A stretch of DNA of 64,000 nt, from the IMG/VR virus record IMGVR_UViG_3300027914_001163, positions 96,001 through 160,000 of that record; one strand, 5' to 3'. The notes below the pieces were generated by a model. That model made no database searches, was not told the origin of the DNA, and was given only the letters and a program-made list of their open reading frames with translations. The translations under genes were made by a program, and so were the position numbers. How positions within the stretch are numbered: the first letter of the stretch is position 1; each line of letters starts with the position of its first letter. This document shows positions 1 to 64,000 of this stretch, one piece after another. The DNA comes from a virus. Its lineage: Duplodnaviria > Caudoviricetes.

Positions 1-206
1 ATGAAAAAACAATTCAATATTGGAATCGGTATGAAGAACTAAAAAGAAGATTTTTAGATCAGGGAGCCATTATTCAAAATCCAGATATGGAACTTTCCCT
101 GGATGATTTGAAACAGTTCGTTGTAAGAACAAATAAATTTATTGAAGATTTTAAACAATGGAGACAGGAGGTTGTTAATTCACTTCTGGTAGGAGATATA
201 GAATGA
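1..206 (+). CDS. 3' part of a hypothetical protein, truncated by the window edge
   Basis: Open frame from position 3 (EKTIQYWNRYEELKRR...) to TGA 204-206, overlapping the next ATG. Confidence 0.5.
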   Translation, partial: EKTIQYWNRYEELKRRFLDQGAIIQNPDMELSLDDLKQFVVRTNKFIEDFKQWRQEVVNSLLVGDIE

Positions 207-469
207 AATGCGCAATTGTTATGGCAGATGGTCTTAAACAGATCATGTTCTCACCGGAGAACGATATGGAGCGCATGGCTCTCAAGATGATTACGCCGGA
301 GGACAATATATCTATTGAAATAAAAGAAGGAACGTTTTTCGAAGGAGATATGCCGAAGTCTGCCTTGGGGTATCGTGTTGAAAAATGTCAAGGCGGTTAT
401 CATCGTGCCTATCGAGATTCTGATTCACTGATGTTGGTTTTACGGAGAAAATCACAGGAGGAAATGTAA
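203..469 (+). CDS. hypothetical phage protein
   Basis: 88-aa ORF, AGGAG RBS, tight packing. Confidence 0.7.
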   Translation: MKCAIVMADGLKQIMFSPENDMERMALKMITPEDNISIEIKEGTFFEGDMPKSALGYRVEKCQGGYHRAYRDSDSLMLVLRRKSQEEM

Positions 470-652
470 ATGAAACCGTTTGGAAAAAGAACAAAAAAAT
501 CAAAAGTCGTATCTGAGTTGATACTTCATATTAAGGTTTATGATAACAATGAAGGAGCGACTGTAGAAGTAGAAAGAAAAAAAATGTCAATTGGAGAATC
601 TGTTGGCTTGTTGGAATTTGCAAAAACAAAAATGATGTTGCAGGAAATGTAA
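470..652 (+). CDS. hypothetical phage protein
   Basis: 60-aa ORF, GGAGG RBS, abuts neighbours. Confidence 0.6.
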   Translation: MKPFGKRTKKSKVVSELILHIKVYDNNEGATVEVERKKMSIGESVGLLEFAKTKMMLQEM

Positions 653-1059
653 TGGCTGACATCAGCATGTGCTTTTTTAAATCGTGCGCTTCAAAAATGA
701 AGTGCTATCGGTATACGGCCATTACTGGACAATGGCAATCTTTTATGTCCTTTGAAGAGACATATACTGAAAAGAAAAAAAAGTGCAAAGACTTCAGGAG
801 CAATCGTTATTATTTTGACCGGATTAAATTGTGGAATAAACAGCGAGAGGAATGGATGGCGAGTGTACAAAAAATAAGTATTAAAGAATTTATGACAGTT
901 AAATTTTCCGGCCAGGAAACTTCAGATAGATGTGAACAATGCGGAAGTAAAATAATTAAATCTGAAAATGGAAAATGGTGCTCAAATGACGATTGTACAT
1001 GGAGTGATAACGACTTTTTTGAGCATTTTTTGACCCAACAAAAAAAGAAAAAAAAATAA
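652..1059 (+). CDS. hypothetical Cys-rich protein (possible Zn ribbon)
   Basis: MADISMC start, CEQC...CSNDDC; TAATG coupling. Confidence 0.65.
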   Translation: MADISMCFFKSCASKMKCYRYTAITGQWQSFMSFEETYTEKKKKCKDFRSNRYYFDRIKLWNKQREEWMASVQKISIKEFMTVKFSGQETSDRCEQCGSKIIKSENGKWCSNDDCTWSDNDFFEHFLTQQKKKKK

Positions 1060-1117
1060 TTTTTGCACGAATTTTTTTCATAAAAAGTTGACAAATTATC
1101 ATACCTTACGATAGAAA
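1060..1117 (+). promoter_or_regulatory. conserved phage promoter element, copy 1 (-10 diverged)
   Basis: TTTTGCACGAATTTT..AGTTGACAAATTATCATAC, shared with 10919-10975 and 63290-63346. Confidence 0.65.
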
Positions 1118-1118
1118 T

Positions 1119-1155
1119 CTTGCAACAGGGTAAAGATTTGAATGTTGGTTACAAT
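1119..1155 (+). CRISPR. orphan CRISPR repeat of the 25.1-25.4 kb array type
   Basis: CTTGCAACAGGGTAAAGATTTGAATGTTGGTT matches the first 32 of 37 nt of the array repeat. Confidence 0.85.
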
Positions 1156-1169
1156 GGGAGGAAACGATA

Positions 1170-1439
1170 ATGTTAAAAGGATTGTTACACGGTCTTCTGG
1201 TCGGTGCTATTATAGCACTCATTTTGACTGCGCTGTGTTGCCAGACTCAAAAAGAGAAACCATCCGGACCTTTTAAGACTGCGGAATGGAAAGACTGTTT
1301 TGAGGAATGCAAATCTTCGCTTCCAAAGAATCTGTCCATTTCAGATTTTGATAATGGCGAGATTAAAAAAATGAATCCAGATGAACTCTGTGTTCGTTTT
1401 TGCACACAGGCATTATATCATCGTCGGGGTATTCAGTGA
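1170..1439 (+). CDS. hypothetical membrane-anchored protein
   Basis: N-terminal hydrophobic helix, GGAGG RBS. Confidence 0.65.
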   Translation: MLKGLLHGLLVGAIIALILTALCCQTQKEKPSGPFKTAEWKDCFEECKSSLPKNLSISDFDNGEIKKMNPDELCVRFCTQALYHRRGIQ

Positions 1440-2191
1440 GAATCATTTCAGATTTTCATGATTATTACGATAATGTTCAGTCATACGGACAGGATCGTTC
1501 TCTGGTATATTTACGAAAAGAAAAGGTGATCGAGAACTTTGACACCAGAGAACTTCCTTCCCTGGCTGAATTGTTTGAGAAATTTTCATGGCTTCATACG
1601 CATCATCTTGACAGCCTGTATAGCATCAGGCCGTGTTTAATAGGTTTCTGCGGTAAGTGGTATCCATATATTGATTTCAGTTCCGATTATGAAAAGACCG
1701 CTCACGAAACCGCTTTCAATGCGTATGATGTATTGCAGTTTTTGCAATCTCCTGAACATTTCAAGAAGGAAATGGTTGAGAATTTTCTTGAGGTTGAAAA
1801 AAAGCGCACCAAGTTTTATGGCAAGGTTCAAAGACGGAAAACTAAATATCGGCTTCATTTTACATTTGATGATCTGGATGATTTTTTCAAAAAAAACCAT
1901 ATCATAGAAAAAGAACTTGACTTTTTTTTCAGACACCGATGTCCTATTTTTATCATTGAGAGTTTGGATAAAAGAAGGATAGAATATAATTTGATTTTGC
2001 ATCCGAACCTTTTTAAGAGGAATTTTCAAAGAGAGATTGACCCTTATACCGCCTTCCAGGAATTGAGCATGTTTATCTCAGGAAGGCTTGGAGTTGGGGA
2101 GCCGGTCACTGTGAATATCAGCAACGAGGCTATGATTGAAAAGAAAGGATTCGATAAGTGGTCATTCAGAACAATGCCAACCAAAAAATGA
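1436..2191 (+). CDS. hypothetical phage protein
   Basis: Long ORF; GTG start overlapping the upstream TGA gives MRIISDFHDYYD. Confidence 0.75.
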   Translation: MRIISDFHDYYDNVQSYGQDRSLVYLRKEKVIENFDTRELPSLAELFEKFSWLHTHHLDSLYSIRPCLIGFCGKWYPYIDFSSDYEKTAHETAFNAYDVLQFLQSPEHFKKEMVENFLEVEKKRTKFYGKVQRRKTKYRLHFTFDDLDDFFKKNHIIEKELDFFFRHRCPIFIIESLDKRRIEYNLILHPNLFKRNFQREIDPYTAFQELSMFISGRLGVGEPVTVNISNEAMIEKKGFDKWSFRTMPTKK

Positions 2192-2323
2192 GAAATGCGA
2201 ACACGAAGATGGTGGTTGGTGCAGGAATGAGAAAAGGTGCAAGCATCGTCATGTAGCATATTCGATTGGACCTCTCGGTGGTATCAGTCGTAAAAATAAA
2301 GGATACGTTTGTGAGTTGGCACT

Positions 2324-2527
2324 ATGAAATATTTAATTTTTACAATGATGATCGGTTTGATGCTTGGCGGTTGTTATCCTGAACAAAGAGACGTTCAGGA
2401 TGAAGTATATACGTTGGCAAAAAAGGCGTATGAGTTGGGTTACAGACAATCATGCGCTGACAATAATAAACCCTGCGATCAATATGAAGAGCGTCAGGCA
2501 AAATTTAATACAATGATGGAGCGATAA
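2324..2527 (+). CDS. putative lipoprotein
   Basis: Signal peptide with LGGC lipobox-like motif. Confidence 0.6.
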   Translation: MKYLIFTMMIGLMLGGCYPEQRDVQDEVYTLAKKAYELGYRQSCADNNKPCDQYEERQAKFNTMMER

Positions 2528-2528
2528 T

Positions 2529-3017
2529 ATGATAGCGTTAGTAATTGGTTCGTTTATTCTTGCAATTATCTGTGCCGGTCCTTTTATTGAGAAAGACAGC
2601 CCGATTATGAATTACATGTCTGTGCCGGTGTTTTTGATTGTGCTTGGTTTTGGTGTTCTGATGTCAACAGGAGGATGCTATCAAGCCAGCATTGTTGAGG
2701 TTGAAGAAATGAAGGCTCAACAGATCAACATACTATCCAATTACCGGACACTGGCGCAACAACTGAATCAAGTCGCCGTGGTGAAAACAAATGGTGATAA
2801 AATCCTGGTTGATCTTCCAAACGCATACCAGAGCACCAACGCTTCCAAAGCTGCTGAAAGTTGGATTGATTCTGCCAATAAATTTAATAAAGATTTGGCT
2901 CATGAGATCGGTATTCGTAAAATGAATTGGATGGGGAAACTGTGGTATGGTTGGCGGTGTCCTCTTGATAAGGAATTACGGTACATTGAAATAAAAGAAC
3001 TGGTTGAAAGAAAATAA
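2529..3017 (+). CDS. hypothetical membrane protein
   Basis: Two N-terminal hydrophobic segments. Confidence 0.7.
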   Translation: MIALVIGSFILAIICAGPFIEKDSPIMNYMSVPVFLIVLGFGVLMSTGGCYQASIVEVEEMKAQQINILSNYRTLAQQLNQVAVVKTNGDKILVDLPNAYQSTNASKAAESWIDSANKFNKDLAHEIGIRKMNWMGKLWYGWRCPLDKELRYIEIKELVERK

Positions 3018-3020
3018 CAT

Positions 3021-3092
3021 TGAGCGGTAGCCAAGCGGTAAGGCATCGGGTTTTGGTCTCGACATCCGAGGGTTCGAATCCTTCCCGCTCAG
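3021..3092 (+). tRNA. tRNA-Gln(TTG)
   Basis: TGAGCGG/CCGCTCA acceptor stem, TCGGG-tt TTG gt-CTCGA anticodon arm, GGTTCGAATCC. Confidence 0.92.
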
Positions 3093-3104
3093 ATCGGAAA
3101 AGAA

Positions 3105-3491
3105 ATGAATATAGATTTTAAAAAATTATCACAGTCAGAAGGATACAAGAGGTTAAAGGCTTCGGTATTGTATGATTGCTATGAGCGTGGTAAGAAGAAG
3201 TGTTTTCGAACAACCGGATGCGATAAAAAACCTGGATGTTCTCATCGGTATTGCGATCAGTTCAAGTATGTCATTGACTTGGTTCGAAAATGCGCACATC
3301 AGACAGGGCTTGATCCTGTTGATATATTGAATGGTTGGGAGAAAGACAGGACGTGTTGGTATATGAATTTTTACCAAGCATGTTATGAGAAAAGATTATT
3401 TAGTCTATCGGTAGAAAACGCCGTGGCCTTCAATGGCGCAGTAGACACATCTGTAAGTTCAACACTCGACGGAGATATGGTTCAGAAGTAG
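3105..3491 (+). CDS. hypothetical phage protein
   Basis: 128-aa ORF with a WEKDRTCWYMNFYQ segment. Confidence 0.7.
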   Translation: MNIDFKKLSQSEGYKRLKASVLYDCYERGKKKCFRTTGCDKKPGCSHRYCDQFKYVIDLVRKCAHQTGLDPVDILNGWEKDRTCWYMNFYQACYEKRLFSLSVENAVAFNGAVDTSVSSTLDGDMVQK

Positions 3492-3647
3492 GAGCGTTGT
3501 CTGAAAATGAACCGGAGGCTCTTGATTGGTGTGGGGATTCTGGCAAACAACGATAACTCCAGAGTTGAAACATCTTGAGTAGACTCGTCCGAAGACCTGG
3601 ACGGCTAACGTGATGACAGTTTGTTGAACAAGGACTCGATGTTATGT

Positions 3648-3680
3648 CTTGCAACAGGGTTAAGATTTTTTTGTTGTAAT
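3648..3680 (+). CRISPR. degenerate orphan CRISPR repeat
   Basis: CTTGCAACAGGGTTAAGATTT matches the repeat 5' part at 20/21 nt and ends GTTGTAAT. Confidence 0.65.
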
Positions 3681-3711
3681 AATGGTTCATCGGAATAAAA
3701 AACCATTTTAA

Positions 3712-3786
3712 CGGGGTGTAGCGCAGTCCGGTCAGCGCACTTGATTTGGGTTCAAGTTGTCGAGAGTTCGAATCTCTCCACCCCGA
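3712..3786 (+). tRNA. tRNA-Pro(TGG)
   Basis: CGGGGTG/CACCCCG acceptor stem, CTTGA-tt TGG gt-TCAAG. Confidence 0.92.
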
Positions 3787-3795
3787 AATTGTTTT

Positions 3796-3867
3796 GCGGA
3801 TGTAACCCAACGGTAGGGCATATGATTTCCAATCATATCATTGTGCGTTCGAGTCGCATCATCCGCT
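3796..3867 (+). tRNA. tRNA-Gly(TCC)
   Basis: GCGGATG/CATCCGC acceptor stem, TATGA-tt TCC aa-TCATA. Confidence 0.9.
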
Positions 3868-3870
3868 CAT

Positions 3871-3943
3871 GGGGTTGTCGTCTAATTGGTTAGGACAGCG
3901 GTTTTTCGAACCGTCAACCAGAGTTCAAATCTCTGCAACCCTA
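3871..3943 (+). tRNA. tRNA-Glu(TTC)
   Basis: GGGGTTG/CAACCCT acceptor stem, GCGGT-tt TTC ga-ACCGT. Confidence 0.88.
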
Positions 3944-3949
3944 ATGCTT

Positions 3950-4350
3950 AGAATATGCACCGGAAGCCGGAGAGTTGTAATTCCAAAGGAAGCCGTTTGA
4001 TCAACGGTGGATGGGACTCGGTGATGGAGCCGGTATTACAGTTTTAAGCCGTATACGATAGTGTCTACCTTCGACGTGGAAGGCTCGACTTGGAGAGAGT
4101 AAACATTCCGATCCAAGGAGCCAACGTTGGCTGCCGGTGGGTCTCGATTGGAGAACCAGACTCGGTAAGTGCGTTGGACATCGGAAAAGGGTATCCAGGT
4201 TTAAAATTAATGCAGGGATTGAGGCGACTCCCGGTTCTTTTAGATTATAAGAAAATCTCCAATTACTGAACCGAAAGCCTTTACCTCAACGTAGTAAATT
4301 GAGGATTATCGTATCCAGGTTTTTGTGAGGCTTCCTGGTAAATAAAAAGC
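3950..4350 (+). ncRNA. candidate large structured non-coding RNA inside the tRNA cluster
   Basis: About 400 nt with no credible ORF and many hairpins; strand assumed from flanking tRNAs; boundaries approximate. Confidence 0.45.
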
Positions 4351-4358
4351 CAAGGTAT

Positions 4359-4435
4359 AGCGGGGTAGACCAGTTGGTAAGTCGGCTGGCTCATAACCAG
4401 TGTCAATATCGTCGGTTCGAACCCGACCCCCGCAA
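4359..4435 (+). tRNA. tRNA-Met(CAT), initiator-like
   Basis: GCTGG-ct CAT aa-CCAGT; unpaired 1:72 (A/A) above a GCGGGG/CCCCGC stem. Confidence 0.85.
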
Positions 4436-4455
4436 ATTTTAAAAAGAGATAGTAA

Positions 4456-5064
4456 ATGAACCGTAGCGAAGCAGGAAAATTAGGAGCATTAAAATCTAAA
4501 CCTATATTGCAAAAACGTTTTGATAATATCAAAAAACAATATTATCATAATCCAAAAGTTTGTAAAAGTTGTAAAACAATTTTGCAATATCATCAACGAG
4601 ATAATACATTTTGTACTAAATCTTGTGCTGCTCAATTTTATAATGTTAAAAGAGGAAAAAAAACTAAAACTGAAAAGTATTGTTTAAATTGTGGAAAATT
4701 AGTAAAAGTTAAATATTGTAATAATACTTGTCGGGCTGAATACAAATGGAAACAATTATGTATTGAAATAGAAAATAAGAAACAATTTCCTTATAACAAA
4801 AACACTAATGATACAAACAGAAAAATAGTTAAAAAATATTTAACAGAAAAATTTGGAGATAAGTGTTTTATTTGTGGAATTACTAAATGGAATAATAAAG
4901 ATTTAATTAAGATTATAGATCATATTGACGGCGATACGCATAATCATAAAGTAGAAAATTTTAGATTGGTATGTAGTAATTGTGATAGTCAATTGGAAAC
5001 TTATAAATCTAAAAATAAAAAAGGAAAACGTTCTTGGAGAAAAAAATACGCCTCTGTAGTTTAA
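4456..5064 (+). CDS. HNH homing endonuclease
   Basis: CFIC...IDHIDGDTHNHKVENFRLVCSNC plus N-terminal CxxC fingers; AT-rich; sits between tRNAs. Confidence 0.85.
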   Translation: MNRSEAGKLGALKSKPILQKRFDNIKKQYYHNPKVCKSCKTILQYHQRDNTFCTKSCAAQFYNVKRGKKTKTEKYCLNCGKLVKVKYCNNTCRAEYKWKQLCIEIENKKQFPYNKNTNDTNRKIVKKYLTEKFGDKCFICGITKWNNKDLIKIIDHIDGDTHNHKVENFRLVCSNCDSQLETYKSKNKKGKRSWRKKYASVV

Positions 5065-5122
5065 ATGGATAGAACGACTGATTTGTAATCAGTAAATTTC
5101 GGATCGTACCCGAATGGAGGCT
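5050..5122 (+). tRNA. tRNA-Thr(TGT)
   Basis: GCCTCTG/TGGAGGC acceptor stem, ACTGA-tt TGT aa-TCAGT; atypical T-loop ATCGTAC. Confidence 0.8.
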
Positions 5123-5126
5123 ATAT

Positions 5127-5200
5127 TCTGCGGTAGCTCAGTTGGTAGTAGCAATTGACTGTTAATCAATGGGTCGGAAGTTCGAATCTTCCCCGCAGAG
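5127..5200 (+). tRNA. tRNA-Asn(GTT)
   Basis: TCTGCGG/CCGCAGA acceptor stem, ATTGA-ct GTT aa-TCAAT. Confidence 0.92.
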
Positions 5201-5205
5201 CATAA

Positions 5206-5278
5206 AGGGGTTTGCGAGTAGTGGTAGCCGGTCGGTCTCCAAAACCGTACAGCACGGGTTCGAATCCTGTAGCCCCTG
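5206..5278 (+). tRNA. tRNA-Trp(CCA)
   Basis: AGGGGTT/AGCCCCT acceptor stem, CGGT-ct CCA aa-ACCG, GGTTCGAATCC. Confidence 0.88.
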
Positions 5279-5300
5279 AAAAACAACAAGGAGCGAGTAT

Positions 5301-5576
5301 ATGAATGAAACAGCGTGGACTTTATTTCTTCTTTATATTTTTCCATTAGCCCTGTGTCAAATTATCAGAATTGAGTTATCTGACATCACCAGGTACTCAA
5401 TCGGTTGGGTTGACGATGAACCAAAACTCGATGAATCTCAAAAGCGTTCATTGCGGGAATTCTTCGGGCTTATCCAACATCCTGCCTTTTCCATTGCTAT
5501 CTTTATGCCCATGCTCAATCTTTTATTCTTGGGAACATTGGCATTTATGTGGTATAAGTGCCGGAGAAAGAAATGA
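5301..5576 (+). CDS. hypothetical membrane protein
   Basis: Two hydrophobic segments, AGGAG RBS. Confidence 0.65.
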   Translation: MNETAWTLFLLYIFPLALCQIIRIELSDITRYSIGWVDDEPKLDESQKRSLREFFGLIQHPAFSIAIFMPMLNLLFLGTLAFMWYKCRRKK

Positions 5577-6136
5577 GGTTGTTCCATCGTAATAAACGTC
5601 CTGAAACTCCCAAGCCATCATTTCATCCGGCAGCTCAAGAAGCACGTTTGAAATTGGCGGAACACCAAGCAAGTTGTTGGGATAAAAGTATGTCATCGAT
5701 TGATATACAAGAAGTCAATTCTGAAGTTTATTATATGGAAAGATTTGATTTTCCTATTTCATATGAAGATCAATCGCCAACGCAGTGTATTGGAGAGGTA
5801 AAAAGGCAATACTTTGATTTTATTATAACGTTGAGCGACACGGCTATGTTGTTGAAAGCACCACAAGTCAGTCTGGATGAAATGATTCGACATTCACTTC
5901 CGCCACGTTATCATAATGCCGAGTTGCAAATTGTTCATTTGAATCAACAAGACTATATGAATCGGTTGCGTAAATTCGGCGTGAGAGTAATTGGTTATAA
6001 AGATCACGGTCATATCGAACAGTCTATTGTGAAAAAAGTTGTTAAAAAGATTGCCATACCTGAATATTGTAATGGGTGTGGCAGTCCTGAAATTATAAAA
6101 GGCAAGTGTCAACATTGCGGAAGGAGTTATGTATGA
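5573..6136 (+). CDS. hypothetical protein with C-terminal Zn ribbon
   Basis: CNGC...CQHC; ATGA overlap start. Confidence 0.7.
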   Translation: MRLFHRNKRPETPKPSFHPAAQEARLKLAEHQASCWDKSMSSIDIQEVNSEVYYMERFDFPISYEDQSPTQCIGEVKRQYFDFIITLSDTAMLLKAPQVSLDEMIRHSLPPRYHNAELQIVHLNQQDYMNRLRKFGVRVIGYKDHGHIEQSIVKKVVKKIAIPEYCNGCGSPEIIKGKCQHCGRSYV

Positions 6137-6447
6137 TGTTAGATTGTTTTAGCCGTTCGGTTGATCAAAAAAAGAAAAAAAATCATATAGATTACGGTTT
6201 TGCTGATTTGCTTGTTGGCAAAAAAATTGTTCACGCAGAAGGAAAGATGGATTATGGCGGCAATGTGCTTCCAGATCAGTTTTTGACATTGACATTTGAT
6301 ACTGGCGATGTTCTTAATATTAAATTTGAGAGAGTGAGATATTCTTTTAAAAACAAAAAAGAACGTATTAAAGAAATCCATACTGAGATAATAAAAATCA
6401 GTCACGAGCATGAACGTCTGTGCAAGGAATTAAATAAATTATTATAA
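6133..6447 (+). CDS. hypothetical protein
   Basis: AGGAG RBS, ATGA overlap. Confidence 0.65.
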   Translation: MMLDCFSRSVDQKKKKNHIDYGFADLLVGKKIVHAEGKMDYGGNVLPDQFLTLTFDTGDVLNIKFERVRYSFKNKKERIKEIHTEIIKISHEHERLCKELNKLL

Positions 6448-6458
6448 AGGAGAATGAG

Positions 6459-6725
6459 ATGAAAAAGTTTTTTGTTATAATGATTATCTGCCTGGTGGGA
6501 ATGGTGTCATGCAAGTTTGACAAAACGACATTGTATGCGCCAGGGGATGTAGCGCAAATCGAGGCTGACCGTCTCGATAATATTCTTGAGGAATCACGTA
6601 AATGTGTTAAAATGAATATGACTTACGTGGTTGAAAGAATTCAGCATGAAAATGGAGATTCATATAATGTTTTCTGCACAGGGAAACTACAGGAATCTCA
6701 AAAATGCAATTGTAAATGTAAATAA
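6459..6725 (+). CDS. putative lipoprotein
   Basis: MKK, hydrophobic stretch, MVSC. Confidence 0.65.
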   Translation: MKKFFVIMIICLVGMVSCKFDKTTLYAPGDVAQIEADRLDNILEESRKCVKMNMTYVVERIQHENGDSYNVFCTGKLQESQKCNCKCK

Positions 6726-6735
6726 GGAGAACGCC

Positions 6736-6891
6736 ATGAACGAACAAGAAAAGAAGAAAAAAGACGAAGAGGAAGAAGCAGAGAGGAGAAGGAGGCAGCG
6801 ACACACCGATGATATGCTGACTGATATAATCAATCCGGCAAATCCTTTAAGCCCTCTGAATCCAATTAACACAATCAACACGTTGCTATAA
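6736..6891 (+). CDS. small hypothetical protein
   Basis: AAGGAG RBS; NPANPLSPLNPIN motif. Confidence 0.55.
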   Translation: MNEQEKKKKDEEEEAERRRRQRHTDDMLTDIINPANPLSPLNPINTINTLL

Positions 6892-7042
6892 GGAGCCAGA
6901 CAATGGGAAAAAATCCGACTGAAGAAAAAAACCAGAATAAGAAAGTGGACGTTAACGCTCCCAAGAATACATTGTTCATTACGCACTACATCAAGAAGAA
7001 TGGCAATGTTGGCATGAGAAAACAATTCAAAAAGGTGTAACT

Positions 7043-7645
7043 ATGCATGGGAATAAACCTCGTGAGATCATGGTGTTTGAAGTCTTTAGGCTTGAAGATT
7101 ATATAATTGAAAAGATCAAAAAGGCTTTAACACCATACGACCCGAAAAATAAACCTGGTTCTTATTACCGTGAAACTGATGATAAGGGAATGGTAACGGA
7201 CAGATACTTTTCGGTTGATGCCGGAAACGGAAGTAGTATGTATGATCTGGATGATCTATATTATTATTCTCCAACACGAAAAGATTTGGTTTATGTTGAA
7301 GAAGAACTTGAGGTTCTGGACACAATTAACAAGGCAACTGATTTGCTACTTCGTGTTGTGGAGCATGGAGAGTGGCTTGAAGAAGTCATTAGCAACATTG
7401 GTATTTCTGATCTTGCTTTCGACATGATGCCGGAGTTGCGTAAGCGATATGATTTCGTTTTTCTGGTTAACAATCAGGATACTCGAATTCATATATCTCC
7501 GATGTATATATCCGAAAAAATTTATACGGTATGGGAATTCTGGTCTTCCTATGATGCATACAACGGAGAGTACGATAGCGGTGAAGACTTTGTTGGCATT
7601 TTCGACCTGTACAGTATTTTCCAGAAGGACAACAGGAATGGATAG
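7043..7645 (+). CDS. hypothetical protein
   Basis: 200-aa ORF, AGGT RBS. Confidence 0.7.
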   Translation: MHGNKPREIMVFEVFRLEDYIIEKIKKALTPYDPKNKPGSYYRETDDKGMVTDRYFSVDAGNGSSMYDLDDLYYYSPTRKDLVYVEEELEVLDTINKATDLLLRVVEHGEWLEEVISNIGISDLAFDMMPELRKRYDFVFLVNNQDTRIHISPMYISEKIYTVWEFWSSYDAYNGEYDSGEDFVGIFDLYSIFQKDNRNG

Positions 7646-7743
7646 TAACTCATTCGGAACAAACGCTGACCTTTTTTGTAAAAGTTGTGGCGAGATTGAT
7701 TATTCATCTCGTGATCATTGTAGATTCTGTGGAGCGCAAAGAA

Positions 7744-8100
7744 ATGAAGGAACTTCTGTTCTCAGTAACAAAAAAAGATTTGGATATTCAATTCTACAAA
7801 TCTTCAGGAAAGGGCGGTCAAAACCGGAACAAACGTGAGACTGCCGTGCGTATTGTTCATAAGGACAGCGGGGTTACGGTAGTCTGCGCCGATGAACGAA
7901 ATCAACATCAAAATCTCATGGTTGCATTTCGAAGACTGTGCGATCATCCAAAATTCAAATCCTGGTTGCACATTGAAGCTGCCAGGAAAATGAGAGATCA
8001 AAGTGAAATAAAACGCCAGATCGAAAAACAGGTTGATGAAGATATGGCGGAGAAAAATTTAAAAGTTGAATATTATGAGCCAGAGGGGGAAGAGGCATGA
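7744..8100 (+). CDS. peptide chain release factor-like protein (RF-1 GGQ domain, ArfB/PrfH-like)
   Basis: KSSGKGGQNRNKRETAVRIVH...ERNQHQN; no codon-recognition domains; start moved to MKELLF. Confidence 0.88.
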   Translation: MKELLFSVTKKDLDIQFYKSSGKGGQNRNKRETAVRIVHKDSGVTVVCADERNQHQNLMVAFRRLCDHPKFKSWLHIEAARKMRDQSEIKRQIEKQVDEDMAEKNLKVEYYEPEGEEA

Positions 8101-9416
8101 GTTACCAAGCAATTATCGGAGAATTAAAAAACGTTCGCAAGCATTCAAACGCTGATCGTCTTCAGTTGGCAACTATTTACGGTTGCCAGGTTGTTGTTGA
8201 TCTGAGTGCAAAAGACAACGACAAGGTGATCTATTTTCCCACTGACGGTCAACTCTCAGAGGAATATTGCGCAACCAATAATCTGATCGGAAAAGTCGAT
8301 CCTGAAACCGGTGAGCGCAGCGGTGGATATTTCGACCACAAGCGTAAAGTTCGTGCTCAGAAATTTTGTGGAGAAAAGTCTGACGGTTTCGTTATGCCTC
8401 TTGAATCCGTGGCGTTTACCGGTTACAACATTTCCAAATTCAAAGTGGGAGATCAGTTTGATAACCTGAACGGTGTTGAAATATGCCGGAAGTACATCAC
8501 CAAGAAAACAAGGATGCAGGGAAGCGGTCATAAAAATATGGCACGGCGCATCAAGAAACACTACAAGATGTTCAAGGAGCATATCGACACTGAACAACTG
8601 GCGTATCACATCGGAAGGATTAAAGCCGGTTCTCTGATTTTCTTTTCTGAGAAAGTACACGGAACCAGCGCACGTACCGGCCATGTTCAAGTAGTGTCAG
8701 AACTGCCCAAGTGGAAAAAGATCGTTAATAAAATTGCTCCGATATTTCATGAGAAGTCGGAATGGCAGTACGTGTCAGGAACCAGGCGTGTGATTCTTGA
8801 TAACTTCAACGATCCTGCGAAACAAGGATTCTACGGAACCAATGATTTCAGGAAAGTATGGCATGATGTTTTCCTGGGCAACCTGAGAAAAGGTGAAACG
8901 GTCTATTATGAAATCGTCGGTTGGGTATCAGAAAATACTCCGGTCATGTCGAAGTGTGACAACAAGAAACTCAAGGACAAAGAGTTCCTGAAGATATACG
9001 GTGATGAAACTGTTTTCAAATATGGATGCCTAAATGGAACATCTGACATCTACGTGTATCGTATTACCATGACCAATGAAGACGGATATACAGTTGAGTA
9101 TCCTTGGAGCGCAATGATCGAGCGGTGTAAAGAACTTGGAGTTAAGCCGGTCGTTGAGCTGCACGAACCATATTTCTACGATGGCAATCAAGATACCCTG
9201 ATGAAACTGGCAGAGGAATTGTATGACGGTCCATCCACGATTGACTCTTCTCATATCAGGGAAGGGGTTGTATGCCGTGTGGAGAATGGACTGAACTACG
9301 AAGCCTACAAACACAAGAATTTTATTTTTAAAGTTCTTGAGGGTATCATCAAGGAAAATGATGACGCTGTTGATATGGAAGAAGCCGAAAGTTATCCAGA
9401 AGAGGAAACAGCATGA
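8097..9416 (+). CDS. RNA ligase (Rnl2/DRB0094-like)
   Basis: HSNADRLQ N-terminus, motif I EKVHGT, YEIVG, REGVVCR, YKHK. Confidence 0.85.
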   Translation: MSYQAIIGELKNVRKHSNADRLQLATIYGCQVVVDLSAKDNDKVIYFPTDGQLSEEYCATNNLIGKVDPETGERSGGYFDHKRKVRAQKFCGEKSDGFVMPLESVAFTGYNISKFKVGDQFDNLNGVEICRKYITKKTRMQGSGHKNMARRIKKHYKMFKEHIDTEQLAYHIGRIKAGSLIFFSEKVHGTSARTGHVQVVSELPKWKKIVNKIAPIFHEKSEWQYVSGTRRVILDNFNDPAKQGFYGTNDFRKVWHDVFLGNLRKGETVYYEIVGWVSENTPVMSKCDNKKLKDKEFLKIYGDETVFKYGCLNGTSDIYVYRITMTNEDGYTVEYPWSAMIERCKELGVKPVVELHEPYFYDGNQDTLMKLAEELYDGPSTIDSSHIREGVVCRVENGLNYEAYKHKNFIFKVLEGIIKENDDAVDMEEAESYPEEETA

Positions 9417-9724
9417 AAATAAATATTATTGATAAATCGAGAAACAAGAGATCGAAAGATATAACTCTTAAAGACGGAATGATTTTTGTGCATCTGGAAG
9501 AATCAGAGGCGATTAATCTGATTCGTTCACTCAGTACACAAATATCCAAACGTGATCCAAACAGCGAACGTCTTGAAAGTTATACTCAGGAAGGAACGTA
9601 TTTCTCCATTGCGGTTACTGATTTTCGAATGTCTCAAATGGAATATGATCATCAGCAACGTAAACGTGAACTATATAATAGCGTTGATGATCAAATAAAA
9701 AAAATAAAAGGAGAGAGAGGATGA
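9413..9724 (+). CDS. hypothetical protein
   Basis: Coupled ORF within the RNA-repair operon. Confidence 0.65.
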   Translation: MKINIIDKSRNKRSKDITLKDGMIFVHLEESEAINLIRSLSTQISKRDPNSERLESYTQEGTYFSIAVTDFRMSQMEYDHQQRKRELYNSVDDQIKKIKGERG

Positions 9725-10635
9725 TAAAAGTTATATTTACCAAAGGAATTATCGCATCTGGAAAGACGACATGGGCGAAGCAATTTGTAAAAGATAATCA
9801 GAAATATAAACGAGTCAGCCGTGATGATCTTCGACATATGCTGTCATCGTATACGTTCACTAATGACAATGAGAATATTGTAACTCAGGTTGAACGTGAT
9901 ACTATTAAACAACTTCTGCTCATGGGATACAATCTCGTAATCGATAAACAGAATCTCAACCAACAAGATTTCGCCAACGATAAAAGGTTCATTTTGGATT
10001 TGGTTGATTGGGAGGACACGGTGGAATTCGAGGTTAAAGAATTTCCGATTACCTTATATCAGGCAATTCTCCGTGATAAGGAACGTGAATTTCAAATAGG
10101 TGAAGCAGTCATCACGAAAACCTGGAAGAGATACGAGAAAGATTTACTGGATATGCTTGAGAGAGCGGAAACTGCGACATATCCATTTGACCCTGCGCTT
10201 CCTGGTTGTGTGGTGTGTGATATTGACGGAACACTGGCTATTCGTGGTGATCGTAGTCCGTTTGATTTTTCGAAAGTCGGAGAAGATAAACTCAATAAGC
10301 CGGTTGCTCAACTTCTGGAAAAACTGTGCATCGGGAGAAATCTTGGACAGGGGATAGAAGGTCCGTATGCTATAATTTTTTCGGGACGTGACGATTCGTG
10401 CATGGAAGAAACTATCAATTGGCTCAAAAAACACAATGTATTTTTTGACGAACTGTATATGCGCAAGACCGGTGATAAAAGAAAAGATTCAATTGTAAAA
10501 CGAGAATTGTTTGACAATCATGTTGCCGGTAAATATAATTGTCTGTACTGGATTGATGACCGCCGCCAGGTTATTGATATGGTTCGAAACGATTTGCGAA
10601 TAACGTGCCTGGACGTTGCCGGACACGATTTTTAA
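9721..10635 (+). CDS. polynucleotide 5'-kinase/3'-phosphatase (T4 PseT-like)
   Basis: GIIASGKTT P-loop and SRDDLR; HAD domain CDIDGTLA, SGR, IDDR. Confidence 0.92.
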   Translation: MIKVIFTKGIIASGKTTWAKQFVKDNQKYKRVSRDDLRHMLSSYTFTNDNENIVTQVERDTIKQLLLMGYNLVIDKQNLNQQDFANDKRFILDLVDWEDTVEFEVKEFPITLYQAILRDKEREFQIGEAVITKTWKRYEKDLLDMLERAETATYPFDPALPGCVVCDIDGTLAIRGDRSPFDFSKVGEDKLNKPVAQLLEKLCIGRNLGQGIEGPYAIIFSGRDDSCMEETINWLKKHNVFFDELYMRKTGDKRKDSIVKRELFDNHVAGKYNCLYWIDDRRQVIDMVRNDLRITCLDVAGHDF

Positions 10636-10647
10636 TAGGAGAATACT

Positions 10648-10908
10648 ATGAAAAATTATTACAAGAAAGAGAAACTGGTCCGGGGTGACGTTGTTAAACA
10701 CAAGGAATACGGCAAGGGTGTTGTTGCTGAATATTGCGACGATGGCCGGTTTATCCAGGTGCGGTTCCAGAAAGAGCCTCCCAAGCCAACGAACTACAAA
10801 TTCAGTGCCAATCCGTTCGTGGTTCCCGTTGAAACACTGGAAAAAATACGCTTTAAAAAGGAAACAAAAGTGGTCGATCCGGTGGCCAGTGAACCCGTTA
10901 TAGGATAA
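10648..10908 (+). CDS. hypothetical protein (SH3-like)
   Basis: GDVVKHKEYGKGVV motif, AGGAG RBS. Confidence 0.65.
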   Translation: MKNYYKKEKLVRGDVVKHKEYGKGVVAEYCDDGRFIQVRFQKEPPKPTNYKFSANPFVVPVETLEKIRFKKETKVVDPVASEPVIG

Positions 10909-10918
10909 AAAAAATTAT

Positions 10919-10975
10919 TTTTTTGCACGAATTTTTTCCAAAAGAGTTGACAAATTATCATACTCTTTGTATATT
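10919..10975 (+). promoter_or_regulatory. conserved sigma70-type phage promoter, copy 2
   Basis: TTGACA(10947)-N17-TATATT with upstream TTTTGCACGAATTTT. Confidence 0.75.
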
Positions 10976-11002
10976 GTATAAAGACGATAAGGAGAGTGTG
11001 AT

Positions 11003-11287
11003 ATGGCAGCGGAAGAGATTCTTGAAGAGATAATCCATGACAACGAGCCGATGGAATCAAAGGCTGAAAGGAAGAAAATATCTCAACGGCAGAAGCAGAT
11101 TGAAAAGTCTGCTCGTGCTCGTGAGATGAACGAATTGAACGAGGAAGCCCAACGCCTCTCATTGGAAATAATGATACTGAGAGGAAACGGCAAAAAAGGA
11201 TCGCCGGAACACTTGGCACTTCGGGAAAAACTTCATGCTGCTCATGATCAACGTCTGCAACTCGGATGGAGCAGAATGGAGGAATAA
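11003..11287 (+). CDS. hypothetical coiled-coil protein
   Basis: AAGGAG RBS; first gene after the promoter. Confidence 0.7.
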   Translation: MAAEEILEEIIHDNEPMESKAERKKISQRQKQIEKSARAREMNELNEEAQRLSLEIMILRGNGKKGSPEHLALREKLHAAHDQRLQLGWSRMEE

Positions 11288-11403
11288 TATGCTGATACTT
11301 TTAGGAATCGTAATTATGATTTACGCTATTCTTAAAGGGAATGGCGTATGGGGCTTTATAGCCCTGATAATTCTTTTAGCGTTGATTTGCAAATAAGGAG
11401 GGA

Positions 11404-11781
11404 GTGATGGCTATCAGTTTCAAATGCAGTCGATGCGGAAAAGTTGTTACCGGCAGGGACGAATGTGATGCCGAAGTAAAATTCGATAATCACAAATGCT
11501 CTGTAAAGATCACGAAAGATACTCCGCTGTTTCTCGTGAAGTTGTCAGCATGTCAAAATCCTGATCATGCTGAGAAACAAAATCTTCCGAAGCCTACCTC
11601 AAAAGTTGTTCTCAGTTACAAGGAAGCGTCTGAGGCATGTCGGGCATTTATCAATGAGTATGACCTCGGAGCGGGAAACTGGAAAGGCGGACAAATCTTC
11701 AATCAAGGCAATACGCAAGTGGCTTATGTGTCCTATAATGGAAAAGTATGGGACATGCAGAATAAAGAAATAACCATGTAA
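11404..11781 (+). CDS. hypothetical phage protein
   Basis: GAGNWKGG...VSYNGKVW; GGAGG RBS. Confidence 0.7.
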   Translation: MMAISFKCSRCGKVVTGRDECDAEVKFDNHKCSVKITKDTPLFLVKLSACQNPDHAEKQNLPKPTSKVVLSYKEASEACRAFINEYDLGAGNWKGGQIFNQGNTQVAYVSYNGKVWDMQNKEITM

Positions 11782-11786
11782 GGAGT

Positions 11787-12248
11787 GTGGAAATGAAATC
11801 GTTTAAAATCGGAAAAGTCTATTCCTTCGCTTACGATTCTCAAAGTGGCAAACCGTCAACGCCGATAGAAGACCCGATCTACTGCCGGATGAGCGAGGCC
11901 GAGTCAAAGAAACTTGAAGAAGAACTTCTGTATTCAGCGGATAAGCGCAAAGCCGATTTCGAAGATCGCAAAAGCCGTTACGCCATTATTTTCAAGATGG
12001 CCAAAGAACTCGACCGTATGAAGAAAAAGCGTCAAGCCAAAGAGATACGCCAGAAGGATGCCGAGGAAGTAAATCTCGAACGCAAACTGACCGCCCTGAA
12101 AAACATATACTTTCGCAAAGAGAAGCCTGAACAACTTCCGTATATCAAAGCCAGAAGCCTGTTCTATCGTCAGGGAGCCAAAGAAAAGCGAGACTCCCAT
12201 ATTCGCCCTGTATGCCGGAAAAAAGATCGGAGACAACGGCAAGATTAG
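11787..12248 (+). CDS. hypothetical basic protein
   Basis: 153-aa ORF, AGGAG RBS. Confidence 0.6.
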   Translation: MEMKSFKIGKVYSFAYDSQSGKPSTPIEDPIYCRMSEAESKKLEEELLYSADKRKADFEDRKSRYAIIFKMAKELDRMKKKRQAKEIRQKDAEEVNLERKLTALKNIYFRKEKPEQLPYIKARSLFYRQGAKEKRDSHIRPVCRKKDRRQRQD

Positions 12249-12370
12249 CCACCTGTGGTACGTTATATCCACAGTGAAAGTCTCCAAGAAGCGGATTGAA
12301 ACAGCCATGAAACAATATCTGGCGTTTGACGATTGATATTTATCAAGGGATTAAAAATACTCATCATTTG

Positions 12371-12403
12371 CCCCTGTTGCCCTCTACAACAGGGGATTTT
12401 TTT
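12371..12403 (+). terminator. rho-independent terminator
   Basis: CCCCTGTTG-ccctcta-CAACAGGGG followed by a T-run. Confidence 0.8.
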
Positions 12404-12452
12404 ATTATTAAAAATATATAATTACTTGACAATAACCGTAGGGAGTGTATAA

Positions 12453-13109
12453 ATGCATATCGAGAAAATTATGAGAAAGCGTAGCGAAATTGACAGCGAT
12501 GAAGATTTTATGGACATGTTTGGTTTGACTGATGTTGATTCCAAGATGGTTCAAACAAATACCTTTACGCAACAACTGATTACCATTTACATTGATCGTG
12601 AATTGGGTACACCGGACGAATATCGTGCCGTGTTTAACGCATTGCAGAAAGCGCAGGAATACGATGTGGTTAAAATGGTTATCAATACTCAGGGTGGTTG
12701 TTTGGATACAGCGATGCAGTTGTATCATTATCTCCTTGAAACTCAAGCTACGACCTACGCCGAGATTCATAACGCCTATTCAGCCGGAGCCATTATTGCT
12801 CTGGCCTGTGATGAGATAGAGGTTGCTCGTTATGGTTCCATGATGATTCACTCAATCATTGTACAGTCGTTTGGCAAGATGCACGAGATGGACCAACAGG
12901 TTACCTTCACTCATAAACACGCCCACAGTATTCTCAGTGATGTATTCGACGGATTCCTGACCAATAAAGAAATACAATCTGTCATAAAAGGAAAAGACAT
13001 ATGGCTCTCCGAAGCCGAGATTGTAAAACGATCAAAGAAGTGGATTCCGATTCGTAAGAGAAATATTGTAGTAGATACAGAAGATCATAGGGATAAAGAG
13101 GAAACTTAA
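12453..13109 (+). CDS. ClpP-like protease
   Basis: INTQGG, AYSAGAII (Ser), MMIH (His). Confidence 0.85.
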   Translation: MHIEKIMRKRSEIDSDEDFMDMFGLTDVDSKMVQTNTFTQQLITIYIDRELGTPDEYRAVFNALQKAQEYDVVKMVINTQGGCLDTAMQLYHYLLETQATTYAEIHNAYSAGAIIALACDEIEVARYGSMMIHSIIVQSFGKMHEMDQQVTFTHKHAHSILSDVFDGFLTNKEIQSVIKGKDIWLSEAEIVKRSKKWIPIRKRNIVVDTEDHRDKEET

Positions 13110-13110
13110 T

Positions 13111-13560
13111 ATGTCGGCTCTCAAAATTAAAAACTACACATCCCAGGTAAGCGTCGAGCGCACTGTTTCAATGATCGAAGCAGAGTTAGTTAAGGTGGGG
13201 GCTTCCAAGATTGAAAAGACCTATCTCAATGGCTCTCCTGATGGCGTGATCTTCAGTATCACATTTGATCGTATAGAACTGAGTTATAAACTCCCTGCTA
13301 AAATTGATGCAGCCAAAGAAATATTAAAACAGATTCCAACATACAAGACCAAGAAGAAAGACTGGATTGATGCGCAATCGAAACGTACCGCATGGAAAAT
13401 AATTTACGATTGGGTGTTGGCGCAAGTGGCTATGATCATGCTCCACCAGGCCGATCCAATTCAGATTTTTCTTCCTTATACTTATAACCGCAAAACAGAA
13501 AAAACGTTCTATGAGCAAATCAAAGGTAATCAATTTAAACTGTTAACCGGGGGTGAGTAA
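13111..13560 (+). CDS. hypothetical phage protein
   Basis: KNYTS...RTAWKIIYDWV...FLPY. Confidence 0.75.
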   Translation: MSALKIKNYTSQVSVERTVSMIEAELVKVGASKIEKTYLNGSPDGVIFSITFDRIELSYKLPAKIDAAKEILKQIPTYKTKKKDWIDAQSKRTAWKIIYDWVLAQVAMIMLHQADPIQIFLPYTYNRKTEKTFYEQIKGNQFKLLTGGE

Positions 13561-13757
13561 TGAAAAAATTTCTTCTCAATCAATTTCACTATGCTTGCAT
13601 TGTTATTATAAGCATTGTAGAAATACCATGCTCTCTTGTTGGAATTGTTACATTAGGTAGAGTGGTAGTACGGTGGGATGAGTATTTAGCCCATTGGTTT
13701 CATAATCTTTATTTAAAACTGGAGTACAAGTTTTATGGCGGACGTTCCTCTCTATAA
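13560..13757 (+). CDS. hypothetical protein
   Basis: TAATG-coupled ORF. Confidence 0.5.
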   Translation: MKKFLLNQFHYACIVIISIVEIPCSLVGIVTLGRVVVRWDEYLAHWFHNLYLKLEYKFYGGRSSL

Positions 13758-13944
13758 ATGCAAAGACTGCTATCATAATAAGGAAATGCATGAAAGCCAA
13801 TTCAAAGAACGAACCGTGCGGTGTCGTCTCACTGAACCGTATTCTGATTTTCCACGAGTGGTTCTTGGAAAGGATTATTTTTATTATGTTACCGGTTGTC
13901 CTCGCAAGCCGGAGCCTGACGACACATCAAAAGATTTTACTTAG
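13735..13944 (+). CDS. hypothetical protein
   Basis: CKDC...C...CP, GGAG RBS. Confidence 0.55.
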   Translation: MADVPLYKCKDCYHNKEMHESQFKERTVRCRLTEPYSDFPRVVLGKDYFYYVTGCPRKPEPDDTSKDFT

Positions 13945-13955
13945 GAGCATGTGAT

Positions 13956-14363
13956 ATGTTACGATCTGAACTGCGCCAAATGTCTTTAAAGGAATTACTT
14001 GAATTAAAACATCAATGGATTGAAGATGCCACGAAATCTAAAAAATTTAGTAAATTATTTGCCGTATTGGATGAATTTGGTACAAATGAACCTGATCCGC
14101 AAAGACCTGGCGAAACAAATTATCTATGGGATAAACCAAACAATTTTCTTATTCGTGAAATTCCAAATGGAGAGCAAGTAGAATGTTTTGTAAAAGGAAA
14201 ACTTGTTGTTCGTTCTGGAAGTAATACGTTGTGGGTGCGTGGCGAATGGGAAGAGATTCTTGAAGCATGGTATCAAAAGGTTGTAGAGAAAAGGTCAAAT
14301 GAGCAATATATTGCTGAAGAGAAGGAACGTGAGGCTTTAATTTCCGAACTTTGTGAGATTTAA
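13956..14363 (+). CDS. hypothetical protein
   Basis: 135-aa ORF, AGGAG RBS. Confidence 0.7.
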   Translation: MLRSELRQMSLKELLELKHQWIEDATKSKKFSKLFAVLDEFGTNEPDPQRPGETNYLWDKPNNFLIREIPNGEQVECFVKGKLVVRSGSNTLWVRGEWEEILEAWYQKVVEKRSNEQYIAEEKEREALISELCEI

Positions 14364-14396
14364 GCAATATATTGCTTATCAAGGAGAATAACGATT

Positions 14397-14669
14397 ATGT
14401 TTGAAATGATGCATTTTGATGAATTGTTAACATGCGCTCTGGAAGACATTAAAAAGTCTTGTGATGTTCTTGAGGAAGTATATGATATGCCTCACCGCAC
14501 CACCGAGGATGTCATGCAAAACAGTCCACGAGAAATCAACAGCCTCAGAGAACTTCAAGACCTATTCAGCAAACTCAAGGAAATCAAAGATCGATTTAAC
14601 GCTGAAGCGCAAGCCGACTTTGAGGAATATGAGCGCATGGCCGATATGGAAGATGGGCAGAGGTACTAA
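14397..14669 (+). CDS. hypothetical protein
   Basis: AAGGAG RBS. Confidence 0.7.
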   Translation: MFEMMHFDELLTCALEDIKKSCDVLEEVYDMPHRTTEDVMQNSPREINSLRELQDLFSKLKEIKDRFNAEAQADFEEYERMADMEDGQRY

Positions 14670-14984
14670 ATGGTAAATCTTGCAACAGAACAAGATGTTA
14701 TTCATGTAATGGAAGATCGTGGTTATACACTGTGGGCTACATCGTTTTTTCCAGAGAGCGATATTCCCAAGGTACATTATGATTTTGTCACCGAGGAACA
14801 CAATGGAAATCACTGTACCGTTTATGTGGTTGGCGAAGAAATAACATTTGAATTTGTTTATGCTACCAAGAAAATGGTAGTTCTCAGACTTGGACCGTGC
14901 GGTAGTTTTTTTAACAGAGATCATTTTGTGCGCATGGAAAGAAATTTTAATACTGCTGCTGATAAGGTGCGAGACCTTGATTAA
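14670..14984 (+). CDS. hypothetical protein
   Basis: Abutting ORF, GAGGT RBS. Confidence 0.65.
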   Translation: MVNLATEQDVIHVMEDRGYTLWATSFFPESDIPKVHYDFVTEEHNGNHCTVYVVGEEITFEFVYATKKMVVLRLGPCGSFFNRDHFVRMERNFNTAADKVRDLD

Positions 14985-15293
14985 AGATGGCTTTTGCGAT
15001 AACTCAAAACGATGGGTGATCGCTATCGATATGACGATACTTCCGAAATCATGTCCTTATCAACATGAGAATTTTTGTCAGGATAAAAAATGCGGTTATT
15101 ATAGAGAGATACCAGTAACCAAATATTATCTCAGAAGGTTCAAGGACTTTCTGAAGTTTTAAACATTGCCCGACGAAACCCGTTAAAACCCAGGACGTTT
15201 GGTAACAAAAAGAGTATATTCAATACGCAATAGGTATGCTTTTTTTGGTGTGCCTGAGTATAATTCAAATGAACGGGGTTAATATATCGGCCA

Positions 15294-15905
15294 ATGAACA
15301 AGTATAAGATTGAACATTTAACTATGCCTATGATACGGAAGATCAGGAAAAACAATTCTGATTTTAACATATTCTTCAACGAGAACAAAGGCTTCATTCA
15401 CAACCTGGCACTGAAATTTATGAGAAAAGATGATGATCGCTATAACGATCTGTTTCAGGTAGGATGCATGTCAATGTGTAAGGCATTAGAACGATACAGC
15501 CCCAAGCGCAGCGCATTTTCAACTTTTGCATGGCATGTCATTATGAATGATCTGAAACAGGAAATAAAGAAATATTCGAAACATGCGTATCAGGAAAATT
15601 CAATGGAAGATGATGCTCACTCCTACGATAAAGAATCACACAATGCCACCGATTACCAAGAAAGCAACTGGACACCTTTCATGAGTAAGACTGTTGATGT
15701 TGAGACTCAGATCGTGAATGAATTATCAAAAGAACAACTTCTTAAAACTCTGACTCCTCTTGAACAACAGATTGCAGCTCTTCGAATGGAAAAATATACC
15801 AAGCAAGAAATTTCAAAAATGTTAAATAAGAAAAAAAGTACCGTTCACGAAATTATGCGGTATCTTGTTCATAAACCGGCATATCAAGAGTTAATGGTAC
15901 AATGA
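15294..15905 (+). CDS. RNA polymerase sigma factor (sigma70 family, regions 2 and 4)
   Basis: DLFQVG...KALERYSPKRSAFSTFAWHVI; C-terminal HTH LTPLEQQIAALR..YTKQEISKML. Confidence 0.85.
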   Translation: MNKYKIEHLTMPMIRKIRKNNSDFNIFFNENKGFIHNLALKFMRKDDDRYNDLFQVGCMSMCKALERYSPKRSAFSTFAWHVIMNDLKQEIKKYSKHAYQENSMEDDAHSYDKESHNATDYQESNWTPFMSKTVDVETQIVNELSKEQLLKTLTPLEQQIAALRMEKYTKQEISKMLNKKKSTVHEIMRYLVHKPAYQELMVQ

Positions 15906-16480
15906 AGTTAAAGCGTGGACTAATTTATTATTTCGAGTATGGCAGATGGCACGAAGACCCATATCCCCTCGCCCTGGTGCTGTATGCCGGTGATACTCTT
16001 GTCCATTGCTTGAATCTTCATTACCTCGATGGTCAGTTGAATGATGACCTAATTGCCATGATCACGAAGATAGCACTTGGGAAGCTGGATGCTCGTGATC
16101 AGTATAAGTTTTATCATTCCTACATGAAGCGCAGGATGCCTGGTGTTATCAAAAACGCCTACCGCACGTACAAACCTGGTTATATCCGCAATGTCGTTGT
16201 CGTTTCCAATGGTTTCGAGATAACGCAAGCCTTCCTGGAGAAACTGAGAAAGTTCGCCAAGGTTAAACACCTGACCAAAAAGAAAATCGAAACACAGATC
16301 AAAAAAGAAGTAAAGGCTGTCGGAGAAACGAAGCGTTCGCCGGAGGAGTTGGAGCGTATTCAAAAACTGACTAAACCTCAAATCCATAAAAACGTTTTGA
16401 ATTACATGCGAGAAATTAAAAAAATAGTTCAAGAAAGAATTGACAAACAGAAGGCTAAAATGATAAAAGGGAAGAGATGA
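15902..16480 (+). CDS. DNA end protector protein (T4 gp2-like)
   Basis: DPYPLALV...CLNLHYL...YRTY pattern. Confidence 0.6.
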   Translation: MKLKRGLIYYFEYGRWHEDPYPLALVLYAGDTLVHCLNLHYLDGQLNDDLIAMITKIALGKLDARDQYKFYHSYMKRRMPGVIKNAYRTYKPGYIRNVVVVSNGFEITQAFLEKLRKFAKVKHLTKKKIETQIKKEVKAVGETKRSPEELERIQKLTKPQIHKNVLNYMREIKKIVQERIDKQKAKMIKGKR

Positions 16481-16815
16481 AAGACGACAAAGAAGAAATC
16501 GTAATGTTATCTCAGGAGGAAATTGATAAACTCCTCGAACTTATCAGAATGGGAAAAACGCTGACAGAGATAGGTGAAACGCTTGTCGGCAAGCCTGAAC
16601 CTGTTATTGAAAAAAAGATCGTTGAGAAAATATTATCTCCTCCGAATCCTGAAGTATCCGTTGTTCTGGAATATAAAATTGACGATAAACGGGTTATTCA
16701 TGTTGGGATTAAAAAGCCTCTGGCTTCGAAGGATAAGGATTTTTTGAAGGCTCACGAAGAGACTTATCGAGAACTTCTTGTATCGCTGAATCGATTAGTT
16801 GATTTATCGAGATAA
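16477..16815 (+). CDS. hypothetical protein
   Basis: Coupled ORF; LSQEEIDKLL N-terminal motif. Confidence 0.65.
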   Translation: MKDDKEEIVMLSQEEIDKLLELIRMGKTLTEIGETLVGKPEPVIEKKIVEKILSPPNPEVSVVLEYKIDDKRVIHVGIKKPLASKDKDFLKAHEETYRELLVSLNRLVDLSR

Positions 16816-16818
16816 TAC

Positions 16819-17847
16819 ATGTTAATTACCCTTGAAGCTGTCATCGATTTTATAACCGATGAGGGATTAGGTCCGTACAGAATTAAAAATTCTGATCCTG
16901 ACAGGTGGAAAATAACCATTAACGAACCGGCCATGTGGGGGACTGGAGACCGCAAATATCGTTGCGGTATTTTTGTTGGCAAAATCAATGAACAAAAAAT
17001 GGTTCTCTTTAATGCGTTTAAGGCACGGTCGTTGCTTGGCGATGAATGTCACGGAGATTTTTATAACTTCGTGAGATTGGTTAAAGGTTTCAAGACCAGG
17101 AAAAAAGCGAAAGATTATTTTATCAGGCGTTATGTTTCCAGGCTCGATGCCAAAGACCTTATCAATCAGCGATCTTCGATACACGAACAGGAATCTGAAA
17201 AACCAGAACCAGAGCCGTATATATCCTTTCCAGACCACTTCGAAAAATTTAATCCTGAAATACATCCAGAATATTTTAATTATTTAACCGGTAAAAGAAA
17301 AATACCAGTTGACATTATTAAAACTTTAAAATTATATGTTGATAAGAAACAAGAGCGAATTGTGTTTCCGGTATATGAAGATGGCCGGTTGATATGTTAT
17401 TCTGGTCGAGACATCACCGATTCTATACCATTACCCTGGTTAAAAAGTGAAGGCGAAAATAAATATCCTATATGGAATCTTGAGAATATTTTAGGTACGA
17501 CTGTTTATGTTTTCGAAGGTATTGGTGATGCGGTATATCTTTCAAGCGGTATTGCTTTGTTTGGCGTAGGAACGGATACACAGTTTGAAAAAATATTGGC
17601 TCGTAATTTTTCTAAGATAGTTCTTATTTTTGATAACGATGCACCAGGCCGACTCGCAAAACTGAAATGGGCGAAATGGCTTGCCGAACGTAATCAAAGC
17701 GGCATTTACGTTTATGATTACAACGGTATCGTAGAAAAAGATTTTGGAAAGATGATGGAAAAAAATGTTCCGTTTGAGATAGACAAGAGAATTTATCCGT
17801 GGAACTTCAATACTGAAATGTATATGCGCATGGGGAGAATAATATGA
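16819..17847 (+). CDS. DNA primase (T4 gp61-like, TOPRIM)
   Basis: RIVFPV, SGR, VFEGIGDA, IFDNDAPG, KDFG. Confidence 0.88.
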   Translation: MLITLEAVIDFITDEGLGPYRIKNSDPDRWKITINEPAMWGTGDRKYRCGIFVGKINEQKMVLFNAFKARSLLGDECHGDFYNFVRLVKGFKTRKKAKDYFIRRYVSRLDAKDLINQRSSIHEQESEKPEPEPYISFPDHFEKFNPEIHPEYFNYLTGKRKIPVDIIKTLKLYVDKKQERIVFPVYEDGRLICYSGRDITDSIPLPWLKSEGENKYPIWNLENILGTTVYVFEGIGDAVYLSSGIALFGVGTDTQFEKILARNFSKIVLIFDNDAPGRLAKLKWAKWLAERNQSGIYVYDYNGIVEKDFGKMMEKNVPFEIDKRIYPWNFNTEMYMRMGRII

Positions 17848-18029
17848 AAATAACACTGAATTGCAAAATTCCGAAACCAGGTCCGGATGCAGATTATTTT
17901 GATGAAGCACAAGTCAGTATGGAGATCGAATCAAAAAGTGCAGACATGATTTTTTCTCTTGACGGTAAAGAGGTTTTCAGATTATATTGCAATGACATGC
18001 AAAGAGCAATAAGGGCGTTTGATATATGA
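17844..18029 (+). CDS. hypothetical protein
   Basis: Coupled small ORF. Confidence 0.55.
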   Translation: MKITLNCKIPKPGPDADYFDEAQVSMEIESKSADMIFSLDGKEVFRLYCNDMQRAIRAFDI

Positions 18030-18601
18030 TTTACTTCATTACTTCCGATCCGCATTTTGGCCACAACAGAATTATAGAATTGTCGTATCGCCCGTTTGAA
18101 AACGTAACCGACATGGACAATACTATAATACGCAACTGGAATCAGCGTGTTAAACCTGAAGACACCGTGCTCAGTTTAGGAGATTGGTGTTTCCGTGGTG
18201 GTGTTCAGGGAGGAAAGCAACAGGCTCAGTATTGGGAAAAACAACTGAACGGCAAAGTAATTCACATCCAAGGCAACCATGATGTCAATAATAGCGTCAA
18301 AGCCATTATCACCTGTTGCATTATCGAGTTCGGCGGCAGGGTGATCTTATTGCAACATCGTCCGCCACAGCATCCGAAAGAAGTTCCTGACATGTGCGAT
18401 TTCGTTTTCTGTGGACATGTACATGAATTCTGGAAATACTCCATTATTCCATACCAGGACAGAAAGATCATTTCCATCAATGTCGGAATGGATCAGTGGG
18501 GTTTCAAGCCGATGAAACTGATTGAGATTGTAGATTACGCAACCAATATAGAAAAAAATGCTGATCGGCTTATAGGCGACTTAGATTCTGTAACAGGTTA
18601 G
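18026..18601 (+). CDS. calcineurin-like metallophosphoesterase
   Basis: SDPHFGH, LGD, GNHD, GHVH. Confidence 0.9.
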   Translation: MIYFITSDPHFGHNRIIELSYRPFENVTDMDNTIIRNWNQRVKPEDTVLSLGDWCFRGGVQGGKQQAQYWEKQLNGKVIHIQGNHDVNNSVKAIITCCIIEFGGRVILLQHRPPQHPKEVPDMCDFVFCGHVHEFWKYSIIPYQDRKIISINVGMDQWGFKPMKLIEIVDYATNIEKNADRLIGDLDSVTG

Positions 18602-18785
18602 CAACGATTGGGGTAACTTTAGTGCGTTCATAACCATAACGTGCCAAGGTTTCAAACAAGTCTTTTTCAAGATCGTTTTTAACGCTCATGATGTCAACAG
18701 GAGCGGAGTTGTTCGCAAATTTTTTTTCTGAGAACAATTCGTTGATGACACTGTTGCGTTTTATGTCTTTATCGATTTCGTCCAT
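18570..18785 (-). CDS. hypothetical protein
   Basis: Lone minus-strand ORF with AAGGAG RBS. Confidence 0.6.
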   Translation of the reverse strand: MDEIDKDIKRNSVINELFSEKKFANNSAPVDIMSVKNDLEKDLFETLARYGYERTKVTPIVANLLQNLSRL

Positions 18786-18829
18786 AACATACTCCTTATA
18801 TATTATTATATTATTGGGGGATTAAAAAA

Positions 18830-19135
18830 ATGACTAACGCCAGACTTCAAAATTTAATAAATATTTACAATACTCTTGGTGAAGAACTTAACGCTGTTTT
18901 TCCTGAATGGTGGAAGGTGGAAAGATACGCCGTTAAGTATATTGATTTTATTGTGCCTTTGGTTCTTGGAGATCAATATATTTACAGACGTAATGATGGT
19001 AAGGTTCAATTACATTCGGAAATATATTGTGCATCATTACAAGGAAAATTCGACACATTAAAAATTGCAGCTCAACTACAAGATAAAACTATATATCAAC
19101 TTATTAAAGACATAGAGGAAGATGCCAATGAATGA
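18830..19135 (+). CDS. hypothetical protein
   Basis: 101-aa ORF upstream of the helicase. Confidence 0.65.
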   Translation: MTNARLQNLINIYNTLGEELNAVFPEWWKVERYAVKYIDFIVPLVLGDQYIYRRNDGKVQLHSEIYCASLQGKFDTLKIAAQLQDKTIYQLIKDIEEDANE

Positions 19136-20456
19136 CCATTTCCCGTTGAATGAGGACTTACAAACAACATTGCTTTCGGCTTTTATCCAGGACCGGCGTT
19201 TGTGGGTCAGGATGTATACTCACATAGAAAAAGAATATTTTGATAATTTGCACAACAGTCGAATATTTATTTTTTATAAGAAGTATTTTGAACGGCATAA
19301 AGAATTTCCTCCGCAGAATATCATGGAGAACGCATTGGAACGAGCGTATCCTGGAGAGAAGGATATAACTGAAACATTGCGCCAGATTAAAGTAGTGTAC
19401 AGCGGTTGTGTAACTCCCATCAAGCAGGATGTTATTGATTACCTGACAGATGAATGTAACAAGTTCATTCGTGATAAGAAAATAGATAATGCTCTTATTC
19501 AAAGTCTGAGCCTGAAAGAAGAAGAGAAATATGATGATATTGAACAGGTTATGCGTGAGGCTGTGCAGTGGACGAGCGATGTAAAACTCGGAACGGAGAT
19601 AGTTCATGCCAGGGAGCGTTATGAGCAAGTTGAACTCATGTATGATCGGTTAATAAAATGGCCGTGGGAAAGACTTAACATGATCAGCGAGGGTATGTTT
19701 CCGAAACAATTATATGGTGTTGCCGCTGCTTCCAGTGTTGGTAAAACAATCTTCTGCGATAATGTGGCATGGCATACCTGGAATAAACTGAAGAAAAACG
19801 TGGTGTCATTAACCACTGAAATATCAGAAGTTCAAAAGTGCCAGCGCATGGACTCATTCGGATTTAACATTCCGAAACGTGAATTGAGAAACAAAAAAAG
19901 TGAAATCATACAATTCTATGAAGATAACAAATGGGAGAATAGATTATTCATTAAAGAATTTCCAACCGGCAAGGCCATCATTGATAAAGACGTTCGGCAA
20001 TATCTGTACAATCTTGAATTGTACGCCGGTCTTCATCCTGAAGACATTGATCTGATTATCTTTGATAGCGGTAACCTGTTTCGTCCGCCTCGATACACTA
20101 CCAGTATGTATGAGAATATCGGAGCGAACTTTGAAGCCATTCGAGCTATTGCCATTGAGTTTGATTGCGCTACGATAGCATCAGCACAGTTGGGGCGTGA
20201 GGTTACAAAATTCAATATGGATGTCTTAAAAGTCAATGAAGCGTTTGTTTCTGAATCATATAAGATACAACAAACCTGTGACTGGTTGGTTGGATTGATA
20301 AATACCGCAGAAGAACGAGCCAATGAGGTTCTTAATTTTAAAATGTTCAAAGATCGTGAAGGCCAAAAAGACCTTACTCTTCCAATGCGTATACGGTATG
20401 AGTGTTTGAAAATCGAAGACCTTGCGCCGGTCCAGTTGCCTCCATCAGTGAATTAA
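19122..20456 (+). CDS. replicative DNA helicase (DnaB/T4 gp41-like)
   Basis: Walker A ASSVGKT, TTE, IKEFPTG, ASAQLGR, SES, KDREG. Confidence 0.9.
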   Translation: MPMNDHFPLNEDLQTTLLSAFIQDRRLWVRMYTHIEKEYFDNLHNSRIFIFYKKYFERHKEFPPQNIMENALERAYPGEKDITETLRQIKVVYSGCVTPIKQDVIDYLTDECNKFIRDKKIDNALIQSLSLKEEEKYDDIEQVMREAVQWTSDVKLGTEIVHARERYEQVELMYDRLIKWPWERLNMISEGMFPKQLYGVAAASSVGKTIFCDNVAWHTWNKLKKNVVSLTTEISEVQKCQRMDSFGFNIPKRELRNKKSEIIQFYEDNKWENRLFIKEFPTGKAIIDKDVRQYLYNLELYAGLHPEDIDLIIFDSGNLFRPPRYTTSMYENIGANFEAIRAIAIEFDCATIASAQLGREVTKFNMDVLKVNEAFVSESYKIQQTCDWLVGLINTAEERANEVLNFKMFKDREGQKDLTLPMRIRYECLKIEDLAPVQLPPSVN

Positions 20457-20516
20457 ATACTTTTTTTTATTTTTCGATAATATAATTACAGCAGATAACA
20501 ACACTGAGGTAATTAT

Positions 20517-21470
20517 ATGACCGAACCTAAAAATGATCAAAAGAAAGGAGTGATTCGCAACGCCACTCTTGAAGATATTGAAGCGTTGAAGAAAAAAGAA
20601 TCAGTTCCGGCTATGACTGAAGCGGAACTGAAAGAGACTCAAAAGACACCTGAAGAATCGCAAGAGCCATCTCTGAAACCGAAAACAACTCGGTTTGAGC
20701 CTGATTCCGTTCCGGTCAAACTCCCTTCTGGAAAGTTCGCCGTCCAGAAATATCTCACCCCGAACAATGAAATCATGGTCCGGCGCATGACCGCTGTGGA
20801 AGAAAATATGTTTTATCAACTCCTCGGCGGTGCAGACATGAAAGCGATCAACGCTACCATTGATCTGATCATGGAAAACTGCATCAAGACAAACATTTCA
20901 ACATTCGAACTTTCGCTCATTGACAAACTCCCGGTGTTTTTCAAGATACTGCAACTGACCTATGGCAACATGGTTCTGGATATTGAATGCGAGAAATGCA
21001 AGCAGAAATTCCCTGTTCCCATTGACCTGGTAAGCGATTGCAAGGTGCTGTACGTGCCTGACAATTACGAATATCCGAAGCGTATCACTCTTGAGACTTA
21101 CCCAAATAGTGTTATCGATTGGTACGTAACCTATCCCACCATCAAGCAATCCGGTAAATTTTTCGACGCTGACATCATAGATGTACGCCGTATGCTCACC
21201 CATCACATCGAAGGATTTATAACAGAGGATGGCAAAGAGAAGCCGATCACCAAGGAAGATTATGAAGCCATTGTTACAAACATCAATCAAAACGACAAGA
21301 ACAAATATCATGATTTTCTAAACGAGTTCGGCAGCTTCGGTACTGACCTTTCAATCTCAAAATCCATATGCGATGACAAGGATTGCGAAATGTATGGCCG
21401 GAAACAGAACATGACTCTGCCGGTAGAGGATGTCTTCGTGAAAATTATCCAGTTGCAGAATAGACAATAA
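20517..21470 (+). CDS. baseplate hub assembly protein (T4 gp26-like)
   Basis: VKLPSG...VRRMTAVEE...L..ID...TYG...CEKC. Confidence 0.7.
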   Translation: MTEPKNDQKKGVIRNATLEDIEALKKKESVPAMTEAELKETQKTPEESQEPSLKPKTTRFEPDSVPVKLPSGKFAVQKYLTPNNEIMVRRMTAVEENMFYQLLGGADMKAINATIDLIMENCIKTNISTFELSLIDKLPVFFKILQLTYGNMVLDIECEKCKQKFPVPIDLVSDCKVLYVPDNYEYPKRITLETYPNSVIDWYVTYPTIKQSGKFFDADIIDVRRMLTHHIEGFITEDGKEKPITKEDYEAIVTNINQNDKNKYHDFLNEFGSFGTDLSISKSICDDKDCEMYGRKQNMTLPVEDVFVKIIQLQNRQ

Positions 21471-22384
21471 TGAAATCCTTCCGTAAATTGTTGTATCTCC
21501 CAAGTGGCGGATTATCATATCCGCCATTTGCTTGGCTTTATCCAATAACCAATGAAGTCGGATTATACCAGGCCGATCCCCAAGCCTACGATTCCATGTT
21601 TGACTATTATCTCGGTATCATGGAGCGATACTGCGAGATTCAAGTTCCAACGATGGAATTGTACACGCAGGATGTCTATTATATCTGGCTCTACTTTTTA
21701 CTGACTGACCTGTTGAAACATGGTAATTATTATTTGAAGACCAGATGCCGATATTGTAATCAAGAAGTATCGATTATGGTAGACCTGGGGAATCTGGATA
21801 TTACCATACGTAATCGATTCACCGCAGACTCAAACAAGTTCCAAGCCAGCATGAAACACCTGACTGAAGATTATATTTTCGAGTATGGGTATCGTCGGGT
21901 GAAGCATAACGTTGAATTCGGAAACTTGCAGCTCAACAGTGAAATGGCGGACAACGATATTTACATGGCCAGCCTGTATATAGCCTCACAACTGGATAAT
22001 GTAACTGTTTTGAGAGGCGGAAAAGTGGACACCAGTGACTACATGGGACTCCTGATGAATCTTCGATTCCACGAGTTGCTTGATTTGTTTGACGAGATGA
22101 TAGCCTGTGAAGATCATTTCGGTATCAATAATAAAATGTTTTACCAGTGCAAACAGTGCGAAAAGGTTCAGACCATACGACTATTTGATAATATAACAAA
22201 CTCAACAATTGCGCAGGAGGAAACGAAAAATATCTTGACAAGACAGGAGAATATGTTTGAAGGTATATTCAACCTGGTGCGTTTACCCATGATGGATTAT
22301 GGCGATTATCTTACCATACCGGTTCGATTCTCCCTGCCGATCTCCAACGTGGTTTCTCGTATGCAGTTTACACCATTATTATAA
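21470..22384 (+). CDS. baseplate hub assembly protein paralogue
   Basis: LYLPSGG..Y, CRYC..VDL, FGI..CKQC; same architecture as the upstream gene. Confidence 0.6.
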   Translation: MKSFRKLLYLPSGGLSYPPFAWLYPITNEVGLYQADPQAYDSMFDYYLGIMERYCEIQVPTMELYTQDVYYIWLYFLLTDLLKHGNYYLKTRCRYCNQEVSIMVDLGNLDITIRNRFTADSNKFQASMKHLTEDYIFEYGYRRVKHNVEFGNLQLNSEMADNDIYMASLYIASQLDNVTVLRGGKVDTSDYMGLLMNLRFHELLDLFDEMIACEDHFGINNKMFYQCKQCEKVQTIRLFDNITNSTIAQEETKNILTRQENMFEGIFNLVRLPMMDYGDYLTIPVRFSLPISNVVSRMQFTPLL

Positions 22385-22403
22385 TTTTGTGAGGTATTAA
22401 GTA

Positions 22404-23186
22404 ATGGAAAATTATAAACTGATTACAAAAACTGAAGCAATTGAATTATTAGGTATTAATTCTCAACAATTTAACAAACTTTCAATTAAACCAATTAAAG
22501 AAGCGAGGAATCCTTATTATTCAAATAAACCAATAAAATTATATTTTGCTTCTGAGATAGAAGAATTAAAAAAATCTCCACAAGTTGAACTTTTTAAATC
22601 AAGACGAAGAAATGTTAAAAAATCAGTTTTAATTTCAGAACAAGAAGCATTTGATTGTATAAATGAATTAAACTATTTTCATTTTGAAAATTATGCTGAT
22701 GCAAATGTTGCCGTTCAATTAAGGAAAAAATTTTTAAAATGTTATTCTCATTACATCACAGAATTTTATATATATAGAAGGTATCATCCATTAATAAATT
22801 GCCCATTATGTTATAATAATACAATTAATCATATTCATCATCTGTGTCCTAAATGTTATAATGATGGATATTTATTTAGAGCATTGCCATATGTTGACTT
22901 TCTTATAACTACTTTAATGTACAATAACAAAAAATATATTTTTTTTGATCCTTATTATGGAAAGCCAATAGACAATATTTTTATTACAACAAAACGTCCA
23001 AATAAATTATATAAATCGACAATTACTATATTTGAAAAAAAATTATATATAACAGCATTAATAAAATTTTTGAGATACCAACAACCCAATGTTTATAAAA
23101 AAGAAAAAGCTGAACAATCTAAATTGGCAAAAGGAGCATTATTACAATTAAAAAGCGAAAATCTTATATCTGAATCTGATATATGA
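22404..23186 (+). CDS. AT-rich protein with an XPA C-terminal-like putative DNA-binding domain
   Basis: LITKTEA...RNPYYS..PIKLY; CPLC...CPKC. Confidence 0.55.
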   Translation: MENYKLITKTEAIELLGINSQQFNKLSIKPIKEARNPYYSNKPIKLYFASEIEELKKSPQVELFKSRRRNVKKSVLISEQEAFDCINELNYFHFENYADANVAVQLRKKFLKCYSHYITEFYIYRRYHPLINCPLCYNNTINHIHHLCPKCYNDGYLFRALPYVDFLITTLMYNNKKYIFFDPYYGKPIDNIFITTKRPNKLYKSTITIFEKKLYITALIKFLRYQQPNVYKKEKAEQSKLAKGALLQLKSENLISESDI

Positions 23187-23668
23187 TAGTCAATTTAAAC
23201 ATCACAAGACAGAAACGGGGCGACGAGGTATGGGAGATTTTTACCGTGACTCCCAACCACAACATGATGTACGACCCCAAGCGGTTTATAACGTTTGTCC
23301 TGTGGCAGATCAGAAGTAAGTTGGCCATGACTCATGTGTTTAACTTGAAGAAAATTGTCGAGACTGGTAATATAATAACGTATATTTATCATTTCAATCC
23401 TGATGAAAGTAAACTGGTTGATTTGAGTTTTAACATCCAAATTCCCTACTATCCGATAATGGGAAAGCGGACATGCGGAGTGTGTAGATTCGAGCGTATC
23501 ATTGATGGAAAGAAATACTGCCATTGGAAGGGAATCGAAATAAGCAAGTATTCTTTCTATAAATGTCCTGAGTGGGTCGAGAAATCTTTGAACTCACGAC
23601 AGGACAAACATGTACATAAACAAAAGCGATCAAATACGATGGGAGCAACTTCTTACCGAGTACCTTGA
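23183..23668 (+). CDS. hypothetical protein
   Basis: 161-aa ORF with TCGVC..C..C. Confidence 0.6.
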   Translation: MIVNLNITRQKRGDEVWEIFTVTPNHNMMYDPKRFITFVLWQIRSKLAMTHVFNLKKIVETGNIITYIYHFNPDESKLVDLSFNIQIPYYPIMGKRTCGVCRFERIIDGKKYCHWKGIEISKYSFYKCPEWVEKSLNSRQDKHVHKQKRSNTMGATSYRVP

Positions 23669-24281
23669 AGAATCCCAATTCGGCACACGCCAGACACCCC
23701 GGACCGAACGATTGATGACAATTCTTTTTACGGAATATTTTGATAAAATAATAAACGGCATAATCTTCAATCAGCAATATCGTTTCTGGAGATTTTCTGA
23801 GATGGATGATTTGTGCCAGGAAGCACGAGCTGCAATTATGGCATCAATCCACAAGCAACAATTCGATCCTGCCAGGGGAAACATCTTCAACTTCTTTAGC
23901 ACGGTTGTTTCCAAGAACCTCATGAACTACACCAAGAAGCAAAACAGATATTTATTCAACAACATAGGCATTGATATTAATGACGTATTCAATAATGAGA
24001 ATGTTCAATACTATCAAAACTACAACGACTTTATTATTCTCGAAGATACATTCAAGGCCATGCGCCATTTCTTCTCCGGCAAGGATAAGTTCGTGCAGTT
24101 GACAAATCTCTTGGAACATTATTATATTCTTAATACTGGAAAGAAGTTTGTGAAAAAGAAATTTATCTCCTTCGCCAAGGCTCACAACTTCAGTCCGGCC
24201 TCGGTGAATAACTTCTTTTCATATTGTAAGAAGATGAAACTTAAAAAGGAAGTGCGATACTTGCTGGAGGTAGAAGATTAA
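23610..24281 (+). CDS. late-transcription sigma factor (T4 gp55-like, region 2 only)
   Basis: DDLCQEA...FDPARGNIFNFFSTVVSKNLMNY. Confidence 0.72.
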   Translation: MYINKSDQIRWEQLLTEYLEESQFGTRQTPRTERLMTILFTEYFDKIINGIIFNQQYRFWRFSEMDDLCQEARAAIMASIHKQQFDPARGNIFNFFSTVVSKNLMNYTKKQNRYLFNNIGIDINDVFNNENVQYYQNYNDFIILEDTFKAMRHFFSGKDKFVQLTNLLEHYYILNTGKKFVKKKFISFAKAHNFSPASVNNFFSYCKKMKLKKEVRYLLEVED

Positions 24282-24448
24282 ATGAAGAAATTCATTTTGA
24301 AATCGTGTAATTCAATGTGTGGACATTACCAAGACGGCTATTGTACCCATGATAAAGTCAAAATCAAAAGTTCGTGGCCTATACACCCAAGGCGAATTCC
24401 AATCAAAGGTGACTTTCCAAAATGGTGTCCATTGGAGGACGAGAAAGA

Positions 24449-24724
24449 ATGAAACCTGGAACGAGATTGGTATTTATTGGCGAGGGACCACTGAAATATC
24501 ATATAGCAACAGCCATTGATAAAATATCTTTTATGGAAGATGCGCTGTGGGTGAAGTTTGATGATGTGGAACCGGCTGCATTGGTAAAGAAAGAATTGTT
24601 TAAAGAGTTCGATGGATGGGTTGGCACAATTTTTTTGCCATACCTTCCTATAACAAAAACACCAACATTAGAAGATGGGGATATGATAGGTAAATATTAT
24701 GAACGAAAACCAATTGACATTTGA
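24449..24724 (+). CDS. hypothetical protein
   Basis: Probable start MKPG. Confidence 0.5.
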   Translation: MKPGTRLVFIGEGPLKYHIATAIDKISFMEDALWVKFDDVEPAALVKKELFKEFDGWVGTIFLPYLPITKTPTLEDGDMIGKYYERKPIDI

Positions 24725-25118
24725 TGAAGAGAAATTAAAAAAACTTTCTGGACTCTTGGAAGAAAGTATTTGCATTTATCGCAGTGACAGGGACCGTGCT
24801 ATTGCTCATTATGACGATCTCAAAAGACAACTGGCCAATATTCTCAATGGTCCATTTGAGATGAGCGAAGAAGCGGCACTGGAACGGGAATGTAATAAAG
24901 CGTTGAAGTTGTGTTTTGAATCTTCAAAGCGTTTGGATGATGTTATCAAGCATGTAACCGATGTCATCATGACTCAGTTAAATAACGAAACCAGGGAGAA
25001 GGTGGCAAAACAACTGGCTGGAAGTGGCGGTGGTTTCCCAAGCAAACCGGTGAATTTTAACCAGTTGAAAAATAGCAGGGGCGGTCAACCTGAAATTGAG
25101 TATGATGAAGAAGATTAA
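24699..25118 (+). CDS. possible terminase small subunit
   Basis: Helical 139-aa protein near terL; position and size only. Confidence 0.35.
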   Translation: MNENQLTFDEEKLKKLSGLLEESICIYRSDRDRAIAHYDDLKRQLANILNGPFEMSEEAALERECNKALKLCFESSKRLDDVIKHVTDVIMTQLNNETREKVAKQLAGSGGGFPSKPVNFNQLKNSRGGQPEIEYDEED

Positions 25119-25129
25119 ATAGTTGTTGA

Positions 25130-25378
25130 CTTATTATAGGGTAAATATTTGAATGTTGGTTATAACCTTGAAAGGATTTACAAGCCTGGATTCAAATATC
25201 TTGCAACAGGGTAAAGATTTGAATGTTGGTTGTAACTATTCGCTATTCGCGATTCGCGAATAGCGATAAACTTGCAACAGGGTAAAGATTTGAATGTTGG
25301 TTGTAACTATACAGGAGAACTCACTCGATGAAAAAAACAGTCTTGCAACAGGGTAAAGATTTGAATGTTGGTTGTAAC
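25130..25378 (+). CRISPR. CRISPR mini-array: 4 x 37-bp repeats (first degenerate), 3 spacers of 33/34/34 bp
   Basis: CTTGCAACAGGGTAAAGATTTGAATGTTGGTTGTAAC at 25200, 25271 and 25342; degenerate copy at 25130. Strand inferred from anti-repeat pairing. Confidence 0.95.
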
Positions 25379-25410
25379 TGTCATTTTTTTTAATAAAATT
25401 GAATTTTTTA

Positions 25411-25440
25411 TTGACAAAAATGGCTTTAATAAACTATTAT
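25411..25440 (+). promoter_or_regulatory. sigma70-type promoter for the tracr/omegaRNA-iscB unit
   Basis: TTGACA-N18-TATTAT with AT-rich upstream DNA. Confidence 0.6.
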
Positions 25441-25447
25441 CTTTACA

Positions 25448-25788
25448 GTTGTTCCGCTAACCATAAGCGGTGTTCGAAAACCGGTAGGTTAGCGGAAGTT
25501 GCAACCAACATTCAAATCTTTACCCTGTCCTCTACGGCAAGAGGATATTCCAAAGTAACATTTGGGAAAATGCAGATTAGGGGGCTTAAAAGAAATTTTA
25601 TGCAGAAGTTTGAAGCAAGCGTTAAAGTAACACCAGTGGATACTCCTCTCGTCCACTGCTCTGTAAATTCTCATGTAAGAAAAGAGAATGATCTTTGCCG
25701 TTGTCATGAGAATATAGTACCTACTTCAAACAACCCCGAAGAGGCTCTACCTCAACATAAAGAGGAGCAGAAGTCGAGACTATCTGCT
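25448..25788 (+). ncRNA. tracrRNA-like anti-repeat fused to an omegaRNA (HEARO-like) scaffold
   Basis: Anti-repeat 25498-25528; CAGTGGA/TCCACTG hairpin; GTTTGAAG/CTTCAAAC and TTCTCATG/CATGAGAA stems; AGCAGA/TCTGCT hairpin before the ATG. Confidence 0.8.
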
Positions 25789-26982
25789 ATGGTTTATGTA
25801 ATCAATATGCGTGGTAATCCGTTGATGCCATGCAGTTGTCGAAAGGCAAGAGTGCTTTTAAAAAACAAAAAAGCAAAAGTAGCACAACGGTCTCCATTTA
25901 CAATTCAACTGCTTTATGCAACAGGAGAAACCACGGAACCAATAACGTTAGGATTTGATCCGGGTTATGCTCATGATGGTTTTTCAGCCAGGACTGCAAC
26001 TTGTGAATTAATTTCAGGAGAGTTGGAACACGAAAACGGAATGTCCAAGAGGCTACAAGAACGTAGTATGTATCGTCGCAACAGAAGAAGCAGATTGTGG
26101 CATAGACCTCCCCGATGGAGAAATAGAACAGCATCGAAAAAAGAAGGATGGCTTCCTCCTTCTACACAACGCAGATTAAATACTCATGCATCTTTGATTA
26201 AAAAAATAACAAGAATATTACCTGTTACTGATCTTATTATTGAAATAGCAAAATTCGATATTCAAAAAATTGAAAATCCAGAAATTGAAGGGATGCAATA
26301 TCAACAAGGTTCCCTATATCAATATAGAAATAGGATTGCATTTTTAATAGCACGAGAGCATGGCAAGTGTCAGTATTGCCATAAAGAATATAATAAAAAC
26401 GATGGTTGGAGACTGCACCATATATGGGGAAAATCCAAAGATCGTTCTCAAGATTGGGCATTGGTTCACGAATCATGCCACAAAAAATTGCACTTGAATA
26501 AAGAAGAAGGTATTTTACAAAAAGCAAAAAGCAAAAGTTATAAAAATGCAACATATATGAATGTTGTTCGCAACCGAATAAAACAATTATATCCAATGGC
26601 TCAATTCACATATGGCTATATCACATTTCAAAATAGAGTAGATTTACAATTACCGAAAACACATTATAATGACGCTTTTGTAATATCGGGCGGGACAAAT
26701 CAAGAGCGTATCAAACCTTTTAATATTATACAAAAGAAAAAAAACAATCGCTGTCTTCAAATAAATAGGCAAGGATACAAACCAAGTATAAGAAGAAAAA
26801 GATATAAAATTCAACCTAAAGATAGTGTGTGGATTGAAGGCAAGGAATATATTTCCAAAGGATGCCAATCTTACGGAAAATATGTATGTGTTATTGGATA
26901 TAAAAAGAAAGTAATATCTATAGATAAAATTGAAAAATATTTTAATGCTAAAACATTAAGATGGGATTTTTTATCCGCTTAA
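25789..26982 (+). CDS. iscB: IscB RNA-guided endonuclease (PLMP, split RuvC, bridge helix, HNH), 397 aa
   Basis: MVYVINMRGNPLMP, LGFDPG, RSMYRRNRRSR, WLPPS, IEIAKFD, CQYC..LHH..CHKKLH, THYNDA; the in-frame extension from 25399 is the ncRNA. Confidence 0.93.
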   Translation: MVYVINMRGNPLMPCSCRKARVLLKNKKAKVAQRSPFTIQLLYATGETTEPITLGFDPGYAHDGFSARTATCELISGELEHENGMSKRLQERSMYRRNRRSRLWHRPPRWRNRTASKKEGWLPPSTQRRLNTHASLIKKITRILPVTDLIIEIAKFDIQKIENPEIEGMQYQQGSLYQYRNRIAFLIAREHGKCQYCHKEYNKNDGWRLHHIWGKSKDRSQDWALVHESCHKKLHLNKEEGILQKAKSKSYKNATYMNVVRNRIKQLYPMAQFTYGYITFQNRVDLQLPKTHYNDAFVISGGTNQERIKPFNIIQKKKNNRCLQINRQGYKPSIRRKRYKIQPKDSVWIEGKEYISKGCQSYGKYVCVIGYKKKVISIDKIEKYFNAKTLRWDFLSA

Positions 26983-28785
26983 AAAGTCTTCCATTTCCTT
27001 TTCAGAGACGGCGTAGCCCATAGCAGCCATTTGTTCAATCATCTCACGTTTTTGGTCATCAAGTTCGCTCATATCGAAACGGTCTTCCCAATATTTCAAC
27101 GTTCGCTTCTTCATGGCCTGTGCTTCTTTTTCAGCATCAGTCAGTTCACGGTTGTCCATCTCATTGCCGACCAGGATTCCAATCGGTGACTCGGCAATAT
27201 ATCGATTGGTTGAAACAGCCCATCCGTAATTCACCAGGTAACAGAACTGCGCCAGCGAGAGCACGATGTCATCATGTCCGCTACCGAGAGCCTTGATTTT
27301 TCCATTCTTGGAATATCCAAAGTTTCGAAGTTCATTGATTAATCTCTGGCTCTTAATAAGCAACTCGTGATTGCTGAGAATGGTCTGCATATACACAATG
27401 GCTTGACTCCTGGTGGTGATACCCATAGGAAAACCGGCCTTGTAGACATGCTTTGAATGTTTATGGAAATAAAAGTTCTCGTAGTAGATAACCTTCTCAA
27501 AGTATTCAACCACTCCAACACCCAAGCCGTTGTTCTCAATTGAAAGCTTGGCATTGTTGAAATATTTCGCCACAACCTCTATGATCTTTTTGTATGTTTC
27601 AAGATCGACCTTTTCGTTCCTGAATTCTGCCGCCTGTTCCATTGTTTCCAGATTGATGACGATAAAGGCAGAGGAGCAATCACCAACACCCTTTGCAACG
27701 TCAGCAGTAATGCAGTATTCAGTATCAGGCTTGACATCTTCCCAAAACCACAAGCCACGAATGTAATGGAATGCAGGATCAAATTCATCTCTGAGTTGGC
27801 CGACATCGTTCAAATCCTTTATATAGCCCTCATCGTCAACGTCAGCAGGATACAGGAAGTCACACCGTATAGGATGGACTGCTTTGAGTTCCTTGAGCAC
27901 ATAGGCCGGTAATAGAGCGTTATCACTGTCAATAGGCTCTTCTCCCAAGACCTCAATGGCGTATCGCTTTGGTCCCAAGATGTCCAACTGCTCCTTGTGC
28001 CATGCTTCGTTCTGATAAAACGGTATGTCTCCGGTTTCAACTTCAATCAGTTCATATTCGCCATCATCTGGATTTTCCCTGGCGGTATTCAGGAGCCTGA
28101 TATAATCATTGTCGATAATACCATCATGCGGATAGGTTGATATGAAGAATATCTGAGAGAACAACGCATCGGGAGAGTTCTTTATCAGTGCGCCGGTACT
28201 GGTTGCCGGTACAACAGCAGATAATACGTCCGGCATGTTCTTATAAAAAGCGCACTCATCCAGGACGACCATACTGGCAGCTTCACCACGGACAGGATTC
28301 GAGGAGTGAGCCAGACTGGTAATCTGAGAGTTGTTATGCTCGAAGACCATGCACGTTGCCGCATCCTGCTTGGTTTTTTGCTTCATCCATATTGGCAAGT
28401 GATTGTACATGAATTTCAATTTCTTCAGCATGGAAGAACTCTCTCGCTGTGTTAACGATAGGAAATAGATGTCCTGGTTATCAAAGAAGAGCGCACGATA
28501 CAGCGCATAAGCCATCGTTGTGGTTGATGCTGATACCTGGCGCATCTTCTTGAATATGACGTAGCGTTTGCGCAGAAAGTTGCTTGTCGCTTCCTGTTGC
28601 CATTGATACGCAAAGTCTTTCATATATAATTTACCACCGGCTTGCATTGACGGCATGTAAATGTAATTCATGAAGAAATAGTTGAATCCGCTGTAGTCGC
28701 AGACATTGGTGATTTTATTGATCTCATCTCCGATCTGCGCCATCGTGAGTTTTGACATCGGATGTACGAATTTGGTGCTTGCCAT
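26971..28785 (-). CDS. terL: terminase large subunit
   Basis: KMRQ P-loop region, VVLDECAF, IST coupling motif, ADVAKG..D, IENNG, HDD. Confidence 0.93.
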   Translation of the reverse strand: MASTKFVHPMSKLTMAQIGDEINKITNVCDYSGFNYFFMNYIYMPSMQAGGKLYMKDFAYQWQQEATSNFLRKRYVIFKKMRQVSASTTTMAYALYRALFFDNQDIYFLSLTQRESSSMLKKLKFMYNHLPIWMKQKTKQDAATCMVFEHNNSQITSLAHSSNPVRGEAASMVVLDECAFYKNMPDVLSAVVPATSTGALIKNSPDALFSQIFFISTYPHDGIIDNDYIRLLNTARENPDDGEYELIEVETGDIPFYQNEAWHKEQLDILGPKRYAIEVLGEEPIDSDNALLPAYVLKELKAVHPIRCDFLYPADVDDEGYIKDLNDVGQLRDEFDPAFHYIRGLWFWEDVKPDTEYCITADVAKGVGDCSSAFIVINLETMEQAAEFRNEKVDLETYKKIIEVVAKYFNNAKLSIENNGLGVGVVEYFEKVIYYENFYFHKHSKHVYKAGFPMGITTRSQAIVYMQTILSNHELLIKSQRLINELRNFGYSKNGKIKALGSGHDDIVLSLAQFCYLVNYGWAVSTNRYIAESPIGILVGNEMDNRELTDAEKEAQAMKKRTLKYWEDRFDMSELDDQKREMIEQMAAMGYAVSEKEMEDFLSG

Positions 28786-29045
28786 TGTTTTTTCTTCTTA
28801 TACAATTTTTTCCAACTCTTTGAACTCAGACACGAGATTCTTTTCTCAATGTTCCAACTGTCCAAAAAGTGTGGTGATCTGCAACGTCGAAGTTTAACGT
28901 CTTCTTCCATATCCTTGAACCAACGTCTTTGTTCCTGGTTTGTTGGAATGCGACGATATTGCCGATCATGCTTTGAAACCATCCAATATTCATAACATGG
29001 ATAGTCGTAATACTTGTGCTGATAATTGTTCCAGTATTCTATCAT
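28668..29045 (-). CDS. small basic hypothetical protein
   Basis: GGAGG RBS; TNQEQRR...SW...KSWK..QW; 3' end overlaps the terL start. Confidence 0.6.
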   Translation of the reverse strand: MIEYWNNYQHKYYDYPCYEYWMVSKHDRQYRRIPTNQEQRRWFKDMEEDVKLRRCRSPHFLDSWNIEKRISCLSSKSWKKLYKKKKQWQAPNSYIRCQNSRWRRSEMRSIKSPMSATTADSTISS

Positions 29046-29108
29046 AATGCCTCCTAACGTTTAAAACGTTAACAGACATCTTTCCATTGCATCATTATCT
29101 TGTTCATA

Positions 29109-29477
29109 TTATTCCACTTTTTTAAAATTGTTAAATTGCAATGTTACGCCCCAAGGGTCTTTACTGCCTTTATATAAATCATCAACTGCAATATGACATT
29201 GATATTTTCCTGAGATCGGAGTTATAGAACTTTGAATTGAATGTATCTTTTTATAATGGGCTTTAAATGTTATCACAAAGAATTCAAATTCTTCATCGTC
29301 GTTCTTTTCGACTTGAACATCTATTCCGCCGTTTTGTTTAATGGCTCGTTTAATATCATTTTTTGCTCTTTTAAATATTGAGTTCGGCCTGACAACAACA
29401 ACCCACTTAACCATAGCATGACTATGTTCTTTCGGAATGTCGTGTACCGCCTCAAGATAATCTTTAAACTGCTTCAT
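29109..29477 (-). CDS. putative internal head protein (CTS-like leader)
   Basis: MKQFKDYLEAVH. Confidence 0.7.
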   Translation of the reverse strand: MKQFKDYLEAVHDIPKEHSHAMVKWVVVVRPNSIFKRAKNDIKRAIKQNGGIDVQVEKNDDEEFEFFVITFKAHYKKIHSIQSSITPISGKYQCHIAVDDLYKGSKDPWGVTLQFNNFKKVE

Positions 29478-29479
29478 GT

Positions 29480-29857
29480 TTATTCACCGCCATATTTAAT
29501 CATCCACTGCCGGTCCTTATTCCTGGGAGAGAAACCACGTTCAGGATATGCAAATCGCAAGTTGTAGGTATGCTTTCCAACACGAATGTCAATCATGGTT
29601 CGTGGTTTAATGATCGAAAAGTAATTAACTTTTTCATAGTTAATTGTATTGAACTCATCAGGTAAATCAAGCAGACGTATTGCATGTTCCGGTGTTTCAA
29701 TCTTGGTGGCCATGCGCTTCATTGCAAGACCAGCACGATCATCTCCAAGGCTTTCCCAAACAGATACATAGATCGTTTTGCCGTTCCAGTATTTTATTTT
29801 TTGTTTAAGGTTTTCAATTCCCTCAAGTGCTTCAAGGTATTGTTTAAGTGTTTTCAT
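29480..29857 (-). CDS. putative internal head protein (CTS-like leader)
   Basis: MKTLKQYLEA. Confidence 0.7.
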   Translation of the reverse strand: MKTLKQYLEALEGIENLKQKIKYWNGKTIYVSVWESLGDDRAGLAMKRMATKIETPEHAIRLLDLPDEFNTINYEKVNYFSIIKPRTMIDIRVGKHTYNLRFAYPERGFSPRNKDRQWMIKYGGE

Positions 29858-30162
29858 ATTACCTGTGGCCGATAATTATTAAAAATGTTAAAATCAAATT
29901 TCGAAGCATCATACATCTTATTGGCTATCTCGTGTATGAGTTTTTGTGGTGCTTTAAAATCAACAACCTCGGATTTTGACCATTCAGAACTGGATATTTT
30001 ATCATGGGAAACGTTTGTACCGCCAGCCTTTTCAATGGCCTGAATCAATTCCTCGATTGAACATTCGCTTTCTGTAGGGTCAAACCGAAACCACCACTTT
30101 TCCAGTTTGTTTTTGGGATCAATGGTATGGGCGGCTTCGAGATAATATTGAAAAGTTTTCAT
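29854..30162 (-). CDS. putative internal head protein (CTS-like leader)
   Basis: MKTFQYYLEAAH. Confidence 0.7.
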   Translation of the reverse strand: MKTFQYYLEAAHTIDPKNKLEKWWFRFDPTESECSIEELIQAIEKAGGTNVSHDKISSSEWSKSEVVDFKAPQKLIHEIANKMYDASKFDFNIFNNYRPQVI

Positions 30163-30172
30163 TGTTTTATCC

Positions 30173-30201
30173 TTGACACAAATGTATATTATGGATAGAA
30201 T
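30173..30201 (+). promoter_or_regulatory. sigma70-type promoter
   Basis: TTGACA-N17-TAGAAT ahead of a plus-strand gene island. Confidence 0.7.
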
Positions 30202-30423
30202 GTGAAAAATTCTTAATTATTCAGGGAGATAGGTAATGGAATACAATGCCATGATTGAACATATCAGCAGCTTCAAACGTTTTGGTATTGAACAACCTTG
30301 TCGATTTTGTGAAGAGCCTACTACCTGTCGTTGTGGATGCTGTCATAGTATTGAATGTAATAAAAAGTTGTGTAAGATAGAAGGCGAAAGATTAAAAGAA
30401 TTGTTGTATTAAGGAGATAGGCG

Positions 30424-30651
30424 ATGGAGTATGATGTGGAACGAGTAATAGAAATATGGCCTAATGATAAAGGTTGGCATCTTGAAGTTGGAAAAGATCG
30501 AGACTGTTTGGGGCTGGTTGAGATACGATTGCACGATGACGAGAAAAAGGATATACCGGCCAGGATAGTTCTGGATCGTGCAGGAGCCGTGACACTGGCC
30601 AATATGATTATAGAATTCTGCAATCAGAATGACAATTTTAAAGGTGTTTGA
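30424..30651 (+). CDS. hypothetical protein
   Basis: AAGGAG RBS. Confidence 0.65.
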   Translation: MEYDVERVIEIWPNDKGWHLEVGKDRDCLGLVEIRLHDDEKKDIPARIVLDRAGAVTLANMIIEFCNQNDNFKGV

Positions 30652-30836
30652 TATGAAAAAAATATCAGAATATTCCAGTCTGAGTCAGGTTCCATTGGAA
30701 CATCCAGATGTTAAATTTGTTTGTATGTGTCCTGCAATAATATGTGGTGACGCAGTGGGAGATAGAGGCTGTCTTGGGATTGACCACCAAAATTCAGAAT
30801 GTAATTTTATGAAAGACAAATAATAGGAATAATATC

Positions 30837-31052
30837 ATGCGACAGACCAACAAGATAAAAGAAGAGCCGAAGATGGTAAAAAGTTTATCGCTTGCGGCAT
30901 TTGAAAAACTCGTGCAGTCCATAGATTCATTCAGAAACAGCGGTGACGTAGAGTTAGATGATGATTCACTTGACATACAATTTTACGACAATGGGGAAAT
31001 CATACTGGTTGGAAAATTTTTTATTTATGATCAACAACGAGTTATTCTGTAG
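30837..31052 (+). CDS. hypothetical protein
   Basis: AGGA RBS. Confidence 0.6.
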   Translation: MRQTNKIKEEPKMVKSLSLAAFEKLVQSIDSFRNSGDVELDDDSLDIQFYDNGEIILVGKFFIYDQQRVIL

Positions 31053-31061
31053 GAGCGGGTT

Positions 31062-31346
31062 ATGAAAATTTATGCCGATCATATTCTCAGTTTAAATAGA
31101 TTACGCTTTGGTGGCGGTGATTTTTTAATAGAATGTTATGTTGGTCCAGTTGGTTTTTATCGAGGATTAATTATAATGCTATATGATTTTACCTTATTAG
31201 TTCGACGAAAGCAATGGGTTCTTATGCCAGTTCAATATTATAATGAAGTGGAGCAGTTTGAAAAAGAATTCGCTGAGATTACAGGATTCACATTACATCT
31301 TGGAAAACAATTGTATGATCATAAATTTGTAATCGTGGAGCCTTAA
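31062..31346 (+). CDS. hypothetical protein
   Basis: AGGAG RBS. Confidence 0.6.
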   Translation: MKIYADHILSLNRLRFGGGDFLIECYVGPVGFYRGLIIMLYDFTLLVRRKQWVLMPVQYYNEVEQFEKEFAEITGFTLHLGKQLYDHKFVIVEP

Positions 31347-32218
31347 TGGAACCGTGGCAACTTGAATTCCGGCGCAGACTCCCTCTCGACATTAAAATAA
31401 AGATGTCTCTCCGGCGCATCAAGTTATATTACGATCACTTTGAAGGAGACGTGTATGTTGCTTTCAGTGGAGGAAAAGACTCTACAGTCTTATTGCACTT
31501 GGTTAGACAGATATATCCAGACGTTGTTGGAGTCTATGTTAATACCGGCCTCGAATTTCCAGAAATCAATGAGTTCGTGCAGACCATTCCAAACGTTGTC
31601 ACTATCAAACCCAAGATGTCTTTCTATCAAGTCATCAAAGACTACGGTTATCCCCTGATCTCCAAAGAGCAAGCGCAGTACATTCGTCAGTACCGCACGG
31701 CCAAGAGTGAGAAGACCAAGACAACCAGAATGGAAGGTAACTCATACGGCAGGGGAAAGATAAGCGAGAAGTGGAAATTCCTGGTCGATGCTCCATTTAA
31801 GATTTCAGAACAGTGCTGTGACATCATGAAAAAACGACCATCGTATGCGTTTGAAAAGAAGACCGGTCTCCATCCAATCCTCGGCGTTATGGCAGATAAT
31901 TCATCCAAGCGTCACCAGGATTTCTTGAAGTATGGTTGCAACGCCTTTGAAAGTAAGCGACCAATATCCAGACCGATAGGATTCTGGACTGACGACGATA
32001 TATGGGAATACATCAAGTTATACAACCTTCCCTATTGCAATATCTACGACAAAGGATACAAGAATACCGGCTGTGTCTTTTGCGCTTTTGGAATATTTCA
32101 GGGCAACAAGAAGTTTGAATTGATGGAGAAGACCCACCCGCAGTTATATAAGTATTGCATGGAGAAGTTGGGCCTGGGCGAGATGATTAAATATATTGAG
32201 AAGAGAGGAGAGATATGA
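31346..32218 (+). CDS. PAPS reductase family protein
   Basis: VAFSGGKDSTV PP-loop, NTGLEFPE, CC..MKK, TGCVFC. Confidence 0.88.
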   Translation: MEPWQLEFRRRLPLDIKIKMSLRRIKLYYDHFEGDVYVAFSGGKDSTVLLHLVRQIYPDVVGVYVNTGLEFPEINEFVQTIPNVVTIKPKMSFYQVIKDYGYPLISKEQAQYIRQYRTAKSEKTKTTRMEGNSYGRGKISEKWKFLVDAPFKISEQCCDIMKKRPSYAFEKKTGLHPILGVMADNSSKRHQDFLKYGCNAFESKRPISRPIGFWTDDDIWEYIKLYNLPYCNIYDKGYKNTGCVFCAFGIFQGNKKFELMEKTHPQLYKYCMEKLGLGEMIKYIEKRGEI

Positions 32219-32406
32219 AAATAGATTTCAGAGAAGGAATGAAGTGTCTCTCGTGCGGTAAACAGAATCACTTCGGAACAATTCATTTTGGAACATACGT
32301 CACGCTTGCCAATTACTGTTGTATCTGTGGCTTCGCTGCTCAACTGGCCATTCCAGAAAGAGGATACTCGATTGAATATAGGGCGGTGAAAGATGATGAA
32401 GGTTAG
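32215..32406 (+). CDS. small Zn-ribbon protein
   Basis: CLSC...CCIC. Confidence 0.55.
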   Translation: MKIDFREGMKCLSCGKQNHFGTIHFGTYVTLANYCCICGFAAQLAIPERGYSIEYRAVKDDEG

Positions 32407-32762
32407 AACTCTTTGAAGCGCAACTGATCATTGTCGTTGGGTATTCGAATATGCCATCCCATGTCGTAATGATTCTCAATAAAAATATAATCCATGTTTT
32501 TAAAATCTTTTCTGTACTCTTCTATGATAGGAGTAAGTTTCTCAGCCAGACCTCGTAACTGAGATTTTGCCATTCTAATCAGCATACCGCCATAGTTCTT
32601 CGCCAGGAATTCATCCGTGTAATCTTTAAATGAAATTCCCTCTGCCTTGAGAACTTTTTGAATGTCTTTATATATGACTATGGGCGTGTGTAATTCAAAC
32701 GTTTGAATAGTGTTATTCTTTGATTGCTGTACGACTGCTTCAAGATAGTTATTGAAACTCAT
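32403..32762 (-). CDS. putative internal head protein (CTS-like leader)
   Basis: MSFNNYLEAV. Confidence 0.7.
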   Translation of the reverse strand: MSFNNYLEAVVQQSKNNTIQTFELHTPIVIYKDIQKVLKAEGISFKDYTDEFLAKNYGGMLIRMAKSQLRGLAEKLTPIIEEYRKDFKNMDYIFIENHYDMGWHIRIPNDNDQLRFKEF

Positions 32763-33051
32763 TGTAATAATCCTTCACGGTAATCATTGGATCGTATGTG
32801 AACAACCCATCTTTGATATAATAGAGTGATGACGGAGAGGCTTTGAATACAATAATGTTTCCCTGGTACTTCCCAAGATAGTGCATCTCTCCGTGTATGT
32901 CCTTTCCGCCGTATGCTTTGATAATTTCAGCAGCTTTTGTGACAATCTTATTATCCAGGAAAAGATTTTTCATATGATACGCAAAATACTTATGCGATGG
33001 TTCAGGACGTTCTTTCTGCATGGTCTCTATGTAATAGTTTAATGTTTTCAT
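32749..33051 (-). CDS. putative internal head protein (CTS-like leader)
   Basis: MKTLNYYIE. Confidence 0.7.
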   Translation of the reverse strand: MKTLNYYIETMQKERPEPSHKYFAYHMKNLFLDNKIVTKAAEIIKAYGGKDIHGEMHYLGKYQGNIIVFKASPSSLYYIKDGLFTYDPMITVKDYYNEFQ

Positions 33052-33428
33052 TAGAAGTCGTTGTAATCTGGATTATAAAAATTTCTAAATCGTATATACG
33101 GTTTTAGTCCTGGATAATCATAATCCAGTTCGCTTTGTAAAACATTGTATATCTTTTCTCGTATAGTTTCGAGTTTGCTTTTTTGAGATTTGAATGTATA
33201 CTTTATTGAAGCATAATTCTTAACAGAACTTTGCCATTGGGTATTCTCAAGTGTTACGCCTGTTGATTCTATTGCCTTTTTAATATCACGATTTATTCTT
33301 TGGACATCTTCTTGGTTATTCTTTTTAGAAAGTCCTATGATTCCAAAGTTTACAATGCAGAACCATTTATCTATTCGTTCTGTTGGAGCCTGGTGTACGG
33401 CCTCAAGATAGTCGGTAAAGGTTTTCAT
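33051..33428 (-). CDS. putative internal head protein (CTS-like leader)
   Basis: MKTFTDYLEAVH. Confidence 0.7.
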   Translation of the reverse strand: MKTFTDYLEAVHQAPTERIDKWFCIVNFGIIGLSKKNNQEDVQRINRDIKKAIESTGVTLENTQWQSSVKNYASIKYTFKSQKSKLETIREKIYNVLQSELDYDYPGLKPYIRFRNFYNPDYNDF

Positions 33429-33832
33429 TCTTCGATTCCCTTTCTTACTGTTTCGCCTAATTCATTTTTTTGTTTTTTAAAATTCCACTCTTCTTGCGGT
33501 TTATCTCCCCAAGCCAACACTTTGTAAAGATGATTATGATCCAATCTATCTTGAAATCTAACTTCCTTTCCTTGTACTTTATCAATCCTTAAATAATCTT
33601 GAAGTTCTTTTAGGGTTTTAATAAGTTTATTTTGAGATATTTTAATATCCAACAATGATGAAGTTTTAGTCCATTGCCTTTTTCGAATAATAACTCCATT
33701 GTTTTCTATGATTTTGATTATTTCTGAATCTGGTTCTTGAGGATGATTAAATATTAAAACTTCAACAATATATGATTGTGAACGTTCAGGTGTTTGGTGT
33801 ACGGCCTCAAGATAGTCATTAAAGGTTTTCAT
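33425..33832 (-). CDS. putative internal head protein (CTS-like leader)
   Basis: MKTFNDYLEAVH (start adjusted). Confidence 0.7.
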   Translation of the reverse strand: MKTFNDYLEAVHQTPERSQSYIVEVLIFNHPQEPDSEIIKIIENNGVIIRKRQWTKTSSLLDIKISQNKLIKTLKELQDYLRIDKVQGKEVRFQDRLDHNHLYKVLAWGDKPQEEWNFKKQKNELGETVRKGIEE

Positions 33833-33871
33833 GCATTGTAACATTCCAATTGTTATCGTGCGACTTTTGTG

Positions 33872-34252
33872 TTATCGTACCGTATCGATTCCCGGTGTCA
33901 CGTTCTTATGTGTATAATAATTAACGATCTGAATAAAGAACTTGCTCTTGAAAGGAATTATATTACGGTCATCATTCGCAAGTTTGGTATAGATGTCATT
34001 GATCGAAGACTCCGGTGCTTTAAATGTTACCGTCTTCATTTCTCTCTTCTGCGGATCATTCTTCGAGATTACCAACTCCAGGCGTACATCCTTTCCACCG
34101 GCTTCCTCAATGATTGCTTTGAACAATGGAAAGTCTTTGACATAATTGTTGTCATAGTTGCGTTTCCCTCCCAAGTACACACGATTCGGAATGAACCATT
34201 TCTCGGCCTTGGCGGGAGTTGTATGGACAGCCTCAAGGAAGTGTTTCAACAT
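33872..34252 (-). CDS. putative internal head protein (CTS-like leader)
   Basis: MLKHFLEAVH. Confidence 0.7.
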   Translation of the reverse strand: MLKHFLEAVHTTPAKAEKWFIPNRVYLGGKRNYDNNYVKDFPLFKAIIEEAGGKDVRLELVISKNDPQKREMKTVTFKAPESSINDIYTKLANDDRNIIPFKSKFFIQIVNYYTHKNVTPGIDTVR

Positions 34253-34253
34253 A

Positions 34254-35966
34254 TTAATCGTACCATGCTTCTATATTTACCGGACGATCAAGAAAAGAAG
34301 TAAGATAAATTCGAATATCTTCAATCTTGTCCTTCGGCAGTTTGATCTTGATTACCGGCTCCAGATAGGTTGAATGTAAAGTCGTGCTCGGAAAGGCATC
34401 GTCCGTATTGATATGATAATCAGCTTTTAAATGTTCGAGCACTTCCTCCAGGTCTTTATCACATTTTTCCTGGGCGTATTGATACCATTGCTCGTCCATC
34501 TTAATAAATGTTCTGCGCCATTTAATCTCATACATCTCCAATCGTGAAGGTGTTGCGTGGACTGCTTCGAGAAAACCTTTTTTCTTTAGTTCTCTGGTAC
34601 GGTTAAACCAAGTAAGCAATTGAGTTTGGTCAGTGTAATAATTTCTTATCACCATATCAATATCTGGAATGCCCAATAACTTTTCGATTTTCTTGCCAAC
34701 CAATATTCCAATACGCTCTGGATTATCTTGATATTGCTTTGATGGACTCGTTTTAAACAACACCACCAAATAATCTTTCATATGTTCATAGTCATAATCA
34801 ATGACCTTGACGTTGTTCTGTTCCAACGTTTTAATTATTGTTTCGGTTATCTTCTTTCTTTTTTTCGCATCAGGTTCATGCCAGTGAGTGTAATAGAGAT
34901 TCGCTTTCTCAGGCGCAGGAACAGAATGAACCGCTTCATTGTATCGTTTATCCTGTTGTTCCTTCAGTTGTTTCTTCTTATGATAATCGTAGTATTCCTG
35001 GACTGCGTGAACGTTGACGTGTATCTTAAACGAGTTAATGGTAAATGAATAGAATGCTTTCTCCACGGCGGCAGTAATATCTTTCACCTTCTGTTCAGGA
35101 GCCTTAAACGATGTTCTCCCGACTTCTTTCCATAGACCCCCAATCCTCTCGGTACTTTCTTCTGTTTGAATATCTTTAGCATCTTGGCGTTTCAATATGA
35201 ACTCCAGGCGTTCCTTGACTCGTTTATTGCTTTCTCTACCCATTGTTTCAAATTGAATCATCCACTTCTTTATAGACCCCGGTGCTGAGTGAACTGCTTC
35301 ATGTATGGGGATTTCTTTGATGAGTTTTGGATTTTTGAATATTCCATTCTCGTGATACAGAGATACAAGCCTCATCTTATATCCAAACTTCTTATACAAC
35401 AATTCTTCCAACTCTATGATCTTCTCTTTCGGCATTTTCAATATGGCATAGTCATAGGTTTTCTTTGGCTCCGAGAAAGAACGCTCATCCTCGAAACGTT
35501 TAACCTCGACGTTCTTACAATAATCGATTGTCTTCAGATAATTAACGACAGACTCCGGACCTATACCGCTGCCGTACCAATACTCCACATAGAAGTTTTC
35601 CAGTTTGTTGACAACCGGATGTACTGCTTCATTGATTGGAATATCGGACTCTTTCATCTTGTGAAATGCGCCAGGTCCATAAATGTCTTCCAAGGCCATG
35701 TGTGTATCGCCAAATCTTTTGTTGAGTTCTTCTTCGATTTCTTTTATCTTTGTTTCAGGGACTCGCAACACAACCAGGTCAAATCGGTACTGCGGTTTAT
35801 TCGGCACGGTAAATCTTCTCACCCGAACATCCTTGCAGTCTTTTATATTCTTGAGTTCTTTGGCTATATCATACAGGTCAAGCGCAACAGGATAATTGGT
35901 AACGATCACTCGTTTCCATACTTTATCTGAAGCCTGATGTACCGCTTCGAGAAAATTATTCAGCAT
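34254..35966 (-). CDS. five-unit putative polyprotein of internal-protein domains
   Basis: MLNNFLEAVH start plus internal INEAVH, IHEAVH, YNEAVH and FLEAVH. Confidence 0.72.
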   Translation of the reverse strand: MLNNFLEAVHQASDKVWKRVIVTNYPVALDLYDIAKELKNIKDCKDVRVRRFTVPNKPQYRFDLVVLRVPETKIKEIEEELNKRFGDTHMALEDIYGPGAFHKMKESDIPINEAVHPVVNKLENFYVEYWYGSGIGPESVVNYLKTIDYCKNVEVKRFEDERSFSEPKKTYDYAILKMPKEKIIELEELLYKKFGYKMRLVSLYHENGIFKNPKLIKEIPIHEAVHSAPGSIKKWMIQFETMGRESNKRVKERLEFILKRQDAKDIQTEESTERIGGLWKEVGRTSFKAPEQKVKDITAAVEKAFYSFTINSFKIHVNVHAVQEYYDYHKKKQLKEQQDKRYNEAVHSVPAPEKANLYYTHWHEPDAKKRKKITETIIKTLEQNNVKVIDYDYEHMKDYLVVLFKTSPSKQYQDNPERIGILVGKKIEKLLGIPDIDMVIRNYYTDQTQLLTWFNRTRELKKKGFLEAVHATPSRLEMYEIKWRRTFIKMDEQWYQYAQEKCDKDLEEVLEHLKADYHINTDDAFPSTTLHSTYLEPVIKIKLPKDKIEDIRIYLTSFLDRPVNIEAWYD

Positions 35967-36363
35967 CTTTCTTCTTCTCCGCATACCATGTTTTATTTCT
36001 CTCGTAAACCAGTTCATTGGTATAATAGTCACAGATGCCAAACCAAGTTCGCATCTCTTTAATTACTTCCATGTTAGCCAGGTAATCCCACTTCTTTCCC
36101 AAGTTGATCGTGTTCCTGATATTAACTTCAATTTGTTGAAAGATTGAAGGATGACCATTAAATACAATGATCACACTATTCTTGCCGCTATTCGCCTTTA
36201 CTGAACGTGCCTCTTCTTGAAGATTGGTTCCTCCGGCCTTCTTGATGGCTCTCTTCATAATGCCGACGATAGCATTCATATGAATATTATCATAACTGAA
36301 AAGATAATATCGCTTCTTGGTAGAGGGCGTGTTATGAATTGCTTCGAGATACACGTTAAGCAT
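35956..36363 (-). CDS. putative internal head protein (CTS-like leader)
   Basis: MLNVYLEAIH. Confidence 0.7.
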   Translation of the reverse strand: MLNVYLEAIHNTPSTKKRYYLFSYDNIHMNAIVGIMKRAIKKAGGTNLQEEARSVKANSGKNSVIIVFNGHPSIFQQIEVNIRNTINLGKKWDYLANMEVIKEMRTWFGICDYYTNELVYERNKTWYAEKKKDAE

Positions 36364-36712
36364 CTTTCTCTCCTGATTTTTCTTTTACTGATGAATGACG
36401 GCTGAATACCCAATCTTGCTTGTTGTATTTTCTATATGCTTGAAATATTACTCTTATTGGAAGAAATGTTAATAATGCTTCTCTAACTCTTTCTAAAGAA
36501 GGAGGATCAATTTTAAATGAATATATTGCTCCTCCTCTCATACTCCAACCTACATAACTTGCATTATCCTTACCGCAGATATTTTCAAGGACTTCAACAA
36601 TTTGATCATCTGTTATGTTTCCTATATGATCGGTATCTATCCAGAGTTCATACTGCTCGACAGGTTTGGGCGTTGTGTGTACCGCTTCGAGATAATGTTT
36701 AAATGTTTTCAT
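36356..36712 (-). CDS. putative internal head protein (CTS-like leader)
   Basis: MKTFKHYLEAVH. Confidence 0.7.
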   Translation of the reverse strand: MKTFKHYLEAVHTTPKPVEQYELWIDTDHIGNITDDQIVEVLENICGKDNASYVGWSMRGGAIYSFKIDPPSLERVREALLTFLPIRVIFQAYRKYNKQDWVFSRHSSVKEKSGEKDA

Positions 36713-37159
36713 TTATTTTCTTAATGCCTTACGATATTCTTTTTGATATTTGAATATTTGAGTCCAATTAACTTTATCTTTCATTTCAATAATAAAATTT
36801 TTAGACATTTGAACATTTTTTGATACGACATTCCAATCAACAAAGTCTTTAAAATCTCGAATGAAGTCTTCAGGTAAAGTATAATAGGTGCAAAAGGTAG
36901 TCCAATCCATATTGTAAACATCATATGATCTAAAAGGAATGATTTCGGGTATAGTATCTTCCGAGGATTTAAAAAATATAATTCTGCCATTATCATATGT
37001 TTTAAGAACTTTCCCACCGCTTTTACCAAGAAGTATCAGTGCTTTGTTTTTCCAATAGATGTCCTCGTTTTTATTGTTGCTACTTGATACCATAATAAAC
37101 TTTTTTGTTTTTTCTGGAACCTGGTGAACTGCCTCAAGATAATGTTTAAATGTTTTCAT
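36713..37159 (-). CDS. putative internal head protein with C-terminal Trp repeats
   Basis: MKTFKHYLEAVH; LPEDFIRDFKDFVDW repeats. Confidence 0.7.
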   Translation of the reverse strand: MKTFKHYLEAVHQVPEKTKKFIMVSSSNNKNEDIYWKNKALILLGKSGGKVLKTYDNGRIIFFKSSEDTIPEIIPFRSYDVYNMDWTTFCTYYTLPEDFIRDFKDFVDWNVVSKNVQMSKNFIIEMKDKVNWTQIFKYQKEYRKALRK

Positions 37160-37625
37160 TGTTCTTCCGTGCCAGGTCTTTAATCTTCTTATACGTTTCA
37201 GGCTTCATCTTGAGTTTGTACCGGATCATAACGTCTTCAGCAAACTGTCCCATATCAAAAAACAATTGTGAGACTTTTCCTTTAGGTTCAGGAATCAGTT
37301 GTTCACCGTTGTAGTAATCGAATATCAAGGTATAATCCATTTCAGGCACGGTCGTAATTGCATTAAACAAATTATACAATATCGACCTGGGACATTTGAT
37401 GATATACACAAAGAACCGTCCGTCACCAATTGAATATTCTTTTAATCTTCCAGAGCCGTAATGATCAGTAACTTCATACCTGAGAACTTCGGCCTTGTAT
37501 TCATCCAACTTATGCTTAACCTGTGGAATACCGGCAGCATCATGACACACACAGGAGATGACATACTTCTCCATTCTCTCTGGAGCCTGGTGTACGGCCT
37601 CAAGATAATAATCAAATGTTTTCAT
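37146..37625 (-). CDS. putative internal head protein (CTS-like leader)
   Basis: MKTFDYYLEAVH. Confidence 0.7.
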   Translation of the reverse strand: MKTFDYYLEAVHQAPERMEKYVISCVCHDAAGIPQVKHKLDEYKAEVLRYEVTDHYGSGRLKEYSIGDGRFFVYIIKCPRSILYNLFNAITTVPEMDYTLIFDYYNGEQLIPEPKGKVSQLFFDMGQFAEDVMIRYKLKMKPETYKKIKDLARKNNENI

Positions 37626-38104
37626 TAGTCAGTATCCAAATGATTATATTTATATTTAAACGACAGGGATACGTCTTGATAGCGCAGGATGTTATGCCAA
37701 TCTACTTTATCTTTAAACTTCAAGATAAACTTCTCAGACATCTTACTGTATTTTGAAACAGAAGACCAATCAACGAAATCTTTGAAATCTCGAATGAATG
37801 ATTCCGGCAGCTCCCAATCACTACAGAACTGTTTCCAATCCATTGTATATATATCATCGCAATCACCAAAAAGATAATCTTCAGGGGCGAGATTGGAAGG
37901 ACATTTAAAAAATATAATCGTTCCATTATCTGCATCTGCGCTTTTATATATCTTTAGTATTTCACTATTGGGAATTGATTTGATTTCTTGGAGAACTGAA
38001 TCTCTTGTCTCTTCTTGCAAATCAAACGCTATGGTAATATATTTTTTAAATTTATCTGCTTGTACCTTGTGGACTGCTTCGAGATAATAATTAAACGTTC
38101 GCAT
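37625..38104 (-). CDS. putative internal head protein with C-terminal Trp repeats
   Basis: MRTFNYYLEAVH (start adjusted); paralogue of 36713-37159. Confidence 0.7.
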   Translation of the reverse strand: MRTFNYYLEAVHKVQADKFKKYITIAFDLQEETRDSVLQEIKSIPNSEILKIYKSADADNGTIIFFKCPSNLAPEDYLFGDCDDIYTMDWKQFCSDWELPESFIRDFKDFVDWSSVSKYSKMSEKFILKFKDKVDWHNILRYQDVSLSFKYKYNHLDTD

Positions 38105-38879
38105 TATATATTTCTCCATTATCATACAAACGATATACCGTATTATGAGTTCTGTCGTTTACTATATCAATAAATACGCCAGAAGAACGTTGCTCTTTGT
38201 CTTTTATTATTTGTTTAAGGAGATAATAAACTTTTTTATCAGACGTTTTGAGTCGTATTCTTGTTTGCATTCCTTGTTGTGATTCCTCTGTTATTTCAAT
38301 ATTGGAATGTTTTATGATTTGAATAATATGAGAGATAATATTTTCCAAATGATACTTAGCGACTACAGAACTATTGAAATAAACTTTTAAAAGATATTCT
38401 CTTTTCTGTTCCGGCTCAGTATGCACGGCCTCCAGGAAGATGTCAGGAATCTCTTCATCGGCCACCAGTTTCTTTGTATGAACCAATGTCACCGGCACTG
38501 CGCTGATAATGTCCGAAGGTTCAACTGTTCCAACCTTTTTATACCATACGCCCTTGTTGCCAGCTTGAGACAATGGATCGTTTGTATCAACGACCCATTT
38601 GCCAGTCTTCTTGAATTTGATTATTGAAATCTTTCCGCTGCCGACTTCCTGGTTAAGACTCCAATCCATTCGAGCTGCCCACTGGATTGCATCTCGTTGG
38701 TGTTCGAATGCGTAAATCTCTCCCTTGCCGTAGCGTGTGAAATCTCCCTTAACCCAATTACTTGTCTGCATCATGACCAAGCCCTTCTTCTTGATCTTTG
38801 GAACATTGGAAGTTTTGGTTACATGATACAGATATTGTTCCTTGCCTTTAACGGCAGCTTCAAGATAATATTTAAGCAT
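38091..38879 (-). CDS. two-unit putative internal protein; N-terminal unit ADP-ribosyltransferase-like
   Basis: MLKYYLEA; LYHVTKTSNVPKIKKKGL; internal IFLEAVH. Confidence 0.6.
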   Translation of the reverse strand: MLKYYLEAAVKGKEQYLYHVTKTSNVPKIKKKGLVMMQTSNWVKGDFTRYGKGEIYAFEHQRDAIQWAARMDWSLNQEVGSGKISIIKFKKTGKWVVDTNDPLSQAGNKGVWYKKVGTVEPSDIISAVPVTLVHTKKLVADEEIPDIFLEAVHTEPEQKREYLLKVYFNSSVVAKYHLENIISHIIQIIKHSNIEITEESQQGMQTRIRLKTSDKKVYYLLKQIIKDKEQRSSGVFIDIVNDRTHNTVYRLYDNGEIYNANV

Positions 38880-38880
38880 C

Positions 38881-39309
38881 TTAAAAATATCCTAACACGT
38901 TCAATATGCAAAGGAGTTCGACGTATCCTTTTTCTTTTATTATATTAACAACTTCTTCAGGAATGTTCTCAATTTCTCTGTAGTAAAGAAAGACAAAGAG
39001 ATTATACATATAGACTATGATCATCTCTTTGTCCATCGGGGTCTCACCATCGAGAAAGTTTTGAGACACTTTCCAATTTATATTCTGCACGTACTCATCA
39101 TGTTGATTCATAAGCCATTCAGCAAACTCTTGGGGCGTTGCAGTCTGGAGCCATTTCTTTTCTGCTTTGATGGCTTCCATAGTTTTCTCCATCTCTGTCT
39201 TTCGTTTGCGCTCTTTCTCCAATAACTCAGGGGGAATCTTTTGAATTTCATCATCGATTTGTTTGCGAACCTCCTTGAGTAATCGTTTGTTTGATTTTGG
39301 TCTCTGCAT
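38881..39309 (-). CDS. hypothetical protein
   Basis: 142-aa ORF. Confidence 0.65.
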   Translation of the reverse strand: MQRPKSNKRLLKEVRKQIDDEIQKIPPELLEKERKRKTEMEKTMEAIKAEKKWLQTATPQEFAEWLMNQHDEYVQNINWKVSQNFLDGETPMDKEMIIVYMYNLFVFLYYREIENIPEEVVNIIKEKGYVELLCILNVLGYF

Positions 39310-39377
39310 TGGTCCCTGCCTTTAGGATATTGTGAATAGGTAAACTAATAGTTTACATTCTAAGAAAATTCTATAAT

Positions 39378-39629
39378 CTACTTCTGCAACACGATTGACT
39401 GCACATCACCCAGGCTGATCTCCGTCTCAGAATTCTCTTGGCGTATCACTATCGCCTTCTTGCCAATCAACACCACGGACTGCGTAACCGGAATAACATC
39501 ACCGGTCTTCAACACTATCGTTCCGTTCATTGAGTACGTCTTCATGCAGCTCCAGGCCATCAACGCAACTGCCACGCACACAACGACCACGGCCACCCCT
39601 CCCAACTTCAGTTTCGTTACAAACTTCAT
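39378..39629 (-). CDS. hypothetical membrane-anchored protein
   Basis: GGAGG RBS, N-terminal TM segment. Confidence 0.65.
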   Translation of the reverse strand: MKFVTKLKLGGVAVVVVCVAVALMAWSCMKTYSMNGTIVLKTGDVIPVTQSVVLIGKKAIVIRQENSETEISLGDVQSIVLQK

Positions 39630-40110
39630 CGAATGTTTCCTCCTTCAAATCTTTAAACATGTGAAATGATAAGTCATGATCGCCATAGTAACCGTACAAT
39701 ACTTCATCCACTTCGAATCCGACACTCAGGTATAGTTTGAATGCGTGAACGTTTCGACATGCTACATTTAGAGTTATTTGTTTAAATTTTTTTTCCTGGT
39801 AATATTTCAGAACATATTCCAATACCGCACGTCCGAATCCTTGGGACCTTCGAGCCGGTTGAATGCCGAGATTGATCAAGTCTATACTGCGTTTGAATCT
39901 GTGAATGCCGTAATATGCGATGAGTTGTCTGTACCGGTTCAGGATTACAAAGTGCGAATGTTTCTTGAGTTCGATGGTGAAAAGCCTTCTGGTATAGGTC
40001 AAATTTTCAGGAAAGGAACGTTTTTCGATTGACAGGATTTCAGGCATGTGTTTGTATTGACACAGTTCGATAGAGTAAATTTGGCCTTTATGCAGTAGTT
40101 CTCCGATCAT
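39499..40110 (-). CDS. GNAT acetyltransferase (RimI-like)
   Basis: NLGIQPARRSQGFGRAVL, LNV..N..A..LY..VGF...YY. Confidence 0.82.
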   Translation of the reverse strand: MIGELLHKGQIYSIELCQYKHMPEILSIEKRSFPENLTYTRRLFTIELKKHSHFVILNRYRQLIAYYGIHRFKRSIDLINLGIQPARRSQGFGRAVLEYVLKYYQEKKFKQITLNVACRNVHAFKLYLSVGFEVDEVLYGYYGDHDLSFHMFKDLKEETFDEVCNETEVGRGGRGRCVRGSCVDGLELHEDVLNERNDSVEDR

Positions 40111-40223
40111 ATAGATATATTCATGTTCGGAGAGAAATCGTCAGCGCATTTACTTACTGTGGAGAAAACAAATCTCGAAATCTGGCAATAGTCAGATACA
40201 ACAATTATCGGAGGAAGTCGAAT

Positions 40224-40403
40224 ATGACGATTTCAAAACAAATGCAGAAACAGATTGTAAATCTGTACAAAGGAACAAAAACGTCCAAAGGCATGAGGAA
40301 CGCACGGAAGATCGCTCAAACTCTCAATCTGCCACGGCGCAAAGTCATGGCATATCTGACCGAGCAAAAGATCGCCAGGTACTCGTCAGGATCGTTTCTG
40401 TAA
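40224..40403 (+). CDS. small basic protein, possibly HTH (59 aa, below the ORF-track cut-off)
   Basis: GGAGG RBS; MTISKQMQKQIVNLY...ARKIAQTLNLPRRKV. Confidence 0.6.
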   Translation: MTISKQMQKQIVNLYKGTKTSKGMRNARKIAQTLNLPRRKVMAYLTEQKIARYSSGSFL

Positions 40404-40498
40404 CAGCCAAATTCTCCAACATACCAAAGGAAAAGCCGACCATAAAACAGTTGGCTTTTTTGCAATTTTTTATTATTTTATATATAAGGTCAACCAGA

Positions 40499-40705
40499 AT
40501 GAAACTCCCGAAACTTACCAAACGCCGTAAAGGAATGATCATATCGCTTTTGGTCTTTGCGATCGGACCACTCTTTCTGATTCCAATGAAGATATGGCCT
40601 GGTGTGACAATATCCATGATCGGTTGGGGAGTAGCGTTGATCTTTGAGACTGCCGGTTCTCTGTTTTTTGTTACTTATCTTAATCAAAAGGAGACTGAAC
40701 TATGA
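40499..40705 (+). CDS. small membrane protein
   Basis: Two TM segments. Confidence 0.55.
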   Translation: MKLPKLTKRRKGMIISLLVFAIGPLFLIPMKIWPGVTISMIGWGVALIFETAGSLFFVTYLNQKETEL

Positions 40706-41043
40706 AGTGTTCAGACGTTAACGTGAAGTGCGAATACAAAGAAGATCGTATCGACACTTGCCATCATCAAACCTGTATCAGAGAGTTCCGAGACAAAGCT
40801 GCACGGAATGCCCTGATCGGATTGCTTACAACCTATCCACTGGTGAATGACTTCGATACCATGTCTGAAGGAAGCATGATGAACCGTATCAATGAAGTCG
40901 GGTGGAAGGCTCCAATGGACATCCACTACCAACCAGACCAGAGCGTACCGGCAGTCAAAATGTCCTATGCCTTCAACCTTGCACTGGACGCATACGCAAT
41001 TGCCGATGCTATGGTAGAGGTTAAACTGGCAACTGAGAAGTAA
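40702..41043 (+). CDS. hypothetical phage protein
   Basis: RDKAA..AL.GLL...AYAIADAM. Confidence 0.7.
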   Translation: MKCSDVNVKCEYKEDRIDTCHHQTCIREFRDKAARNALIGLLTTYPLVNDFDTMSEGSMMNRINEVGWKAPMDIHYQPDQSVPAVKMSYAFNLALDAYAIADAMVEVKLATEK

Positions 41044-41119
41044 ATAATAAGGGTATAGCCTTATTTTTCTATAGGATTATAAGGTTATACCCTAACTTTT
41101 TTATCACGGAGGTATTATC

Positions 41120-41542
41120 ATGCAATGCAAAGTAAATCTTAAAACTGATCCCATCTCCCTCATCGTAATCGCAGCGGACGGCAATGAACATATGCTGTTG
41201 GATGCGTGTGGCGATGGCAGTACAATCCAAGTGGTGTTGGAATCGAAGACTCCCTTCCACGTCCTGACTCTTCAACGATTCGAATCAATGGCGCACGGAG
41301 AGATCATCGCACGAGGACTTACCATAGATGATTGTGATAGGGGAATTGGCGTAGCGAATACCGGACATCAGATACGATGGTTGGCGGTGAAAGGCGGAGG
41401 AAACGATTGGGCTATCTACTATGGTCTGTCGTATCTGGATGAGGATAACATACGCCGGACAGGAGACAAACTGTACAACAAGGATAACATTCGTAAGTGC
41501 GTACCATGCGAAGATGAAGTATTTAAACTGTACCGGTACTGA
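41120..41542 (+). CDS. hypothetical phage protein
   Basis: GGAGG RBS; RWLAVKGGGNDWAIY...GDK..YRY. Confidence 0.75.
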   Translation: MQCKVNLKTDPISLIVIAADGNEHMLLDACGDGSTIQVVLESKTPFHVLTLQRFESMAHGEIIARGLTIDDCDRGIGVANTGHQIRWLAVKGGGNDWAIYYGLSYLDEDNIRRTGDKLYNKDNIRKCVPCEDEVFKLYRY

Positions 41543-41697
41543 GCCATGTCATATCATAAACCAATGGATAGTTCTTTTGAATCGTGGTATAAAAAATGTT
41601 TCCAAAAGCCTACACGAGACAAGGACGGAAATTATCTGCCGCCTTATGTTCACTGGCTCGAAGAACAACTCTCTCAATCGTTAAGGCATGATGACTA

Positions 41698-41901
41698 ATG
41701 AACTATGATAGATTCAACAGCAATGAAGACTTTGAATTTTCTCGTATTGAATACAATGAAGGGATGAGTGCGAGAAGGCACGGTCGGAAGATACTCCACA
41801 ATCCGTATAAAGCAGGAACAACGGATTTTAAAGCGTGGGCTGCGGGATGGGCGGATGCAGACATGAAAATTTTAAATAAGGATATGTTATATGACCGATG
41901 A
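41698..41901 (+). CDS. Rmf/CrpP-fold small protein
   Basis: EG..A...G.....NPY......AW..GW pattern. Confidence 0.6.
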   Translation: MNYDRFNSNEDFEFSRIEYNEGMSARRHGRKILHNPYKAGTTDFKAWAAGWADADMKILNKDMLYDR

Positions 41902-42346
41902 TGAAATAGAACAACTGGCGATACTAAAATCAGATCGTGACAGATTAAAACATACGTTATCAAATGTAAAAGAGATAGACCGGAAGTATGGTGAGTCTTT
42001 TAATTATCAAGGACTCAAAGAGTTCATACATCCGAGAGTATATCTTAGACGAAAAGTAAAAGAGATGTTGGTTGATGCGTCGAGCGGTTGTAGTGCAGTG
42101 TTCGAATTAAAAACTGACGACTACCGCAACGATATTGTGAAAGAACGCATACGCCGAATCGAAGAAGAAGTCTTCACATACCTTGGCCAGAAGTTGTACG
42201 AGTTCATGGCCGAGATGACTGAAGCCCTGGAGAATTACAAGGGTGAGAAGGTCGAGGCGTATATCAAGGAAACAATCAAGAAGCGTTCTGACCCAACACC
42301 GAAACTTGGATTTCATCGAGAGGGAGAAGATTATGACGACGAATAA
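41891..42346 (+). CDS. hypothetical protein
   Basis: 151-aa ORF, AAGGA RBS. Confidence 0.65.
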   Translation: MTDDEIEQLAILKSDRDRLKHTLSNVKEIDRKYGESFNYQGLKEFIHPRVYLRRKVKEMLVDASSGCSAVFELKTDDYRNDIVKERIRRIEEEVFTYLGQKLYEFMAEMTEALENYKGEKVEAYIKETIKKRSDPTPKLGFHREGEDYDDE

Positions 42347-42548
42347 ATCAGACACCAGTGTCCATAAAGTAATGAGCCATATTGAAGGAACTGTGTATAC
42401 CAAGCCGATAACCTTAGAACGATTAAAAGATTCAATAGCCTTATGCGTTTTTCTAACCAGAGATGATGAACTATCTTTTGAGATTCGGAAAGCGGCATTA
42501 GAATCTGTGACAGCATTGCAAAAACTTGAAATAGAGTTAGCAAAATGA
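42333..42548 (+). CDS. hypothetical protein
   Basis: GGAG RBS, start MTTNK. Confidence 0.55.
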   Translation: MTTNKSDTSVHKVMSHIEGTVYTKPITLERLKDSIALCVFLTRDDELSFEIRKAALESVTALQKLEIELAK

Positions 42549-42940
42549 CTTTTCCCATAAACAACATGACAGCCAATATTCTGCATGACACCATTGAACG
42601 ATCAAGGAGAGAAGAAAAAAAAATGACTATACCAGAACATAATCTTCCAATGCGTGAAAGACCTATTATTGAACCAAAAAAACGAAAGAAAGAAGAATGG
42701 CCGATGGACAGCAGTAACCAAGGTGTAGGATATAAATGTCACTGCGACAAAATATATTACACCAAAAAAGATCGCACGGACTGCATCAAGCGCAACCATC
42801 TTCCCAAGTATAATCTGGCAGCGGTCAAGGAACTGATCGACTATTACGACAAGTATCATGAGGAATGGGAAATCTCGATGTGTCCTGGAGATTACACTGA
42901 TCTCTCCATTCTCATAAAAAGAATACGTGGAGATCAATAA
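42545..42940 (+). CDS. hypothetical protein
   Basis: Coupled ORF. Confidence 0.6.
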   Translation: MTFPINNMTANILHDTIERSRREEKKMTIPEHNLPMRERPIIEPKKRKKEEWPMDSSNQGVGYKCHCDKIYYTKKDRTDCIKRNHLPKYNLAAVKELIDYYDKYHEEWEISMCPGDYTDLSILIKRIRGDQ

Positions 42941-43254
42941 TGAAAAAGAAAGAATTGATTGACAAAATAAAACAATGGATTGAAGATAAACGTCCCGATC
43001 CAATTCAATATTATGGAAAGTATGAACAGGCAATCGATGACATGCTCGATGAACTGGAGAATATAATAAATGAATCCACAAAGAAATAAAAACAGAACCA
43101 CAACAGCCCTGGCGCACCGATGGCCTCACTACCGATGCGAACTGTGCGAGATGCCAGGAATCCACAAGGAAGATCGAACGTGTCCGAACTGCGGTGCAAC
43201 AATCGTATGGGACGGATCGACATTTATAAATAATCATATCAAGGAGTAACAGCA

Positions 43255-43542
43255 ATGATGGAATTTAAAAACACACCGGCTCCGTGGCCTATTCAACCTC
43301 ATACCCAAGTGGATAAATCCTTCATGGTCGGTCCAATTGAGATAGACTATGACGATGTAAACCACGAGGAACAGGATGCCAATGCCCTTCTGGTGTCCGG
43401 CTGTGTCGAGATGCGTGATGCGCTGATTAAAATACTTGGTGAACCACACAAAGATAAATCGAAATACTTGGATGATGTGCAAGAGATCATTGCACTTCTT
43501 GAGCGTGTGATTGGAAAACCCATAGAGGAGATCATGGCGTAA
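43255..43542 (+). CDS. hypothetical phage protein
   Basis: TPAPW...ANALL...EM motif, AAGGAG RBS. Confidence 0.7.
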   Translation: MMEFKNTPAPWPIQPHTQVDKSFMVGPIEIDYDDVNHEEQDANALLVSGCVEMRDALIKILGEPHKDKSKYLDDVQEIIALLERVIGKPIEEIMA

Positions 43543-43853
43543 TGGCTAAATGTACCAAGAAGCATATCGAAAATCCTATACCAGATAAAGAATGGCTGTG
43601 TCCGAACTGCGGAGCCGATGCAGATCATTTTTATATTGACGTGGCCGACATGGAAGATGATTGCGAGTTGAGCCACAAGGATGATGTGGCGGTTTGCATG
43701 AGATGCCAACGAGCATGGAAGTTACCGGCTTTAATAAAACTGTGGGCAAAGAAACACAACATGATTAAATGCCCACACTGCAAAGGCACAGGATGGGTAG
43801 ACCAACCAACTGATTATGTTGATCCAGAAAAGAGTGCAAAGAAATGTAGGTAG
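43542..43853 (+). CDS. Zn-finger protein
   Basis: CPNC, CMRC, CPHCKGTG. Confidence 0.65.
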   Translation: MAKCTKKHIENPIPDKEWLCPNCGADADHFYIDVADMEDDCELSHKDDVAVCMRCQRAWKLPALIKLWAKKHNMIKCPHCKGTGWVDQPTDYVDPEKSAKKCR

Positions 43854-43859
43854 TGTATC

Positions 43860-44051
43860 ATGGCTTCTAAGAGACATCTGCGCAAAAAAAGTTGCGGGTC
43901 AAAAGTGAAATATGTGACCAAGGAACAAGCAGTGTCGGCGGCAATACGATACCGAAAGAATTATCTCTCGGTGGTTACAGCGTATAAATGTAAATTCTGT
44001 CCGTACTATCACATAGGACATCAAGCATCAATGATGGGGAGATATTCATGA
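43860..44051 (+). CDS. small basic Zn-binding protein
   Basis: C..KVKY...AYKCKFC..YHIGH. Confidence 0.65.
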   Translation: MASKRHLRKKSCGSKVKYVTKEQAVSAAIRYRKNYLSVVTAYKCKFCPYYHIGHQASMMGRYS

Positions 44052-44311
44052 CGGTAACAGAACAAGAAATCAAATGTTATGAATACATCAATGCCGTGCG
44101 TGATGTTGAGAGTTTACCGCCAGGGTTATACAGGGCTGACGCTGAACGAGAACGCATACACAATGAACTGTGCGAGTTATTTGGACTTTCAAAAGAGCAA
44201 ACAAAGAAATATACTACTGATCTTGACAAAATAGATTATAACGGAACTGAGTTATATTTTCTATTATTGAAACTGAAAAGGAACAAACATGGAAAACAAA
44301 AAACCAAGTGA
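44048..44311 (+). CDS. hypothetical protein
   Basis: Coupled ORF. Confidence 0.6.
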   Translation: MTVTEQEIKCYEYINAVRDVESLPPGLYRADAERERIHNELCELFGLSKEQTKKYTTDLDKIDYNGTELYFLLLKLKRNKHGKQKTK

Positions 44312-44693
44312 CTGTCATCATCAACATTGCTTTCCGGCTCCTGACTGCGAAGGATGCGAATGGGTTGTAAAATCCCTTGACGGATATATCCTGGTAAAGA
44401 ATTTAAAAAGTGGAACCAATGTCTGGAAGAAGAGAAATGAGGCTGGCGGATGGTGTTACTATGGAGAGAGTTGCGGAATCCTGGCGCAGTTGTGGGATGA
44501 TTGTATAGGAACGATTGAAGAACTCAAAGCCGTCATGCATGATGTACACAGTTGCTCCGGTTGCCAGATGAAAAAGCAATCTGGTCTGGATGCATTACGC
44601 CGTTGTCCATCATGTGAGAGACTTCCAGTGTTTCAAGATTTATATATTCCAGAGGAGGACGATAATGCCAAGCCCCAACACAATGATGATTGA
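44289..44693 (+). CDS. hypothetical Cys-rich protein
   Basis: AAGGA RBS. Confidence 0.6.
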   Translation: MENKKPSDCHHQHCFPAPDCEGCEWVVKSLDGYILVKNLKSGTNVWKKRNEAGGWCYYGESCGILAQLWDDCIGTIEELKAVMHDVHSCSGCQMKKQSGLDALRRCPSCERLPVFQDLYIPEEDDNAKPQHNDD

Positions 44694-45040
44694 TATTATA
44701 ATTCTTAAAAAGATAGAAGAGGCATCCATTAAGTTTCACGCTTTCTATGGTCAACCTCCATTCATGATTATCTTCAATCCCATCTTTAAAGATCGTTTGA
44801 ATGTTGCTTCACTTGTAAAAAATCAGGATTGTTGCCGGAAGAGGATTTAACATGCTCGTTAATGGAACAGCCTAATTTCTCTGTAAATGCTGTGTCTTTC
44901 TTGGGCAAGTGTGACAACTACGATCCGATGAAATATTAAGACAGAAATCGTGACAATTAAATTGTCAAAAATGACTTAACTCCTCGAAAAATCAGAACTT
45001 ACATTTGACAATTTAACGGACAAAAACACCACTGTTTTTG

Positions 45041-45286
45041 TCAAGCTGCCATCTCTTCTCTATCAATCTGATCCTGGCGCACTTCCTGCATTGTTTTAAT
45101 GCGTCCACCTTTCATGGCGTGTTTATTACACATCCAGCAACCGCAAGTGAGATTATGCTTTCGCAACATTCCAGTTTTCTCATCGGTAAAGGCGAAGTCT
45201 TCCATTTGCCAGATGTATTTTATTATGCGCTTGCGTTTTGCTATGATGCGGTTATTTTGGTGTCTGCGATAAGCTCTGGAAGTCAT
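45041..45286 (-). CDS. small basic protein
   Basis: MTSRAYRRH...CGCWMCN, GGGAG RBS. Confidence 0.6.
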   Translation of the reverse strand: MTSRAYRRHQNNRIIAKRKRIIKYIWQMEDFAFTDEKTGMLRKHNLTCGCWMCNKHAMKGGRIKTMQEVRQDQIDREEMAA

Positions 45287-45419
45287 AGTGTATCTCCCGA
45301 AGTATTCTGGCATATTCTCCATCTTCATGCTCCCTCAACAGTTTTCGAAACTCAGCCTCCGGCATTTCACGGAGTTTCTTGGCCGTCTCTGCAATTTCCC
45401 GTTTCATTTTTGGTGTCAT
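45252..45419 (-). CDS. small hypothetical protein
   Basis: Start MTPKMK follows the upstream stop. Confidence 0.5.
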   Translation of the reverse strand: MTPKMKREIAETAKKLREMPEAEFRKLLREHEDGEYARILREIHYDFQSLSQTPK

Positions 45420-45420
45420 G

Positions 45421-45789
45421 CTACGTTCCCCATTTCGTATTATAAGCCGGTTCGAAGTCCTTATAATAATCATAGAACAGAACTTTTGTCAAGAGTTCTG
45501 ATTGAATTTTTTCTTTTACTTTTTTAAAAATTGTCTGATCGCTTGGGGTTTTGAATACTATTCCAGTCCAATCTCCATCTACCTCAGTTCTGAGCCTGAA
45601 GTTGAATAAGACATTTTCTATATCCTTGGAGGTAACTCTGTTCACGCCGAATTCCTTCAGGATAGATTCTATTTTATTATAATCCGTATCTGAATGTTTC
45701 TTATTAAAAAGAACGACATACGTTTTAATTCTATTAGTGTCAGGCGTGTTATGAACTGCTTCGAGATACTTCTGAAAGTTTCCTGTCAT
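45421..45789 (-). CDS. putative internal head protein (CTS-like leader)
   Basis: MTGNFQKYLEAVH (start adjusted). Confidence 0.7.
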   Translation of the reverse strand: MTGNFQKYLEAVHNTPDTNRIKTYVVLFNKKHSDTDYNKIESILKEFGVNRVTSKDIENVLFNFRLRTEVDGDWTGIVFKTPSDQTIFKKVKEKIQSELLTKVLFYDYYKDFEPAYNTKWGT

Positions 45790-45890
45790 TTTCTTCCACC
45801 AACGATACCAGAATATCATACTCACGATCATCAAAACAGAAAAAATTCTTAAAGATGTCTCTCAACATTTTCTCTGATACAGTTTCTTTC

Positions 45891-47903
45891 TTAATCATTA
45901 TAGGCGAAGCAATCTGAAAGACCGGTAAATTCTCCATTGAGTTCCAACTCCTCATAAGATACATGATGTTTCCTGACATATTTTGTCGTTTCTTTTTCTT
46001 CCTTTTGCATAAGAATAACTTTCTGTTGTTCTTCTACCATCTCGTTTATCATGGTTACCAGTTTATTCTTCTTCTGCAAGGCTTCACTGTAATTTTGTTT
46101 CTTGTCGATTGAGAACATTGGAACATACTCTGCCGTCTCAGGAGCCGGTCCCAGTTGTCCGGCTACGTCTGGCGGAATGGGTGTAGGTCCGGGGGCTGTG
46201 CCTTCTTCGCCTGGTGCTGGAGTTCCTGCCTCTCCTCCTGCGGGAGCCGGTGGTGCGCCTCCTCCTGCCGGTACTCCACCGCCTGGTGCGCCCTCTCCTT
46301 CTGCTGGCGGCGGTGTCATCTCTGCTAAGTCTTCTGATCCTTCTGGTCTTTCTTCTTCTGGCAACGCTTCGAAGATGTTCTTACCGGCCTGTTGGAGTTG
46401 CGCCAGTTTCAACCATTCAACTATTTCTTCATCAGAAAGTTTAAGAACATCCTGATAGATTTTGTAATCAGGAATAAAGACGGATTCAGCATTGAGAGAC
46501 TTCATGTTCATTATCAAACCCCACCTTGAGGTTTCAATTTCAATGCGTTCTTTCTCGTCAATGTTGGATGGGTTATTCATCGTTAAAACAAGTTCATCGA
46601 ATACACGGCTGCTGTATCCATTAAGGCGGAGTTCGATGTAGGCCAGTTTATACATTTGATATAAGAAACAACGCTGAATCCGTCTGATTTTTTTCGCAAA
46701 TGGTTTTGACTTACTTGAAAGATTTGTATTTGCATTGGCGAAAGTGTCATCATATAAATATTGTCGAGGAACACCAACACCAGGAAATATTTTATCTCGA
46801 ATAAATTCAAGATCACCAACGTCACCAGGATTATTTAACTGATCGAGAGTGGTTATGCTATGTCCTTCATCTCCGGCACGTTTTGGAATAACAATATCTT
46901 CAACTGTTCCAAAGATGTCACGTTGATAGTCAATTTTGTTTTTACTGTATATATCGAGTTTACGTTTGTTTCTGAAATTATCCATTACCTGTTTAGCGTA
47001 TTTCATTGCTGATTCACCTTGGAGTGTACCAACATTTATATTGAAGATACGGCGTTCGGGAGCACGAGTAATCCTGGCGATCAACAACGACTTCTCCATC
47101 ATACTTATCATTTCAATCGAAGAAAGAACACTATCGATAACGGCTTCTCCATAAATGCCATATTGCGATGATGGAATTCTAAAGTGAAGCATACGGAATG
47201 GATAGAATCGTTTATTTTCTTTCTCATATTCTGTTTGATAGTTTACGGTGTATGCAAAATATGACAATGTGTTGGTGTCTCTCATTTCAACGTCAGATAC
47301 TTCAAATCCAAGAAGGTTTCCATTCTTTTCAACACGGAGAATAAACTGCCTGGGGAGATGAATGAGTTTAAGAATCCTTTTAAGACTTTGAGATATTACC
47401 ACTTCCCAAAAGTCATCACCGTAACCGCACATGTCTTTGATAATTCCCCATGCTTTGTCGTTTATCCCAAGGCGAGAATACATCTTATCAAGCAGCTCAA
47501 CAACTTCTTCCTGCGGGTGGACAACATGAAGTATTTCGCCGTCCTGATCTTCTGTGGTGGCTTCGTCAGCATGGATATTGAGTACACCGACGATCTCAGG
47601 GTGCTTCTGCGCTTCTTGGAGACGATTGTAACGCAGTCTCCGCTCTCCAACACGTTCTTCCTGCTGATAAATATGTCCGATCAGTTCATTGACTGATACA
47701 GCCCCAAGCGCATTGATCTTGTCGTCCAGGCCGTACAACTGAAGAGGTATGTTGTCTGGCGATTGGATGAGCATATTCGCCATGCCGGAGATTTCAGAGT
47801 CAGAAGGAGAAATCTTTAACTTGCGATCAATCCGTTTCCAGAGGTACTTAATTTCCTGTGGGGTAATTTCTGTATTATTGGAAGTAATTGTTGGTTCGGC
47901 CAT
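45891..47903 (-). CDS. portal protein (T4 gp20-like)
   Basis: MEKSLLIARITRAPERRIFNINVG, EDIVIP.R, F.K.I.R.Q; start moved to MAEPT. Confidence 0.92.
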   Translation of the reverse strand: MAEPTITSNNTEITPQEIKYLWKRIDRKLKISPSDSEISGMANMLIQSPDNIPLQLYGLDDKINALGAVSVNELIGHIYQQEERVGERRLRYNRLQEAQKHPEIVGVLNIHADEATTEDQDGEILHVVHPQEEVVELLDKMYSRLGINDKAWGIIKDMCGYGDDFWEVVISQSLKRILKLIHLPRQFILRVEKNGNLLGFEVSDVEMRDTNTLSYFAYTVNYQTEYEKENKRFYPFRMLHFRIPSSQYGIYGEAVIDSVLSSIEMISMMEKSLLIARITRAPERRIFNINVGTLQGESAMKYAKQVMDNFRNKRKLDIYSKNKIDYQRDIFGTVEDIVIPKRAGDEGHSITTLDQLNNPGDVGDLEFIRDKIFPGVGVPRQYLYDDTFANANTNLSSKSKPFAKKIRRIQRCFLYQMYKLAYIELRLNGYSSRVFDELVLTMNNPSNIDEKERIEIETSRWGLIMNMKSLNAESVFIPDYKIYQDVLKLSDEEIVEWLKLAQLQQAGKNIFEALPEEERPEGSEDLAEMTPPPAEGEGAPGGGVPAGGGAPPAPAGGEAGTPAPGEEGTAPGPTPIPPDVAGQLGPAPETAEYVPMFSIDKKQNYSEALQKKNKLVTMINEMVEEQQKVILMQKEEKETTKYVRKHHVSYEELELNGEFTGLSDCFAYND

Positions 47904-47989
47904 AAATTTTCCTATTCTTTTTGGTGAAGTCGTTATAATATACAATTATATTAGATCGTTTTACAAAAAAGGACTTAAAAAAAGGCCAA

Positions 47990-48409
47990 ATGAAAGTATT
48001 GGAATTTTATCTCGAAGCATCACGGCCAACTCGATTGAATGAACTTCGCAAATGGAAAATGGAAATAAGTTACAGCGGTTATTGGCATAGAAGTTGGAGA
48101 AAGAGACTCGAAATTGACAATCCAATTGAAGAAGTTCCTGAACTCGATGAGAGAGTTCATAAATCGTTAATGGATAAAATAACCGCTCTATTAAAAGAAT
48201 ATAATATTGAAAATATTCAAGAAATTCCAAGAGGTTCTTTAGCAGACAGCAACGAAAGAAAAGTTAGAATGGACTACGATATTATTTTCAGGACAACTTT
48301 CAAAAACGCCATTGAGATACGAAGCAAAGTTCAACACCTTCTTGACGATGAAGAATTTTCAATACAGGGTTGGAGTTTAGATGGCGTACACAATTATTAC
48401 GAAAATTAA
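47990..48409 (+). CDS. putative internal head protein (CTS-like leader)
   Basis: MKVLEFYLEA. Confidence 0.7.
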   Translation: MKVLEFYLEASRPTRLNELRKWKMEISYSGYWHRSWRKRLEIDNPIEEVPELDERVHKSLMDKITALLKEYNIENIQEIPRGSLADSNERKVRMDYDIIFRTTFKNAIEIRSKVQHLLDDEEFSIQGWSLDGVHNYYEN

Positions 48410-48426
48410 ATTACAGGAGAAATATA

Positions 48427-48831
48427 ATGTCATCAAGATTTAGGGAATATCTCGAAAAAACATACTCAGAAGAAGGCGAAGAACCAGAAGAGGGCGGAGC
48501 GAATCTTCCTGCTGTCCGTGGCGGTATGGGACGTGAAATGATGGGGAGAGCAACCGGCTTTCCTCATGAACTGCAAGTTAAACTGATGAGTGAAATGAAA
48601 CATCTCCAGAGCCAACCGCATAAGTATCTCAGGATGATGAACGACCTCATGCCAATCATGATGAAACTTCAAGGTGGTGAATTTCTCAAGCCAGCCGAAG
48701 CCGAAGAATTCCTGAATAAATATAAAGAGTTCGACAAGGACGTAAACAATCCTCGGTACTTCAAACTGCTGAAAGAATTCTTGACTACTGGAAACTGGAA
48801 CTTTGCCAAATTTAAAGGTGATGTTCGGTAA
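48427..48831 (+). CDS. putative internal head protein (CTS-like leader)
   Basis: MSSRFREYLE, AGGAG RBS. Confidence 0.7.
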   Translation: MSSRFREYLEKTYSEEGEEPEEGGANLPAVRGGMGREMMGRATGFPHELQVKLMSEMKHLQSQPHKYLRMMNDLMPIMMKLQGGEFLKPAEAEEFLNKYKEFDKDVNNPRYFKLLKEFLTTGNWNFAKFKGDVR

Positions 48832-49193
48832 TGAATCTTTCTCGTTATCTCGAAGCAAAACACGCCGCAGAAAAACTTGAACGATATACCAGATACGAAC
48901 TGGACATGACCAATTATTCTGCCAATTATCATCTTAATTGGAAAGAATTTATTGATCGTGATATTCAAGAAGTAATGAAATTTTTAAAAGAGAACGGCGC
49001 ACTGGATGTGAAGTTTGCCATGAAAGGAAAAATGGCTTCATCGGGAGCTGCAAACTTTATTATCGATTTTAAATCTGCGCCCTCTGTTGTGGCAAAGTTT
49101 CTTGATGTCATACGAGATAACATGCCTGGTTGGAGTGTTAACATTTATGATAAATATCAAAATGTAAACATAGTGGAGTTGCTTTCATTATGA
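48831..49193 (+). CDS. putative internal head protein (CTS-like leader)
   Basis: MNLSRYLEAKH. Confidence 0.7.
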   Translation: MNLSRYLEAKHAAEKLERYTRYELDMTNYSANYHLNWKEFIDRDIQEVMKFLKENGALDVKFAMKGKMASSGAANFIIDFKSAPSVVAKFLDVIRDNMPGWSVNIYDKYQNVNIVELLSL

Positions 49194-49534
49194 GTTTAAA
49201 ATATTATCTTGAGGCAGTACATAAAACTCCTGGTAGAATACGCAGATTCCTTTTGGGAATGGATAACTTAGCAAAAGGAGATCACATAAATGAAAAATTT
49301 CAAACAAAGGCTATAGAAAAAACAATTCAACTATTAAATAGTCTTAAAGTGTTGGATGTACGGCTGACTGACCGAAGCAACCTGAAAGATATTTTTTATC
49401 CTTATTTTGGAATATCATTTCGAGCATCGATGGACATGCTTCATAAGATAGATAAAACATTAAGATTACAAATGAATGATTGGATCACATCATACACAGA
49501 CGAAGAAAATAAGCGAACTGTTTACCCTGATTAA
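49190..49534 (+). CDS. putative internal head protein (CTS-like leader)
   Basis: MSLKYYLEAVH. Confidence 0.7.
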   Translation: MSLKYYLEAVHKTPGRIRRFLLGMDNLAKGDHINEKFQTKAIEKTIQLLNSLKVLDVRLTDRSNLKDIFYPYFGISFRASMDMLHKIDKTLRLQMNDWITSYTDEENKRTVYPD

Positions 49535-49547
49535 ACGGAGATAGATC

Positions 49548-51161
49548 ATGTTTAACATATATCTTGAGTATTTGTACAACGAAGCCAAAGAAGCACTCAT
49601 CGCAAAAATGCCTTGGGATGATGAACAAAAAAAAGCTGTTCAAGAACTTGTCAATAAATATCCTCAGAAAGCAAGCAAGATAGATTGGAATAACAAAGCA
49701 CTCACCGCCGATCAAGCCTTAACTGTACTCAGAGAAGAAAGTAAAAAGGATGTTAAAAAGCAAATTCGCCAGGGCATACCAGGACTCATAGAGGGAACTG
49801 ACTACATTGAATTCCATGACATACCGAAGCCAAATCACGATGTCAGGGTTTTTTCTCCGCTTAACTACAAGGCTTCATGTGCTATTGGCCGTGGGGCGAA
49901 GTGGTGTACGGCGATGGAGAACAATGCCACTCATTGGAGAAGTTATACCAAGAGGGGTGTGACATTTTTTTACATTCACGACACTTTCGCAAAAAACATG
50001 CAACGTATCGCTGTTTCAGTTGAGCGAAACGGAAATATAAGTATTTTTGATAAACAAGATATTCAATCAATTAAAGCATCTGAATTAAAAGACCTTTTCG
50101 GACTTACACCGCAATGGTTTATAAAACATGTAGCCATAGTTCAAGAAGGAATTAACAAAAACAAAGAACAAAGAAAAGTATCTTCAAAAGGAAAAGAAGT
50201 TGTTTTCGAAGATGATCCGTGGAAAGTGATAGTTTGTGGAGATTTTGAAGCATTCGAAACTCTAACAGATTATTATGATGAAAGCGAATTTGAAGAAAGA
50301 ACAGAAGATGGACCAATTTATCTTTTAAAAGAAAACGACGAGGAAAAGGCTTCTTATCTACTTCATAAGCCATCGTTGGATTTTATCGACCTCACCACTC
50401 CACGAAACCAAAAAGTATATCTCGGTGGTTTGTTTTATGACAACTCCGATCTTAATGGAGTATACGATTTCTTAATGGATGAATGGGATGTTGACACCCA
50501 TCCAATCGACATAGAATTTTCTCTTACAGAAGTAATAAGTGATTTTTATAACGGTAGAGGACACAATGAAGTTCCATCGGCAGTGTTGAAAAGTATTCTC
50601 ATCAATAAAAAGAATTACAAAAAAATGTTCAGTGAATGTTCAGGGGAAATTAAAGAATTCATCGAAGAAAAATATCGCATGGAAGGAATCGACTCCATGA
50701 GCGATGATGATTTGTGGGATTTCGTTAATGGTAAAATAAACCTTTCCGGTGTTGTTAAAACTCTCAAGAAATCAATGGACACGATGTTTGACGAAGCAAA
50801 TGAAAATTCTTTTCCTGGTATATCATACGATGTCGAAAAAAACAGAGCCTTTGTTTATCTTGACGAAGAATACATTTTAAATTACATGCTCGATGATATT
50901 ATCGAGAGAGGGAGACCAGATACATACAACGATCTCCCAAGTCAAATGTTTGAAGGTTATTATTTGTCAGATATTAAAGTTGACGATGTTATCAAAGAAT
51001 ATCTTGAAGCGGGTTATGAAACTCCAGAAGAGTACGCTCATAAACTTCGAGAGAAGGAATACAAGAAAGCCGGTCAAATGAAATTGCCGTTTGGTAGAAG
51101 TAAAAAGAAGAAAGTTATAGCCGAAGATGTAAATATATTTGAAAGATATTTACGAGGTTAA
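49548..51161 (+). CDS. large putative internal protein with WCT-motif domain
   Basis: MFNIYLE..YNEA; ASC.IG..AKWCTA. Confidence 0.75.
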   Translation: MFNIYLEYLYNEAKEALIAKMPWDDEQKKAVQELVNKYPQKASKIDWNNKALTADQALTVLREESKKDVKKQIRQGIPGLIEGTDYIEFHDIPKPNHDVRVFSPLNYKASCAIGRGAKWCTAMENNATHWRSYTKRGVTFFYIHDTFAKNMQRIAVSVERNGNISIFDKQDIQSIKASELKDLFGLTPQWFIKHVAIVQEGINKNKEQRKVSSKGKEVVFEDDPWKVIVCGDFEAFETLTDYYDESEFEERTEDGPIYLLKENDEEKASYLLHKPSLDFIDLTTPRNQKVYLGGLFYDNSDLNGVYDFLMDEWDVDTHPIDIEFSLTEVISDFYNGRGHNEVPSAVLKSILINKKNYKKMFSECSGEIKEFIEEKYRMEGIDSMSDDDLWDFVNGKINLSGVVKTLKKSMDTMFDEANENSFPGISYDVEKNRAFVYLDEEYILNYMLDDIIERGRPDTYNDLPSQMFEGYYLSDIKVDDVIKEYLEAGYETPEEYAHKLREKEYKKAGQMKLPFGRSKKKKVIAEDVNIFERYLRG

Positions 51162-51162
51162 C

Positions 51163-51567
51163 GTGTCCTACTTTCAATACTACATGGAGATGGCTTCCCA
51201 AGGATCAACCTTTCGTGGTTTTCGAACTGAAGATTTTGCAGGAGAGGAATACCGTGACCTCCTGGAAGTTGTTGAACATGAGACTGAGACGTTGGGTAAT
51301 TCCGATATTCCTGACTATCTGAAGAAGCACAAAATAAAAGATTACAAAAAATATATCAACGACATATACAAACAAGGTTATACCGAATGTTTGTGGTTGG
51401 TAAGAAGTCTCAAGCAACTTGAAAAAACATATGTCAGAGAGATGATGAGACACGAAGGGGATTTTGATTATGATGAATATATTATCAAAGACCCTATCAT
51501 TCTTTCAGACGATGAAGAGTTTGGACAACTGGTAGCATATAAACCAAAAAATCTTAAAGGAGTATAA
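51163..51567 (+). CDS. putative internal head protein (CTS-like leader)
   Basis: GTG start gives MSYFQYYME; GAGGT RBS. Confidence 0.65.
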   Translation: MSYFQYYMEMASQGSTFRGFRTEDFAGEEYRDLLEVVEHETETLGNSDIPDYLKKHKIKDYKKYINDIYKQGYTECLWLVRSLKQLEKTYVREMMRHEGDFDYDEYIIKDPIILSDDEEFGQLVAYKPKNLKGV

Positions 51568-51568
51568 C

Positions 51569-53407
51569 ATGAATATATTCACCACCTACATAGAAGCCAA
51601 AGAAGCACTCATTGCGAAGATGCCTTGGAGCGACGATCAGAAAAAAGAAATCCAAGAACTGGTAAACAAATATCCGCAGAAAGCATCGCTCATTGATTGG
51701 AACAAAAAAGACTTGTCAGCGGAACAGGCTTTCTCGGTGTTAAAAGAAGAAAGTAAGAAAGCAGTCAAGAAACAAATCCGCCAGGGCGTACCAGGATTAA
51801 AACAGAACGATGACTATATAGAAATACCGGAAAGTAAATTCCCTGCCGAAGCAAAAGGTAGAGACATCCGTGTATTTATTCCGATGAATCACAAAGCATC
51901 ATGTGCTCTTGGGCGTGAAGCGAAGTGGTGTACGGCGATGGAAAAGGAGCCTGGTCACTGGAATAGTTATACGAAAAAAGGAAAAGTTTTCTTTTACATA
52001 CACAATGATACAGCAGACAATCCAGATATGAAAAAGATTGCAGTTGTATATGATGGCAGTAACAATATTCAAAGTTTTACATCCGCTTGGAATATTAAAG
52101 ATTTGCAGATACGACAAATTACAGTCCAGGAACAAACTGGCTTGACTGACGAATTCTTTAAAAAATATACACAGAATGTCCACGAGACAATAATAAAAAA
52201 AGCGAATGAACGATACGCCAAAGTTTTAAAAAACATACGACACATTTGGAATGACGAATCAGTTACAATATTCTCTCCAGAAAATCGTGAACAATTTGAA
52301 GTCCTCATGGAAGACGGAGAATGGATTTTTGATTTTGATATTCCGCCATTGGTAATTCTTACTAAATCCAATGGTCAGAAATACGGTCTCGATGTTGACA
52401 GGGGTGTTTGGTATGAAATGGAAGGAAATTCTCCTGATTCCACTGTTGACGAAGTTCTTAAAAATAATTCTCCGGCGCAAGTATTTCTGTTTCAGTACAT
52501 ACTTCATAAGCATGGTAATGATTTAAAAAAGAAACTCGAATATGTTTCTCCAAAAGATAAACAGAAAAATATTAAAAGTAATTTCACTGTAAAAGTTGAT
52601 TCGCATTATGATTCTGTAACCATTCATACCTATATTGATTCATTTATGGATTATTTTAATCTTGGTGAAAAACATTTCAACGAATGGATTAAAGGAATGA
52701 TTAATGGAGATGAATTTTTTGATCCAGGCGGAAGCTATCATATGAGTGCTTCAGATATTGAAAGCAGCATCAACAAACAAAACATGGATACTATCAGAAA
52801 GATAATGTCTGATCCTGATCATAACGATGCTCTCAGCACAGATATTGATGATCTGGATGATGGAGAACTTCTTGATTTAATTATGGATAATGATGTTGAT
52901 GATATTATTGATGCATTGAGAACGGCACAATATACCGGCGAGAACACTGGTGCTTTAGATGAGTTTTATAAAAGTGTATATTCTGCCATTGAAGATACTC
53001 CATTCCGCCATCAAAAAAGTGGAGGTTTTACAGCGACATTTAAACCATCAGATGGTATCATGCCTATACTCATGATGCTGTGGAATGGATTTGAAGGATT
53101 GTTTATAACAGAAGAAGACAACGGAGTGTCGGAGCCATTATATAAAATGGATGTCAGTGAACCGCAATACGGATGGTCAGGATTTAGCGACGAAGCATTT
53201 AATGAACGTTTAGCAGAAGAACTCCCTGAACCCAAGACCAAGGCCCAAAAGATGAAAGAAGAGGGTCAAAAAGACCTATTTGATGACCAGGGCAAGCCCA
53301 CCAAAGAGGCCAAGAGACATCCAAAACCCAAGAAGAAAAAAAGGCTTGCCACAAACGAAGATTATACATATAATAACATATTTGATAAATATAGAGGAAT
53401 TTTATAA
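51569..53407 (+). CDS. large putative internal protein with WCT-motif domain
   Basis: MNIFTTYIEA; N-terminal region paralogous to 49548. Confidence 0.75.
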   Translation: MNIFTTYIEAKEALIAKMPWSDDQKKEIQELVNKYPQKASLIDWNKKDLSAEQAFSVLKEESKKAVKKQIRQGVPGLKQNDDYIEIPESKFPAEAKGRDIRVFIPMNHKASCALGREAKWCTAMEKEPGHWNSYTKKGKVFFYIHNDTADNPDMKKIAVVYDGSNNIQSFTSAWNIKDLQIRQITVQEQTGLTDEFFKKYTQNVHETIIKKANERYAKVLKNIRHIWNDESVTIFSPENREQFEVLMEDGEWIFDFDIPPLVILTKSNGQKYGLDVDRGVWYEMEGNSPDSTVDEVLKNNSPAQVFLFQYILHKHGNDLKKKLEYVSPKDKQKNIKSNFTVKVDSHYDSVTIHTYIDSFMDYFNLGEKHFNEWIKGMINGDEFFDPGGSYHMSASDIESSINKQNMDTIRKIMSDPDHNDALSTDIDDLDDGELLDLIMDNDVDDIIDALRTAQYTGENTGALDEFYKSVYSAIEDTPFRHQKSGGFTATFKPSDGIMPILMMLWNGFEGLFITEEDNGVSEPLYKMDVSEPQYGWSGFSDEAFNERLAEELPEPKTKAQKMKEEGQKDLFDDQGKPTKEAKRHPKPKKKKRLATNEDYTYNNIFDKYRGIL

Positions 53408-54972
53408 TGAGAAACATATTTAGTTACTACCTTGAAGCCGATGGTCATGCAATCTATAGCCATTACTCTCAGAAGATGCCATATGACGTATTCAAGGAGA
53501 TAGTCAGCGCAGACCCAACATCCAAGAAGGCTGAGACCGGCGACGATATTAAGTACGTTGGCAACTATTCCAAATGGCTTCTGCAACTCTATATTAAAGG
53601 TTCTCTCAAAATTGAAGACCTTTATAAAGCCACTGAGTATCTTACCATCTTCAATAAAGCAAAAAACAAAATTGAAGACGTTAAACTTCGTGACATCAAT
53701 AAATACAAATCACTTCAAGATGTTTACGCTCTTATTCGTGAACGTGGCCTTGAGGAAGTCAAAGGTACTCGTGAAGTTAAACGGGAAAAGCAAGAAGTCA
53801 TCGAAAAGGGTGCTGGCGATGCTCAACTGTTTTATGAAGATAGCGATTGGAAAGTAGTCATTCCGAAATCCGAAGAAGCCTCGTGCTATTGGGGCAAACA
53901 CACTCAATGGTGTACTGCCGGTAGAGAACGCAATTACTTCAATCATTACAACGAACAAGGTCCGTTGTATATCCTGATCAACAAACATAATCCAGATGAT
54001 AAATATCAATTCCATTTTGAGAGCGGACAGTACATGGATAAACATGACAGCCCGATCAATCTCATTGAGTTCTTTGAAGGAAAAGAGAACCTGGCCAATG
54101 CTTTCCTTAAACTTCTCGTGCAGAAAGTTAAGAAAGCAAAATTGGAAGGAATCACAACAAAAGTAGACGACAACAGTATTACCATTACCACATCACTGGA
54201 AACGTTGGCTGAGAATTTCCAGACAAATCGTGACCGTGACGCTGTATCATCGAAATGGATTAAGGATTTCCTGGACGGAGATAACAGGATTGAATACATT
54301 GATTATCATCCTGATATTGAAGATTTCAAAACTGAAATTGGGCCAGAATCATACAACAAGATTCGTGCCATTGCTTCTACCAGTAAAAAAGCGGCAGGAG
54401 TTGATCTTAATGACGAGGACGCTCTTCTCTCATTTATTGAAGAGAACATGCCTGATCTGAAACGTGCTATTCAGAACGCTCTTGTTCGTGCCGTTGAAGA
54501 TGCCGCCAATGATGAAGTTTACAAGGACATTGTTAAATCTGTAACCGGTGCTGGTTGGAAACAAAATAAAGATGGATCGTTTACAGCGGTTATGACCACA
54601 AAACAATACGGCATTGTACCTTATATTCTCATGGCAGAGGGAAGCAGCGGATTTGATTCTCTCTTCAGGGAAAGCGAAAATTATGGTACTGAGGCCATTT
54701 TTGATCTGAGGCTGACAGAACCTCGTAATGGTTGGAGCGGAGACTCAGAACCTTTCGTGGACGAAGCCTTATCGGATGTTTTGTCTGAATTCAAACCAAA
54801 GGTAACTGCTCCCAAAAAAGCAAAGGCAAGTGCGCCGGAGACAGAGGAAAAGCCGAAGCCACAAAAGAAATCGACAAAAAAGACAAAGGAAGAGCCTGAA
54901 GAACTTGGTTCAGTGGTTCACGCTGAAGATGCAACCGGAAGCCTTTTGGAGAAATATCTAAAAAGGAAATAG
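53407..54972 (+). CDS. large putative internal protein with WCT-motif domain
   Basis: MRNIFSYYLEA; ADPTS, EDLYKA, WCTA, KYQFHF. Confidence 0.75.
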   Translation: MRNIFSYYLEADGHAIYSHYSQKMPYDVFKEIVSADPTSKKAETGDDIKYVGNYSKWLLQLYIKGSLKIEDLYKATEYLTIFNKAKNKIEDVKLRDINKYKSLQDVYALIRERGLEEVKGTREVKREKQEVIEKGAGDAQLFYEDSDWKVVIPKSEEASCYWGKHTQWCTAGRERNYFNHYNEQGPLYILINKHNPDDKYQFHFESGQYMDKHDSPINLIEFFEGKENLANAFLKLLVQKVKKAKLEGITTKVDDNSITITTSLETLAENFQTNRDRDAVSSKWIKDFLDGDNRIEYIDYHPDIEDFKTEIGPESYNKIRAIASTSKKAAGVDLNDEDALLSFIEENMPDLKRAIQNALVRAVEDAANDEVYKDIVKSVTGAGWKQNKDGSFTAVMTTKQYGIVPYILMAEGSSGFDSLFRESENYGTEAIFDLRLTEPRNGWSGDSEPFVDEALSDVLSEFKPKVTAPKKAKASAPETEEKPKPQKKSTKKTKEEPEELGSVVHAEDATGSLLEKYLKRK

Positions 54973-54973
54973 T

Positions 54974-55207
54974 ATGAATGTATTCCAAGGGCATTACTTT
55001 GAAGCAAGTGATCATAGTAATGCCATTTTAAAAAGAAATAAAAAAATATTCTGGATCGGCGCAGTCAATTTACTCGATGGATACATTGAAGAAGTTTATA
55101 CATATGAGACAGCCAAGAACGCAGATTTTCATCATAGTTTTTACTTCAGCCAAAACGCTATAAGAAAAATTCGTGAAGAAGAATGGGGAATTTTTCTGGA
55201 TCGATAA
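54974..55207 (+). CDS. putative internal head protein
   Basis: MNVFQGHYFEA. Confidence 0.55.
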   Translation: MNVFQGHYFEASDHSNAILKRNKKIFWIGAVNLLDGYIEEVYTYETAKNADFHHSFYFSQNAIRKIREEEWGIFLDR

Positions 55208-55279
55208 TAAAAAGGTTGTCACATGGGATTTGGAAGTGACACCTGAAATAATCTCAAAAGTAAAAGAACAAATCAGCGT

Positions 55280-55999
55280 ATGATCGGATTACAATATTAT
55301 TTTGAAGCCAAGCATGATGTGCCAGAGCGTTTAGAAACCTGGAGCATACGTTCACACAATGCATATCTTTTTCATCATCAAGATCAATGGATGAAGATTC
55401 TCATGTCTTTAAGCAACGACTTTACAAATGCCGGAGCCATTGATGTACACTATGAAAAATATCAACCTGGCTCTGCAATACCAATACTTGTTTTCAAATC
55501 TCCGGTATCAATGCTCAGAAAACTTCAAACCATATTATTTAATCTTCTCAAAGAAACAGGATACAAACTTTATACTGATATATCATTCATCAATAAATAT
55601 TCTGGTAAACCATATTATGACTATACAAATGGTTTGCATGAAGAATTTTTAGAATCAGTTCATCAAGCATCATCTGAAAAAATAAAAAGATATTTTATAT
55701 ATGTTGTTGGCGGTTCAGAAAAGGATGCCGATAGTTATTCACATAAATCCTGGGAAAAGAGAATCATGTTTATGAAAGGAGTTATATTGAAGCGTGGAGG
55801 TCGTGCTGTATTCTCGGAAATGGCGCACCATCAAGTTGATAATAAATCAAAAGAACAATATCATAGAGGTTTCAATACTATAATATCTTTTAAAGCCCCA
55901 TATTCCGCTCTTGACACTATCAGAAAAAATATAATTCCAAAAGAAGATTATGACCATCCCATATGGGATTATTATAGTAAGGAGTTAGTTAGAAGATGA
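55280..55999 (+). CDS. two-unit putative internal protein
   Basis: MIGLQYYFEAKH plus internal EFLESVH. Confidence 0.7.
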   Translation: MIGLQYYFEAKHDVPERLETWSIRSHNAYLFHHQDQWMKILMSLSNDFTNAGAIDVHYEKYQPGSAIPILVFKSPVSMLRKLQTILFNLLKETGYKLYTDISFINKYSGKPYYDYTNGLHEEFLESVHQASSEKIKRYFIYVVGGSEKDADSYSHKSWEKRIMFMKGVILKRGGRAVFSEMAHHQVDNKSKEQYHRGFNTIISFKAPYSALDTIRKNIIPKEDYDHPIWDYYSKELVRR

Positions 56000-56271
56000 G
56001 TCTATTTAATTATTATCTTGAAAGCGTAAATTTTGACAAACTTAAAAAGAACAAAATTCCCTTGACCGATGAAGAAAGGTCAGAAGTCATGAAAGCAGAT
56101 GCCATATGGCATCATGGACCAAACGGCGAAAAAACACCAGCAGTTTGGAAATCAAAAAAAAGTGACGGTAGTATTGTATATATAACCAATACACACCGAG
56201 CCTGTGCCATTAAAGACACATTAAAAGGCGCAATCAATGCCTATCACAAAAGCATCAAAGGCACAGCATGA
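55996..56271 (+). CDS. putative internal head protein (CTS-like leader)
   Basis: MSLFNYYLESV. Confidence 0.7.
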   Translation: MSLFNYYLESVNFDKLKKNKIPLTDEERSEVMKADAIWHHGPNGEKTPAVWKSKKSDGSIVYITNTHRACAIKDTLKGAINAYHKSIKGTA

Positions 56272-56513
56272 GCCATTTTAAACAATATCTTAAAAAAGCC
56301 TATCTCGAAAGAGAATTGTTAGGTAATGTTATTCAAACCGGATTCAGACCAATTCAAAATCCTTTATCAATGGAAGATGTGTACAGCCGAGTTCGCATGG
56401 ATGCAAAAGAGTTCGTAAGAGCTGCTTTGGATCATAATTATTCAAAGGAAGAGATCATGAACTTTCTTAAAGAACATGGCATGACACAGGAAGCGATTGA
56501 TAAAATTGTTTAA
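56268..56513 (+). CDS. putative internal head protein
   Basis: MSHFKQYL..AYLE. Confidence 0.6.
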   Translation: MSHFKQYLKKAYLERELLGNVIQTGFRPIQNPLSMEDVYSRVRMDAKEFVRAALDHNYSKEEIMNFLKEHGMTQEAIDKIV

Positions 56514-56706
56514 TGAATGTTGATGACATCGCTGAAGAAAAATACTCCCTCTTAATAAAATTTGGAATAAAAACCGAAGATGCAGCGGATAGATACCTAC
56601 GTGCATCTGGTTTTGATGAAACCCTCATAATCAAAATCCTATCAAAGTTCGCTTGTAAAACAAAAAAATTATAACATTTTTCGACCTCTATTTAAAATAT
56701 AGAGGT

Positions 56707-57264
56707 ATGGAAGATCAAAAACCAATAGAAGTCCAAGATGTCGCACCGGTCGGACAAAACGCCCTTGCTCCTGATGAACAAGGTCCCGCCGACATGCCCA
56801 CGCCAATCGTGGAAGATAAAACTCCTCCCAAGACTTGCAAGGACAGATTGAAGCGTATTGCGCTTTGGTTCTTTCCTCCGAAAGCACCAACCGAAAATTT
56901 AATTCAATATCTGTTCCGCCAATTGTATTTTCCAGATTCCAGGGGGAGACCATCTATCACGGTCACTATTCTTATTTATGTTTTGGCTCTTGTGGGATGT
57001 GTCGCCTTTGTTGAATGCCACAATGCAATGATTATAGCCATTACGAAAATCACTGACGCTGCCGGTAAGACAACAATTACAACTGCGCCATATGGATTTT
57101 CAGTTACATTTCTTACAATGGTCATAGGACTTACCGCTTTAATTACTGGATGGTATCGCCAACGCCAGAGCAAGGCCGGGGAACCTGGAGAGAATGGAGA
57201 TATTAACGATTTCATATTTTCCAAGGTCAAAGAATACGTAACATCGTTGATAGGCAAGAAATAA
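56707..57264 (+). CDS. membrane protein, possible holin
   Basis: Two TM segments after GRPSIT; GAGGT RBS. Confidence 0.5.
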   Translation: MEDQKPIEVQDVAPVGQNALAPDEQGPADMPTPIVEDKTPPKTCKDRLKRIALWFFPPKAPTENLIQYLFRQLYFPDSRGRPSITVTILIYVLALVGCVAFVECHNAMIIAITKITDAAGKTTITTAPYGFSVTFLTMVIGLTALITGWYRQRQSKAGEPGENGDINDFIFSKVKEYVTSLIGKK

Positions 57265-57278
57265 AGAGAGAGGCATAT

Positions 57279-57896
57279 ATGACGGCGAAAGAGAATTTAC
57301 AGGCTATTACTACCGGAATCAGAAATTTCTTCACTGGATTGAGCGTTGAAAAAGTTCAATCTTTTTTTACAGGATGGCGCAAGGTCGTTTCTATTATTGT
57401 TGGAAGCGTCATAATCGCCGGTGGAATTTTCATGGCCGGTTACATTACCGGTTGCAAACGTGGTGAGGCTTCCTGCAAGGGAACAAAGAAACCAACCATC
57501 GAAGAAAAAGAAAAACCAAAGCCGAAAACAAAATATAAAGTAACTCCAATATCAAAAGCAAAACAATGCGGTGATGTGATTGATATGGATGTCAAACTCA
57601 AAAAAGATGATCTTGAAATTACCGGAAAAGATAAATGCAAAGAAACTACTCGGTATTATAAGATCAATATGTTCTGCCCAAATCCAAGACATATACTTCA
57701 GTTTCAGCCAGGAATATATTTAGCATACGTAAAAGCAAGCAACAATCTTTTTATTATGCCTGGTGGAACATTAACGTACATGCATAAATGGGGATATTTT
57801 GGATTCGGTATAGGCGGTACGTATTTTCAAAGCGTAATCAACACAGGACTGTATGGAGGCGGTGTATCATTAAGCTTCCAATTACAATTCCAATAA
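57279..57896 (+). CDS. membrane-anchored protein with C-terminal beta-strands (possibly spanin-like)
   Basis: N-terminal TM; Gly/aromatic strands GFGIGGTY..GVSLSFQLQF. Confidence 0.45.
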   Translation: MTAKENLQAITTGIRNFFTGLSVEKVQSFFTGWRKVVSIIVGSVIIAGGIFMAGYITGCKRGEASCKGTKKPTIEEKEKPKPKTKYKVTPISKAKQCGDVIDMDVKLKKDDLEITGKDKCKETTRYYKINMFCPNPRHILQFQPGIYLAYVKASNNLFIMPGGTLTYMHKWGYFGFGIGGTYFQSVINTGLYGGGVSLSFQLQFQ

Positions 57897-57924
57897 ACAG
57901 AAATAATATTTCAGGAGATCAAAG

Positions 57925-59127
57925 ATGAATTTTGAAACCATTCAAAAAATAAAGAACGCTGTCGAGGCGTATGCTAATGTTAAATTTTTCTCAATCATGG
58001 AAGGAAACAAACTCCTGATTCAGAACGAAAAAACTGACGCTATTTACGAAATAGGATATACCGAAGCCGATGGTGTATTTTCGTTTAATACAAAAGAAGC
58101 GAAACAAATTTCTGAAAAAAATGAAATTGTAACTCCTCTTGATGAAGTCAAACAGAACATTTCAAATCTCAGCAACGGCATCAAAGGAATTTTTGCTGAA
58201 GAAAACCTGGATGTGGCAGTTGCAAACCTGAAAGAGATTATCCGGACCCTGCCAATGCTCGATGAAAAAGTCCTGAATGAAGAACTCGATAGCCAACTGA
58301 AACCGGCTGAAGAAGAACCTAAATCTGAATTCTACAAAAAGTTTGAAACTCAGATGAAGAAATACGAAGAAGAAGTTAAAGAATTCGAATCCACATTTAA
58401 AATGTTCAACGAAGAAAACGACCTGATACCAGGTGAATTTGTAGAGAATTCCGAAATCAAAAAATCTCTTCAGCAAATGAGCGAAATGCACGAAGCGTTC
58501 AAAGCGAATGCTACAAAATATCATGATTTCAAAGAAGAAGTCTCTGCCCTCTTTGAAAGCAGTGAAATCGCTGATGAGTTTTTCAAAAAGGTTGATGTGA
58601 CTAAGAACCTTAAAGTTGGTATTACGAAAGCCCTGGTAGACCTCAAACAAATAAACGAAAACCTGAACATCAAAGACCTTTCAACGAAACTCATTGGAAT
58701 CTTTGAAAACGCTCTGGCTCCGGTTGATGGCGCAAAGGCTCCGGTTGTTTACAACCTCGCAGCGGACAATAAATACCGTCCTCGTTTCTTCAGGTTTAAA
58801 ATGGGAATATTCTCTCCTGAAGATGTTAAGATGATGATGAATGAAGTCAACGAAGCGTTCTCCAGGGTTGGAGATTACAACGACGAAGACATGATGTTTA
58901 TGTCGAACTGCAAAATGCAGTTGGAATACATGTACAACTCGCAACAAGTCAACGATCATCTCATCGCTGAGATGATCACAGAGTTCAATAAGAGATTCGC
59001 AAAAGATCACAAAGCCGAGTATGACGATGCCGAGAAGCAACTGTCGTTTAAAGACAGAGAGCAACAAAAACAAGGAAATGCGCAAGGTATGGCCGATTAT
59101 TCCGCTCCAAATCTTAATATGAAATAA
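57925..59127 (+). CDS. acidic coiled-coil protein, possible prohead core component
   Basis: 400 aa, Glu/Lys-rich, upstream of the prohead protease. Confidence 0.6.
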   Translation: MNFETIQKIKNAVEAYANVKFFSIMEGNKLLIQNEKTDAIYEIGYTEADGVFSFNTKEAKQISEKNEIVTPLDEVKQNISNLSNGIKGIFAEENLDVAVANLKEIIRTLPMLDEKVLNEELDSQLKPAEEEPKSEFYKKFETQMKKYEEEVKEFESTFKMFNEENDLIPGEFVENSEIKKSLQQMSEMHEAFKANATKYHDFKEEVSALFESSEIADEFFKKVDVTKNLKVGITKALVDLKQINENLNIKDLSTKLIGIFENALAPVDGAKAPVVYNLAADNKYRPRFFRFKMGIFSPEDVKMMMNEVNEAFSRVGDYNDEDMMFMSNCKMQLEYMYNSQQVNDHLIAEMITEFNKRFAKDHKAEYDDAEKQLSFKDREQQKQGNAQGMADYSAPNLNMK

Positions 59128-59137
59128 CAGGAATCTC

Positions 59138-59428
59138 ATGAAACTCAAATACACAGATGAACAAATTCAGAGAGCCGCAAAAGGTTTAAAGTGGTATAAA
59201 GAAGAAGAACAGAATGAAGAGCCTGAAAAAAAGGAAAAGCACTTCAAGACGTTTACCATTGGGGATGATAAGATCGATGTTGATATACTCCACGGATTTA
59301 TTTATATCAACGATGAGTTGGTTACGGCTGATACTGATATTCCTAAGAAGGTCATAAAAATTCTTCAAGAGATCATACCGAAAATTGCCAATGGCGATGA
59401 AAAACTTGAACACAAAGAGGAAGAATAA
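59138..59428 (+). CDS. hypothetical head-module protein
   Basis: Coupled to the protease gene. Confidence 0.65.
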   Translation: MKLKYTDEQIQRAAKGLKWYKEEEQNEEPEKKEKHFKTFTIGDDKIDVDILHGFIYINDELVTADTDIPKKVIKILQEIIPKIANGDEKLEHKEEE

Positions 59429-60105
59429 TGGACACAATTGTTTATAGACCGTATATATCAGAGGCTTGGGTATCAGAATCGTTTGGTTACACTGAAGCCA
59501 ATATCGAAATAAATGGCAAACCGTATCTTCAAATAATCCTGGAAGGAGAATTCCAAAGAGCAAGCAAGCCTAATAAAAACAATCGTATTTATACGGAAAC
59601 GCTCTTATCTCGTGAAACAGCCAAATTGCAAGAATCGATCAGGCGCAGGAATGGTCACCCAATGGGAATGGACCATCCGATGCCCAATCCAAACGATCCT
59701 CCACAATTACAACTTCAACAAATAAAACGTATTGGTCTGGAGAACGCTTGCGCCCTTACCAAAGTGTTGGAAATGAACAATGGCGTTGTCTATGGTAAGG
59801 CGGAGGTTTTAACCGGTGACGGTGGAACAGGTGATAAACTTGCTTCTATGGTTAGAAGGAAATTCAAACCGGCTGTATCGTCTCGTGGAGTAGGCGGCGA
59901 TCCAGTACATCAAAATGGATTCATGTATGTACCGGAAAGTTATAATATGGTTTGTTACGATTTCGTAACTGACCCTTCTACGCACAATGCAATTCTTGAA
60001 CAAGCCATCCAAGAAGAGGTTTATTTAATGGAACAGGCTACCAAATACGTCCGCACTCTTTGGGATGTCATGGTCGATTTTAACAACAAACACGGAATGA
60101 AATAA
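59428..60105 (+). CDS. prohead core protease (T4 gp21-like)
   Basis: LEGEFQ...NKNNRIY, GMDHP, VSSRGVG, YDFVTDPS. Confidence 0.92.
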   Translation: MDTIVYRPYISEAWVSESFGYTEANIEINGKPYLQIILEGEFQRASKPNKNNRIYTETLLSRETAKLQESIRRRNGHPMGMDHPMPNPNDPPQLQLQQIKRIGLENACALTKVLEMNNGVVYGKAEVLTGDGGTGDKLASMVRRKFKPAVSSRGVGGDPVHQNGFMYVPESYNMVCYDFVTDPSTHNAILEQAIQEEVYLMEQATKYVRTLWDVMVDFNNKHGMK

Positions 60106-60180
60106 ATACGTACAAAATTTTTTTTATAACTTTTTTAGACTACACCAAAATATACTTATAGAATTTCGGAGGCAATTATA

Positions 60181-61140
60181 ATGGATTTTCTCAAAATATT
60201 AGAAAACGTTCAACTGAGCGAAGATCAAATCAAGGCTCTTGATAAGTTTTTTACCGAATGGGTTGATAAGAAAACCAAAGAAATCGAAACAAAATACTTG
60301 GAGGAATCCAAAGGTGAGAGTGGAATCGATCCTGAAAAATATATCCTCCGAGAAGATGCTGAAAAGGCTTTTGAAAAATACGAAGAACATTGCGAAGCTG
60401 CCTTCGAAAAGTTCGAAGAAGATTGCGAAGCTGCTTTTGAAAAATACGAAGAGGATGCTGAAGCCGCTTTCAATCTCGGCGTAGAAGACCTTCAAAAAGA
60501 ATATACCGAGAACATGACGCAAGCCCTTCAGGAAGTCTACAGCGAAATTTCTGATCGTGTTAAAACTGAATTCATGGAAAGCAAGGAATACAAGACAATC
60601 GAAAAACTCAAAGAACTTGCCATTCCGCTTATTGATGACAGTTCCAACGATCTTATCGCCAAAATGAAAGCAATGAACGAAGAAAAAGAAAAAGTCGAAC
60701 AAGACAACAAGAAACTCTCCAAAGAAAACGCTATCAATGTTCTGTTGAAAGATATTCCGAAAGAATATGTCGAAACAGTTAAGAATTTTATAAGTGGTGG
60801 AAACACCGAAGAAGAAGTAATCGAACGCTTTAACTCCATCTGTGAAGTGCTCGAAACAAAGATTAAAGGCTCTGCTGTTAAACCGGTGAACGAAGAAAAG
60901 AAACCTGACATTGGAAACAAGTTCTCCAGGAAGAAAGAAACCACACCGGCTCCAACTGCTCCAGAAACTAAGCCTATTACTGAAGAAGCCGATAAAACCG
61001 CTACTCCAGAAGAAAAACCGGCTCCTTCTGTTGGATATGAAACATTGATAAGAAAGATGGAGAAAGAAGAGAATGAGATTAATGCGTTCACTGAGAGTGA
61101 AGCATCTATCATAGATAAGATTTTTGAAAAGAAAAAATAA
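60181..61140 (+). CDS. prohead core scaffold protein (T4 gp22-like)
   Basis: Acidic coiled coil between protease and capsid genes. Confidence 0.75.
   Translation: MDFLKILENVQLSEDQIKALDKFFTEWVDKKTKEIETKYLEESKGESGIDPEKYILREDAEKAFEKYEEHCEAAFEKFEEDCEAAFEKYEEDAEAAFNLGVEDLQKEYTENMTQALQEVYSEISDRVKTEFMESKEYKTIEKLKELAIPLIDDSSNDLIAKMKAMNEEKEKVEQDNKKLSKENAINVLLKDIPKEYVETVKNFISGGNTEEEVIERFNSICEVLETKIKGSAVKPVNEEKKPDIGNKFSRKKETTPAPTAPETKPITEEADKTATPEEKPAPSVGYETLIRKMEKEENEINAFTESEASIIDKIFEKKK
60352..60471 (+). repeat. 33-bp (11-aa) tandem repeat in the scaffold gene, about 3.6 units
   Basis: EDAEKAFEKYE / EHCEAAFEKFE / EDCEAAFEKYE / EDAEAAF. Confidence 0.8.
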
Positions 61141-61173
61141 TCCATTTAAAAAAGGATATGGAGGAATTATAAC

Positions 61174-62775
61174 ATGTTTTATAACGAAGCTTACGAAGAG
61201 CGTAAAAAACTCGAAGAAGCGTTGGTACAAAAATGGCACAAAGCTCTGGAAGTGAATAACATTTCCGATGAACATACCGCCAGGACAACGGCTATCATAC
61301 TTGAGAACTATCTTGAGCACCTTGAGGAAACTCCTCAACTGATAGCAGAAGACCAGATTCAAACCAGCGCATTTACCGGCGTGAACCTTGCTCTGCTCGG
61401 CCTTCTCGCTCGTGCTATCCCACAACTCATCGGTCTCGAACTCTGCGGTGTCCAGGCAATGCCGACCCCTCGTTCCCCGATCTTTACACTCCGTTGGTAC
61501 AAGTCTGACCATAAAGGTGCGACCGCTGCCAAAGAAGAAATGTGGGTAAGCCCCATTCCGGCTCAGTACCCTGTTGGTATCGATCCGTACTACACATCTC
61601 AACAAATTCGCAACGAAGCATGGACGGTCAGCGGTGACGATCCAACCACTCTCGTTTGGGCGAATAAAATCAACGCAAAAGGTCTGCGTCCACTCCTGTT
61701 CACAGGAACGATGTATGTCCGTTGCTTTGATGCCTCTGGAAACGTTCTGACAGTTGTTGCTTTTGCTGGCGACCTTAACTCGAACGGAACTTTTCCTATT
61801 ACCGGTACTCCTTCGGCTGCGTTCGGTGCAAACCAGAACATGAAGCTCGAACTCAATGGAACAACCGGGAACAAACAAATCCAGGCTTATGATACCAACG
61901 GTGCAACGGCCGCATCTCTGACTGATCTTACAGTCGGCGGAACATCTGTTGCTTCTGCGATCATAGATTACGAATACAAGGCTGAAGACGAAGGAAGCAT
62001 TCCTGAAATGACTTTCGAAATCACCCAAGATTACGTCGATCTGATCCGTAGGCAATTAAGAGGTAACTATACGCTGGATAGCGCATACGACCTCAAGAAG
62101 TTGCATGGCATCGACCTGGAATCGGCTATCATGGATATGATGAAGCAAGAACTCATGGCTGAAATAAACCGTGAAATTGTAAGCGACCTCAGACTCCTTG
62201 CGGCCATTACCAAGACCCTCGACTACAACCTTCTCCCTGCCGGAAATCCAGGAGTTGCCGGACAAGTATCGGTAAACGCTAACTGGAACGATGCGCAGAT
62301 CGCTCTCCTCGATGCAATCGAGAAAGTGTGCGCTGAAATCTGGATTTTGGGAAGGCGTGGATATGGTAACTTCGTGGTTGGTAACCCTTCCACTCTGTCT
62401 TTCCTTGACCGTGTTCCTGGCTTCGTCGGTTCCGGCGTTACTTATAACGGACGTGACCTGTCGTATGCTGGTTCCCTCGGTGGAAAGATAAAGTTCTACC
62501 AAGACCCACAGTACCCGAAGAACGAACTGCTGATCGGCTACAAAGGCAATTCGGCTATAGATAGCGGATATGTGTATTGCCCATATCTTCCTATCACAGC
62601 AACGCCGACTCTGCTTGATCCGATGACTGGTAACCCAAAGAAACTGTACTACACCAGGTACGGCAAAACTTTCCAAGATCGTGGAAACAACGGTATGCCA
62701 AAGAATCTGATCCTCATGGGCGAATATCAGTACGCTCGTCTGACGATAGCGAACATGCCTGTTCTTTTCAGGTAA
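61174..62775 (+). CDS. major capsid protein (T4 gp23-like)
   Basis: GVQAM..P, DLKKLHGIDLE, EINREI, GYKG...DSG.VYCPY.P, TRYG. Confidence 0.95.
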   Translation: MFYNEAYEERKKLEEALVQKWHKALEVNNISDEHTARTTAIILENYLEHLEETPQLIAEDQIQTSAFTGVNLALLGLLARAIPQLIGLELCGVQAMPTPRSPIFTLRWYKSDHKGATAAKEEMWVSPIPAQYPVGIDPYYTSQQIRNEAWTVSGDDPTTLVWANKINAKGLRPLLFTGTMYVRCFDASGNVLTVVAFAGDLNSNGTFPITGTPSAAFGANQNMKLELNGTTGNKQIQAYDTNGATAASLTDLTVGGTSVASAIIDYEYKAEDEGSIPEMTFEITQDYVDLIRRQLRGNYTLDSAYDLKKLHGIDLESAIMDMMKQELMAEINREIVSDLRLLAAITKTLDYNLLPAGNPGVAGQVSVNANWNDAQIALLDAIEKVCAEIWILGRRGYGNFVVGNPSTLSFLDRVPGFVGSGVTYNGRDLSYAGSLGGKIKFYQDPQYPKNELLIGYKGNSAIDSGYVYCPYLPITATPTLLDPMTGNPKKLYYTRYGKTFQDRGNNGMPKNLILMGEYQYARLTIANMPVLFR

Positions 62776-62798
62776 GTGATAGACTCTTTGAGACGCAG

Positions 62799-62829
62799 AA
62801 AGGGGGTCGCTTGGCGACCCCCTTTTTTT
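62799..62829 (+). terminator. rho-independent (probably bidirectional) terminator after the capsid gene
   Basis: AAAGGGGGTCGC-ttg-GCGACCCCCTTTTTTT. Confidence 0.9.
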
Positions 62830-62833
62830 ATGC

Positions 62834-63073
62834 TTAAATCCCTTTTTCGTTCATGATGTAGTTTATAGCACGGAGCGAATCAAACGATTGCCGGTGAACA
62901 ACTTGGTACATGTATTTTTTGCTGTATCCAAGGTGCTCCGCAAGAGATTCCATTCCTCCGTTTTTGTGGGCTTTCTCCAGAATGTTTCTGGTGTAGTAAT
63001 CTTTCAGAACATCAATGATCATCTCAGCCTGATTAAAATTACTAATAGAAAGCCGTTTTACTTTTTCCGTCAT
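62834..63073 (-). CDS. small HTH-like protein
   Basis: GGMESLAEHLGYSKKYMYQ. Confidence 0.55.
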   Translation of the reverse strand: MTEKVKRLSISNFNQAEMIIDVLKDYYTRNILEKAHKNGGMESLAEHLGYSKKYMYQVVHRQSFDSLRAINYIMNEKGI

Positions 63074-63264
63074 AGCGGAAATCCTCCGTATCGGACATCG
63101 AGTTTTTGTTTAAGAGCCTTCTTTTCCTTCCGTGAACGCCCAATCGCAAGGCCGATGTGCCATCCCTTGAAAATATGCCGGATATACACACGCTTGCATT
63201 CATCCTGAACTGATTCACGAAATCCCATTTTAATCAAGAGTCTTTCATACCATTTTATCATCAC
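63070..63264 (-). CDS. hypothetical protein
   Basis: AAGGAG RBS; first gene after promoter copy 3. Confidence 0.6.
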   Translation of the reverse strand: MMIKWYERLLIKMGFRESVQDECKRVYIRHIFKGWHIGLAIGRSRKEKKALKQKLDVRYGGFPL

Positions 63265-63289
63265 TTTTCTCCTTTAGTGTGTTACCTTT

Positions 63290-63346
63290 AATATATCAAT
63301 AGTATGATAATTTGTCAACTCATTGTATTAAAATTCGTGCAAAAAA
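63290..63346 (-). promoter_or_regulatory. conserved sigma70-type phage promoter, copy 3
   Basis: Reverse strand TTTTTTGCACGAATTTT..AGTTGACAAATTATCATAC..TATATT (N17). Confidence 0.75.
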
Positions 63347-63559
63347 TTGCACACAAAATCATAAATATCATTTTGAATTATATTTTTGGCTTCATTTATT
63401 GAATAACTGTGCTTTGTTTTTATATTCGGTAAATGATATTTAATTTTCCAAATAACAACATCTATCCCTGATAAGGAAAGTTTAACTATGGTACACACTC
63501 TGATGTTACCGCAATACGCATGACATTCCGTTGCAGATTGATGTTGTAAACGCAACTCT

Positions 63560-63754
63560 TTAAGATTTGTCATTGGTAACATCCTTGAGAGGAACATCAA
63601 GACCCTTCTCGTTCTTCCCGGTCGTGCGTATCTTTTCTCCGCCACAACGGTCTGTGTTTAAATGAGGACAGCCATTGCACCCTTGAAGACCCATGAACTG
63701 AACGTTCCAACATTCAGCCGTGAGATCACCCTGCCTGATTGTTTTAACTTGCAT
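63560..63754 (-). CDS. small Cys-containing hypothetical protein
   Basis: AGGAG RBS; ECW..Q..G..C..C...CGG. Confidence 0.6.
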   Translation of the reverse strand: MQVKTIRQGDLTAECWNVQFMGLQGCNGCPHLNTDRCGGEKIRTTGKNEKGLDVPLKDVTNDKS

Positions 63755-64000
63755 GTTTATGCTCCTGTTCTAATTTCTTCATGCATTCTTCACACCATTC
63801 CGGCATAGTCGTGTGAAGGATGGCCAGACGAAGAGACGAATGAGAACATATGGTATGATGCTCCTCGCAGACTGTTGACCAAGGATTTTCATCGTCCAGG
63901 TCTGCTTGGGTATTATTATATACCGATATGGTCGTCCCTGTGATTCTGTTCTTGCGCTGTAAAACGCATCCCGAAAGATTGTTAAAAGAATACTGTTTTT

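What the first reader, a model, noticed from the sequence alone, without database searches (positions are those of the whole stretch)
1088..1170. Orphan CRISPR repeat at the start site of a phage promoter, 24 kb from the array
Seen: 1119-1150 is identical to the first 32 nt of the array repeat and retains most of the segment that pairs with the anti-repeat. It begins where promoter copy 1 diverges from its two sister copies (the -10/TSS zone) and sits directly before the RBS of the 1170 gene. Inference, three options: a trans-encoded single-guide cassette (guide = upstream ...CATACCTTACGATAGAAAT); a site where the tracr/IscB complex binds or processes this mRNA for regulation; or a repeat-only decoy RNA, as with RNA-based anti-CRISPRs.
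Basis: partly seen in the sequence, partly recalled or inferred. Interest (0 to 1): 0.78.

Follow-up and report, generated by a model that had tools for sequence, protein, structure and literature searches.

The report
Lone guide-RNA repeat of phage IscB
A large T4-like phage that carries its own miniature Cas9-ancestor nuclease (IscB) with a small CRISPR array also has one intact, isolated copy of that array's repeat 24 kb away, inside a phage promoter just ahead of a gene; it has everything needed to work as a guide-RNA handle, but whether it is used, and for what, is untested.

Summary
Window 1119-1150 equals the first 32 nt of the 37-nt repeat of the phage's CRISPR-IscB array (0 chance matches expected).

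The full 37 nt (1119-1155) pair with the anti-repeat at 30 of 31 positions.

The Rfam HEARO model (IscB omegaRNA) and a co-fold show that repeat nt 2-6 (UUGCA) form the omegaRNA P1 helix with tracr 25571-25575. The solo copy is therefore a complete crRNA handle.

It lies in one of five genomic copies of an early-type promoter. It replaces the -10/start zone there, and the predicted start (A1124/1125) falls inside the repeat.

A decayed second copy lies at 3648. A borderline third lies outside the window.

No relative of this phage, repeat or promoter exists in any collection I could search, so conservation cannot be tested.

| Reading | Weight |
|---|---|
| Array-independent crRNA unit for the phage's own IscB, guide = 16-20 nt upstream, made from read-through transcripts | about 0.4 |
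| Guide-less tracr competitor or 5'UTR control | 0.25 |
| Neutral recombination relic | 0.3 |
| Racr-type decoy against a foreign system | 0.05 |

It is a new variant of viral solitary repeat units.

Unchecked notes from this scan report scattered repeats or guide units for IscB in other phages.

The parts
1061..1075 (+). Conserved upstream box TTTTGCACGAATTTT of the promoter family
   Evidence: Exact in all five family copies, with further copies elsewhere in the genome.
1088..1104 (+). Promoter core TTGACAAATTATCATAC (-35 TTGACA at 1088-1093); copy 1 of 5
   Evidence: Five exact copies in the 191-kb genome, three of them in the window: 1088 (+), 10947 (+) and 63302-63318 (-). The four sisters have TATATT, TACATT or TACCTT exactly 17 nt downstream.
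1112..1117 (+). Weak -10 candidate TAGAAA (18-nt spacing); predicted start at A1124/A1125
   Evidence: Read from the sequence. It lacks the final T that all the sisters have. The start site is inferred and was not measured.
1103..1118 (+). Candidate 16-nt guide ACCTTACGATAGAAAT (1099-1118 if the guide is 20 nt)
   Evidence: It lies directly 5' of the repeat, as the spacers do in the array. A 16-nt guide is what was used for DelIscB (PMC12660989). It has no seed match of 10 nt or more elsewhere in the genome. The 18-mer has one hit in IMG/VR, at chance level.
1119..1155 (+). Solitary CRISPR repeat. Nt 1120-1124 (UUGCA) form the 5' strand of the P1 helix; nt 1125-1155 pair with the anti-repeat
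   Evidence: 32 of 32 nt identical and 34 of 37 overall. Duplex energy -48.5 kcal/mol. The co-fold with the tracr reproduces the architecture seen with the array crRNAs, at -64.8 kcal/mol.
1156..1439 (+). Shine-Dalgarno GGGAGG (1156-1161) and an 89-aa ORF (1170-1439) with an N-terminal hydrophobic segment and six Cys
   Evidence: No Pfam family. Only a weak PHROG match of unknown function.
3648..3684 (+). Second, decayed solo repeat, 64 nt upstream of the tRNA cluster
   Evidence: The first 13 nt are exact, and 27 of 40 match in the ungapped register. By eye, a 4-nt gap also restores the TTGTAA end. Pairing with the tracr is only -27.5 kcal/mol, within the shuffle range.
25130..25378 (+). CRISPR mini-array: a degenerate leader repeat plus three identical 37-nt repeats, with three spacers
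25411..25440 (+). Predicted tracr/omegaRNA promoter TTGACA-18 nt-TATTAT
   Evidence: Read from the sequence. Consensus match only.
25498..25528 (+). Anti-repeat of the tracr/omegaRNA
   Evidence: Reverse complement of repeat nt 7-37, with one G.U pair.
25571..25575 (+). UGCAG, the 3' strand of the omegaRNA P1 helix; it pairs with repeat nt 2-6
   Evidence: The HEARO alignment places the P1 closing strand here. The relative L014 has GUCAAC/GUUGAU at the same place. The co-fold forms this helix.
25516..25750 (+). omegaRNA scaffold (Rfam HEARO, below the gathering score)
   Evidence: 60.9 bits, E 9e-12, gathering score 83. It is the only such match in the genome.
25789..26982 (+). IscB, 397 aa
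   Evidence: Pfam RRXRR 1.8e-57 and HNH. RuvC and HNH residues are invariant across relatives.

Best explanation
The element is a real solitary copy of the repeat of this phage's own CRISPR-associated IscB system, and it is a complete crRNA handle.

**Proposed mechanism**
1. RNA that reads through 1099-1155 comes from the co-oriented upstream operon.
2. This RNA pairs with the single tracr/omegaRNA. Repeat nt 2-6 form helix P1 and nt 7-37 form the long duplex.
3. Host RNase III cuts the duplex, as in type II systems.
4. IscB is loaded with the 16-20 nt upstream (...ACCUUACGAUAGAAAU) as an extra guide that does not depend on the array.
5. The phage's own copy of that sequence is spared, because the repeat occupies the position where the target-adjacent motif would lie, as in the array.
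6. Transcripts that start at the displaced promoter (predicted A1124/1125) would carry the duplex strand but no guide and no P1 strand. They could only compete for tracr.

**Shown:** identity, pairing, architecture, genomic uniqueness and orientation.

**Inferred:** transcription, processing, loading and the existence of a target.
For: - **Identity.** 32 of 32 nt match, and all 37 positions can be aligned.
- **Strong pairing with the anti-repeat.** Duplex energy is -48.5 kcal/mol, against a shuffle mean of -15.8.
- **The 5' six nt matter.** They do not pair with the anti-repeat but are the P1 strand of the HEARO/omegaRNA fold. The HEARO alignment of our tracr and of relative L014 shows this.
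- **Compensatory change.** Relatives have GUCAAC/GUUGAU where our phage has UUGCA/UGCAG.
- **Same fold as the array crRNAs.** The co-fold of 1103-1155 with the tracr gives -64.8 kcal/mol, against -68.7 and -70.3 for array crRNAs.
- **Contrast with the leader repeat.** The degenerate leader repeat has lost this P1 strand.
- **Read-through is possible.** The genes at 3-1059 and at 1170 onward are on the + strand, and no terminator-like site lies in 1059-1119.
- **Orientation.** All detectable solo copies (1119, 3648 and genome position 74902) keep the exact 5' end of the repeat, are intergenic, and are co-oriented with transcription.
- **Trans action is required.** The genome has only one scaffold.
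- **IscB looks catalytically intact**.
- **Leads, unchecked.** Other notes of this scan describe dispersed guide units for phage IscB.
Against: - **The nearest promoter would give no guide.** By consensus it would start transcription inside the repeat.
- **No convincing target.** The 18-mer guide has one IMG/VR hit, in an unrelated phage ORF. About 1-5 such hits are expected by chance.
- **No GenBank phage hit**.
- **No seed of 10 nt or more elsewhere in the genome**.
- **The target-adjacent motif of this IscB is unknown.**
- **No relatives.** None exists to show conservation.
- **Similar copies decay.** The copies at 3648 and 74902 are degenerate, so such copies are not always maintained.
- **The promoter is damaged.** The -10 of the promoter copy is lost, as expected from a disruptive accident.
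Confidence: 0.4

Rival explanations
1. **Guide-less competitor or 5'UTR control element.** The promoter copy is active and starts at A1124/1125, so the leader of the 1170 mRNA begins with the duplex strand of the repeat. The tracr/omegaRNA, with or without IscB, binds this leader up to 1155, one base before the Shine-Dalgarno. Binding either lowers translation or stability of the mRNA through RNase III, or it titrates tracr and IscB away from the array crRNAs early in infection.
For: - The -35 box and the upstream box are perfect.
- The predicted start coincides with the first paired base.
- The leader-tracr co-fold gives -58.2 kcal/mol.
- The duplex ends 1 nt before the Shine-Dalgarno.
- Viral solitary repeats are typically immediately downstream of a promoter (PMC10651486).
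- The tracr, array and P1 promoters are all of the sigma-70 type, so their RNAs could coexist.
Against: - The -10 is poor: TAGAAA, with no final T.
- Such an RNA would not need repeat nt 1-6, yet these are intact.
- A phage gains little from blocking its own nuclease.
- No terminator defines a small RNA.
Confidence: 0.25
2. **Neutral relic.** A fragment of the array, or of a crRNA-sized piece (14-18 nt of spacer plus 32 nt of repeat), was pasted into the promoter copy by illegitimate recombination. It destroyed the -10 and has no function of its own.
For: - Identity stops at nt 32.
- The -10 is replaced, and the leader is about 26 nt longer than in three of the four sister copies, whose ATG lies at about +56 to +58 against +82 here.
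- The 4-nt ATAC overlap between the promoter core and the unique 14 nt looks like a microhomology junction.
- Two further copies are decayed.
- There is no conservation evidence.
Against: - All three copies keep the exact 5' boundary of the repeat. No copy retains only the core.
- The three 3' differences still leave 30 of 31 pairs with the anti-repeat.
- All copies are intergenic and on the transcribed strand.
Confidence: 0.3
3. **RNA anti-CRISPR (Racr) aimed at a foreign system.** The RNA mimics the repeat of a host's or a rival phage's IscB or Cas9 system and ties up that system's tracr and nuclease.
For: - It has the general layout of viral solitary repeat units, with a promoter next to the repeat (PMC10651486).
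Against: - The repeat core is absent from 185,579 species genomes, from IMG/VR and from JGI metagenomes.
- The only cognate system known is the phage's own.
Confidence: 0.05

Closest known systems
Viral solitary repeat units and RNA anti-CRISPRs (Faure et al. 2019, from my own knowledge; Camara-Wilpert et al. 2023, PMC10651486)
   Same: A single CRISPR repeat outside any array in a virus genome, placed directly behind a predicted promoter.
   Different: - The cognate nuclease, array and tracr are in the same phage genome.
- No host carrying this repeat is known.
- The system depends on a tracr (IscB), so the partner is an RNA and not a Cas6/Cas7 protein.
- The repeat is the leader of a protein-coding gene. 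It is not a stand-alone small RNA with a terminator.
CRISPR-associated IscB (Altae-Tran et al. 2021, from my own knowledge; DelIscB, PMC12660989)
   Same: IscB with a repeat/anti-repeat split of the omegaRNA. The guide lies 5' of the repeat. DelIscB works with a 16-nt guide.
   Different: In the published systems the guides sit in the array next to iscB. Here one extra handle lies 24 kb away. In the papers I read I found no description of a dispersed solo repeat for IscB.
Noncanonical crRNAs from cellular mRNAs (Jiao et al. 2021, PMC8224270)
   Same: An mRNA segment complementary to the tracrRNA anti-repeat can be turned into a guide RNA. The mRNA sequence 5' of the pairing becomes the guide.
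   Different: Those are fortuitous, imperfect matches in host transcripts. Here the match is a near-perfect repeat copy that includes the P1 strand.
crRNA-like regulators: tracr-L, scaRNA, CreA, mini-arrays (Shmakov et al., PMC10120712; Liu et al., bioRxiv 10.1101/2024.10.29.618823)
   Same: A stand-alone repeat with an adjacent spacer-like sequence, used for something other than ordinary interference.
   Different: Those act through partial matches to the promoters of cas or toxin genes. Here no seed match of 10 nt or more exists anywhere in the phage genome.
IS200/IS605 IscB-omegaRNA donor-joint targeting (Meers et al., PMC10055086)
   Same: The guide is simply the DNA that flanks the 5' end of the scaffold. 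The element's own presence protects the occupied site.
   Different: There is no transposase and there are no transposon ends. Only the first 37 nt of the RNA handle are present at the site.

Membership tests
Viral solitary repeat unit (SRU) | One CRISPR-repeat copy outside an array in a virus or plasmid genome | tested here: met
   The genome is an IMG/VR virus record of 191,433 bp.
Viral solitary repeat unit (SRU) | [quoted passage not shown] | tested here: met
   The -35 box lies 31 nt upstream of the repeat, in a five-copy promoter family. The -10 is weak, and the promoter is predicted only.
Viral solitary repeat unit (SRU) | Not associated with cas genes | tested here: not met
   The same genome encodes the cognate IscB, array and tracr 24 kb away.
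RNA anti-CRISPR (Racr) | Mimics the repeat of a host CRISPR-Cas system | tested here: not met
   There is no exact match of the 21-nt repeat core in 185,579 species genomes, in IMG/VR or in JGI metagenomes. The searches were exact-match only, and the host is unknown.
RNA anti-CRISPR (Racr) | Inhibits interference by forming aberrant complexes | not testable with these tools
   This needs interference assays.
crRNA of the phage's CRISPR-associated IscB | Repeat strand that pairs with the anti-repeat | tested here: met
   30 of 31 positions pair, at -48.5 kcal/mol.
crRNA of the phage's CRISPR-associated IscB | 5' strand of omegaRNA helix P1 between the guide and the duplex | tested here: met
   UUGCA (1120-1124) pairs with UGCAG (25571-25575).
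crRNA of the phage's CRISPR-associated IscB | Transcribed together with at least 16 nt of 5' guide | not testable with these tools
   No terminator is predicted upstream, but the nearest promoter would start inside the repeat.
crRNA of the phage's CRISPR-associated IscB | Guide matches a target next to a valid target-adjacent motif | tested here: inconclusive
   There is one 18-nt hit, in L009, at chance level. The motif is unknown. The spacer 2 protospacer gave no usable motif.
Regulatory crRNA-like RNA (tracr-L, scaRNA, CreA type) | Partial complementarity of the spacer-like part to a promoter in the same genome | tested here: not met
   The 10-12-nt seeds of the candidate guide occur only at their own locus.

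The most novel reading that the evidence does not exclude
The lone repeat is an 'anti-sibling' or homing-type guide unit. By sitting between a stretch of the phage's own DNA and the motif that IscB needs, it does two things at once. It makes a guide against the repeat-free version of this locus in co-infecting relatives, and it protects its own copy. IscB cutting followed by recombination would then spread the repeat and the neighbouring genes. This is the donor-joint logic of IS200/IS605 IscB elements without any transposon.

One hint: the single IMG/VR hit to the 18-nt guide is followed by TGGGA. The same five bases follow the solo repeat if 1119-1154 are removed. I put the chance of that extra match at roughly 1 in 100, judged after the fact.
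Probability: 0.1. Interest if true: 0.85.

Novelty: new variant of a known kind. Interest (0 to 1): 0.5.

Why it matters
Solitary CRISPR repeats in viruses are currently read as decoys against host immunity. Here the only known partner of the repeat is the phage's own IscB system, and the copy keeps every part of the guide-RNA handle.

If it is used, phage IscB systems without Cas1-Cas2 can place guides anywhere in the genome, simply by having one repeat next to a chosen sequence. That would give a route to new guides without an adaptation machine, and a possible link between transposon-style 'guide from the flank' logic and CRISPR arrays.

The mapping of the repeat's first six bases onto omegaRNA helix P1 also gives a concrete design rule for splitting this omegaRNA into crRNA and tracrRNA.

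If it is only a relic, it still records how array fragments move within phage genomes.

Tried and rejected
**Relatives of the phage or the site**
- Megablast and blastn against GenBank phages found nothing.
- The repeat core is absent from IMG/VR, JGI metagenomes and GTDB genomes.
- The promoter family is absent from IMG/VR.
- IscB in IMG/VR found nothing.
- The nearest homologue of the neighbouring 251-aa gene is 43% identical.

**Other IscB systems, to test generality**
- Four GenBank phage IscB loci have no array.
- Among 80 metagenome IscB loci, none of the roughly 65 closer relatives (41-64% identity) has an array.
- The apparent repeats in L072 and L075 are collagen-like coding repeats.
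- Two distant loci (L080, L087) have type II-like arrays with no solo copies in the DNA held.

**Target-adjacent motif from spacer 2**
- The palindromic core matches L007/L008 over 24-27 nt.
- The repeat-proximal 4-7 nt mismatch in both orientations, so no motif could be read.
- The last 22 nt of spacers 1 and 3 have no exact IMG/VR match.

**Type II-C-like promoter inside the repeat**
- The solo copy ends in TACAAT.
- A start 7 nt further on would lie behind the Shine-Dalgarno, and there is no -35 box. I rejected this reading.

**Self-regulation through partial matches**
- There are no seeds of 10 nt or more.

**Transposon remnant**
- There is no Y1 transposase and only one HEARO scaffold.

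**Assembly artefact**
- A false join at a 32-nt repeat would not create an extra repeat with unique flanks on both sides. I rejected this reading.

**Function of the downstream genes**
- Pfam and PHROGs give none.

Full report
**Context.** The window is bases 96,001-160,000 of a 191,433-bp IMG/VR virus record with an estimated completeness of 83%. The record carries tRNA genes and a phage terminase-like gene. At 25130-26982 it encodes a CRISPR mini-array, a tracr/omegaRNA with an anti-repeat, and a 397-aa IscB with Pfam RRXRR at 1.8e-57 plus HNH.

- Window 1119-1150 equals the first 32 nt of the 37-nt repeat. There are four matches in the window against none in 100 shuffles.
- In the whole genome the core occurs only at the array, the anti-repeat and this site.
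- Over 37 nt the solo copy differs at positions 33, 34 and 37. Against the anti-repeat (25498-25528) this leaves 30 of 31 pairs.
- The duplex energy is -48.5 kcal/mol. The array repeats give -56.6, the degenerate leader repeat gives -36.7, and shuffles average -15.8 with a best of -28.8.
- The element lies in the 110-nt gap between two + strand genes (652-1059 and 1170-1439). The Shine-Dalgarno GGGAGG starts one base after it.

**The promoter.**
- TTGACAAATTATCATAC, with TTTTGCACGAATTTT about 12 nt upstream, occurs five times in the genome. Three copies are in the window: 1088 (+), 10947 (+) and 63302-63318 (-).
- The four sisters have TATATT, TACATT or TACCTT exactly 17 nt after TTGACA. Three have their ATG at about +56 to +58 and one at about +74.
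- Copy 1 has ATAGAA at 17-nt spacing, or TAGAAA at 18-nt spacing. The repeat follows, and the ATG is at +82.
- The repeat and the 14 unique bases before it (1105-1118) therefore occupy the -10/start zone.
- If the promoter still fires, the start would be A1124/1125. That is the first base that pairs with the anti-repeat. This is a prediction from consensus only.

**What the repeat is in structural terms.**
- Rfam's HEARO model, which describes the IscB omegaRNA, matches the closest accessible relative L014 (IscB 61% identical) over its full length at 111.9 bits. The match begins GUCAACUA, which is the 5' strand of helix P1 and pairs with UAGUUGAC downstream.
- Our tracr matches at 60.9 bits, below the gathering score of 83. 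The P1 closing strand falls at AUGCAGAU.
- The 5' strand is missing from the tracr. It is supplied by repeat nt 2-6: UUGCA pairs with UGCAG at 25571-25575.
- Relatives have GUCAAC/GUUGAU at this place, so both strands changed together.
- A co-fold of spacer plus repeat with the tracr forms P1, the long repeat:anti-repeat duplex and the two HEARO hairpins.

| RNA co-folded with the tracr | Energy (kcal/mol) | P1 helix formed |
|---|---|---|
| Spacer 2 + repeat 3 (25255-25307) | -70.3 | yes |
| Spacer 3 + repeat 4 (25326-25378) | -68.7 | yes |
| Solo unit 1103-1155 | -64.8 | yes |
| RNA starting at 1124 (1124-1172) | -58.2 | no |

- The solo copy is therefore a complete crRNA handle and more than a tracr-pairing segment.
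- The degenerate leader repeat has lost the P1 strand: it reads CTTATT.

**Other copies.**
- 3648-3684 shares the first 13 nt exactly and 27 of 40 in the ungapped register. By eye, a 4-nt gap also restores the TTGTAA end. It lies 64 nt upstream of the tRNA cluster and no longer pairs with the tracr beyond the shuffle range.
- Genome position 74902, outside the window, has 17 of 20 matches in an intergenic gap on the + strand. I estimate about 0.01 such hits by chance. A looser scan is at control level, 13 hits against 13, so I call this copy borderline.
- All copies keep the repeat's 5' end, and all are co-oriented with the flanking genes.

**Comparative evidence is not available.**
- The repeat core, the promoter family, and any close relative of the phage or of IscB are absent from every collection I could search.
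- The neighbouring gene's best homologue is 43% identical.
- IscB relatives at 41-64% identity are ordinary omegaRNA-type elements without arrays. GenBank phage IscB loci also lack arrays.
- The split into crRNA and tracr therefore appears to have arisen within this lineage.

**Targets.**
- The 10-12-nt seeds of the candidate guide, and of the three spacers, occur only at their own loci. This rules out tracr-L or CreA-style self-regulation through a seed match.
- The 18-mer ATACCTTACGATAGAAAT has one IMG/VR hit, inside a glycosyltransferase-like ORF of an unrelated contig, L009. My rough estimate is that one to five such hits are expected by chance.
- That hit is followed by TGGGA. The same bases follow the solo repeat if 1119-1154 are removed. 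I note this as an unresolved lead.
- The palindromic core of spacer 2 matches L007/L008, but its repeat-proximal end does not, so no target-adjacent motif can be read.

**Interpretation.**
- *Shown:* the RNA of this site, if made, is a near-optimal partner of the only tracr/omegaRNA.
- *Inferred:* how the RNA is made. Read-through from the upstream operon would give a guide-bearing precursor, since no terminator-like site lies in 1059-1119. The displaced promoter would give a guide-less leader.
- I favour the array-independent crRNA unit at 0.4, for three reasons. The copy keeps the P1 strand, which only a guide-bearing RNA needs. The 5' boundary is exact in all copies. All copies lie on the transcribed strand.
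- The guide-less competitor or 5'UTR control reading (0.25) and a neutral relic (0.3) remain serious alternatives.
- A Racr aimed at a foreign system (0.05) lacks any cognate foreign array.

**Comparison with known systems.**
- Solitary repeat units behind promoters are known in viruses, and some are RNA anti-CRISPRs (PMC10651486).
- tracrRNA can turn mRNAs into guides (PMC8224270).
- Stand-alone repeats can regulate (PMC10120712 and bioRxiv 10.1101/2024.10.29.618823).
- IscB elements take their guide from flanking DNA and cut the empty site (PMC10055086).
- CRISPR-associated IscB is published (PMC12660989).
- This case combines these features in a way I did not find described: a solo handle that is cognate to the phage's own IscB, placed in a gene leader.

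**Earlier notes of this scan.** Unchecked notes report scattered repeats or dispersed guide units for IscB in other phages. They raised my prior for the guide reading, but they are not independent evidence.

Noticed in passing
window 1048-1104, 10907-10963 and 63302-63350 (-); also genome 175423-175465 (+) and 163327-163370 (-): A five-copy early-type promoter module: an A-run, then TTTTGCACGAATTTT, then about 12 nt, then TTGACAAATTATCATAC, then 6 nt, then TAnnTT. The boxes are exact and the linkers vary. At genome position 187295 the same box forms an inverted pair, TGCACGAA-11 nt-TTCGTGCA. This hints at a protein-binding site or a bidirectional terminator.
   Followed up: partly
window 25146-25155 and 25190-25199: The last 10 nt of spacer 1 (ATTCAAATAT) are the exact reverse complement of part of the degenerate leader repeat (ATATTTGAAT). 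The leader repeat and spacer 1 can therefore fold into a hairpin. Spacer 1 may not be an ordinary captured spacer.
   Followed up: no
window 25237-25270; L007 6106-6132; L008 6320-6346: The palindromic core of spacer 2 matches an intergenic hairpin in an IMG/VR phage over 24-27 nt. The 4-7 nt next to the repeat, which would be the seed in an IscB/Cas9-type guide, mismatch in both orientations.
   Followed up: partly
window 25126-25166: The array leader has TTGACT overlapping the first two bases of the degenerate repeat, with TTGAAT 17 nt downstream inside that repeat. Transcription from here would start just before spacer 1. The degenerate repeat may therefore serve as part of the array promoter.
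   Followed up: no
window 3021-5278: A cluster of eight tRNA genes (Rfam). The decayed solo repeat at 3648, together with a second hairpin (about 3681-3707), lies just upstream of one tRNA gene (3712-3786).
   Followed up: no
genome 74902-74921 (outside the window, 21 kb upstream): A possible third decayed repeat copy, GTTGCAACATGGTAAAGTTT. It matches 17 of 20 positions, is intergenic and lies on the + strand. Its statistical support is borderline.
   Followed up: partly
L014 1455-1677 and other metagenome IscB loci (L015-L034): The closest IscB relatives carry a full HEARO omegaRNA that starts with GTCAAC(T/C)ACC. The ORFs called for them in public data run about 60 codons into the RNA gene. 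The same over-call gives the 520-527-aa versions of our IscB.
   Followed up: partly

Follow-up and report, generated by a model that had tools for sequence, protein, structure and literature searches.

The locus described here raises the question whether an IscB nuclease encoded by a phage is guided by a CRISPR array and a separate scaffold RNA instead of by the 5′ module of its own omegaRNA. It was analyzed in a 64,000-nt stretch of DNA (the window, to which all coordinates refer), which is part of a 191-kb viral record. The phage that carries it is T4-like and large, with a genome of at least 191 kb, and comes from wastewater and sludge. The evidence makes it probable that the locus encodes a functional CRISPR-associated IscB, whose likely role is the exclusion of competing phages in co-infected cells.

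A CRISPR array upstream of iscB

A repeat search identified an array between positions 25130 and 25378. It comprises four repeats of 37 nt, one degenerate and three identical, which start at 25130, 25200, 25271, and 25342 (period 70–71 nt) and enclose three spacers of 33–34 nt.

25130–25166, + strand: R1, degenerate first repeat with six differences from the consensus
25167–25199, + strand: spacer 1, 33 nt
25200–25236, + strand: R2, 37-nt consensus repeat
25237–25270, + strand: spacer 2, 34 nt, a near-perfect palindrome
25271–25307, + strand: R3
25308–25341, + strand: spacer 3, 34 nt, with a protospacer match in two viral contigs
25342–25378, + strand: R4, final repeat, followed by a run of eight T

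The four-repeat array of the initial annotation is thereby borne out, and every other sequence feature it named was also found in its place. R1 shows 80% identity and is still 90% complementary across 29 nt to the anti-repeat described below; R2 to R4 are identical across 37 nt. Since the three non-degenerate repeats are identical, it can be argued that the array is maintained. Upstream of R1 a true spacer is absent. When the sequence was read by eye, no promoter fitting a consensus was recognized inside the repeats. A late promoter created by the altered R1 was considered and dropped, as the T4-type motif TATAAATA occurs 29 times in the genome against 31 expected, which is no enrichment.

The combination of 37-nt repeats with 33–34-nt spacers is atypical of type II arrays. 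The repeat core had no match in IMG/VR, and we know of no host array carrying this 37-nt repeat. The array lies adjacent to iscB on the same strand, which is the arrangement of a CRISPR-associated IscB.

Anti-repeat, leader hairpin, and promoter-like site

Three elements were identified between the array and the scaffold.

25411–25440, + strand: sigma-70-type promoter-like site TTGACA-N18-TATTAT, a consensus match with AT-rich sequence upstream
25452–25497, + strand: stable 5′ hairpin with an 11-bp stem and a small inner stem, adjoining the anti-repeat
25498–25528, + strand: anti-repeat, complementary to repeat nt 7–37

Each perfect repeat forms an inverted repeat of 32 nt with 25497–25528 (97% complementary), far exceeding chance in the 2.7-kb region. 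An anti-repeat of 31–32 nt running directly into the scaffold, as originally claimed, is thus confirmed. It is contiguous with the omegaRNA scaffold and fused to it in register upstream of iscB, and its 3′ part (25515–25522) aligns to the sequence that forms the 5′ strand of P1 in canonical relatives.

The previously noted TTGACA-N18-TATTAT site is present as a consensus match. With 11 of 12 consensus positions it is joint-best in the region; the other site of this quality (26643–26670) lies within the IscB ORF. As a class, promoter-like sites are not enriched (11 found vs. 9.0 ± 3.5 in shuffled sequences). Judged from its sequence, 25411–25440 is a candidate promoter from which both the scaffold RNA and the iscB mRNA could be transcribed. 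A scaffold RNA transcribed separately and a single long precursor, as in DelIscB, are equally possible. One contig of sequencing run X1 shares 25386–25421 but has other flanks.

The leader hairpin, also part of the initial annotation, withstood comparison with shuffled sequences: it folds with −24.8 kcal/mol (z = −5.35), and 0 of 200 shuffles were as good. The loop of its inner stem, GUUCGAAA, is T-loop-like, and ARAGORN calls no tRNA there.

The omegaRNA scaffold and its folding

The anti-repeat leads into an omegaRNA scaffold, for which the following elements were assigned.

25516–25750, + strand: omegaRNA (HEARO-type) scaffold, Rfam HEARO 60.9 bits, E 4.7e-11
25529–25544, + strand: hp1, predicted perfect 5-bp hairpin at the position of the relatives' first nested omegaRNA hairpin
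25548–25567, + strand: hp2, predicted hairpin at the position of the relatives' second nested hairpin
25571–25578, + strand: 3′ strand of the ancestral P1 stem

The HEARO score stays below the gathering score of the family (83) because the 5′ module fits poorly. The scaffold lies upstream of iscB on the same strand, as in other IscB loci, and only this 5′ module departs: on sequence grounds, the position of the omegaRNA guide and the P1 5′ strand is here occupied by the anti-repeat. From about 25529 onward the scaffold aligns with those of canonical relatives, and covariation supports a common structure, as compensatory changes occur in 37 of the 61 pairs of the consensus with the omegaRNAs of six relatives. 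A 194-nt metatranscriptome contig equals the scaffold core (25548–25741) without differences, in a library that could contain DNA. Parts of the locus left uncovered in the sequencing runs were given no weight.

Less of the proposed duplex geometry could be retained. An 8-nt bulge followed by a lower stem between GCAAG and the start of the repeat had been suggested. GCAAG is indeed present at 25537–25541, but it lies within hp1, which scores better than its pairing with the repeat, and forcing this pairing costs 6–9 kcal/mol; bulge and lower stem are therefore probably wrong. The window bases fit the consensus pairs of hp1 poorly and those of hp2 better. When repeat and scaffold were co-folded at full length, the repeat paired at its 5′ end with 25571–25578 and not with GCAAG at 25537–25541. 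A pairing of the repeat start with another GCAAG (25614–25618) was an artefact of truncated co-folds. For 25571–25578 the predicted partner is 25515–25522 in the absence of crRNA and the repeat 5′ end with crRNA bound. Scaffold and crRNA together fold with −152 kcal/mol, compared to −104 kcal/mol for the scaffold alone. The scaffold RNA may have two folds, a canonical omegaRNA fold with its own P1 and a crRNA-bound fold in which the repeat 5′ end takes the P1 3′ strand.

The IscB protein and its genomic setting

The scaffold is followed by the gene of the nuclease.

25789–26982, + strand: iscB, 397 aa, with PLMP motif, split RuvC, HNH, and C-terminal beta-rich domain

The Pfam domain RRXRR was found at residues 2–174 (1.8e-57), with the PLMP motif at residues 11–14; the Pfam HNH domain reaches 21.6 bits at a cut-off of 21.4. 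The residues D57, E152, H292, D295, H210, and H211 occupy invariant columns in an alignment of 29 sequences and align to OgeuIscB, so that the assignment as a 397-aa IscB with intact RuvC D/E/H/D stands. The same alignment shows no variation at the Zn ligands C194, C197, H227, and C230. An Asp replacing the central Asn is common to the whole clade. IscB entries of the PDB were matched with 3e-39. The AlphaFold2 model (mean pLDDT 73) has IscB-omegaRNA complexes as its top Foldseek matches (E 3e-22), whereas Cas9 matches reach 1e-6 or weaker and the fold is without a REC lobe. Protein family, fold, and catalytic residues are thus those of canonical IscB (OgeuIscB, PDB 7UTN/7XHT; Rfam HEARO RF02033).

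iscB and the gene for the terminase large subunit are convergent, and the 3′ end of the latter overlaps the last 12 nt of iscB. A search for relatives of this terminase yielded no related phage. The lack of cas1, cas2, and tnpA claimed for the window holds for the entire 191-kb record, where Cas1, Cas2, and a Y1 transposase are absent; as this record is 83% complete, genes could be missing from it. It contains a single RRXRR protein and a single HEARO match, and thus no second IscB, and no phage-encoded RNase III was found in it. An IS200/IS605 context with TnpA and transposon ends is not present, and many other IscBs are also without TnpA. These results support a CRISPR-associated IscB on a large phage without adaptation or transposase genes, in which the anti-repeat replaces the 5′ module of the omegaRNA. 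With cas1 and cas2 missing, the locus offers no account of where its spacers came from. It could have acquired the array in finished form, and a match to a phage would then reflect the history of another system.

A natural target of spacer 3

A target was detected for one of the three spacers, namely spacer 3, which is nearest to the scaffold. It matches two viral contigs of IMG/VR (L083 and L084) at 32 of 34 positions; the 16 repeat-proximal (3′) nucleotides match perfectly and both mismatches lie outside of them. The spacer also matches abundant contigs from three wastewater or digester runs (X1–X3), with a depth of 117 for the target contig in X3. In the X1–X3 contigs the limits of the match are exactly those of the 34-nt spacer, and both flanks differ from the window. 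In L083 and L084 the protospacer covers the ribosome-binding site and the ATG of a gene for a DUF2800/PD-(D/E)XK exonuclease. The target contigs encode a terminase, an HNH protein, and the DUF2800 exonuclease, and have no homology to the array-bearing phage. The 3′ flank of the protospacer is A-rich (AAAAG...) and, by its sequence, a candidate TAM.

The GenBank phage set contained no match to spacer 3, and no array spacer matched the genome of its own phage outside the array. Exact 18-mers of spacers 1 and 2 were absent from the viral contigs. Their 27 hits each in metagenome and genome contigs were regarded as chance, since they consist of an 18-mer only, with 7–15 mismatches across the full spacer. 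A match of spacer 2 to syn9-type cyanophages beside tRNA-Ala (26/30) was not counted, as it reflects a similar palindromic hairpin (E 0.1).

The initial annotation had considered competition between phages, and the protospacer of spacer 3 in an unrelated, co-occurring phage directly supports this idea. As the protospacer belongs to an unrelated phage of the same samples, the exclusion of competing phages is the likely role of the system.

Proposed mechanism and alternative explanations

For transcription pattern, processing, guide length, TAM, and cleavage we infer the following course. The array would give rise to a + strand transcript, probably because transcription of the + strand gene block upstream reads through into it. 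In each unit of a spacer and the repeat after it, repeat nt 7–37 would pair with the scaffold RNA, whose 5′ end carries the 31-nt anti-repeat, and processing by host RNase III, with trimming, would yield a duplex of crRNA and scaffold. Once loaded with this duplex, the 397-aa IscB would be guided by the repeat-proximal end of the spacer, about 16 nt long, and would cut double-stranded DNA in which the protospacer has a TAM on its 3′ side. In the case of spacer 3, the guide would direct it to an unrelated phage of the same samples, at the start of a gene for a recombination exonuclease.

It is possible, though we doubt it, that the system is real but not truly dual-RNA. Array and scaffold would then form one long precursor, in which mainly spacer 3 with R4 folds onto the anti-repeat across a 119-nt linker, and the TTGACA promoter would serve the iscB mRNA only or be unused. 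An ncRNA holding both array and anti-repeat has been reported for DelIscB (PMC12660989), no terminator was predicted on the + strand between array and scaffold, and the only spacer with a target adjoins the scaffold side. In other phage-borne IscBs linked to arrays, the last repeat is located about 6–70 nt from the anti-repeat. Here, however, the 11/12 promoter with its AT-rich upstream sequence and a very stable 5′ hairpin lie exactly between R4 and the anti-repeat, a T8 run follows the last repeat, and three identical repeats are retained though one would suffice.

Very unlikely is an origin of the repeats in a host CRISPR system, by which they would act as RNA anti-CRISPR-type decoys or regulators and the spacers would not guide IscB. 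Regulatory or counter-defence functions have been documented for viral mini-arrays and for stand-alone repeats, and the absent adaptation genes, the repeat and spacer lengths unlike type II, and a solitary repeat elsewhere in the genome under a promoter would agree with such a role. An anti-repeat at the guide/P1 position of IscB's own scaffold, however, only makes sense if IscB reads the repeats; the presence of a cognate effector with an anti-repeat argues against membership in the mini-array class, and the missing repeat match in IMG/VR speaks against the decoy or regulator role.

A canonical homing element, with 25515–25522 and 25571–25578 as P1, 25499–25514 as its sole guide, and the repeats as inverted partial copies of its left end without guide function, is extremely improbable: its P1 can still form within the molecule, with two both-sides changes relative to six relatives, and the close relatives are all one-piece elements scattered in phage genomes, but two kept pairs out of three double changes are not significant, matches of the would-be guide are confined to this locus and its repeats, the folding energies given above greatly favour the 31-bp intermolecular duplex, and a protospacer with exact spacer boundaries would be left unexplained.

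Relatives and known systems

The six closest relatives of this IscB (L007–L009 and L080–L082; 56–62% identity) lack arrays and have one-piece omegaRNAs of the canonical type; the link to an array therefore arose separately in this lineage. In the tree of viral IscBs, the array label needs at least three separate changes. The omegaRNAs of the six relatives score 86–120 bits with HEARO, in contrast to 60.9 here, and their guide is the DNA flanking the element. Several canonical relatives are likewise located in large phage-like contigs. Close relatives of the 397-aa IscB are absent from IMG/VR.

CRISPR-associated IscBs with an array and an anti-repeat were reportedly described in 2021. The novelty initially assigned to the locus was overstated, as the same architecture has been published for DelIscB, a protein of 457 aa with the TAM NAC, for which guide use and cleavage were shown experimentally (PMC12660989). 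Both systems share an IscB without REC lobe and an array located upstream on the same strand; in both, the anti-repeat is linked to a scaffold of the omegaRNA type in the 5′ region of the gene, and a transposase is lacking (PMC12660989). Compared to the published description of DelIscB, the IscB studied here is 60 aa shorter and encoded by a large phage, a promoter-like site and a stable hairpin are inserted between last repeat and anti-repeat, and a solitary repeat 24 kb away and a natural protospacer in another phage are found. In addition, the clade in which its array link arose consists otherwise of canonical IscBs.

Other phage-borne array-linked IscB-like loci (IMG/VR; L065, L068, and L070–L078) lie on viral contigs of 80–250 kb and have a small array directly upstream, an anti-repeat close to the last repeat, and a HEARO-like scaffold. 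Their proteins of 472–521 aa are only 31–41% identical to the IscB described here, and L068 and L070–L078 carry 36-nt repeats of the GTTTTAGA type. The logic is that of type II CRISPR-Cas9, in that spacer-repeat RNAs would pair with the anti-repeat of a scaffold RNA whose gene adjoins that of an HNH/RuvC nuclease; a dependence on RNase III is likely. The locus is nevertheless not a type II system: it has no REC lobe and no cas1, cas2, or csn2, its scaffold is of the omegaRNA type with a pseudoknot-rich core, and Cas9 structures are distant fold matches.

A solitary repeat upstream of a phage gene

A further copy of the repeat was identified 24 kb from the array.

1119–1155, + strand: solitary repeat, 34 of 37 nt identical to the array repeat, the first 32 nt without difference

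It directly follows a copy of a promoter family (1089–1118), and its end lies 1 nt ahead of GGGAGG, the ribosome-binding site of a small ORF (1170–1439). According to prediction, it can pair fully with the anti-repeat. That the scaffold RNA switches between its two folds and that, at the same time, the solitary repeat makes the 5′ leader of a phage mRNA a site for scaffold RNA and IscB is a speculative joint reading, which we consider unlikely.

Significance

The locus is a well-supported new example of a published wiring and not a new system, and the known picture of the IscB family is unchanged. New are the target of spacer 3, the separate origin of the array link, and the solitary repeat between a promoter and a ribosome-binding site. 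With 397 aa and a multi-guide array, the functional array-guided IscB considered probable here would be among the smallest natural Cas9-like nucleases programmed by an array, and its natural target supplies a candidate TAM. The one-piece relatives, which are about 60% identical, allow a base-by-base alignment, and they show which part of the omegaRNA, guide and P1 5′ strand, turned into the anti-repeat; this comparison bears on the origin of tracrRNA. If the joint reading of the two folds and the solitary repeat is true, the locus would be a living intermediate of the transition from omegaRNA to tracrRNA, recent among one-piece relatives, and the IscB system would have a second function in the RNA-level control of a phage gene, either through cleavage by RNase III or by making the ribosome-binding site inaccessible. 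Ecologically, the locus would be an example of a phage that turns an RNA-guided nuclease against an unrelated phage of greater abundance in the same community.

Architecture of the CRISPR-linked iscB locus

The array, anti-repeat, promoter-like site, hairpin, scaffold and 397-aa IscB described in the initial annotation were all confirmed by sequence analysis. The following features were identified on the plus strand:

25130-25378, CRISPR array with four repeats of 37 nt, the first degenerate and the other three identical, and spacers of 33, 34 and 34 nt
downstream of the last repeat and ahead of the anti-repeat, a T-run
same interval, promoter-like TTGACA-N18-TATTAT with 11/12 consensus matches
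25452-25497, same interval, a hairpin (z = -5.35)
25497-25528, anti-repeat of 32 nt, 97% complementary to each perfect repeat
25516-25750, omegaRNA-type scaffold (Rfam HEARO match with E 4.7e-11, below the gathering score)
25789-26982, ORF coding for the 397-aa IscB

The inner stem-loop of the hairpin (25466-25483) has a GUUCGAAA loop resembling the T-loop of tRNAs and could be a processing signal setting the 5′ end of the anti-repeat; no tRNA was called by ARAGORN at this hairpin. A 36-nt segment containing the AT-rich and -35 sequences (25386-25421) recurs with different flanks in a contig of the public sequencing run X1. The downstream flank of this contig ends in the same GTTGTTCC with which the hairpin region of the window starts, so the contig may represent a related locus of a different phage.

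Predicted folding and possible expression of the scaffold RNA

The alignment of the scaffold to the HEARO model is poor across the first ~60 model positions and good thereafter. Its homology to the omegaRNAs of the six closest IscB relatives with available DNA starts at two nested hairpins and continues onward, and the consensus structure of all seven comprises 61 pairs, of which 37 show compensatory changes. The position of the variable guide and the 5′ strand of P1, a stem of canonical omegaRNAs, is occupied by the anti-repeat in the window.

Co-folding of an RNA consisting of spacer 3 and the repeat with 25447-25788 firmly predicts a long repeat:anti-repeat duplex of 31 bp (repeat nt 7-37 with 25498-25528), next to which hairpins at 25529-25544 and 25548-25567 are also formed. 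The initial annotation had proposed an 8-nt bulge followed by a lower stem between the start of the repeat and GCAAG (25537-25541). This is probably wrong, since GCAAG sits within the first of these hairpins and forcing the pairing costs 6-9 kcal/mol in the model. In the full-length co-fold, the first bases of the repeat and the last bases of the spacer pair instead with 25571-25578, the ancestral 3′ strand of P1. For the scaffold without crRNA, a stem like that of the relatives is predicted to be possible, between 25515-25522 and 25571-25578; the evidence for this intramolecular P1 is weak, because it comes from a single sequence in which two double changes keep the pairing and one breaks it.

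The sole RNA match is a 194-nt contig, giving neither strand nor ends, from a metatranscriptome of activated sludge; it is identical to 25548-25741, the core of the scaffold. Such a contig would fit a stable scaffold RNA, DNA carry-over being a possible source as well.

The IscB protein and the origin of its array link

The protein contains RRXRR and HNH domains and a PLMP motif, is homologous in sequence to solved IscBs, and its predicted fold matches IscB-omegaRNA complexes best. All catalytic residues of RuvC and HNH lie in invariant alignment columns. In the HNH domain the central Asn is replaced by Asp and a zinc pair of the type H-x2-C is found; as both are common to all 29 aligned relatives, the alignment identifies them as a clade trait and not as decay.

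The nearest IscB proteins (56-62% identity) are encoded among unrelated neighbouring genes, either on phage-like contigs (166-192 kb) or on short ones. The six relatives with DNA have canonical omegaRNAs (86-120 bits), and none of the six is accompanied by an array. Three of them (L007, L008 and L009; 56-58% identity) are canonical IscB-omegaRNA elements at different sites of 166-192 kb phage-like contigs, with neighbours including NAPRTase and NAD synthase genes, recA and methylases, and tail sheath and tube genes. These locations make it evident that IscB moves between large phages.

A tree of 68 IscBs, taken from viral and assembly loci, places the window IscB in a clade of seven members (SH-aLRT 98) together with the six array-less relatives. 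The other array-linked viral proteins, of 472-521 aa (L065 and the L068/L070-L078 clade), are placed elsewhere, and at least three changes of the array label are needed. By this placement, the array link in the window lineage is an independent and relatively recent event.

These array-linked proteins come from a dozen contigs in IMG/VR, 80-250 kb long, in which arrays lie directly upstream of IscB-like proteins with weak HEARO matches. The repeats in L068 and L070-L078 (about 1800-2510) are of the GTTTTAGA type, 36 nt long and with a period of 66 nt, which is also the period of the array in L065 (1670-2492). An anti-repeat lies near the last repeat, at a distance of about 6 nt in L077. On the sequences of these contigs, the phage setting of CRISPR-linked IscB is a recurrent one; our literature search found no paper describing a phage-borne CRISPR-associated IscB.

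Targets of the spacers

In three DNA runs, contigs match precisely the 34 nt of spacer 3 (25308-25341), with two differences and unrelated flanks, at a depth of 117 in the digester run. With the flank of this protospacer, two IMG/VR viral contigs of 5.8 and 9.7 kb (L083 and L084) were found, which are ~89% identical to each other and share one 34-nt site. Its 16 nt on the repeat side are identical to spacer 3, and the mismatches are at positions 17 and 22 counted from that end. A match of 32/34 at the exact spacer boundaries is estimated to arise by chance well under once per million in data of this size.

The site spans both the ribosome-binding site and the start codon (ATG) of a DUF2800/PD-(D/E)XK exonuclease gene. 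Spacer 3 has mRNA sense, so that its guide would be complementary to a DNA strand but not to the transcript. On its 3′ side the protospacer is flanked by AAAAG, a candidate TAM; in the self copy, the repeat occupies this position instead. The target contigs further encode a terminase and an HNH endonuclease, have a G+C content of 50% compared to 39% in the window, and no homology to this phage was found in them. The earlier suggestion of a role in phage competition is thus strengthened by a protospacer in unrelated phage contigs.

For spacers 1 and 2, searches of viral, metagenome and genome sequences gave no convincing target, and none of the spacers has a match elsewhere in the phage's own genome. 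Spacer 2 (25237-25270) is an almost perfect 12+12 palindrome, the RNA of which would fold on itself; it looks like an operator or terminator site.

A solitary repeat and the host phage

A further repeat copy and a promoter family were identified:

1119-1155, solitary repeat, the first 32 nt identical to the array repeat, with three differences, all in the last five bases
window 10947 and 1089; genome 81117, 175449, 163343(-), 159318(-) and 187333, copies of the promoter family

The family, with about seven copies in the genome, has a conserved TTTTGCACGAATTTT box ~15 nt upstream of TTGACA, then AATTATCATAC, the start of the promoter spacer being shared. It is probably the early-promoter class of the phage. 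In the region 1089-1439, a copy with a weaker -10 region precedes the solitary repeat, which ends 1 nt ahead of the GGGAGG of a small ORF (1170-1439) encoding 89 aa with a hydrophobic N-terminal stretch and no family match. The solitary repeat is predicted to keep its full pairing potential with the anti-repeat. Transcription at the usual distance from the 1089 promoter would start inside it and would provide the mRNA with an anti-repeat-binding segment as 5′ leader. Possibly, this forms a regulatory link, by binding of the scaffold RNA or RNase III cutting of the leader; regulatory functions of stand-alone repeats have been documented for CRISPR systems.

The source record is linear, has a length of 191 kb (the window being bases 96001-160000) and an estimated completeness of 83%. 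It contains one IscB and one omegaRNA, and no Cas1, Cas2, Y1 transposase or RNase III was found across this 83% complete record. The window encodes a terminase large subunit, T4-type baseplate proteins, a DnaB-type helicase and eight tRNAs. As the terminase shares only ~26% identity with its counterparts in known T4-like cyanophages, the phage is a distant, uncultured member of the broad T4-like group. Parts of the region were found in sequencing runs of wastewater, an anaerobic digester and activated sludge. At the end of a long plus-strand gene block, the IscB cassette is wedged in before the packaging gene; the last 12 nt of iscB (+) overlap the 3′ end of the terminase large-subunit gene (-) at 26971-26982. 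A weak match to Sigma-70 region 2 (E 0.007, below the cut-off) makes a 223-aa protein (23610-24281) a possible sigma-like factor of the phage; the late-promoter motif of T4 shows no enrichment in this genome.

Comparison with known CRISPR-associated IscBs

CRISPR-associated IscBs were reported in 2021. The published DelIscB (457 aa, TAM NAC), for which DNA cleavage was demonstrated and which was later engineered, has an ncRNA with array and anti-repeat upstream of its gene (PMC12660989). The locus in the window has the same wiring, with array, anti-repeat and scaffold upstream of iscB, but differs in being carried on a phage, in its smaller IscB, in the promoter-like site and hairpin between array and anti-repeat, in the solitary repeat of its phage, in having an identified natural target and in the independent origin of its array link. 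The core of the initial reading, a CRISPR-associated IscB with an anti-repeat on its scaffold, was right; a scaffold RNA transcribed separately from its own promoter is one possible arrangement. The novelty was overstated, as this wiring had already been published for DelIscB. As judged from its sequence, the locus is a further example of the already known CRISPR-associated IscB architecture.

Follow-up and report, generated by a model that had tools for sequence, protein, structure and literature searches.

Mullaney and Black are said to have described, in 1996, internal proteins of phage T4 that bear a capsid targeting sequence. [quoted passage not shown] These three proteins have the leader alone in common, and are injected as specific anti-restriction proteins; at least ten kinds of internal protein have been reported in T-even phages (PMC12373910). 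Polymorphism of the ip loci among these phages was described by Repoila et al. 1994, as cited in PMC12373910. T4 also packages in its head the injected ADP-ribosyltransferase Alt, trimmed by gp21 at both ends, while most T4 core proteins are cut and then leave the head (PMC9026906). In the giant phages phiKZ, 201phi2-1 and SPN3US, ejection or inner-body proteins are cut by gp21-like proteases at S/A-X-E (PMC9026906, PMC5694885, PMC7411985); dozens of their head proteins are cut after Glu, some of them into several pieces. Finally, the N-terminal signal of DarB of phage P1 suffices to load the anti-restriction protein or a reporter into the capsid (PMC9024508).

Here we describe a related arrangement in an uncultured phage. 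The window, that is, the whole stretch of DNA analysed, comprises 64,000 nt (positions 96,001-160,000) of IMGVR_UViG_3300027914_001163, a record genome of 191 kb. Variants of M-K-T-F-x-x-Y-L-E/A-V-H (the slash marks the presumed cut) head 28 densely packed genes: 15 at 29109-38879 on the minus strand, one at 45421-45789 (-) and 12 at 47990-56513 (+). A single tag with a head-protease cutting site on 28 genes makes it probable, as far as the sequence can tell, that the phage loads its capsid with an unusually large and fast-evolving protein set, to be delivered along with the DNA. We consider it likely that the leader represents this lineage's own T4-type system of capsid targeting and prohead-protease propeptides, greatly expanded and partly organized as polyproteins.

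Results

T4-type head genes and the leader arrays

The source phage is a distant relative of T4; identity between its capsid protein and T-even gp23 is only about 28%. The + strand leader array leads directly into the head-core genes. A prohead protease of the gp21/S77 family is encoded at 59428..60105 (+), with a Pfam S77 match at 7e-11 and a match to the T4 gp21 structure 5JBL at 1.2e-10 in which the Ser motif is aligned; this confirms the gp21-like protease of the preliminary description. No other S77 gene occurs in the genome, and its product presumably makes the cut behind the leader Glu. The gp22 position is occupied by an acidic scaffold-like protein (60181..61140, +; no Pfam match), a role suggested by position and composition; its repeats A-A-F-E-K-[YF]-E-E fit F-x-x-Y-x-E and are thus leader-like. 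The major capsid protein of the gp23 family (61174..62775, +; Gp23 Pfam 3e-55) has an L-I-A-E/D site near residue 59 (65 in T4), which is kept in G001, a relative with a 205-kb genome. The portal gene of the gp20 family (45891..47945, -; Portal_T4 1e-50) has leader-gene arrays on both sides, and the spacing between TerL and portal is 17 kb, whereas the two are adjacent in G001.

In a promoter scan, the T4 late promoter TATAAATA showed no enrichment, and late co-expression of the leader genes is therefore unsupported. A search of the genome for the dCMP hydroxymethylase/thymidylate synthase and TGT/DpdA families found no hydroxymethylcytosine (hmC) or deazaguanine DNA-modification genes. Hence the analogy with T4 internal proteins that act against type IV restriction is unsupported, and cargo specifically countering type IV restriction of modified DNA was dropped as a candidate.

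A leader peptide on unrelated proteins

The strict motif [YF]LEA[VAI]H has 15 six-frame matches, where 100 shuffles give 0.02 on average, and EAVH has 16 against 0.23. A looser N-terminal pattern is found in 44 ORFs of the 191-kb genome (about 40 of them credible) and in two ORFs of the reversed genome. The 28 leader genes proposed for the window are all in place, and are an underestimate for the genome, where about 40 genes, or roughly one in seven, have the leader. Neighbouring genes touch or overlap, mostly behind ribosome-binding sites of the GGAG/AGGA type. Six starts were reset so that the leader stands at the N-terminus (33425-33832, 34254-35966, 37625-38104, 45421-45789, 48427-48831 and 51163-51567); that of 51163-51567 is a GTG, 5 bases past a GAGG and 1 base past the preceding stop.

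In the alignment of the 28 proteins, Glu is the sole column with at least 90% conservation, as expected of the P1 residue of a gp21-type site. P3 is Y, F or H at the N-termini and I, I, Y and F at internal joints, and P1' is mostly Ala. The leader thus ends in hydrophobic-x-Glu, in keeping with the gp21 rule, although the mostly aromatic P3 departs from the Leu/Ile of T4. The codons for the conserved Ala, Glu, Leu, Val and His differ synonymously, which points to selection on the leader peptide. M-K-T-F-x-x-Y-L-E resembles the T4 sequence MKTYQEFIAE, a likeness over 9-10 residues, too few for statistics. The preliminary description had taken the leader to run through A-V-H; the tag through Glu stands, whereas A-V-H belongs to the module family described below, in which A-V-H-x-x-P is specific to the module. 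As a part of the tag A-V-H was rejected, being confined to that family, missing from the G001 leaders and replaced by A-L-S/T in foreign module homologues. A mature A-V-H acting as an amino-terminal Cu/Ni-binding (X-X-His) motif was given low weight, since A-V-H is not family-wide.

At least eight unrelated body types stand under the leader, as judged by BLAST and HMM. Bodies unrelated to the module, all on the + strand, follow MSSRFREYLE/KTY (48427..48831, 134 aa), MSYFQYYME/MAS (51163..51567, 134 aa, acidic), MNVFQGHYFE/ASD (54974..55207, 77 aa) and MSLFNYYLE/SVN (55996..56271, 91 aa, small and basic); no clear module was seen after MKTLKQYLE/ALEG (29480..29857, -, 125 aa). The leader is weaker in 29480, 32749, 48427 (YLE/K), 51163 (YME/M), 54974 (YFE/A) and 56268, the last being a weak member of 81 aa (56268..56513, +; MSHFKQYLKKAYLE/RE) with YLK and then AYLE/R. 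None of the 28 proteins has a credible match in Pfam, NCBIfam or PADLOC, their bodies match no anti-defence or defence family searched, and their PHROGs matches are confined to families without an assigned function. Among GenBank phages, the leader-gene arrays have no match at the DNA level.

An expanded family of small modules

The pattern that the preliminary description saw in many bodies of about 100 aa is real: an HMM built from 22 modules detects 26 domains, spread over 21 ORFs of the genome. Most copies are below about 30% mutual identity, and the family is nearly missing among 1.8 billion proteins. Single modules are present, mostly as HMM matches, in the minus-strand genes 29109..29477 (MKQFKDYLE/AVH, 122 aa, iE 2e-30), 29854..30162 (MKTFQYYLE/AAH, 102 aa), 32403..32762 (MSFNNYLE/AVV, 119 aa), 32749..33051 (MKTLNYYIE/TMQ, 100 aa), 33051..33428 (MKTFTDYLE/AVH, 125 aa), 33425..33832 (MKTFNDYLE/AVH, 135 aa, starting at the second Met), 33872..34252 (MLKHFLE/AVH, 126 aa), 35956..36363 (MLNVYLE/AIH, 135 aa), 36356..36712 (MKTFKHYLE/AVH, 118 aa) and 37146..37625 (MKTFDYYLE/AVH, 159 aa, with a C-terminal extension). 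A partial module followed by a C-terminal repeat region is found in 36713..37159 (-; MKTFKHYLE/AVH, 148 aa; phrog_3532, unknown function), and its paralogue at 37625..38104 (-; MRTFNYYLE/AVH, 159 aa, 52% identity) is also recognized by the HMM. Directly downstream of the portal gene lies 45421..45789 (-; MTGNFQKYLE/AVH, 122 aa), and divergent from it 47990..48409 (+; MKVLEFYLE/ASR, 139 aa) opens the + array, which continues with the modules of 48831..49193 (+; MNLSRYLE/AKH, 120 aa) and 49190..49534 (+; MSLKYYLE/AVH, 114 aa); all four are HMM matches.

A model of the representative 33872-34252 (pLDDT 81.6, pTM 0.75) has the order beta-alpha-beta-beta-alpha-beta, with a strand at 16-22, a helix at 34-50, strands at 54-62 and 71-80, a helix at 81-93 and a short last strand at about 110. 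It bears out the ferredoxin-like fold suggested in the preliminary description, and by this model the module is a generic ferredoxin-like domain. The best Foldseek E value is 4e-3 (S6, PII/SbtB and the ACT domain of ThrA), the best VIA Z score is 7.2 (rmsd 2.6, 71 aligned), shared by many ferredoxin-like entries that are unrelated to each other, and a profile search of the PDB gave no match below E 0.04. Seventeen of the 34 mature products have a pI above 8; the large ones are acidic.

Polyproteins with internal junctions

Inside three ORFs the leader-type junction is repeated, making one five-module and two two-module polyproteins. The five-module protein of 570 aa (34254..35966, -; five HMM domains, iE 1e-16 to 1e-24) has a single N-terminal leader and then the junctions INE/AVH, IHE/AVH, YNE/AVH and FLE/AVH. 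A two-module protein of 239 aa (55280..55999, +; two HMM domains) starts with MIGLQYYFE/AKH and is joined by EFLE/SVH. The junctions keep the Glu and the hydrophobic P3 and have lost the N-terminal half of the leader, which fits a single tag on each polyprotein and one cut at each joint. The junctions of foreign two-module homologues are of identical type.

An ADP-ribosyltransferase-fold domain and large acidic proteins

In the protein encoded at 38091..38879 (-), the leader MLKYYLE/A is followed by a domain of about 140 aa (residues ~8-150), the junction IFLE/AVH and an AVH module. The model of this domain (pLDDT 85, pTM 0.81) has the ADP-ribosyltransferase (ART) fold: Tpt1/KptA is the top Foldseek match at 2e-4, followed by DarT and toxin ARTs, and ARTs account for all of the 50 top entries of a wide VIA-align search, with Z scores of 9.2 for KptA (rmsd 2.6, 85 aligned), 8.9 for TreX and 8.6 for EcPltA. 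Both here and in the module model the leader lies outside the modelled fold. Among 24 homologues of the domain, His19 (in Y-H-V-T), Thr23, Tyr50, Asp63, Asp98 and Asp101 are invariant, and no invariant Glu was identified. No sequence match was found in Pfam, NCBIfam, PDB sequences or T4 Alt, nor among GenBank phage proteins. Like Alt, the protein combines a short leader with an ART-fold domain; unlike Alt, it is fused to an AVH module and has its closest structural counterparts in Tpt1/KptA, DarT and small toxin ARTs. It is regarded as an analogue of T4 Alt rather than a member of its family.

Four large acidic proteins, whose C-terminal parts are exchangeable, belong to the proposed cargo. 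Paralogues 1 to 3 lie on the + strand at 49548..51161 (MFNIYLEYLYNE/AKEAL, 537 aa), 51569..53407 (MNIFTTYIE/AKEAL, 612 aa) and 53407..54972 (MRNIFSYYLE/ADG, 521 aa). Paralogue 1 has a leader-like C-terminal tail; a possible cleavable tail at the C-terminus, x-A-E/D followed by a leader-like motif, is seen in the large proteins and is a further likeness to Alt. Their homologues end in ankyrin or LRR-like target-binding parts; in GenBank, one large paralogue has a single weak match, in a 440-kb Salicola phage.

Relatives and leader dialects

G001, whose capsid protein is 66% and protease 69% identical to those described here, has about 19 genes with the same leader, and none of the 28 present bodies has a BLAST match there. 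The module profile has no match in G001 either, so the expansion is specific to the present lineage. In other phages the ART-fold cargo has homologues headed by MKFKLLE, MRTFSQFITE/A, MKAKEFITE/E and MRAHELLNE/T, and their neighbour genes use the matching dialect. One of these leaders is a near-copy of T4 MKTYQEFIAE. The same ART-fold cargo, with MRTFSQFITE/A in another phage and MLKYYLE/A here, offers a bridge from the present leader to the T4 sequence. A search for S77 and Gp23 in the other dialect phages was mostly negative, in records that are mostly fragments, 4-55% complete.

Discussion

All aspects of the T4-type reading in the preliminary description that lend themselves to sequence analysis are supported by these data: the leader stands on unrelated bodies, ends in hydrophobic-x-Glu and adjoins genes for the protease, a scaffold-like protein and gp23; in addition, it persists in a 66% relative that lacks the bodies, and changes dialect on homologous ART-fold cargo. 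In the mechanism that we propose, the 8-10-residue leader would use its hydrophobic face (F-x-x-Y-L) to dock a newly made protein on the scaffolding core during prohead assembly, and the closing capsid shell would enclose the core. The serine protease encoded at 59428 would then cut after the invariant Glu (hydrophobic-x-Glu/Ala or Ser), freeing the tag and splitting the polyproteins into single modules of about 100 aa within the capsid. The mature proteins might remain in the head with the DNA and reach the host at infection. The cargo would be a diversifying library of 26 ferredoxin-like modules, four large acidic proteins, the ART-fold domain and several singletons. It is possible, and we offer it tentatively, that the ferredoxin-like scaffold was diversified into capsid-delivered binders or inhibitors of variable host defence proteins, with the prohead as processing compartment; one tag would load a polyprotein, and the head protease would free up to five effectors in fixed proportion.

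The proposed system shares with the T4 internal proteins an N-terminal tag of about 10 residues on otherwise unrelated small proteins, ending in hydrophobic-x-Glu before Ala; a genome that combines a gp23 capsid and a scaffold core with a protease of the gp21 family; and variable loci whose bodies turn over between relatives while the leader is conserved. In contrast to the three IP genes of T4, there are about 40 leader genes here; P3 is aromatic, some cargo consists of polyproteins of two to five modules with cleavage-site joints, and most of it comes from one expanded module family. The giant phages resemble the proposed system in a large protein cargo that enters the host and a diverged gp21 homologue, but phiKZ-type propeptides are long and without a uniform tag. 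The short uniform leader, aromatic or aliphatic P3 and T4-type head genes found here set this phage apart from the phiKZ-type inner-body systems. DarB of P1 has an N-terminal capsid-loading signal, as proposed for the leader; however, the P1 Dar proteins lack a consensus or linked cleavage motif, and P1 head assembly is unrelated.

Another explanation is that the leader targets proteins to the core and is cut, the products belonging to the core or internal body, where they would fill space, condense DNA or assist assembly before being degraded, expelled or kept in the head, and not acting as injected effectors. Most T4 core proteins are indeed cut and lost from the head (PMC9026906), half of the modules are basic like DNA-associated internal proteins, no body resembles a known anti-defence protein, and the scaffold-like protein itself bears the leader-like F-x-x-Y-x-E repeats. 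Yet 26 hyper-divergent copies and a total turnover of bodies against a 66% identical capsid look like an arms race rather than a constraint of structure, one cargo takes the fold of an enzyme, of a kind characteristic of T4 Alt and of toxins that modify the host, and large-cargo homologues end in target-binding ankyrin or LRR-like parts; we therefore consider this explanation unlikely. That the shared N-terminus is a mere conserved start of one tandem-duplicated family, without any signal function, might be expected from the many tandem paralogues of a single module and the module-specific A-V-H-x-x-P. It is largely refuted, and thus very improbable, since the leader is also found on the large acidic family, the ART domain, 48427, 51163, 54974 and 55996, recurs at internal joints, is kept on unrelated G001 proteins, takes other dialects on homologous cargo elsewhere and lies outside the modelled folds.

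A tag addressed to another enzyme, such as a radical-SAM maturase, or to a host protease or secretion system is likewise very improbable. The genome does have one radical-SAM gene, but this lies at 55.1-55.6 kb of the genome, at least about 50 kb from all leader arrays; the leader lacks the Cys, Ser or Thr-rich core typical of maturase substrates, is too little hydrophobic for Sec and has neither a twin-arginine motif nor a lipobox, and its invariant residue is the P1 Glu of a protease encoded beside the arrays. Conservation could also act at the DNA level, with the leader DNA serving either to shuffle cassettes by recombination or to initiate translation, and the peptide being incidental. Exact runs of 20-27 nt cross the leader in a few pairs, and the polymorphism of the T-even ip loci mentioned above would suit such a role; nevertheless, the longest shared run has a median of 7 nt and the codons of conserved residues vary synonymously, which makes this explanation extremely improbable. 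As a separate matter, short leader homologies may aid shuffling as a side effect.

Capsid targeting of such cargo would have several consequences. With about one gene in seven tagged, the data point to a far larger "first-strike" proteome, delivered before phage gene expression, and about 45 candidate injected modules could be screened against defence systems. Compared with the T4 literature searched, polyprotein cargo with predicted cuts at the tag-type site and mass diversification of one small fold are new. The leader would be a second natural capsid-loading tag, with its removal built in, for protein-delivery engineering. The diversified library, if real, would amount to an antibody-like repertoire of injected anti-defence modules, would exceed every other tagged cargo set known from T4-type phages, and would yield a short tag portable to foreign proteins. 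Moreover, a lineage-own leader dialect common to neighbour genes may serve as a simple guide to injected cargo when uncultured T4-like phages are searched. In IMG/VR, the pattern F-x-x-YLEAVH-x-x-P has one match, inside an unrelated protein and probably due to chance, and MKTF-x-x-YLEA has six, four of which are at ORF starts of single genes.

Head Genes and Protease

The phage is represented by a single contig of 191,433 bp (38% G+C), classified in IMG/VR as linear and about 83% complete, to which no GenBank phage gave a nucleotide match; the window covers its bases 96001-160000. Judged by similarity searches, its head genes are T4-type but distant: the portal (45891..47945, minus strand; Pfam Portal_T4, 1e-50), the prohead protease (59428..60105, plus strand; Peptidase_S77, 7e-11) and the major capsid protein (61174-62775, plus strand; Gp23, 3e-55) are all recognized, the last with only about 28% identity to T-even gp23. 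The gp21-like protease that the preliminary description had placed at 59428 is borne out by this S77 assignment and by a match to the T4 gp21 structure 5JBL at 1.2e-10; its S-S-R-G aligns with the catalytic-serine stretch of the T4 enzyme, and the genome has no other S77 gene.

The acidic scaffold-like protein (60181-61140, plus strand) contains 3-4 tandem repeats of approximately A-E-A-A-F-E-K-[YF]-E-E-[DH], whose A-A-F-E-K-[YF]-E-E portion fits F-x-x-Y-x-E, as does the leader of the cargo proteins described below; G001, a 205-kb relative from IMG/VR, also has these repeats, though diverged. It may be that the leader mimics a self-interaction or cleavage motif of the scaffold. In the capsid protein, an L-I-A-E|D site (the bar marks the presumed cut) lies about 59 residues from the start and is kept in both phages. 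The same protein begins with M-F-Y-N-E|A-Y-E (M-I-Y-N-E-A-Y-E in G001), where Y-N-E|A is identical to one of the polyprotein joints; E-N-Y-L-E|H, farther into the protein, is not conserved in G001.

A Leader Common to About 40 Genes

All 28 genes of the window to which a leader of the M-K-T-F-x-x-Y-L-E type had been ascribed are found at the expected positions. Genome-wide, the leader genes number about 40 (44 raw matches, a few of them false, versus 2 in the reversed genome), which is about one gene in seven of some 294 ORFs; beyond the 28, about 14 are located toward the ends of the contig (184.4-187 kb and 0.4-5.5 kb), and one at 167.3 kb encodes a large paralogue, the fourth of its kind. 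In six-frame translation, the strict motif [YF]LEA[VAI]H gave 15 matches versus 0.02 per shuffle, and EAVH gave 16 versus 0.23. The leader genes abut or overlap, and Shine-Dalgarno-like sequences precede most of them; six starts were reassigned (to Met codons, GTG in one case) so that the leader forms the N-terminus.

In the alignment of the 28 proteins, no column but that of Glu reaches 90% conservation; the P1' position is occupied by A, S, T, M, K or D. The common start was originally given as variants of M-K-T-F-x-x-Y-L-E|A-V-H, of which A-V-H was rejected as a part of the tag: A-V-H-x-x-P belongs to one cargo module, and is missing from the large proteins, the ADP-ribosyltransferase (ART) domain and the singletons.

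The Module and Its Polyproteins

A profile built on 22 copies of this module of about 100 residues detected it 26 times in the genome, within 21 ORFs. The predicted structure of 33872-34252 (pLDDT 81.6, pTM 0.75) has the order strand-helix-strand-strand-helix-strand, with the leader unstructured and outside the fold. Of the small ferredoxin/ACT-like fold suggested earlier, the ferredoxin-like part agrees with this model; the matches are generic, ACT being one of several. The best Foldseek score was 4e-3 (ribosomal S6, PII/SbtB and an ACT domain), the best VIA-align Z was 7.2 with many unrelated entries tied, and none of the viral models searched scored better than E 1e-2. Among 1.84 billion representative proteins, the profile found 32, about 20 of them this phage's own. 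The remaining 12 or so each occur singly on a short contig. A leader of this kind heads nearly all of them, and two consist of two modules connected by the same joint. On an unrelated 35.7-kb viral contig (L013:165-1181, minus strand), F-F-H-Y-F-E-A-V-H-N-T-P-D-D lies inside a 338-aa protein adjoining one of 409 aa; this match may be due to chance or may be a protease site.

Several ORFs have the format of a polyprotein. Five modules in the 570-aa product of 34254-35966 are separated by the joints INE|AVH, IHE|AVH, YNE|AVH and FLE|AVH; two modules in that of 55280-55999 (239 aa) are connected by FLE|SVH; and in that of 38091-38879 (262 aa) an unrelated N-terminal domain is followed by an FLE|AVH joint and a module. 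The joints retain Glu and the hydrophobic residue two positions upstream, and the M-K-T-F half of the leader is missing.

Large Acidic Proteins

Three large acidic paralogues of 537, 612 and 521 aa (49548-51161, 51569-53407 and 53407-54972, plus strand) have in common a conserved N-terminal region that begins directly after Glu. Their homologues elsewhere all begin with ...[YF]-L-E|A-K-E-A and vary in their C-terminal parts, which include ankyrin repeats and an LRR-like region. All three paralogues end with x-A/N-E|D and then a leader-like tail (N-I-F-E-R-Y-L, N-I-F-D-K-Y and L-L-E-K-Y-L), a motif that is placed internally in the foreign homologue P0058. The tail could be a C-terminal propeptide or a second docking motif, and it recalls the C-terminal processing of T4 Alt.

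An ART-Fold Cargo and Leader Dialects

Residues 8-150 of 38091-38879 are predicted to adopt an ADP-ribosyltransferase fold. The model (pLDDT 85, pTM 0.81) matches proteins of this fold only, with Tpt1/KptA at the top (Foldseek 2e-4, VIA-align Z 9.2), followed by TreX, EcPltA, DarT and classical toxin ARTs; ARTs account for 50 of the top 50 VIA entries, and ESM Atlas gave the same lead. The protein collection contains 23 homologues of the domain, and IMG/VR has 32 loci with it. The leaders of the small stand-alone ones are short and differ from each other, but every one ends in hydrophobic-x-Glu: some are of this phage's type (M-F-K-C-Y-L-E|A), others read M-K-F-K-L-L-E, M-K-A-K-E-F-I-T-E, M-R-A-H-E-L-L-N-E or M-R-T-F-S-Q-F-I-T-E|A. 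The last, on the ART cargo of another phage, nearly matches the T4 capsid targeting sequence M-K-T-Y-Q-E-F-I-A-E (PMC8442874). Moreover, neighboring genes at these loci use the local version of the leader: L021 has five genes of the M-K-F-K-x-x-E type in tandem, L023 has three that begin with M-[KR]-[ST]-F-x-Q-F-x-T-E, and L035/L036 and L048 have pairs with a common dialect. One dialect per locus on the same ART cargo is expected if the tag co-evolves with the head-assembly machinery of each lineage while cargo domains move between lineages. At six loci (L022, L026, L027, L034, L038 and L047) the ART-fold domain forms the N-terminal part of proteins of about 1,100-1,600 aa, which places them in the size class of multi-domain proteins delivered by virions.

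Comparison with the Closest Relative

The records of relatives that we compared are mostly fragments. The closest, G001, has 66% identity in the capsid protein, 69% in the protease and 65% in the portal, and about 19 of its genes begin with M-S-[KR]-F-x-x-Y-L-E-[AS...]; BLAST of the 28 bodies against it gave no matches. TerL and portal are adjacent in G001 and 17 kb apart here, the gap containing 15 leader genes. The contig-end cluster is syntenic with a G001 cluster at 87-101 kb and looks like the older locus.

Among the leader genes of G001, the ORF L006:12678-13115 (G001 92678-93115) begins with two successive copies of the leader (M-S-K-F-K-E-Y-L-E-S ... M-S-K-F-K-E-Y-L-E-A) and has a Cys-rich, zinc-ribbon-like region in its body; L006:17733-19256 (G001 97733-99256) is a tagged 507-aa protein with a P-loop AAA/STAND-like ATPase region, its Pfam matches being at or below curated cut-offs (E about 2e-5 to 2e-4). 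Three leader genes lie between the protease and scaffold genes in L004 (G001 59583-60550), a position that is empty in the window.

Proposed Mechanism and Alternatives

The internal proteins of T4 and its Alt protein are brought into the scaffolding core by an N-terminal propeptide, of about 10 residues in the former and 7 in the latter; gp21 cuts them after L/I-X-E, and they are ejected with the DNA (PMC9026906, PMC3012670). The leader is all that Ip1-3 have in common, and the GmrSD restriction enzyme that is inhibited differs from one to the next (PMC12373910). The leader proteins described here would follow the same path of loading, cutting and ejection. Since the polyprotein joints retain the cut site only, the tag would consist of two separable parts, an N-terminal F-x-x-Y-L face for docking and a hydrophobic-x-Glu|Ala site for the protease. 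The capsid would serve as a processing compartment, in which several modules are freed from one loaded precursor. The proposal is supported in detail by the L-I-A-E|D site of the capsid protein, the repeats of the scaffold-like protein that fit F-x-x-Y-x-E, and the leader-like N-I-F-x-x-Y-L tails of the large proteins. Beyond gene structure, we infer all these steps. A system of this kind is already known, with at least 10 tagged kinds across T-even phages (PMC12373910). What is new, judged by the papers searched, is the number of tagged genes, about 40 versus 3 in T4, together with the polyprotein format, the use of a dialect with aromatic P3 by a T4-type phage so distant, and the expansion of a ferredoxin-like module family that public protein collections nearly lack.

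The leader could instead be the plain N-terminus of a paralogue family, a reading contradicted by its presence on unrelated bodies, by the joints inside ORFs and by the exchange of one dialect for another. That it is a DNA-level element is contradicted by the codons: every synonymous codon of the conserved residues occurs (Ala GCA/GCC/GCG/GCT, Glu GAA/GAG, Leu CTT/CTC, His CAC/CAT), and the longest exact DNA run between leader pairs has a median of 7 nt (20-27 nt in a few pairs), so that selection acts on the peptide. A tag for another enzyme finds no support, the sole radical-SAM domain gene (genome 55125-55550, minus strand, outside the window; Pfam 7e-9) being separated from all leader arrays by at least some 50 kb. 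The serious rival is that the proteins are indeed loaded and cut, but serve as material of the internal body or for condensing DNA. An effector role is favored by their hyper-divergence, by the turnover of bodies from one relative to another, by the ADP-ribosyltransferase fold and by the ankyrin and LRR-like C-terminal parts. None of the bodies matched a known anti-defence family, and searches for hmC and deazaguanine DNA-modification genes found none.

Other Features of the Region

About 90 residues near the C-terminus of the portal (46100-46460) form a low-complexity stretch rich in Pro, Ala and Gly, unusual for gp20-type portals. The minus-strand leader array is broken up by a plus-strand island of about six small genes (30236-32406), among them one for a PAPS-reductase/PP-loop domain protein (31346-32218; Pfam 4e-26). 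An ORF at 39499-40110 (minus strand), with the leader array on one side and the portal region on the other, shows by eye a GNAT acetyltransferase-like motif of the Q-x-x-G-x-G/A type.
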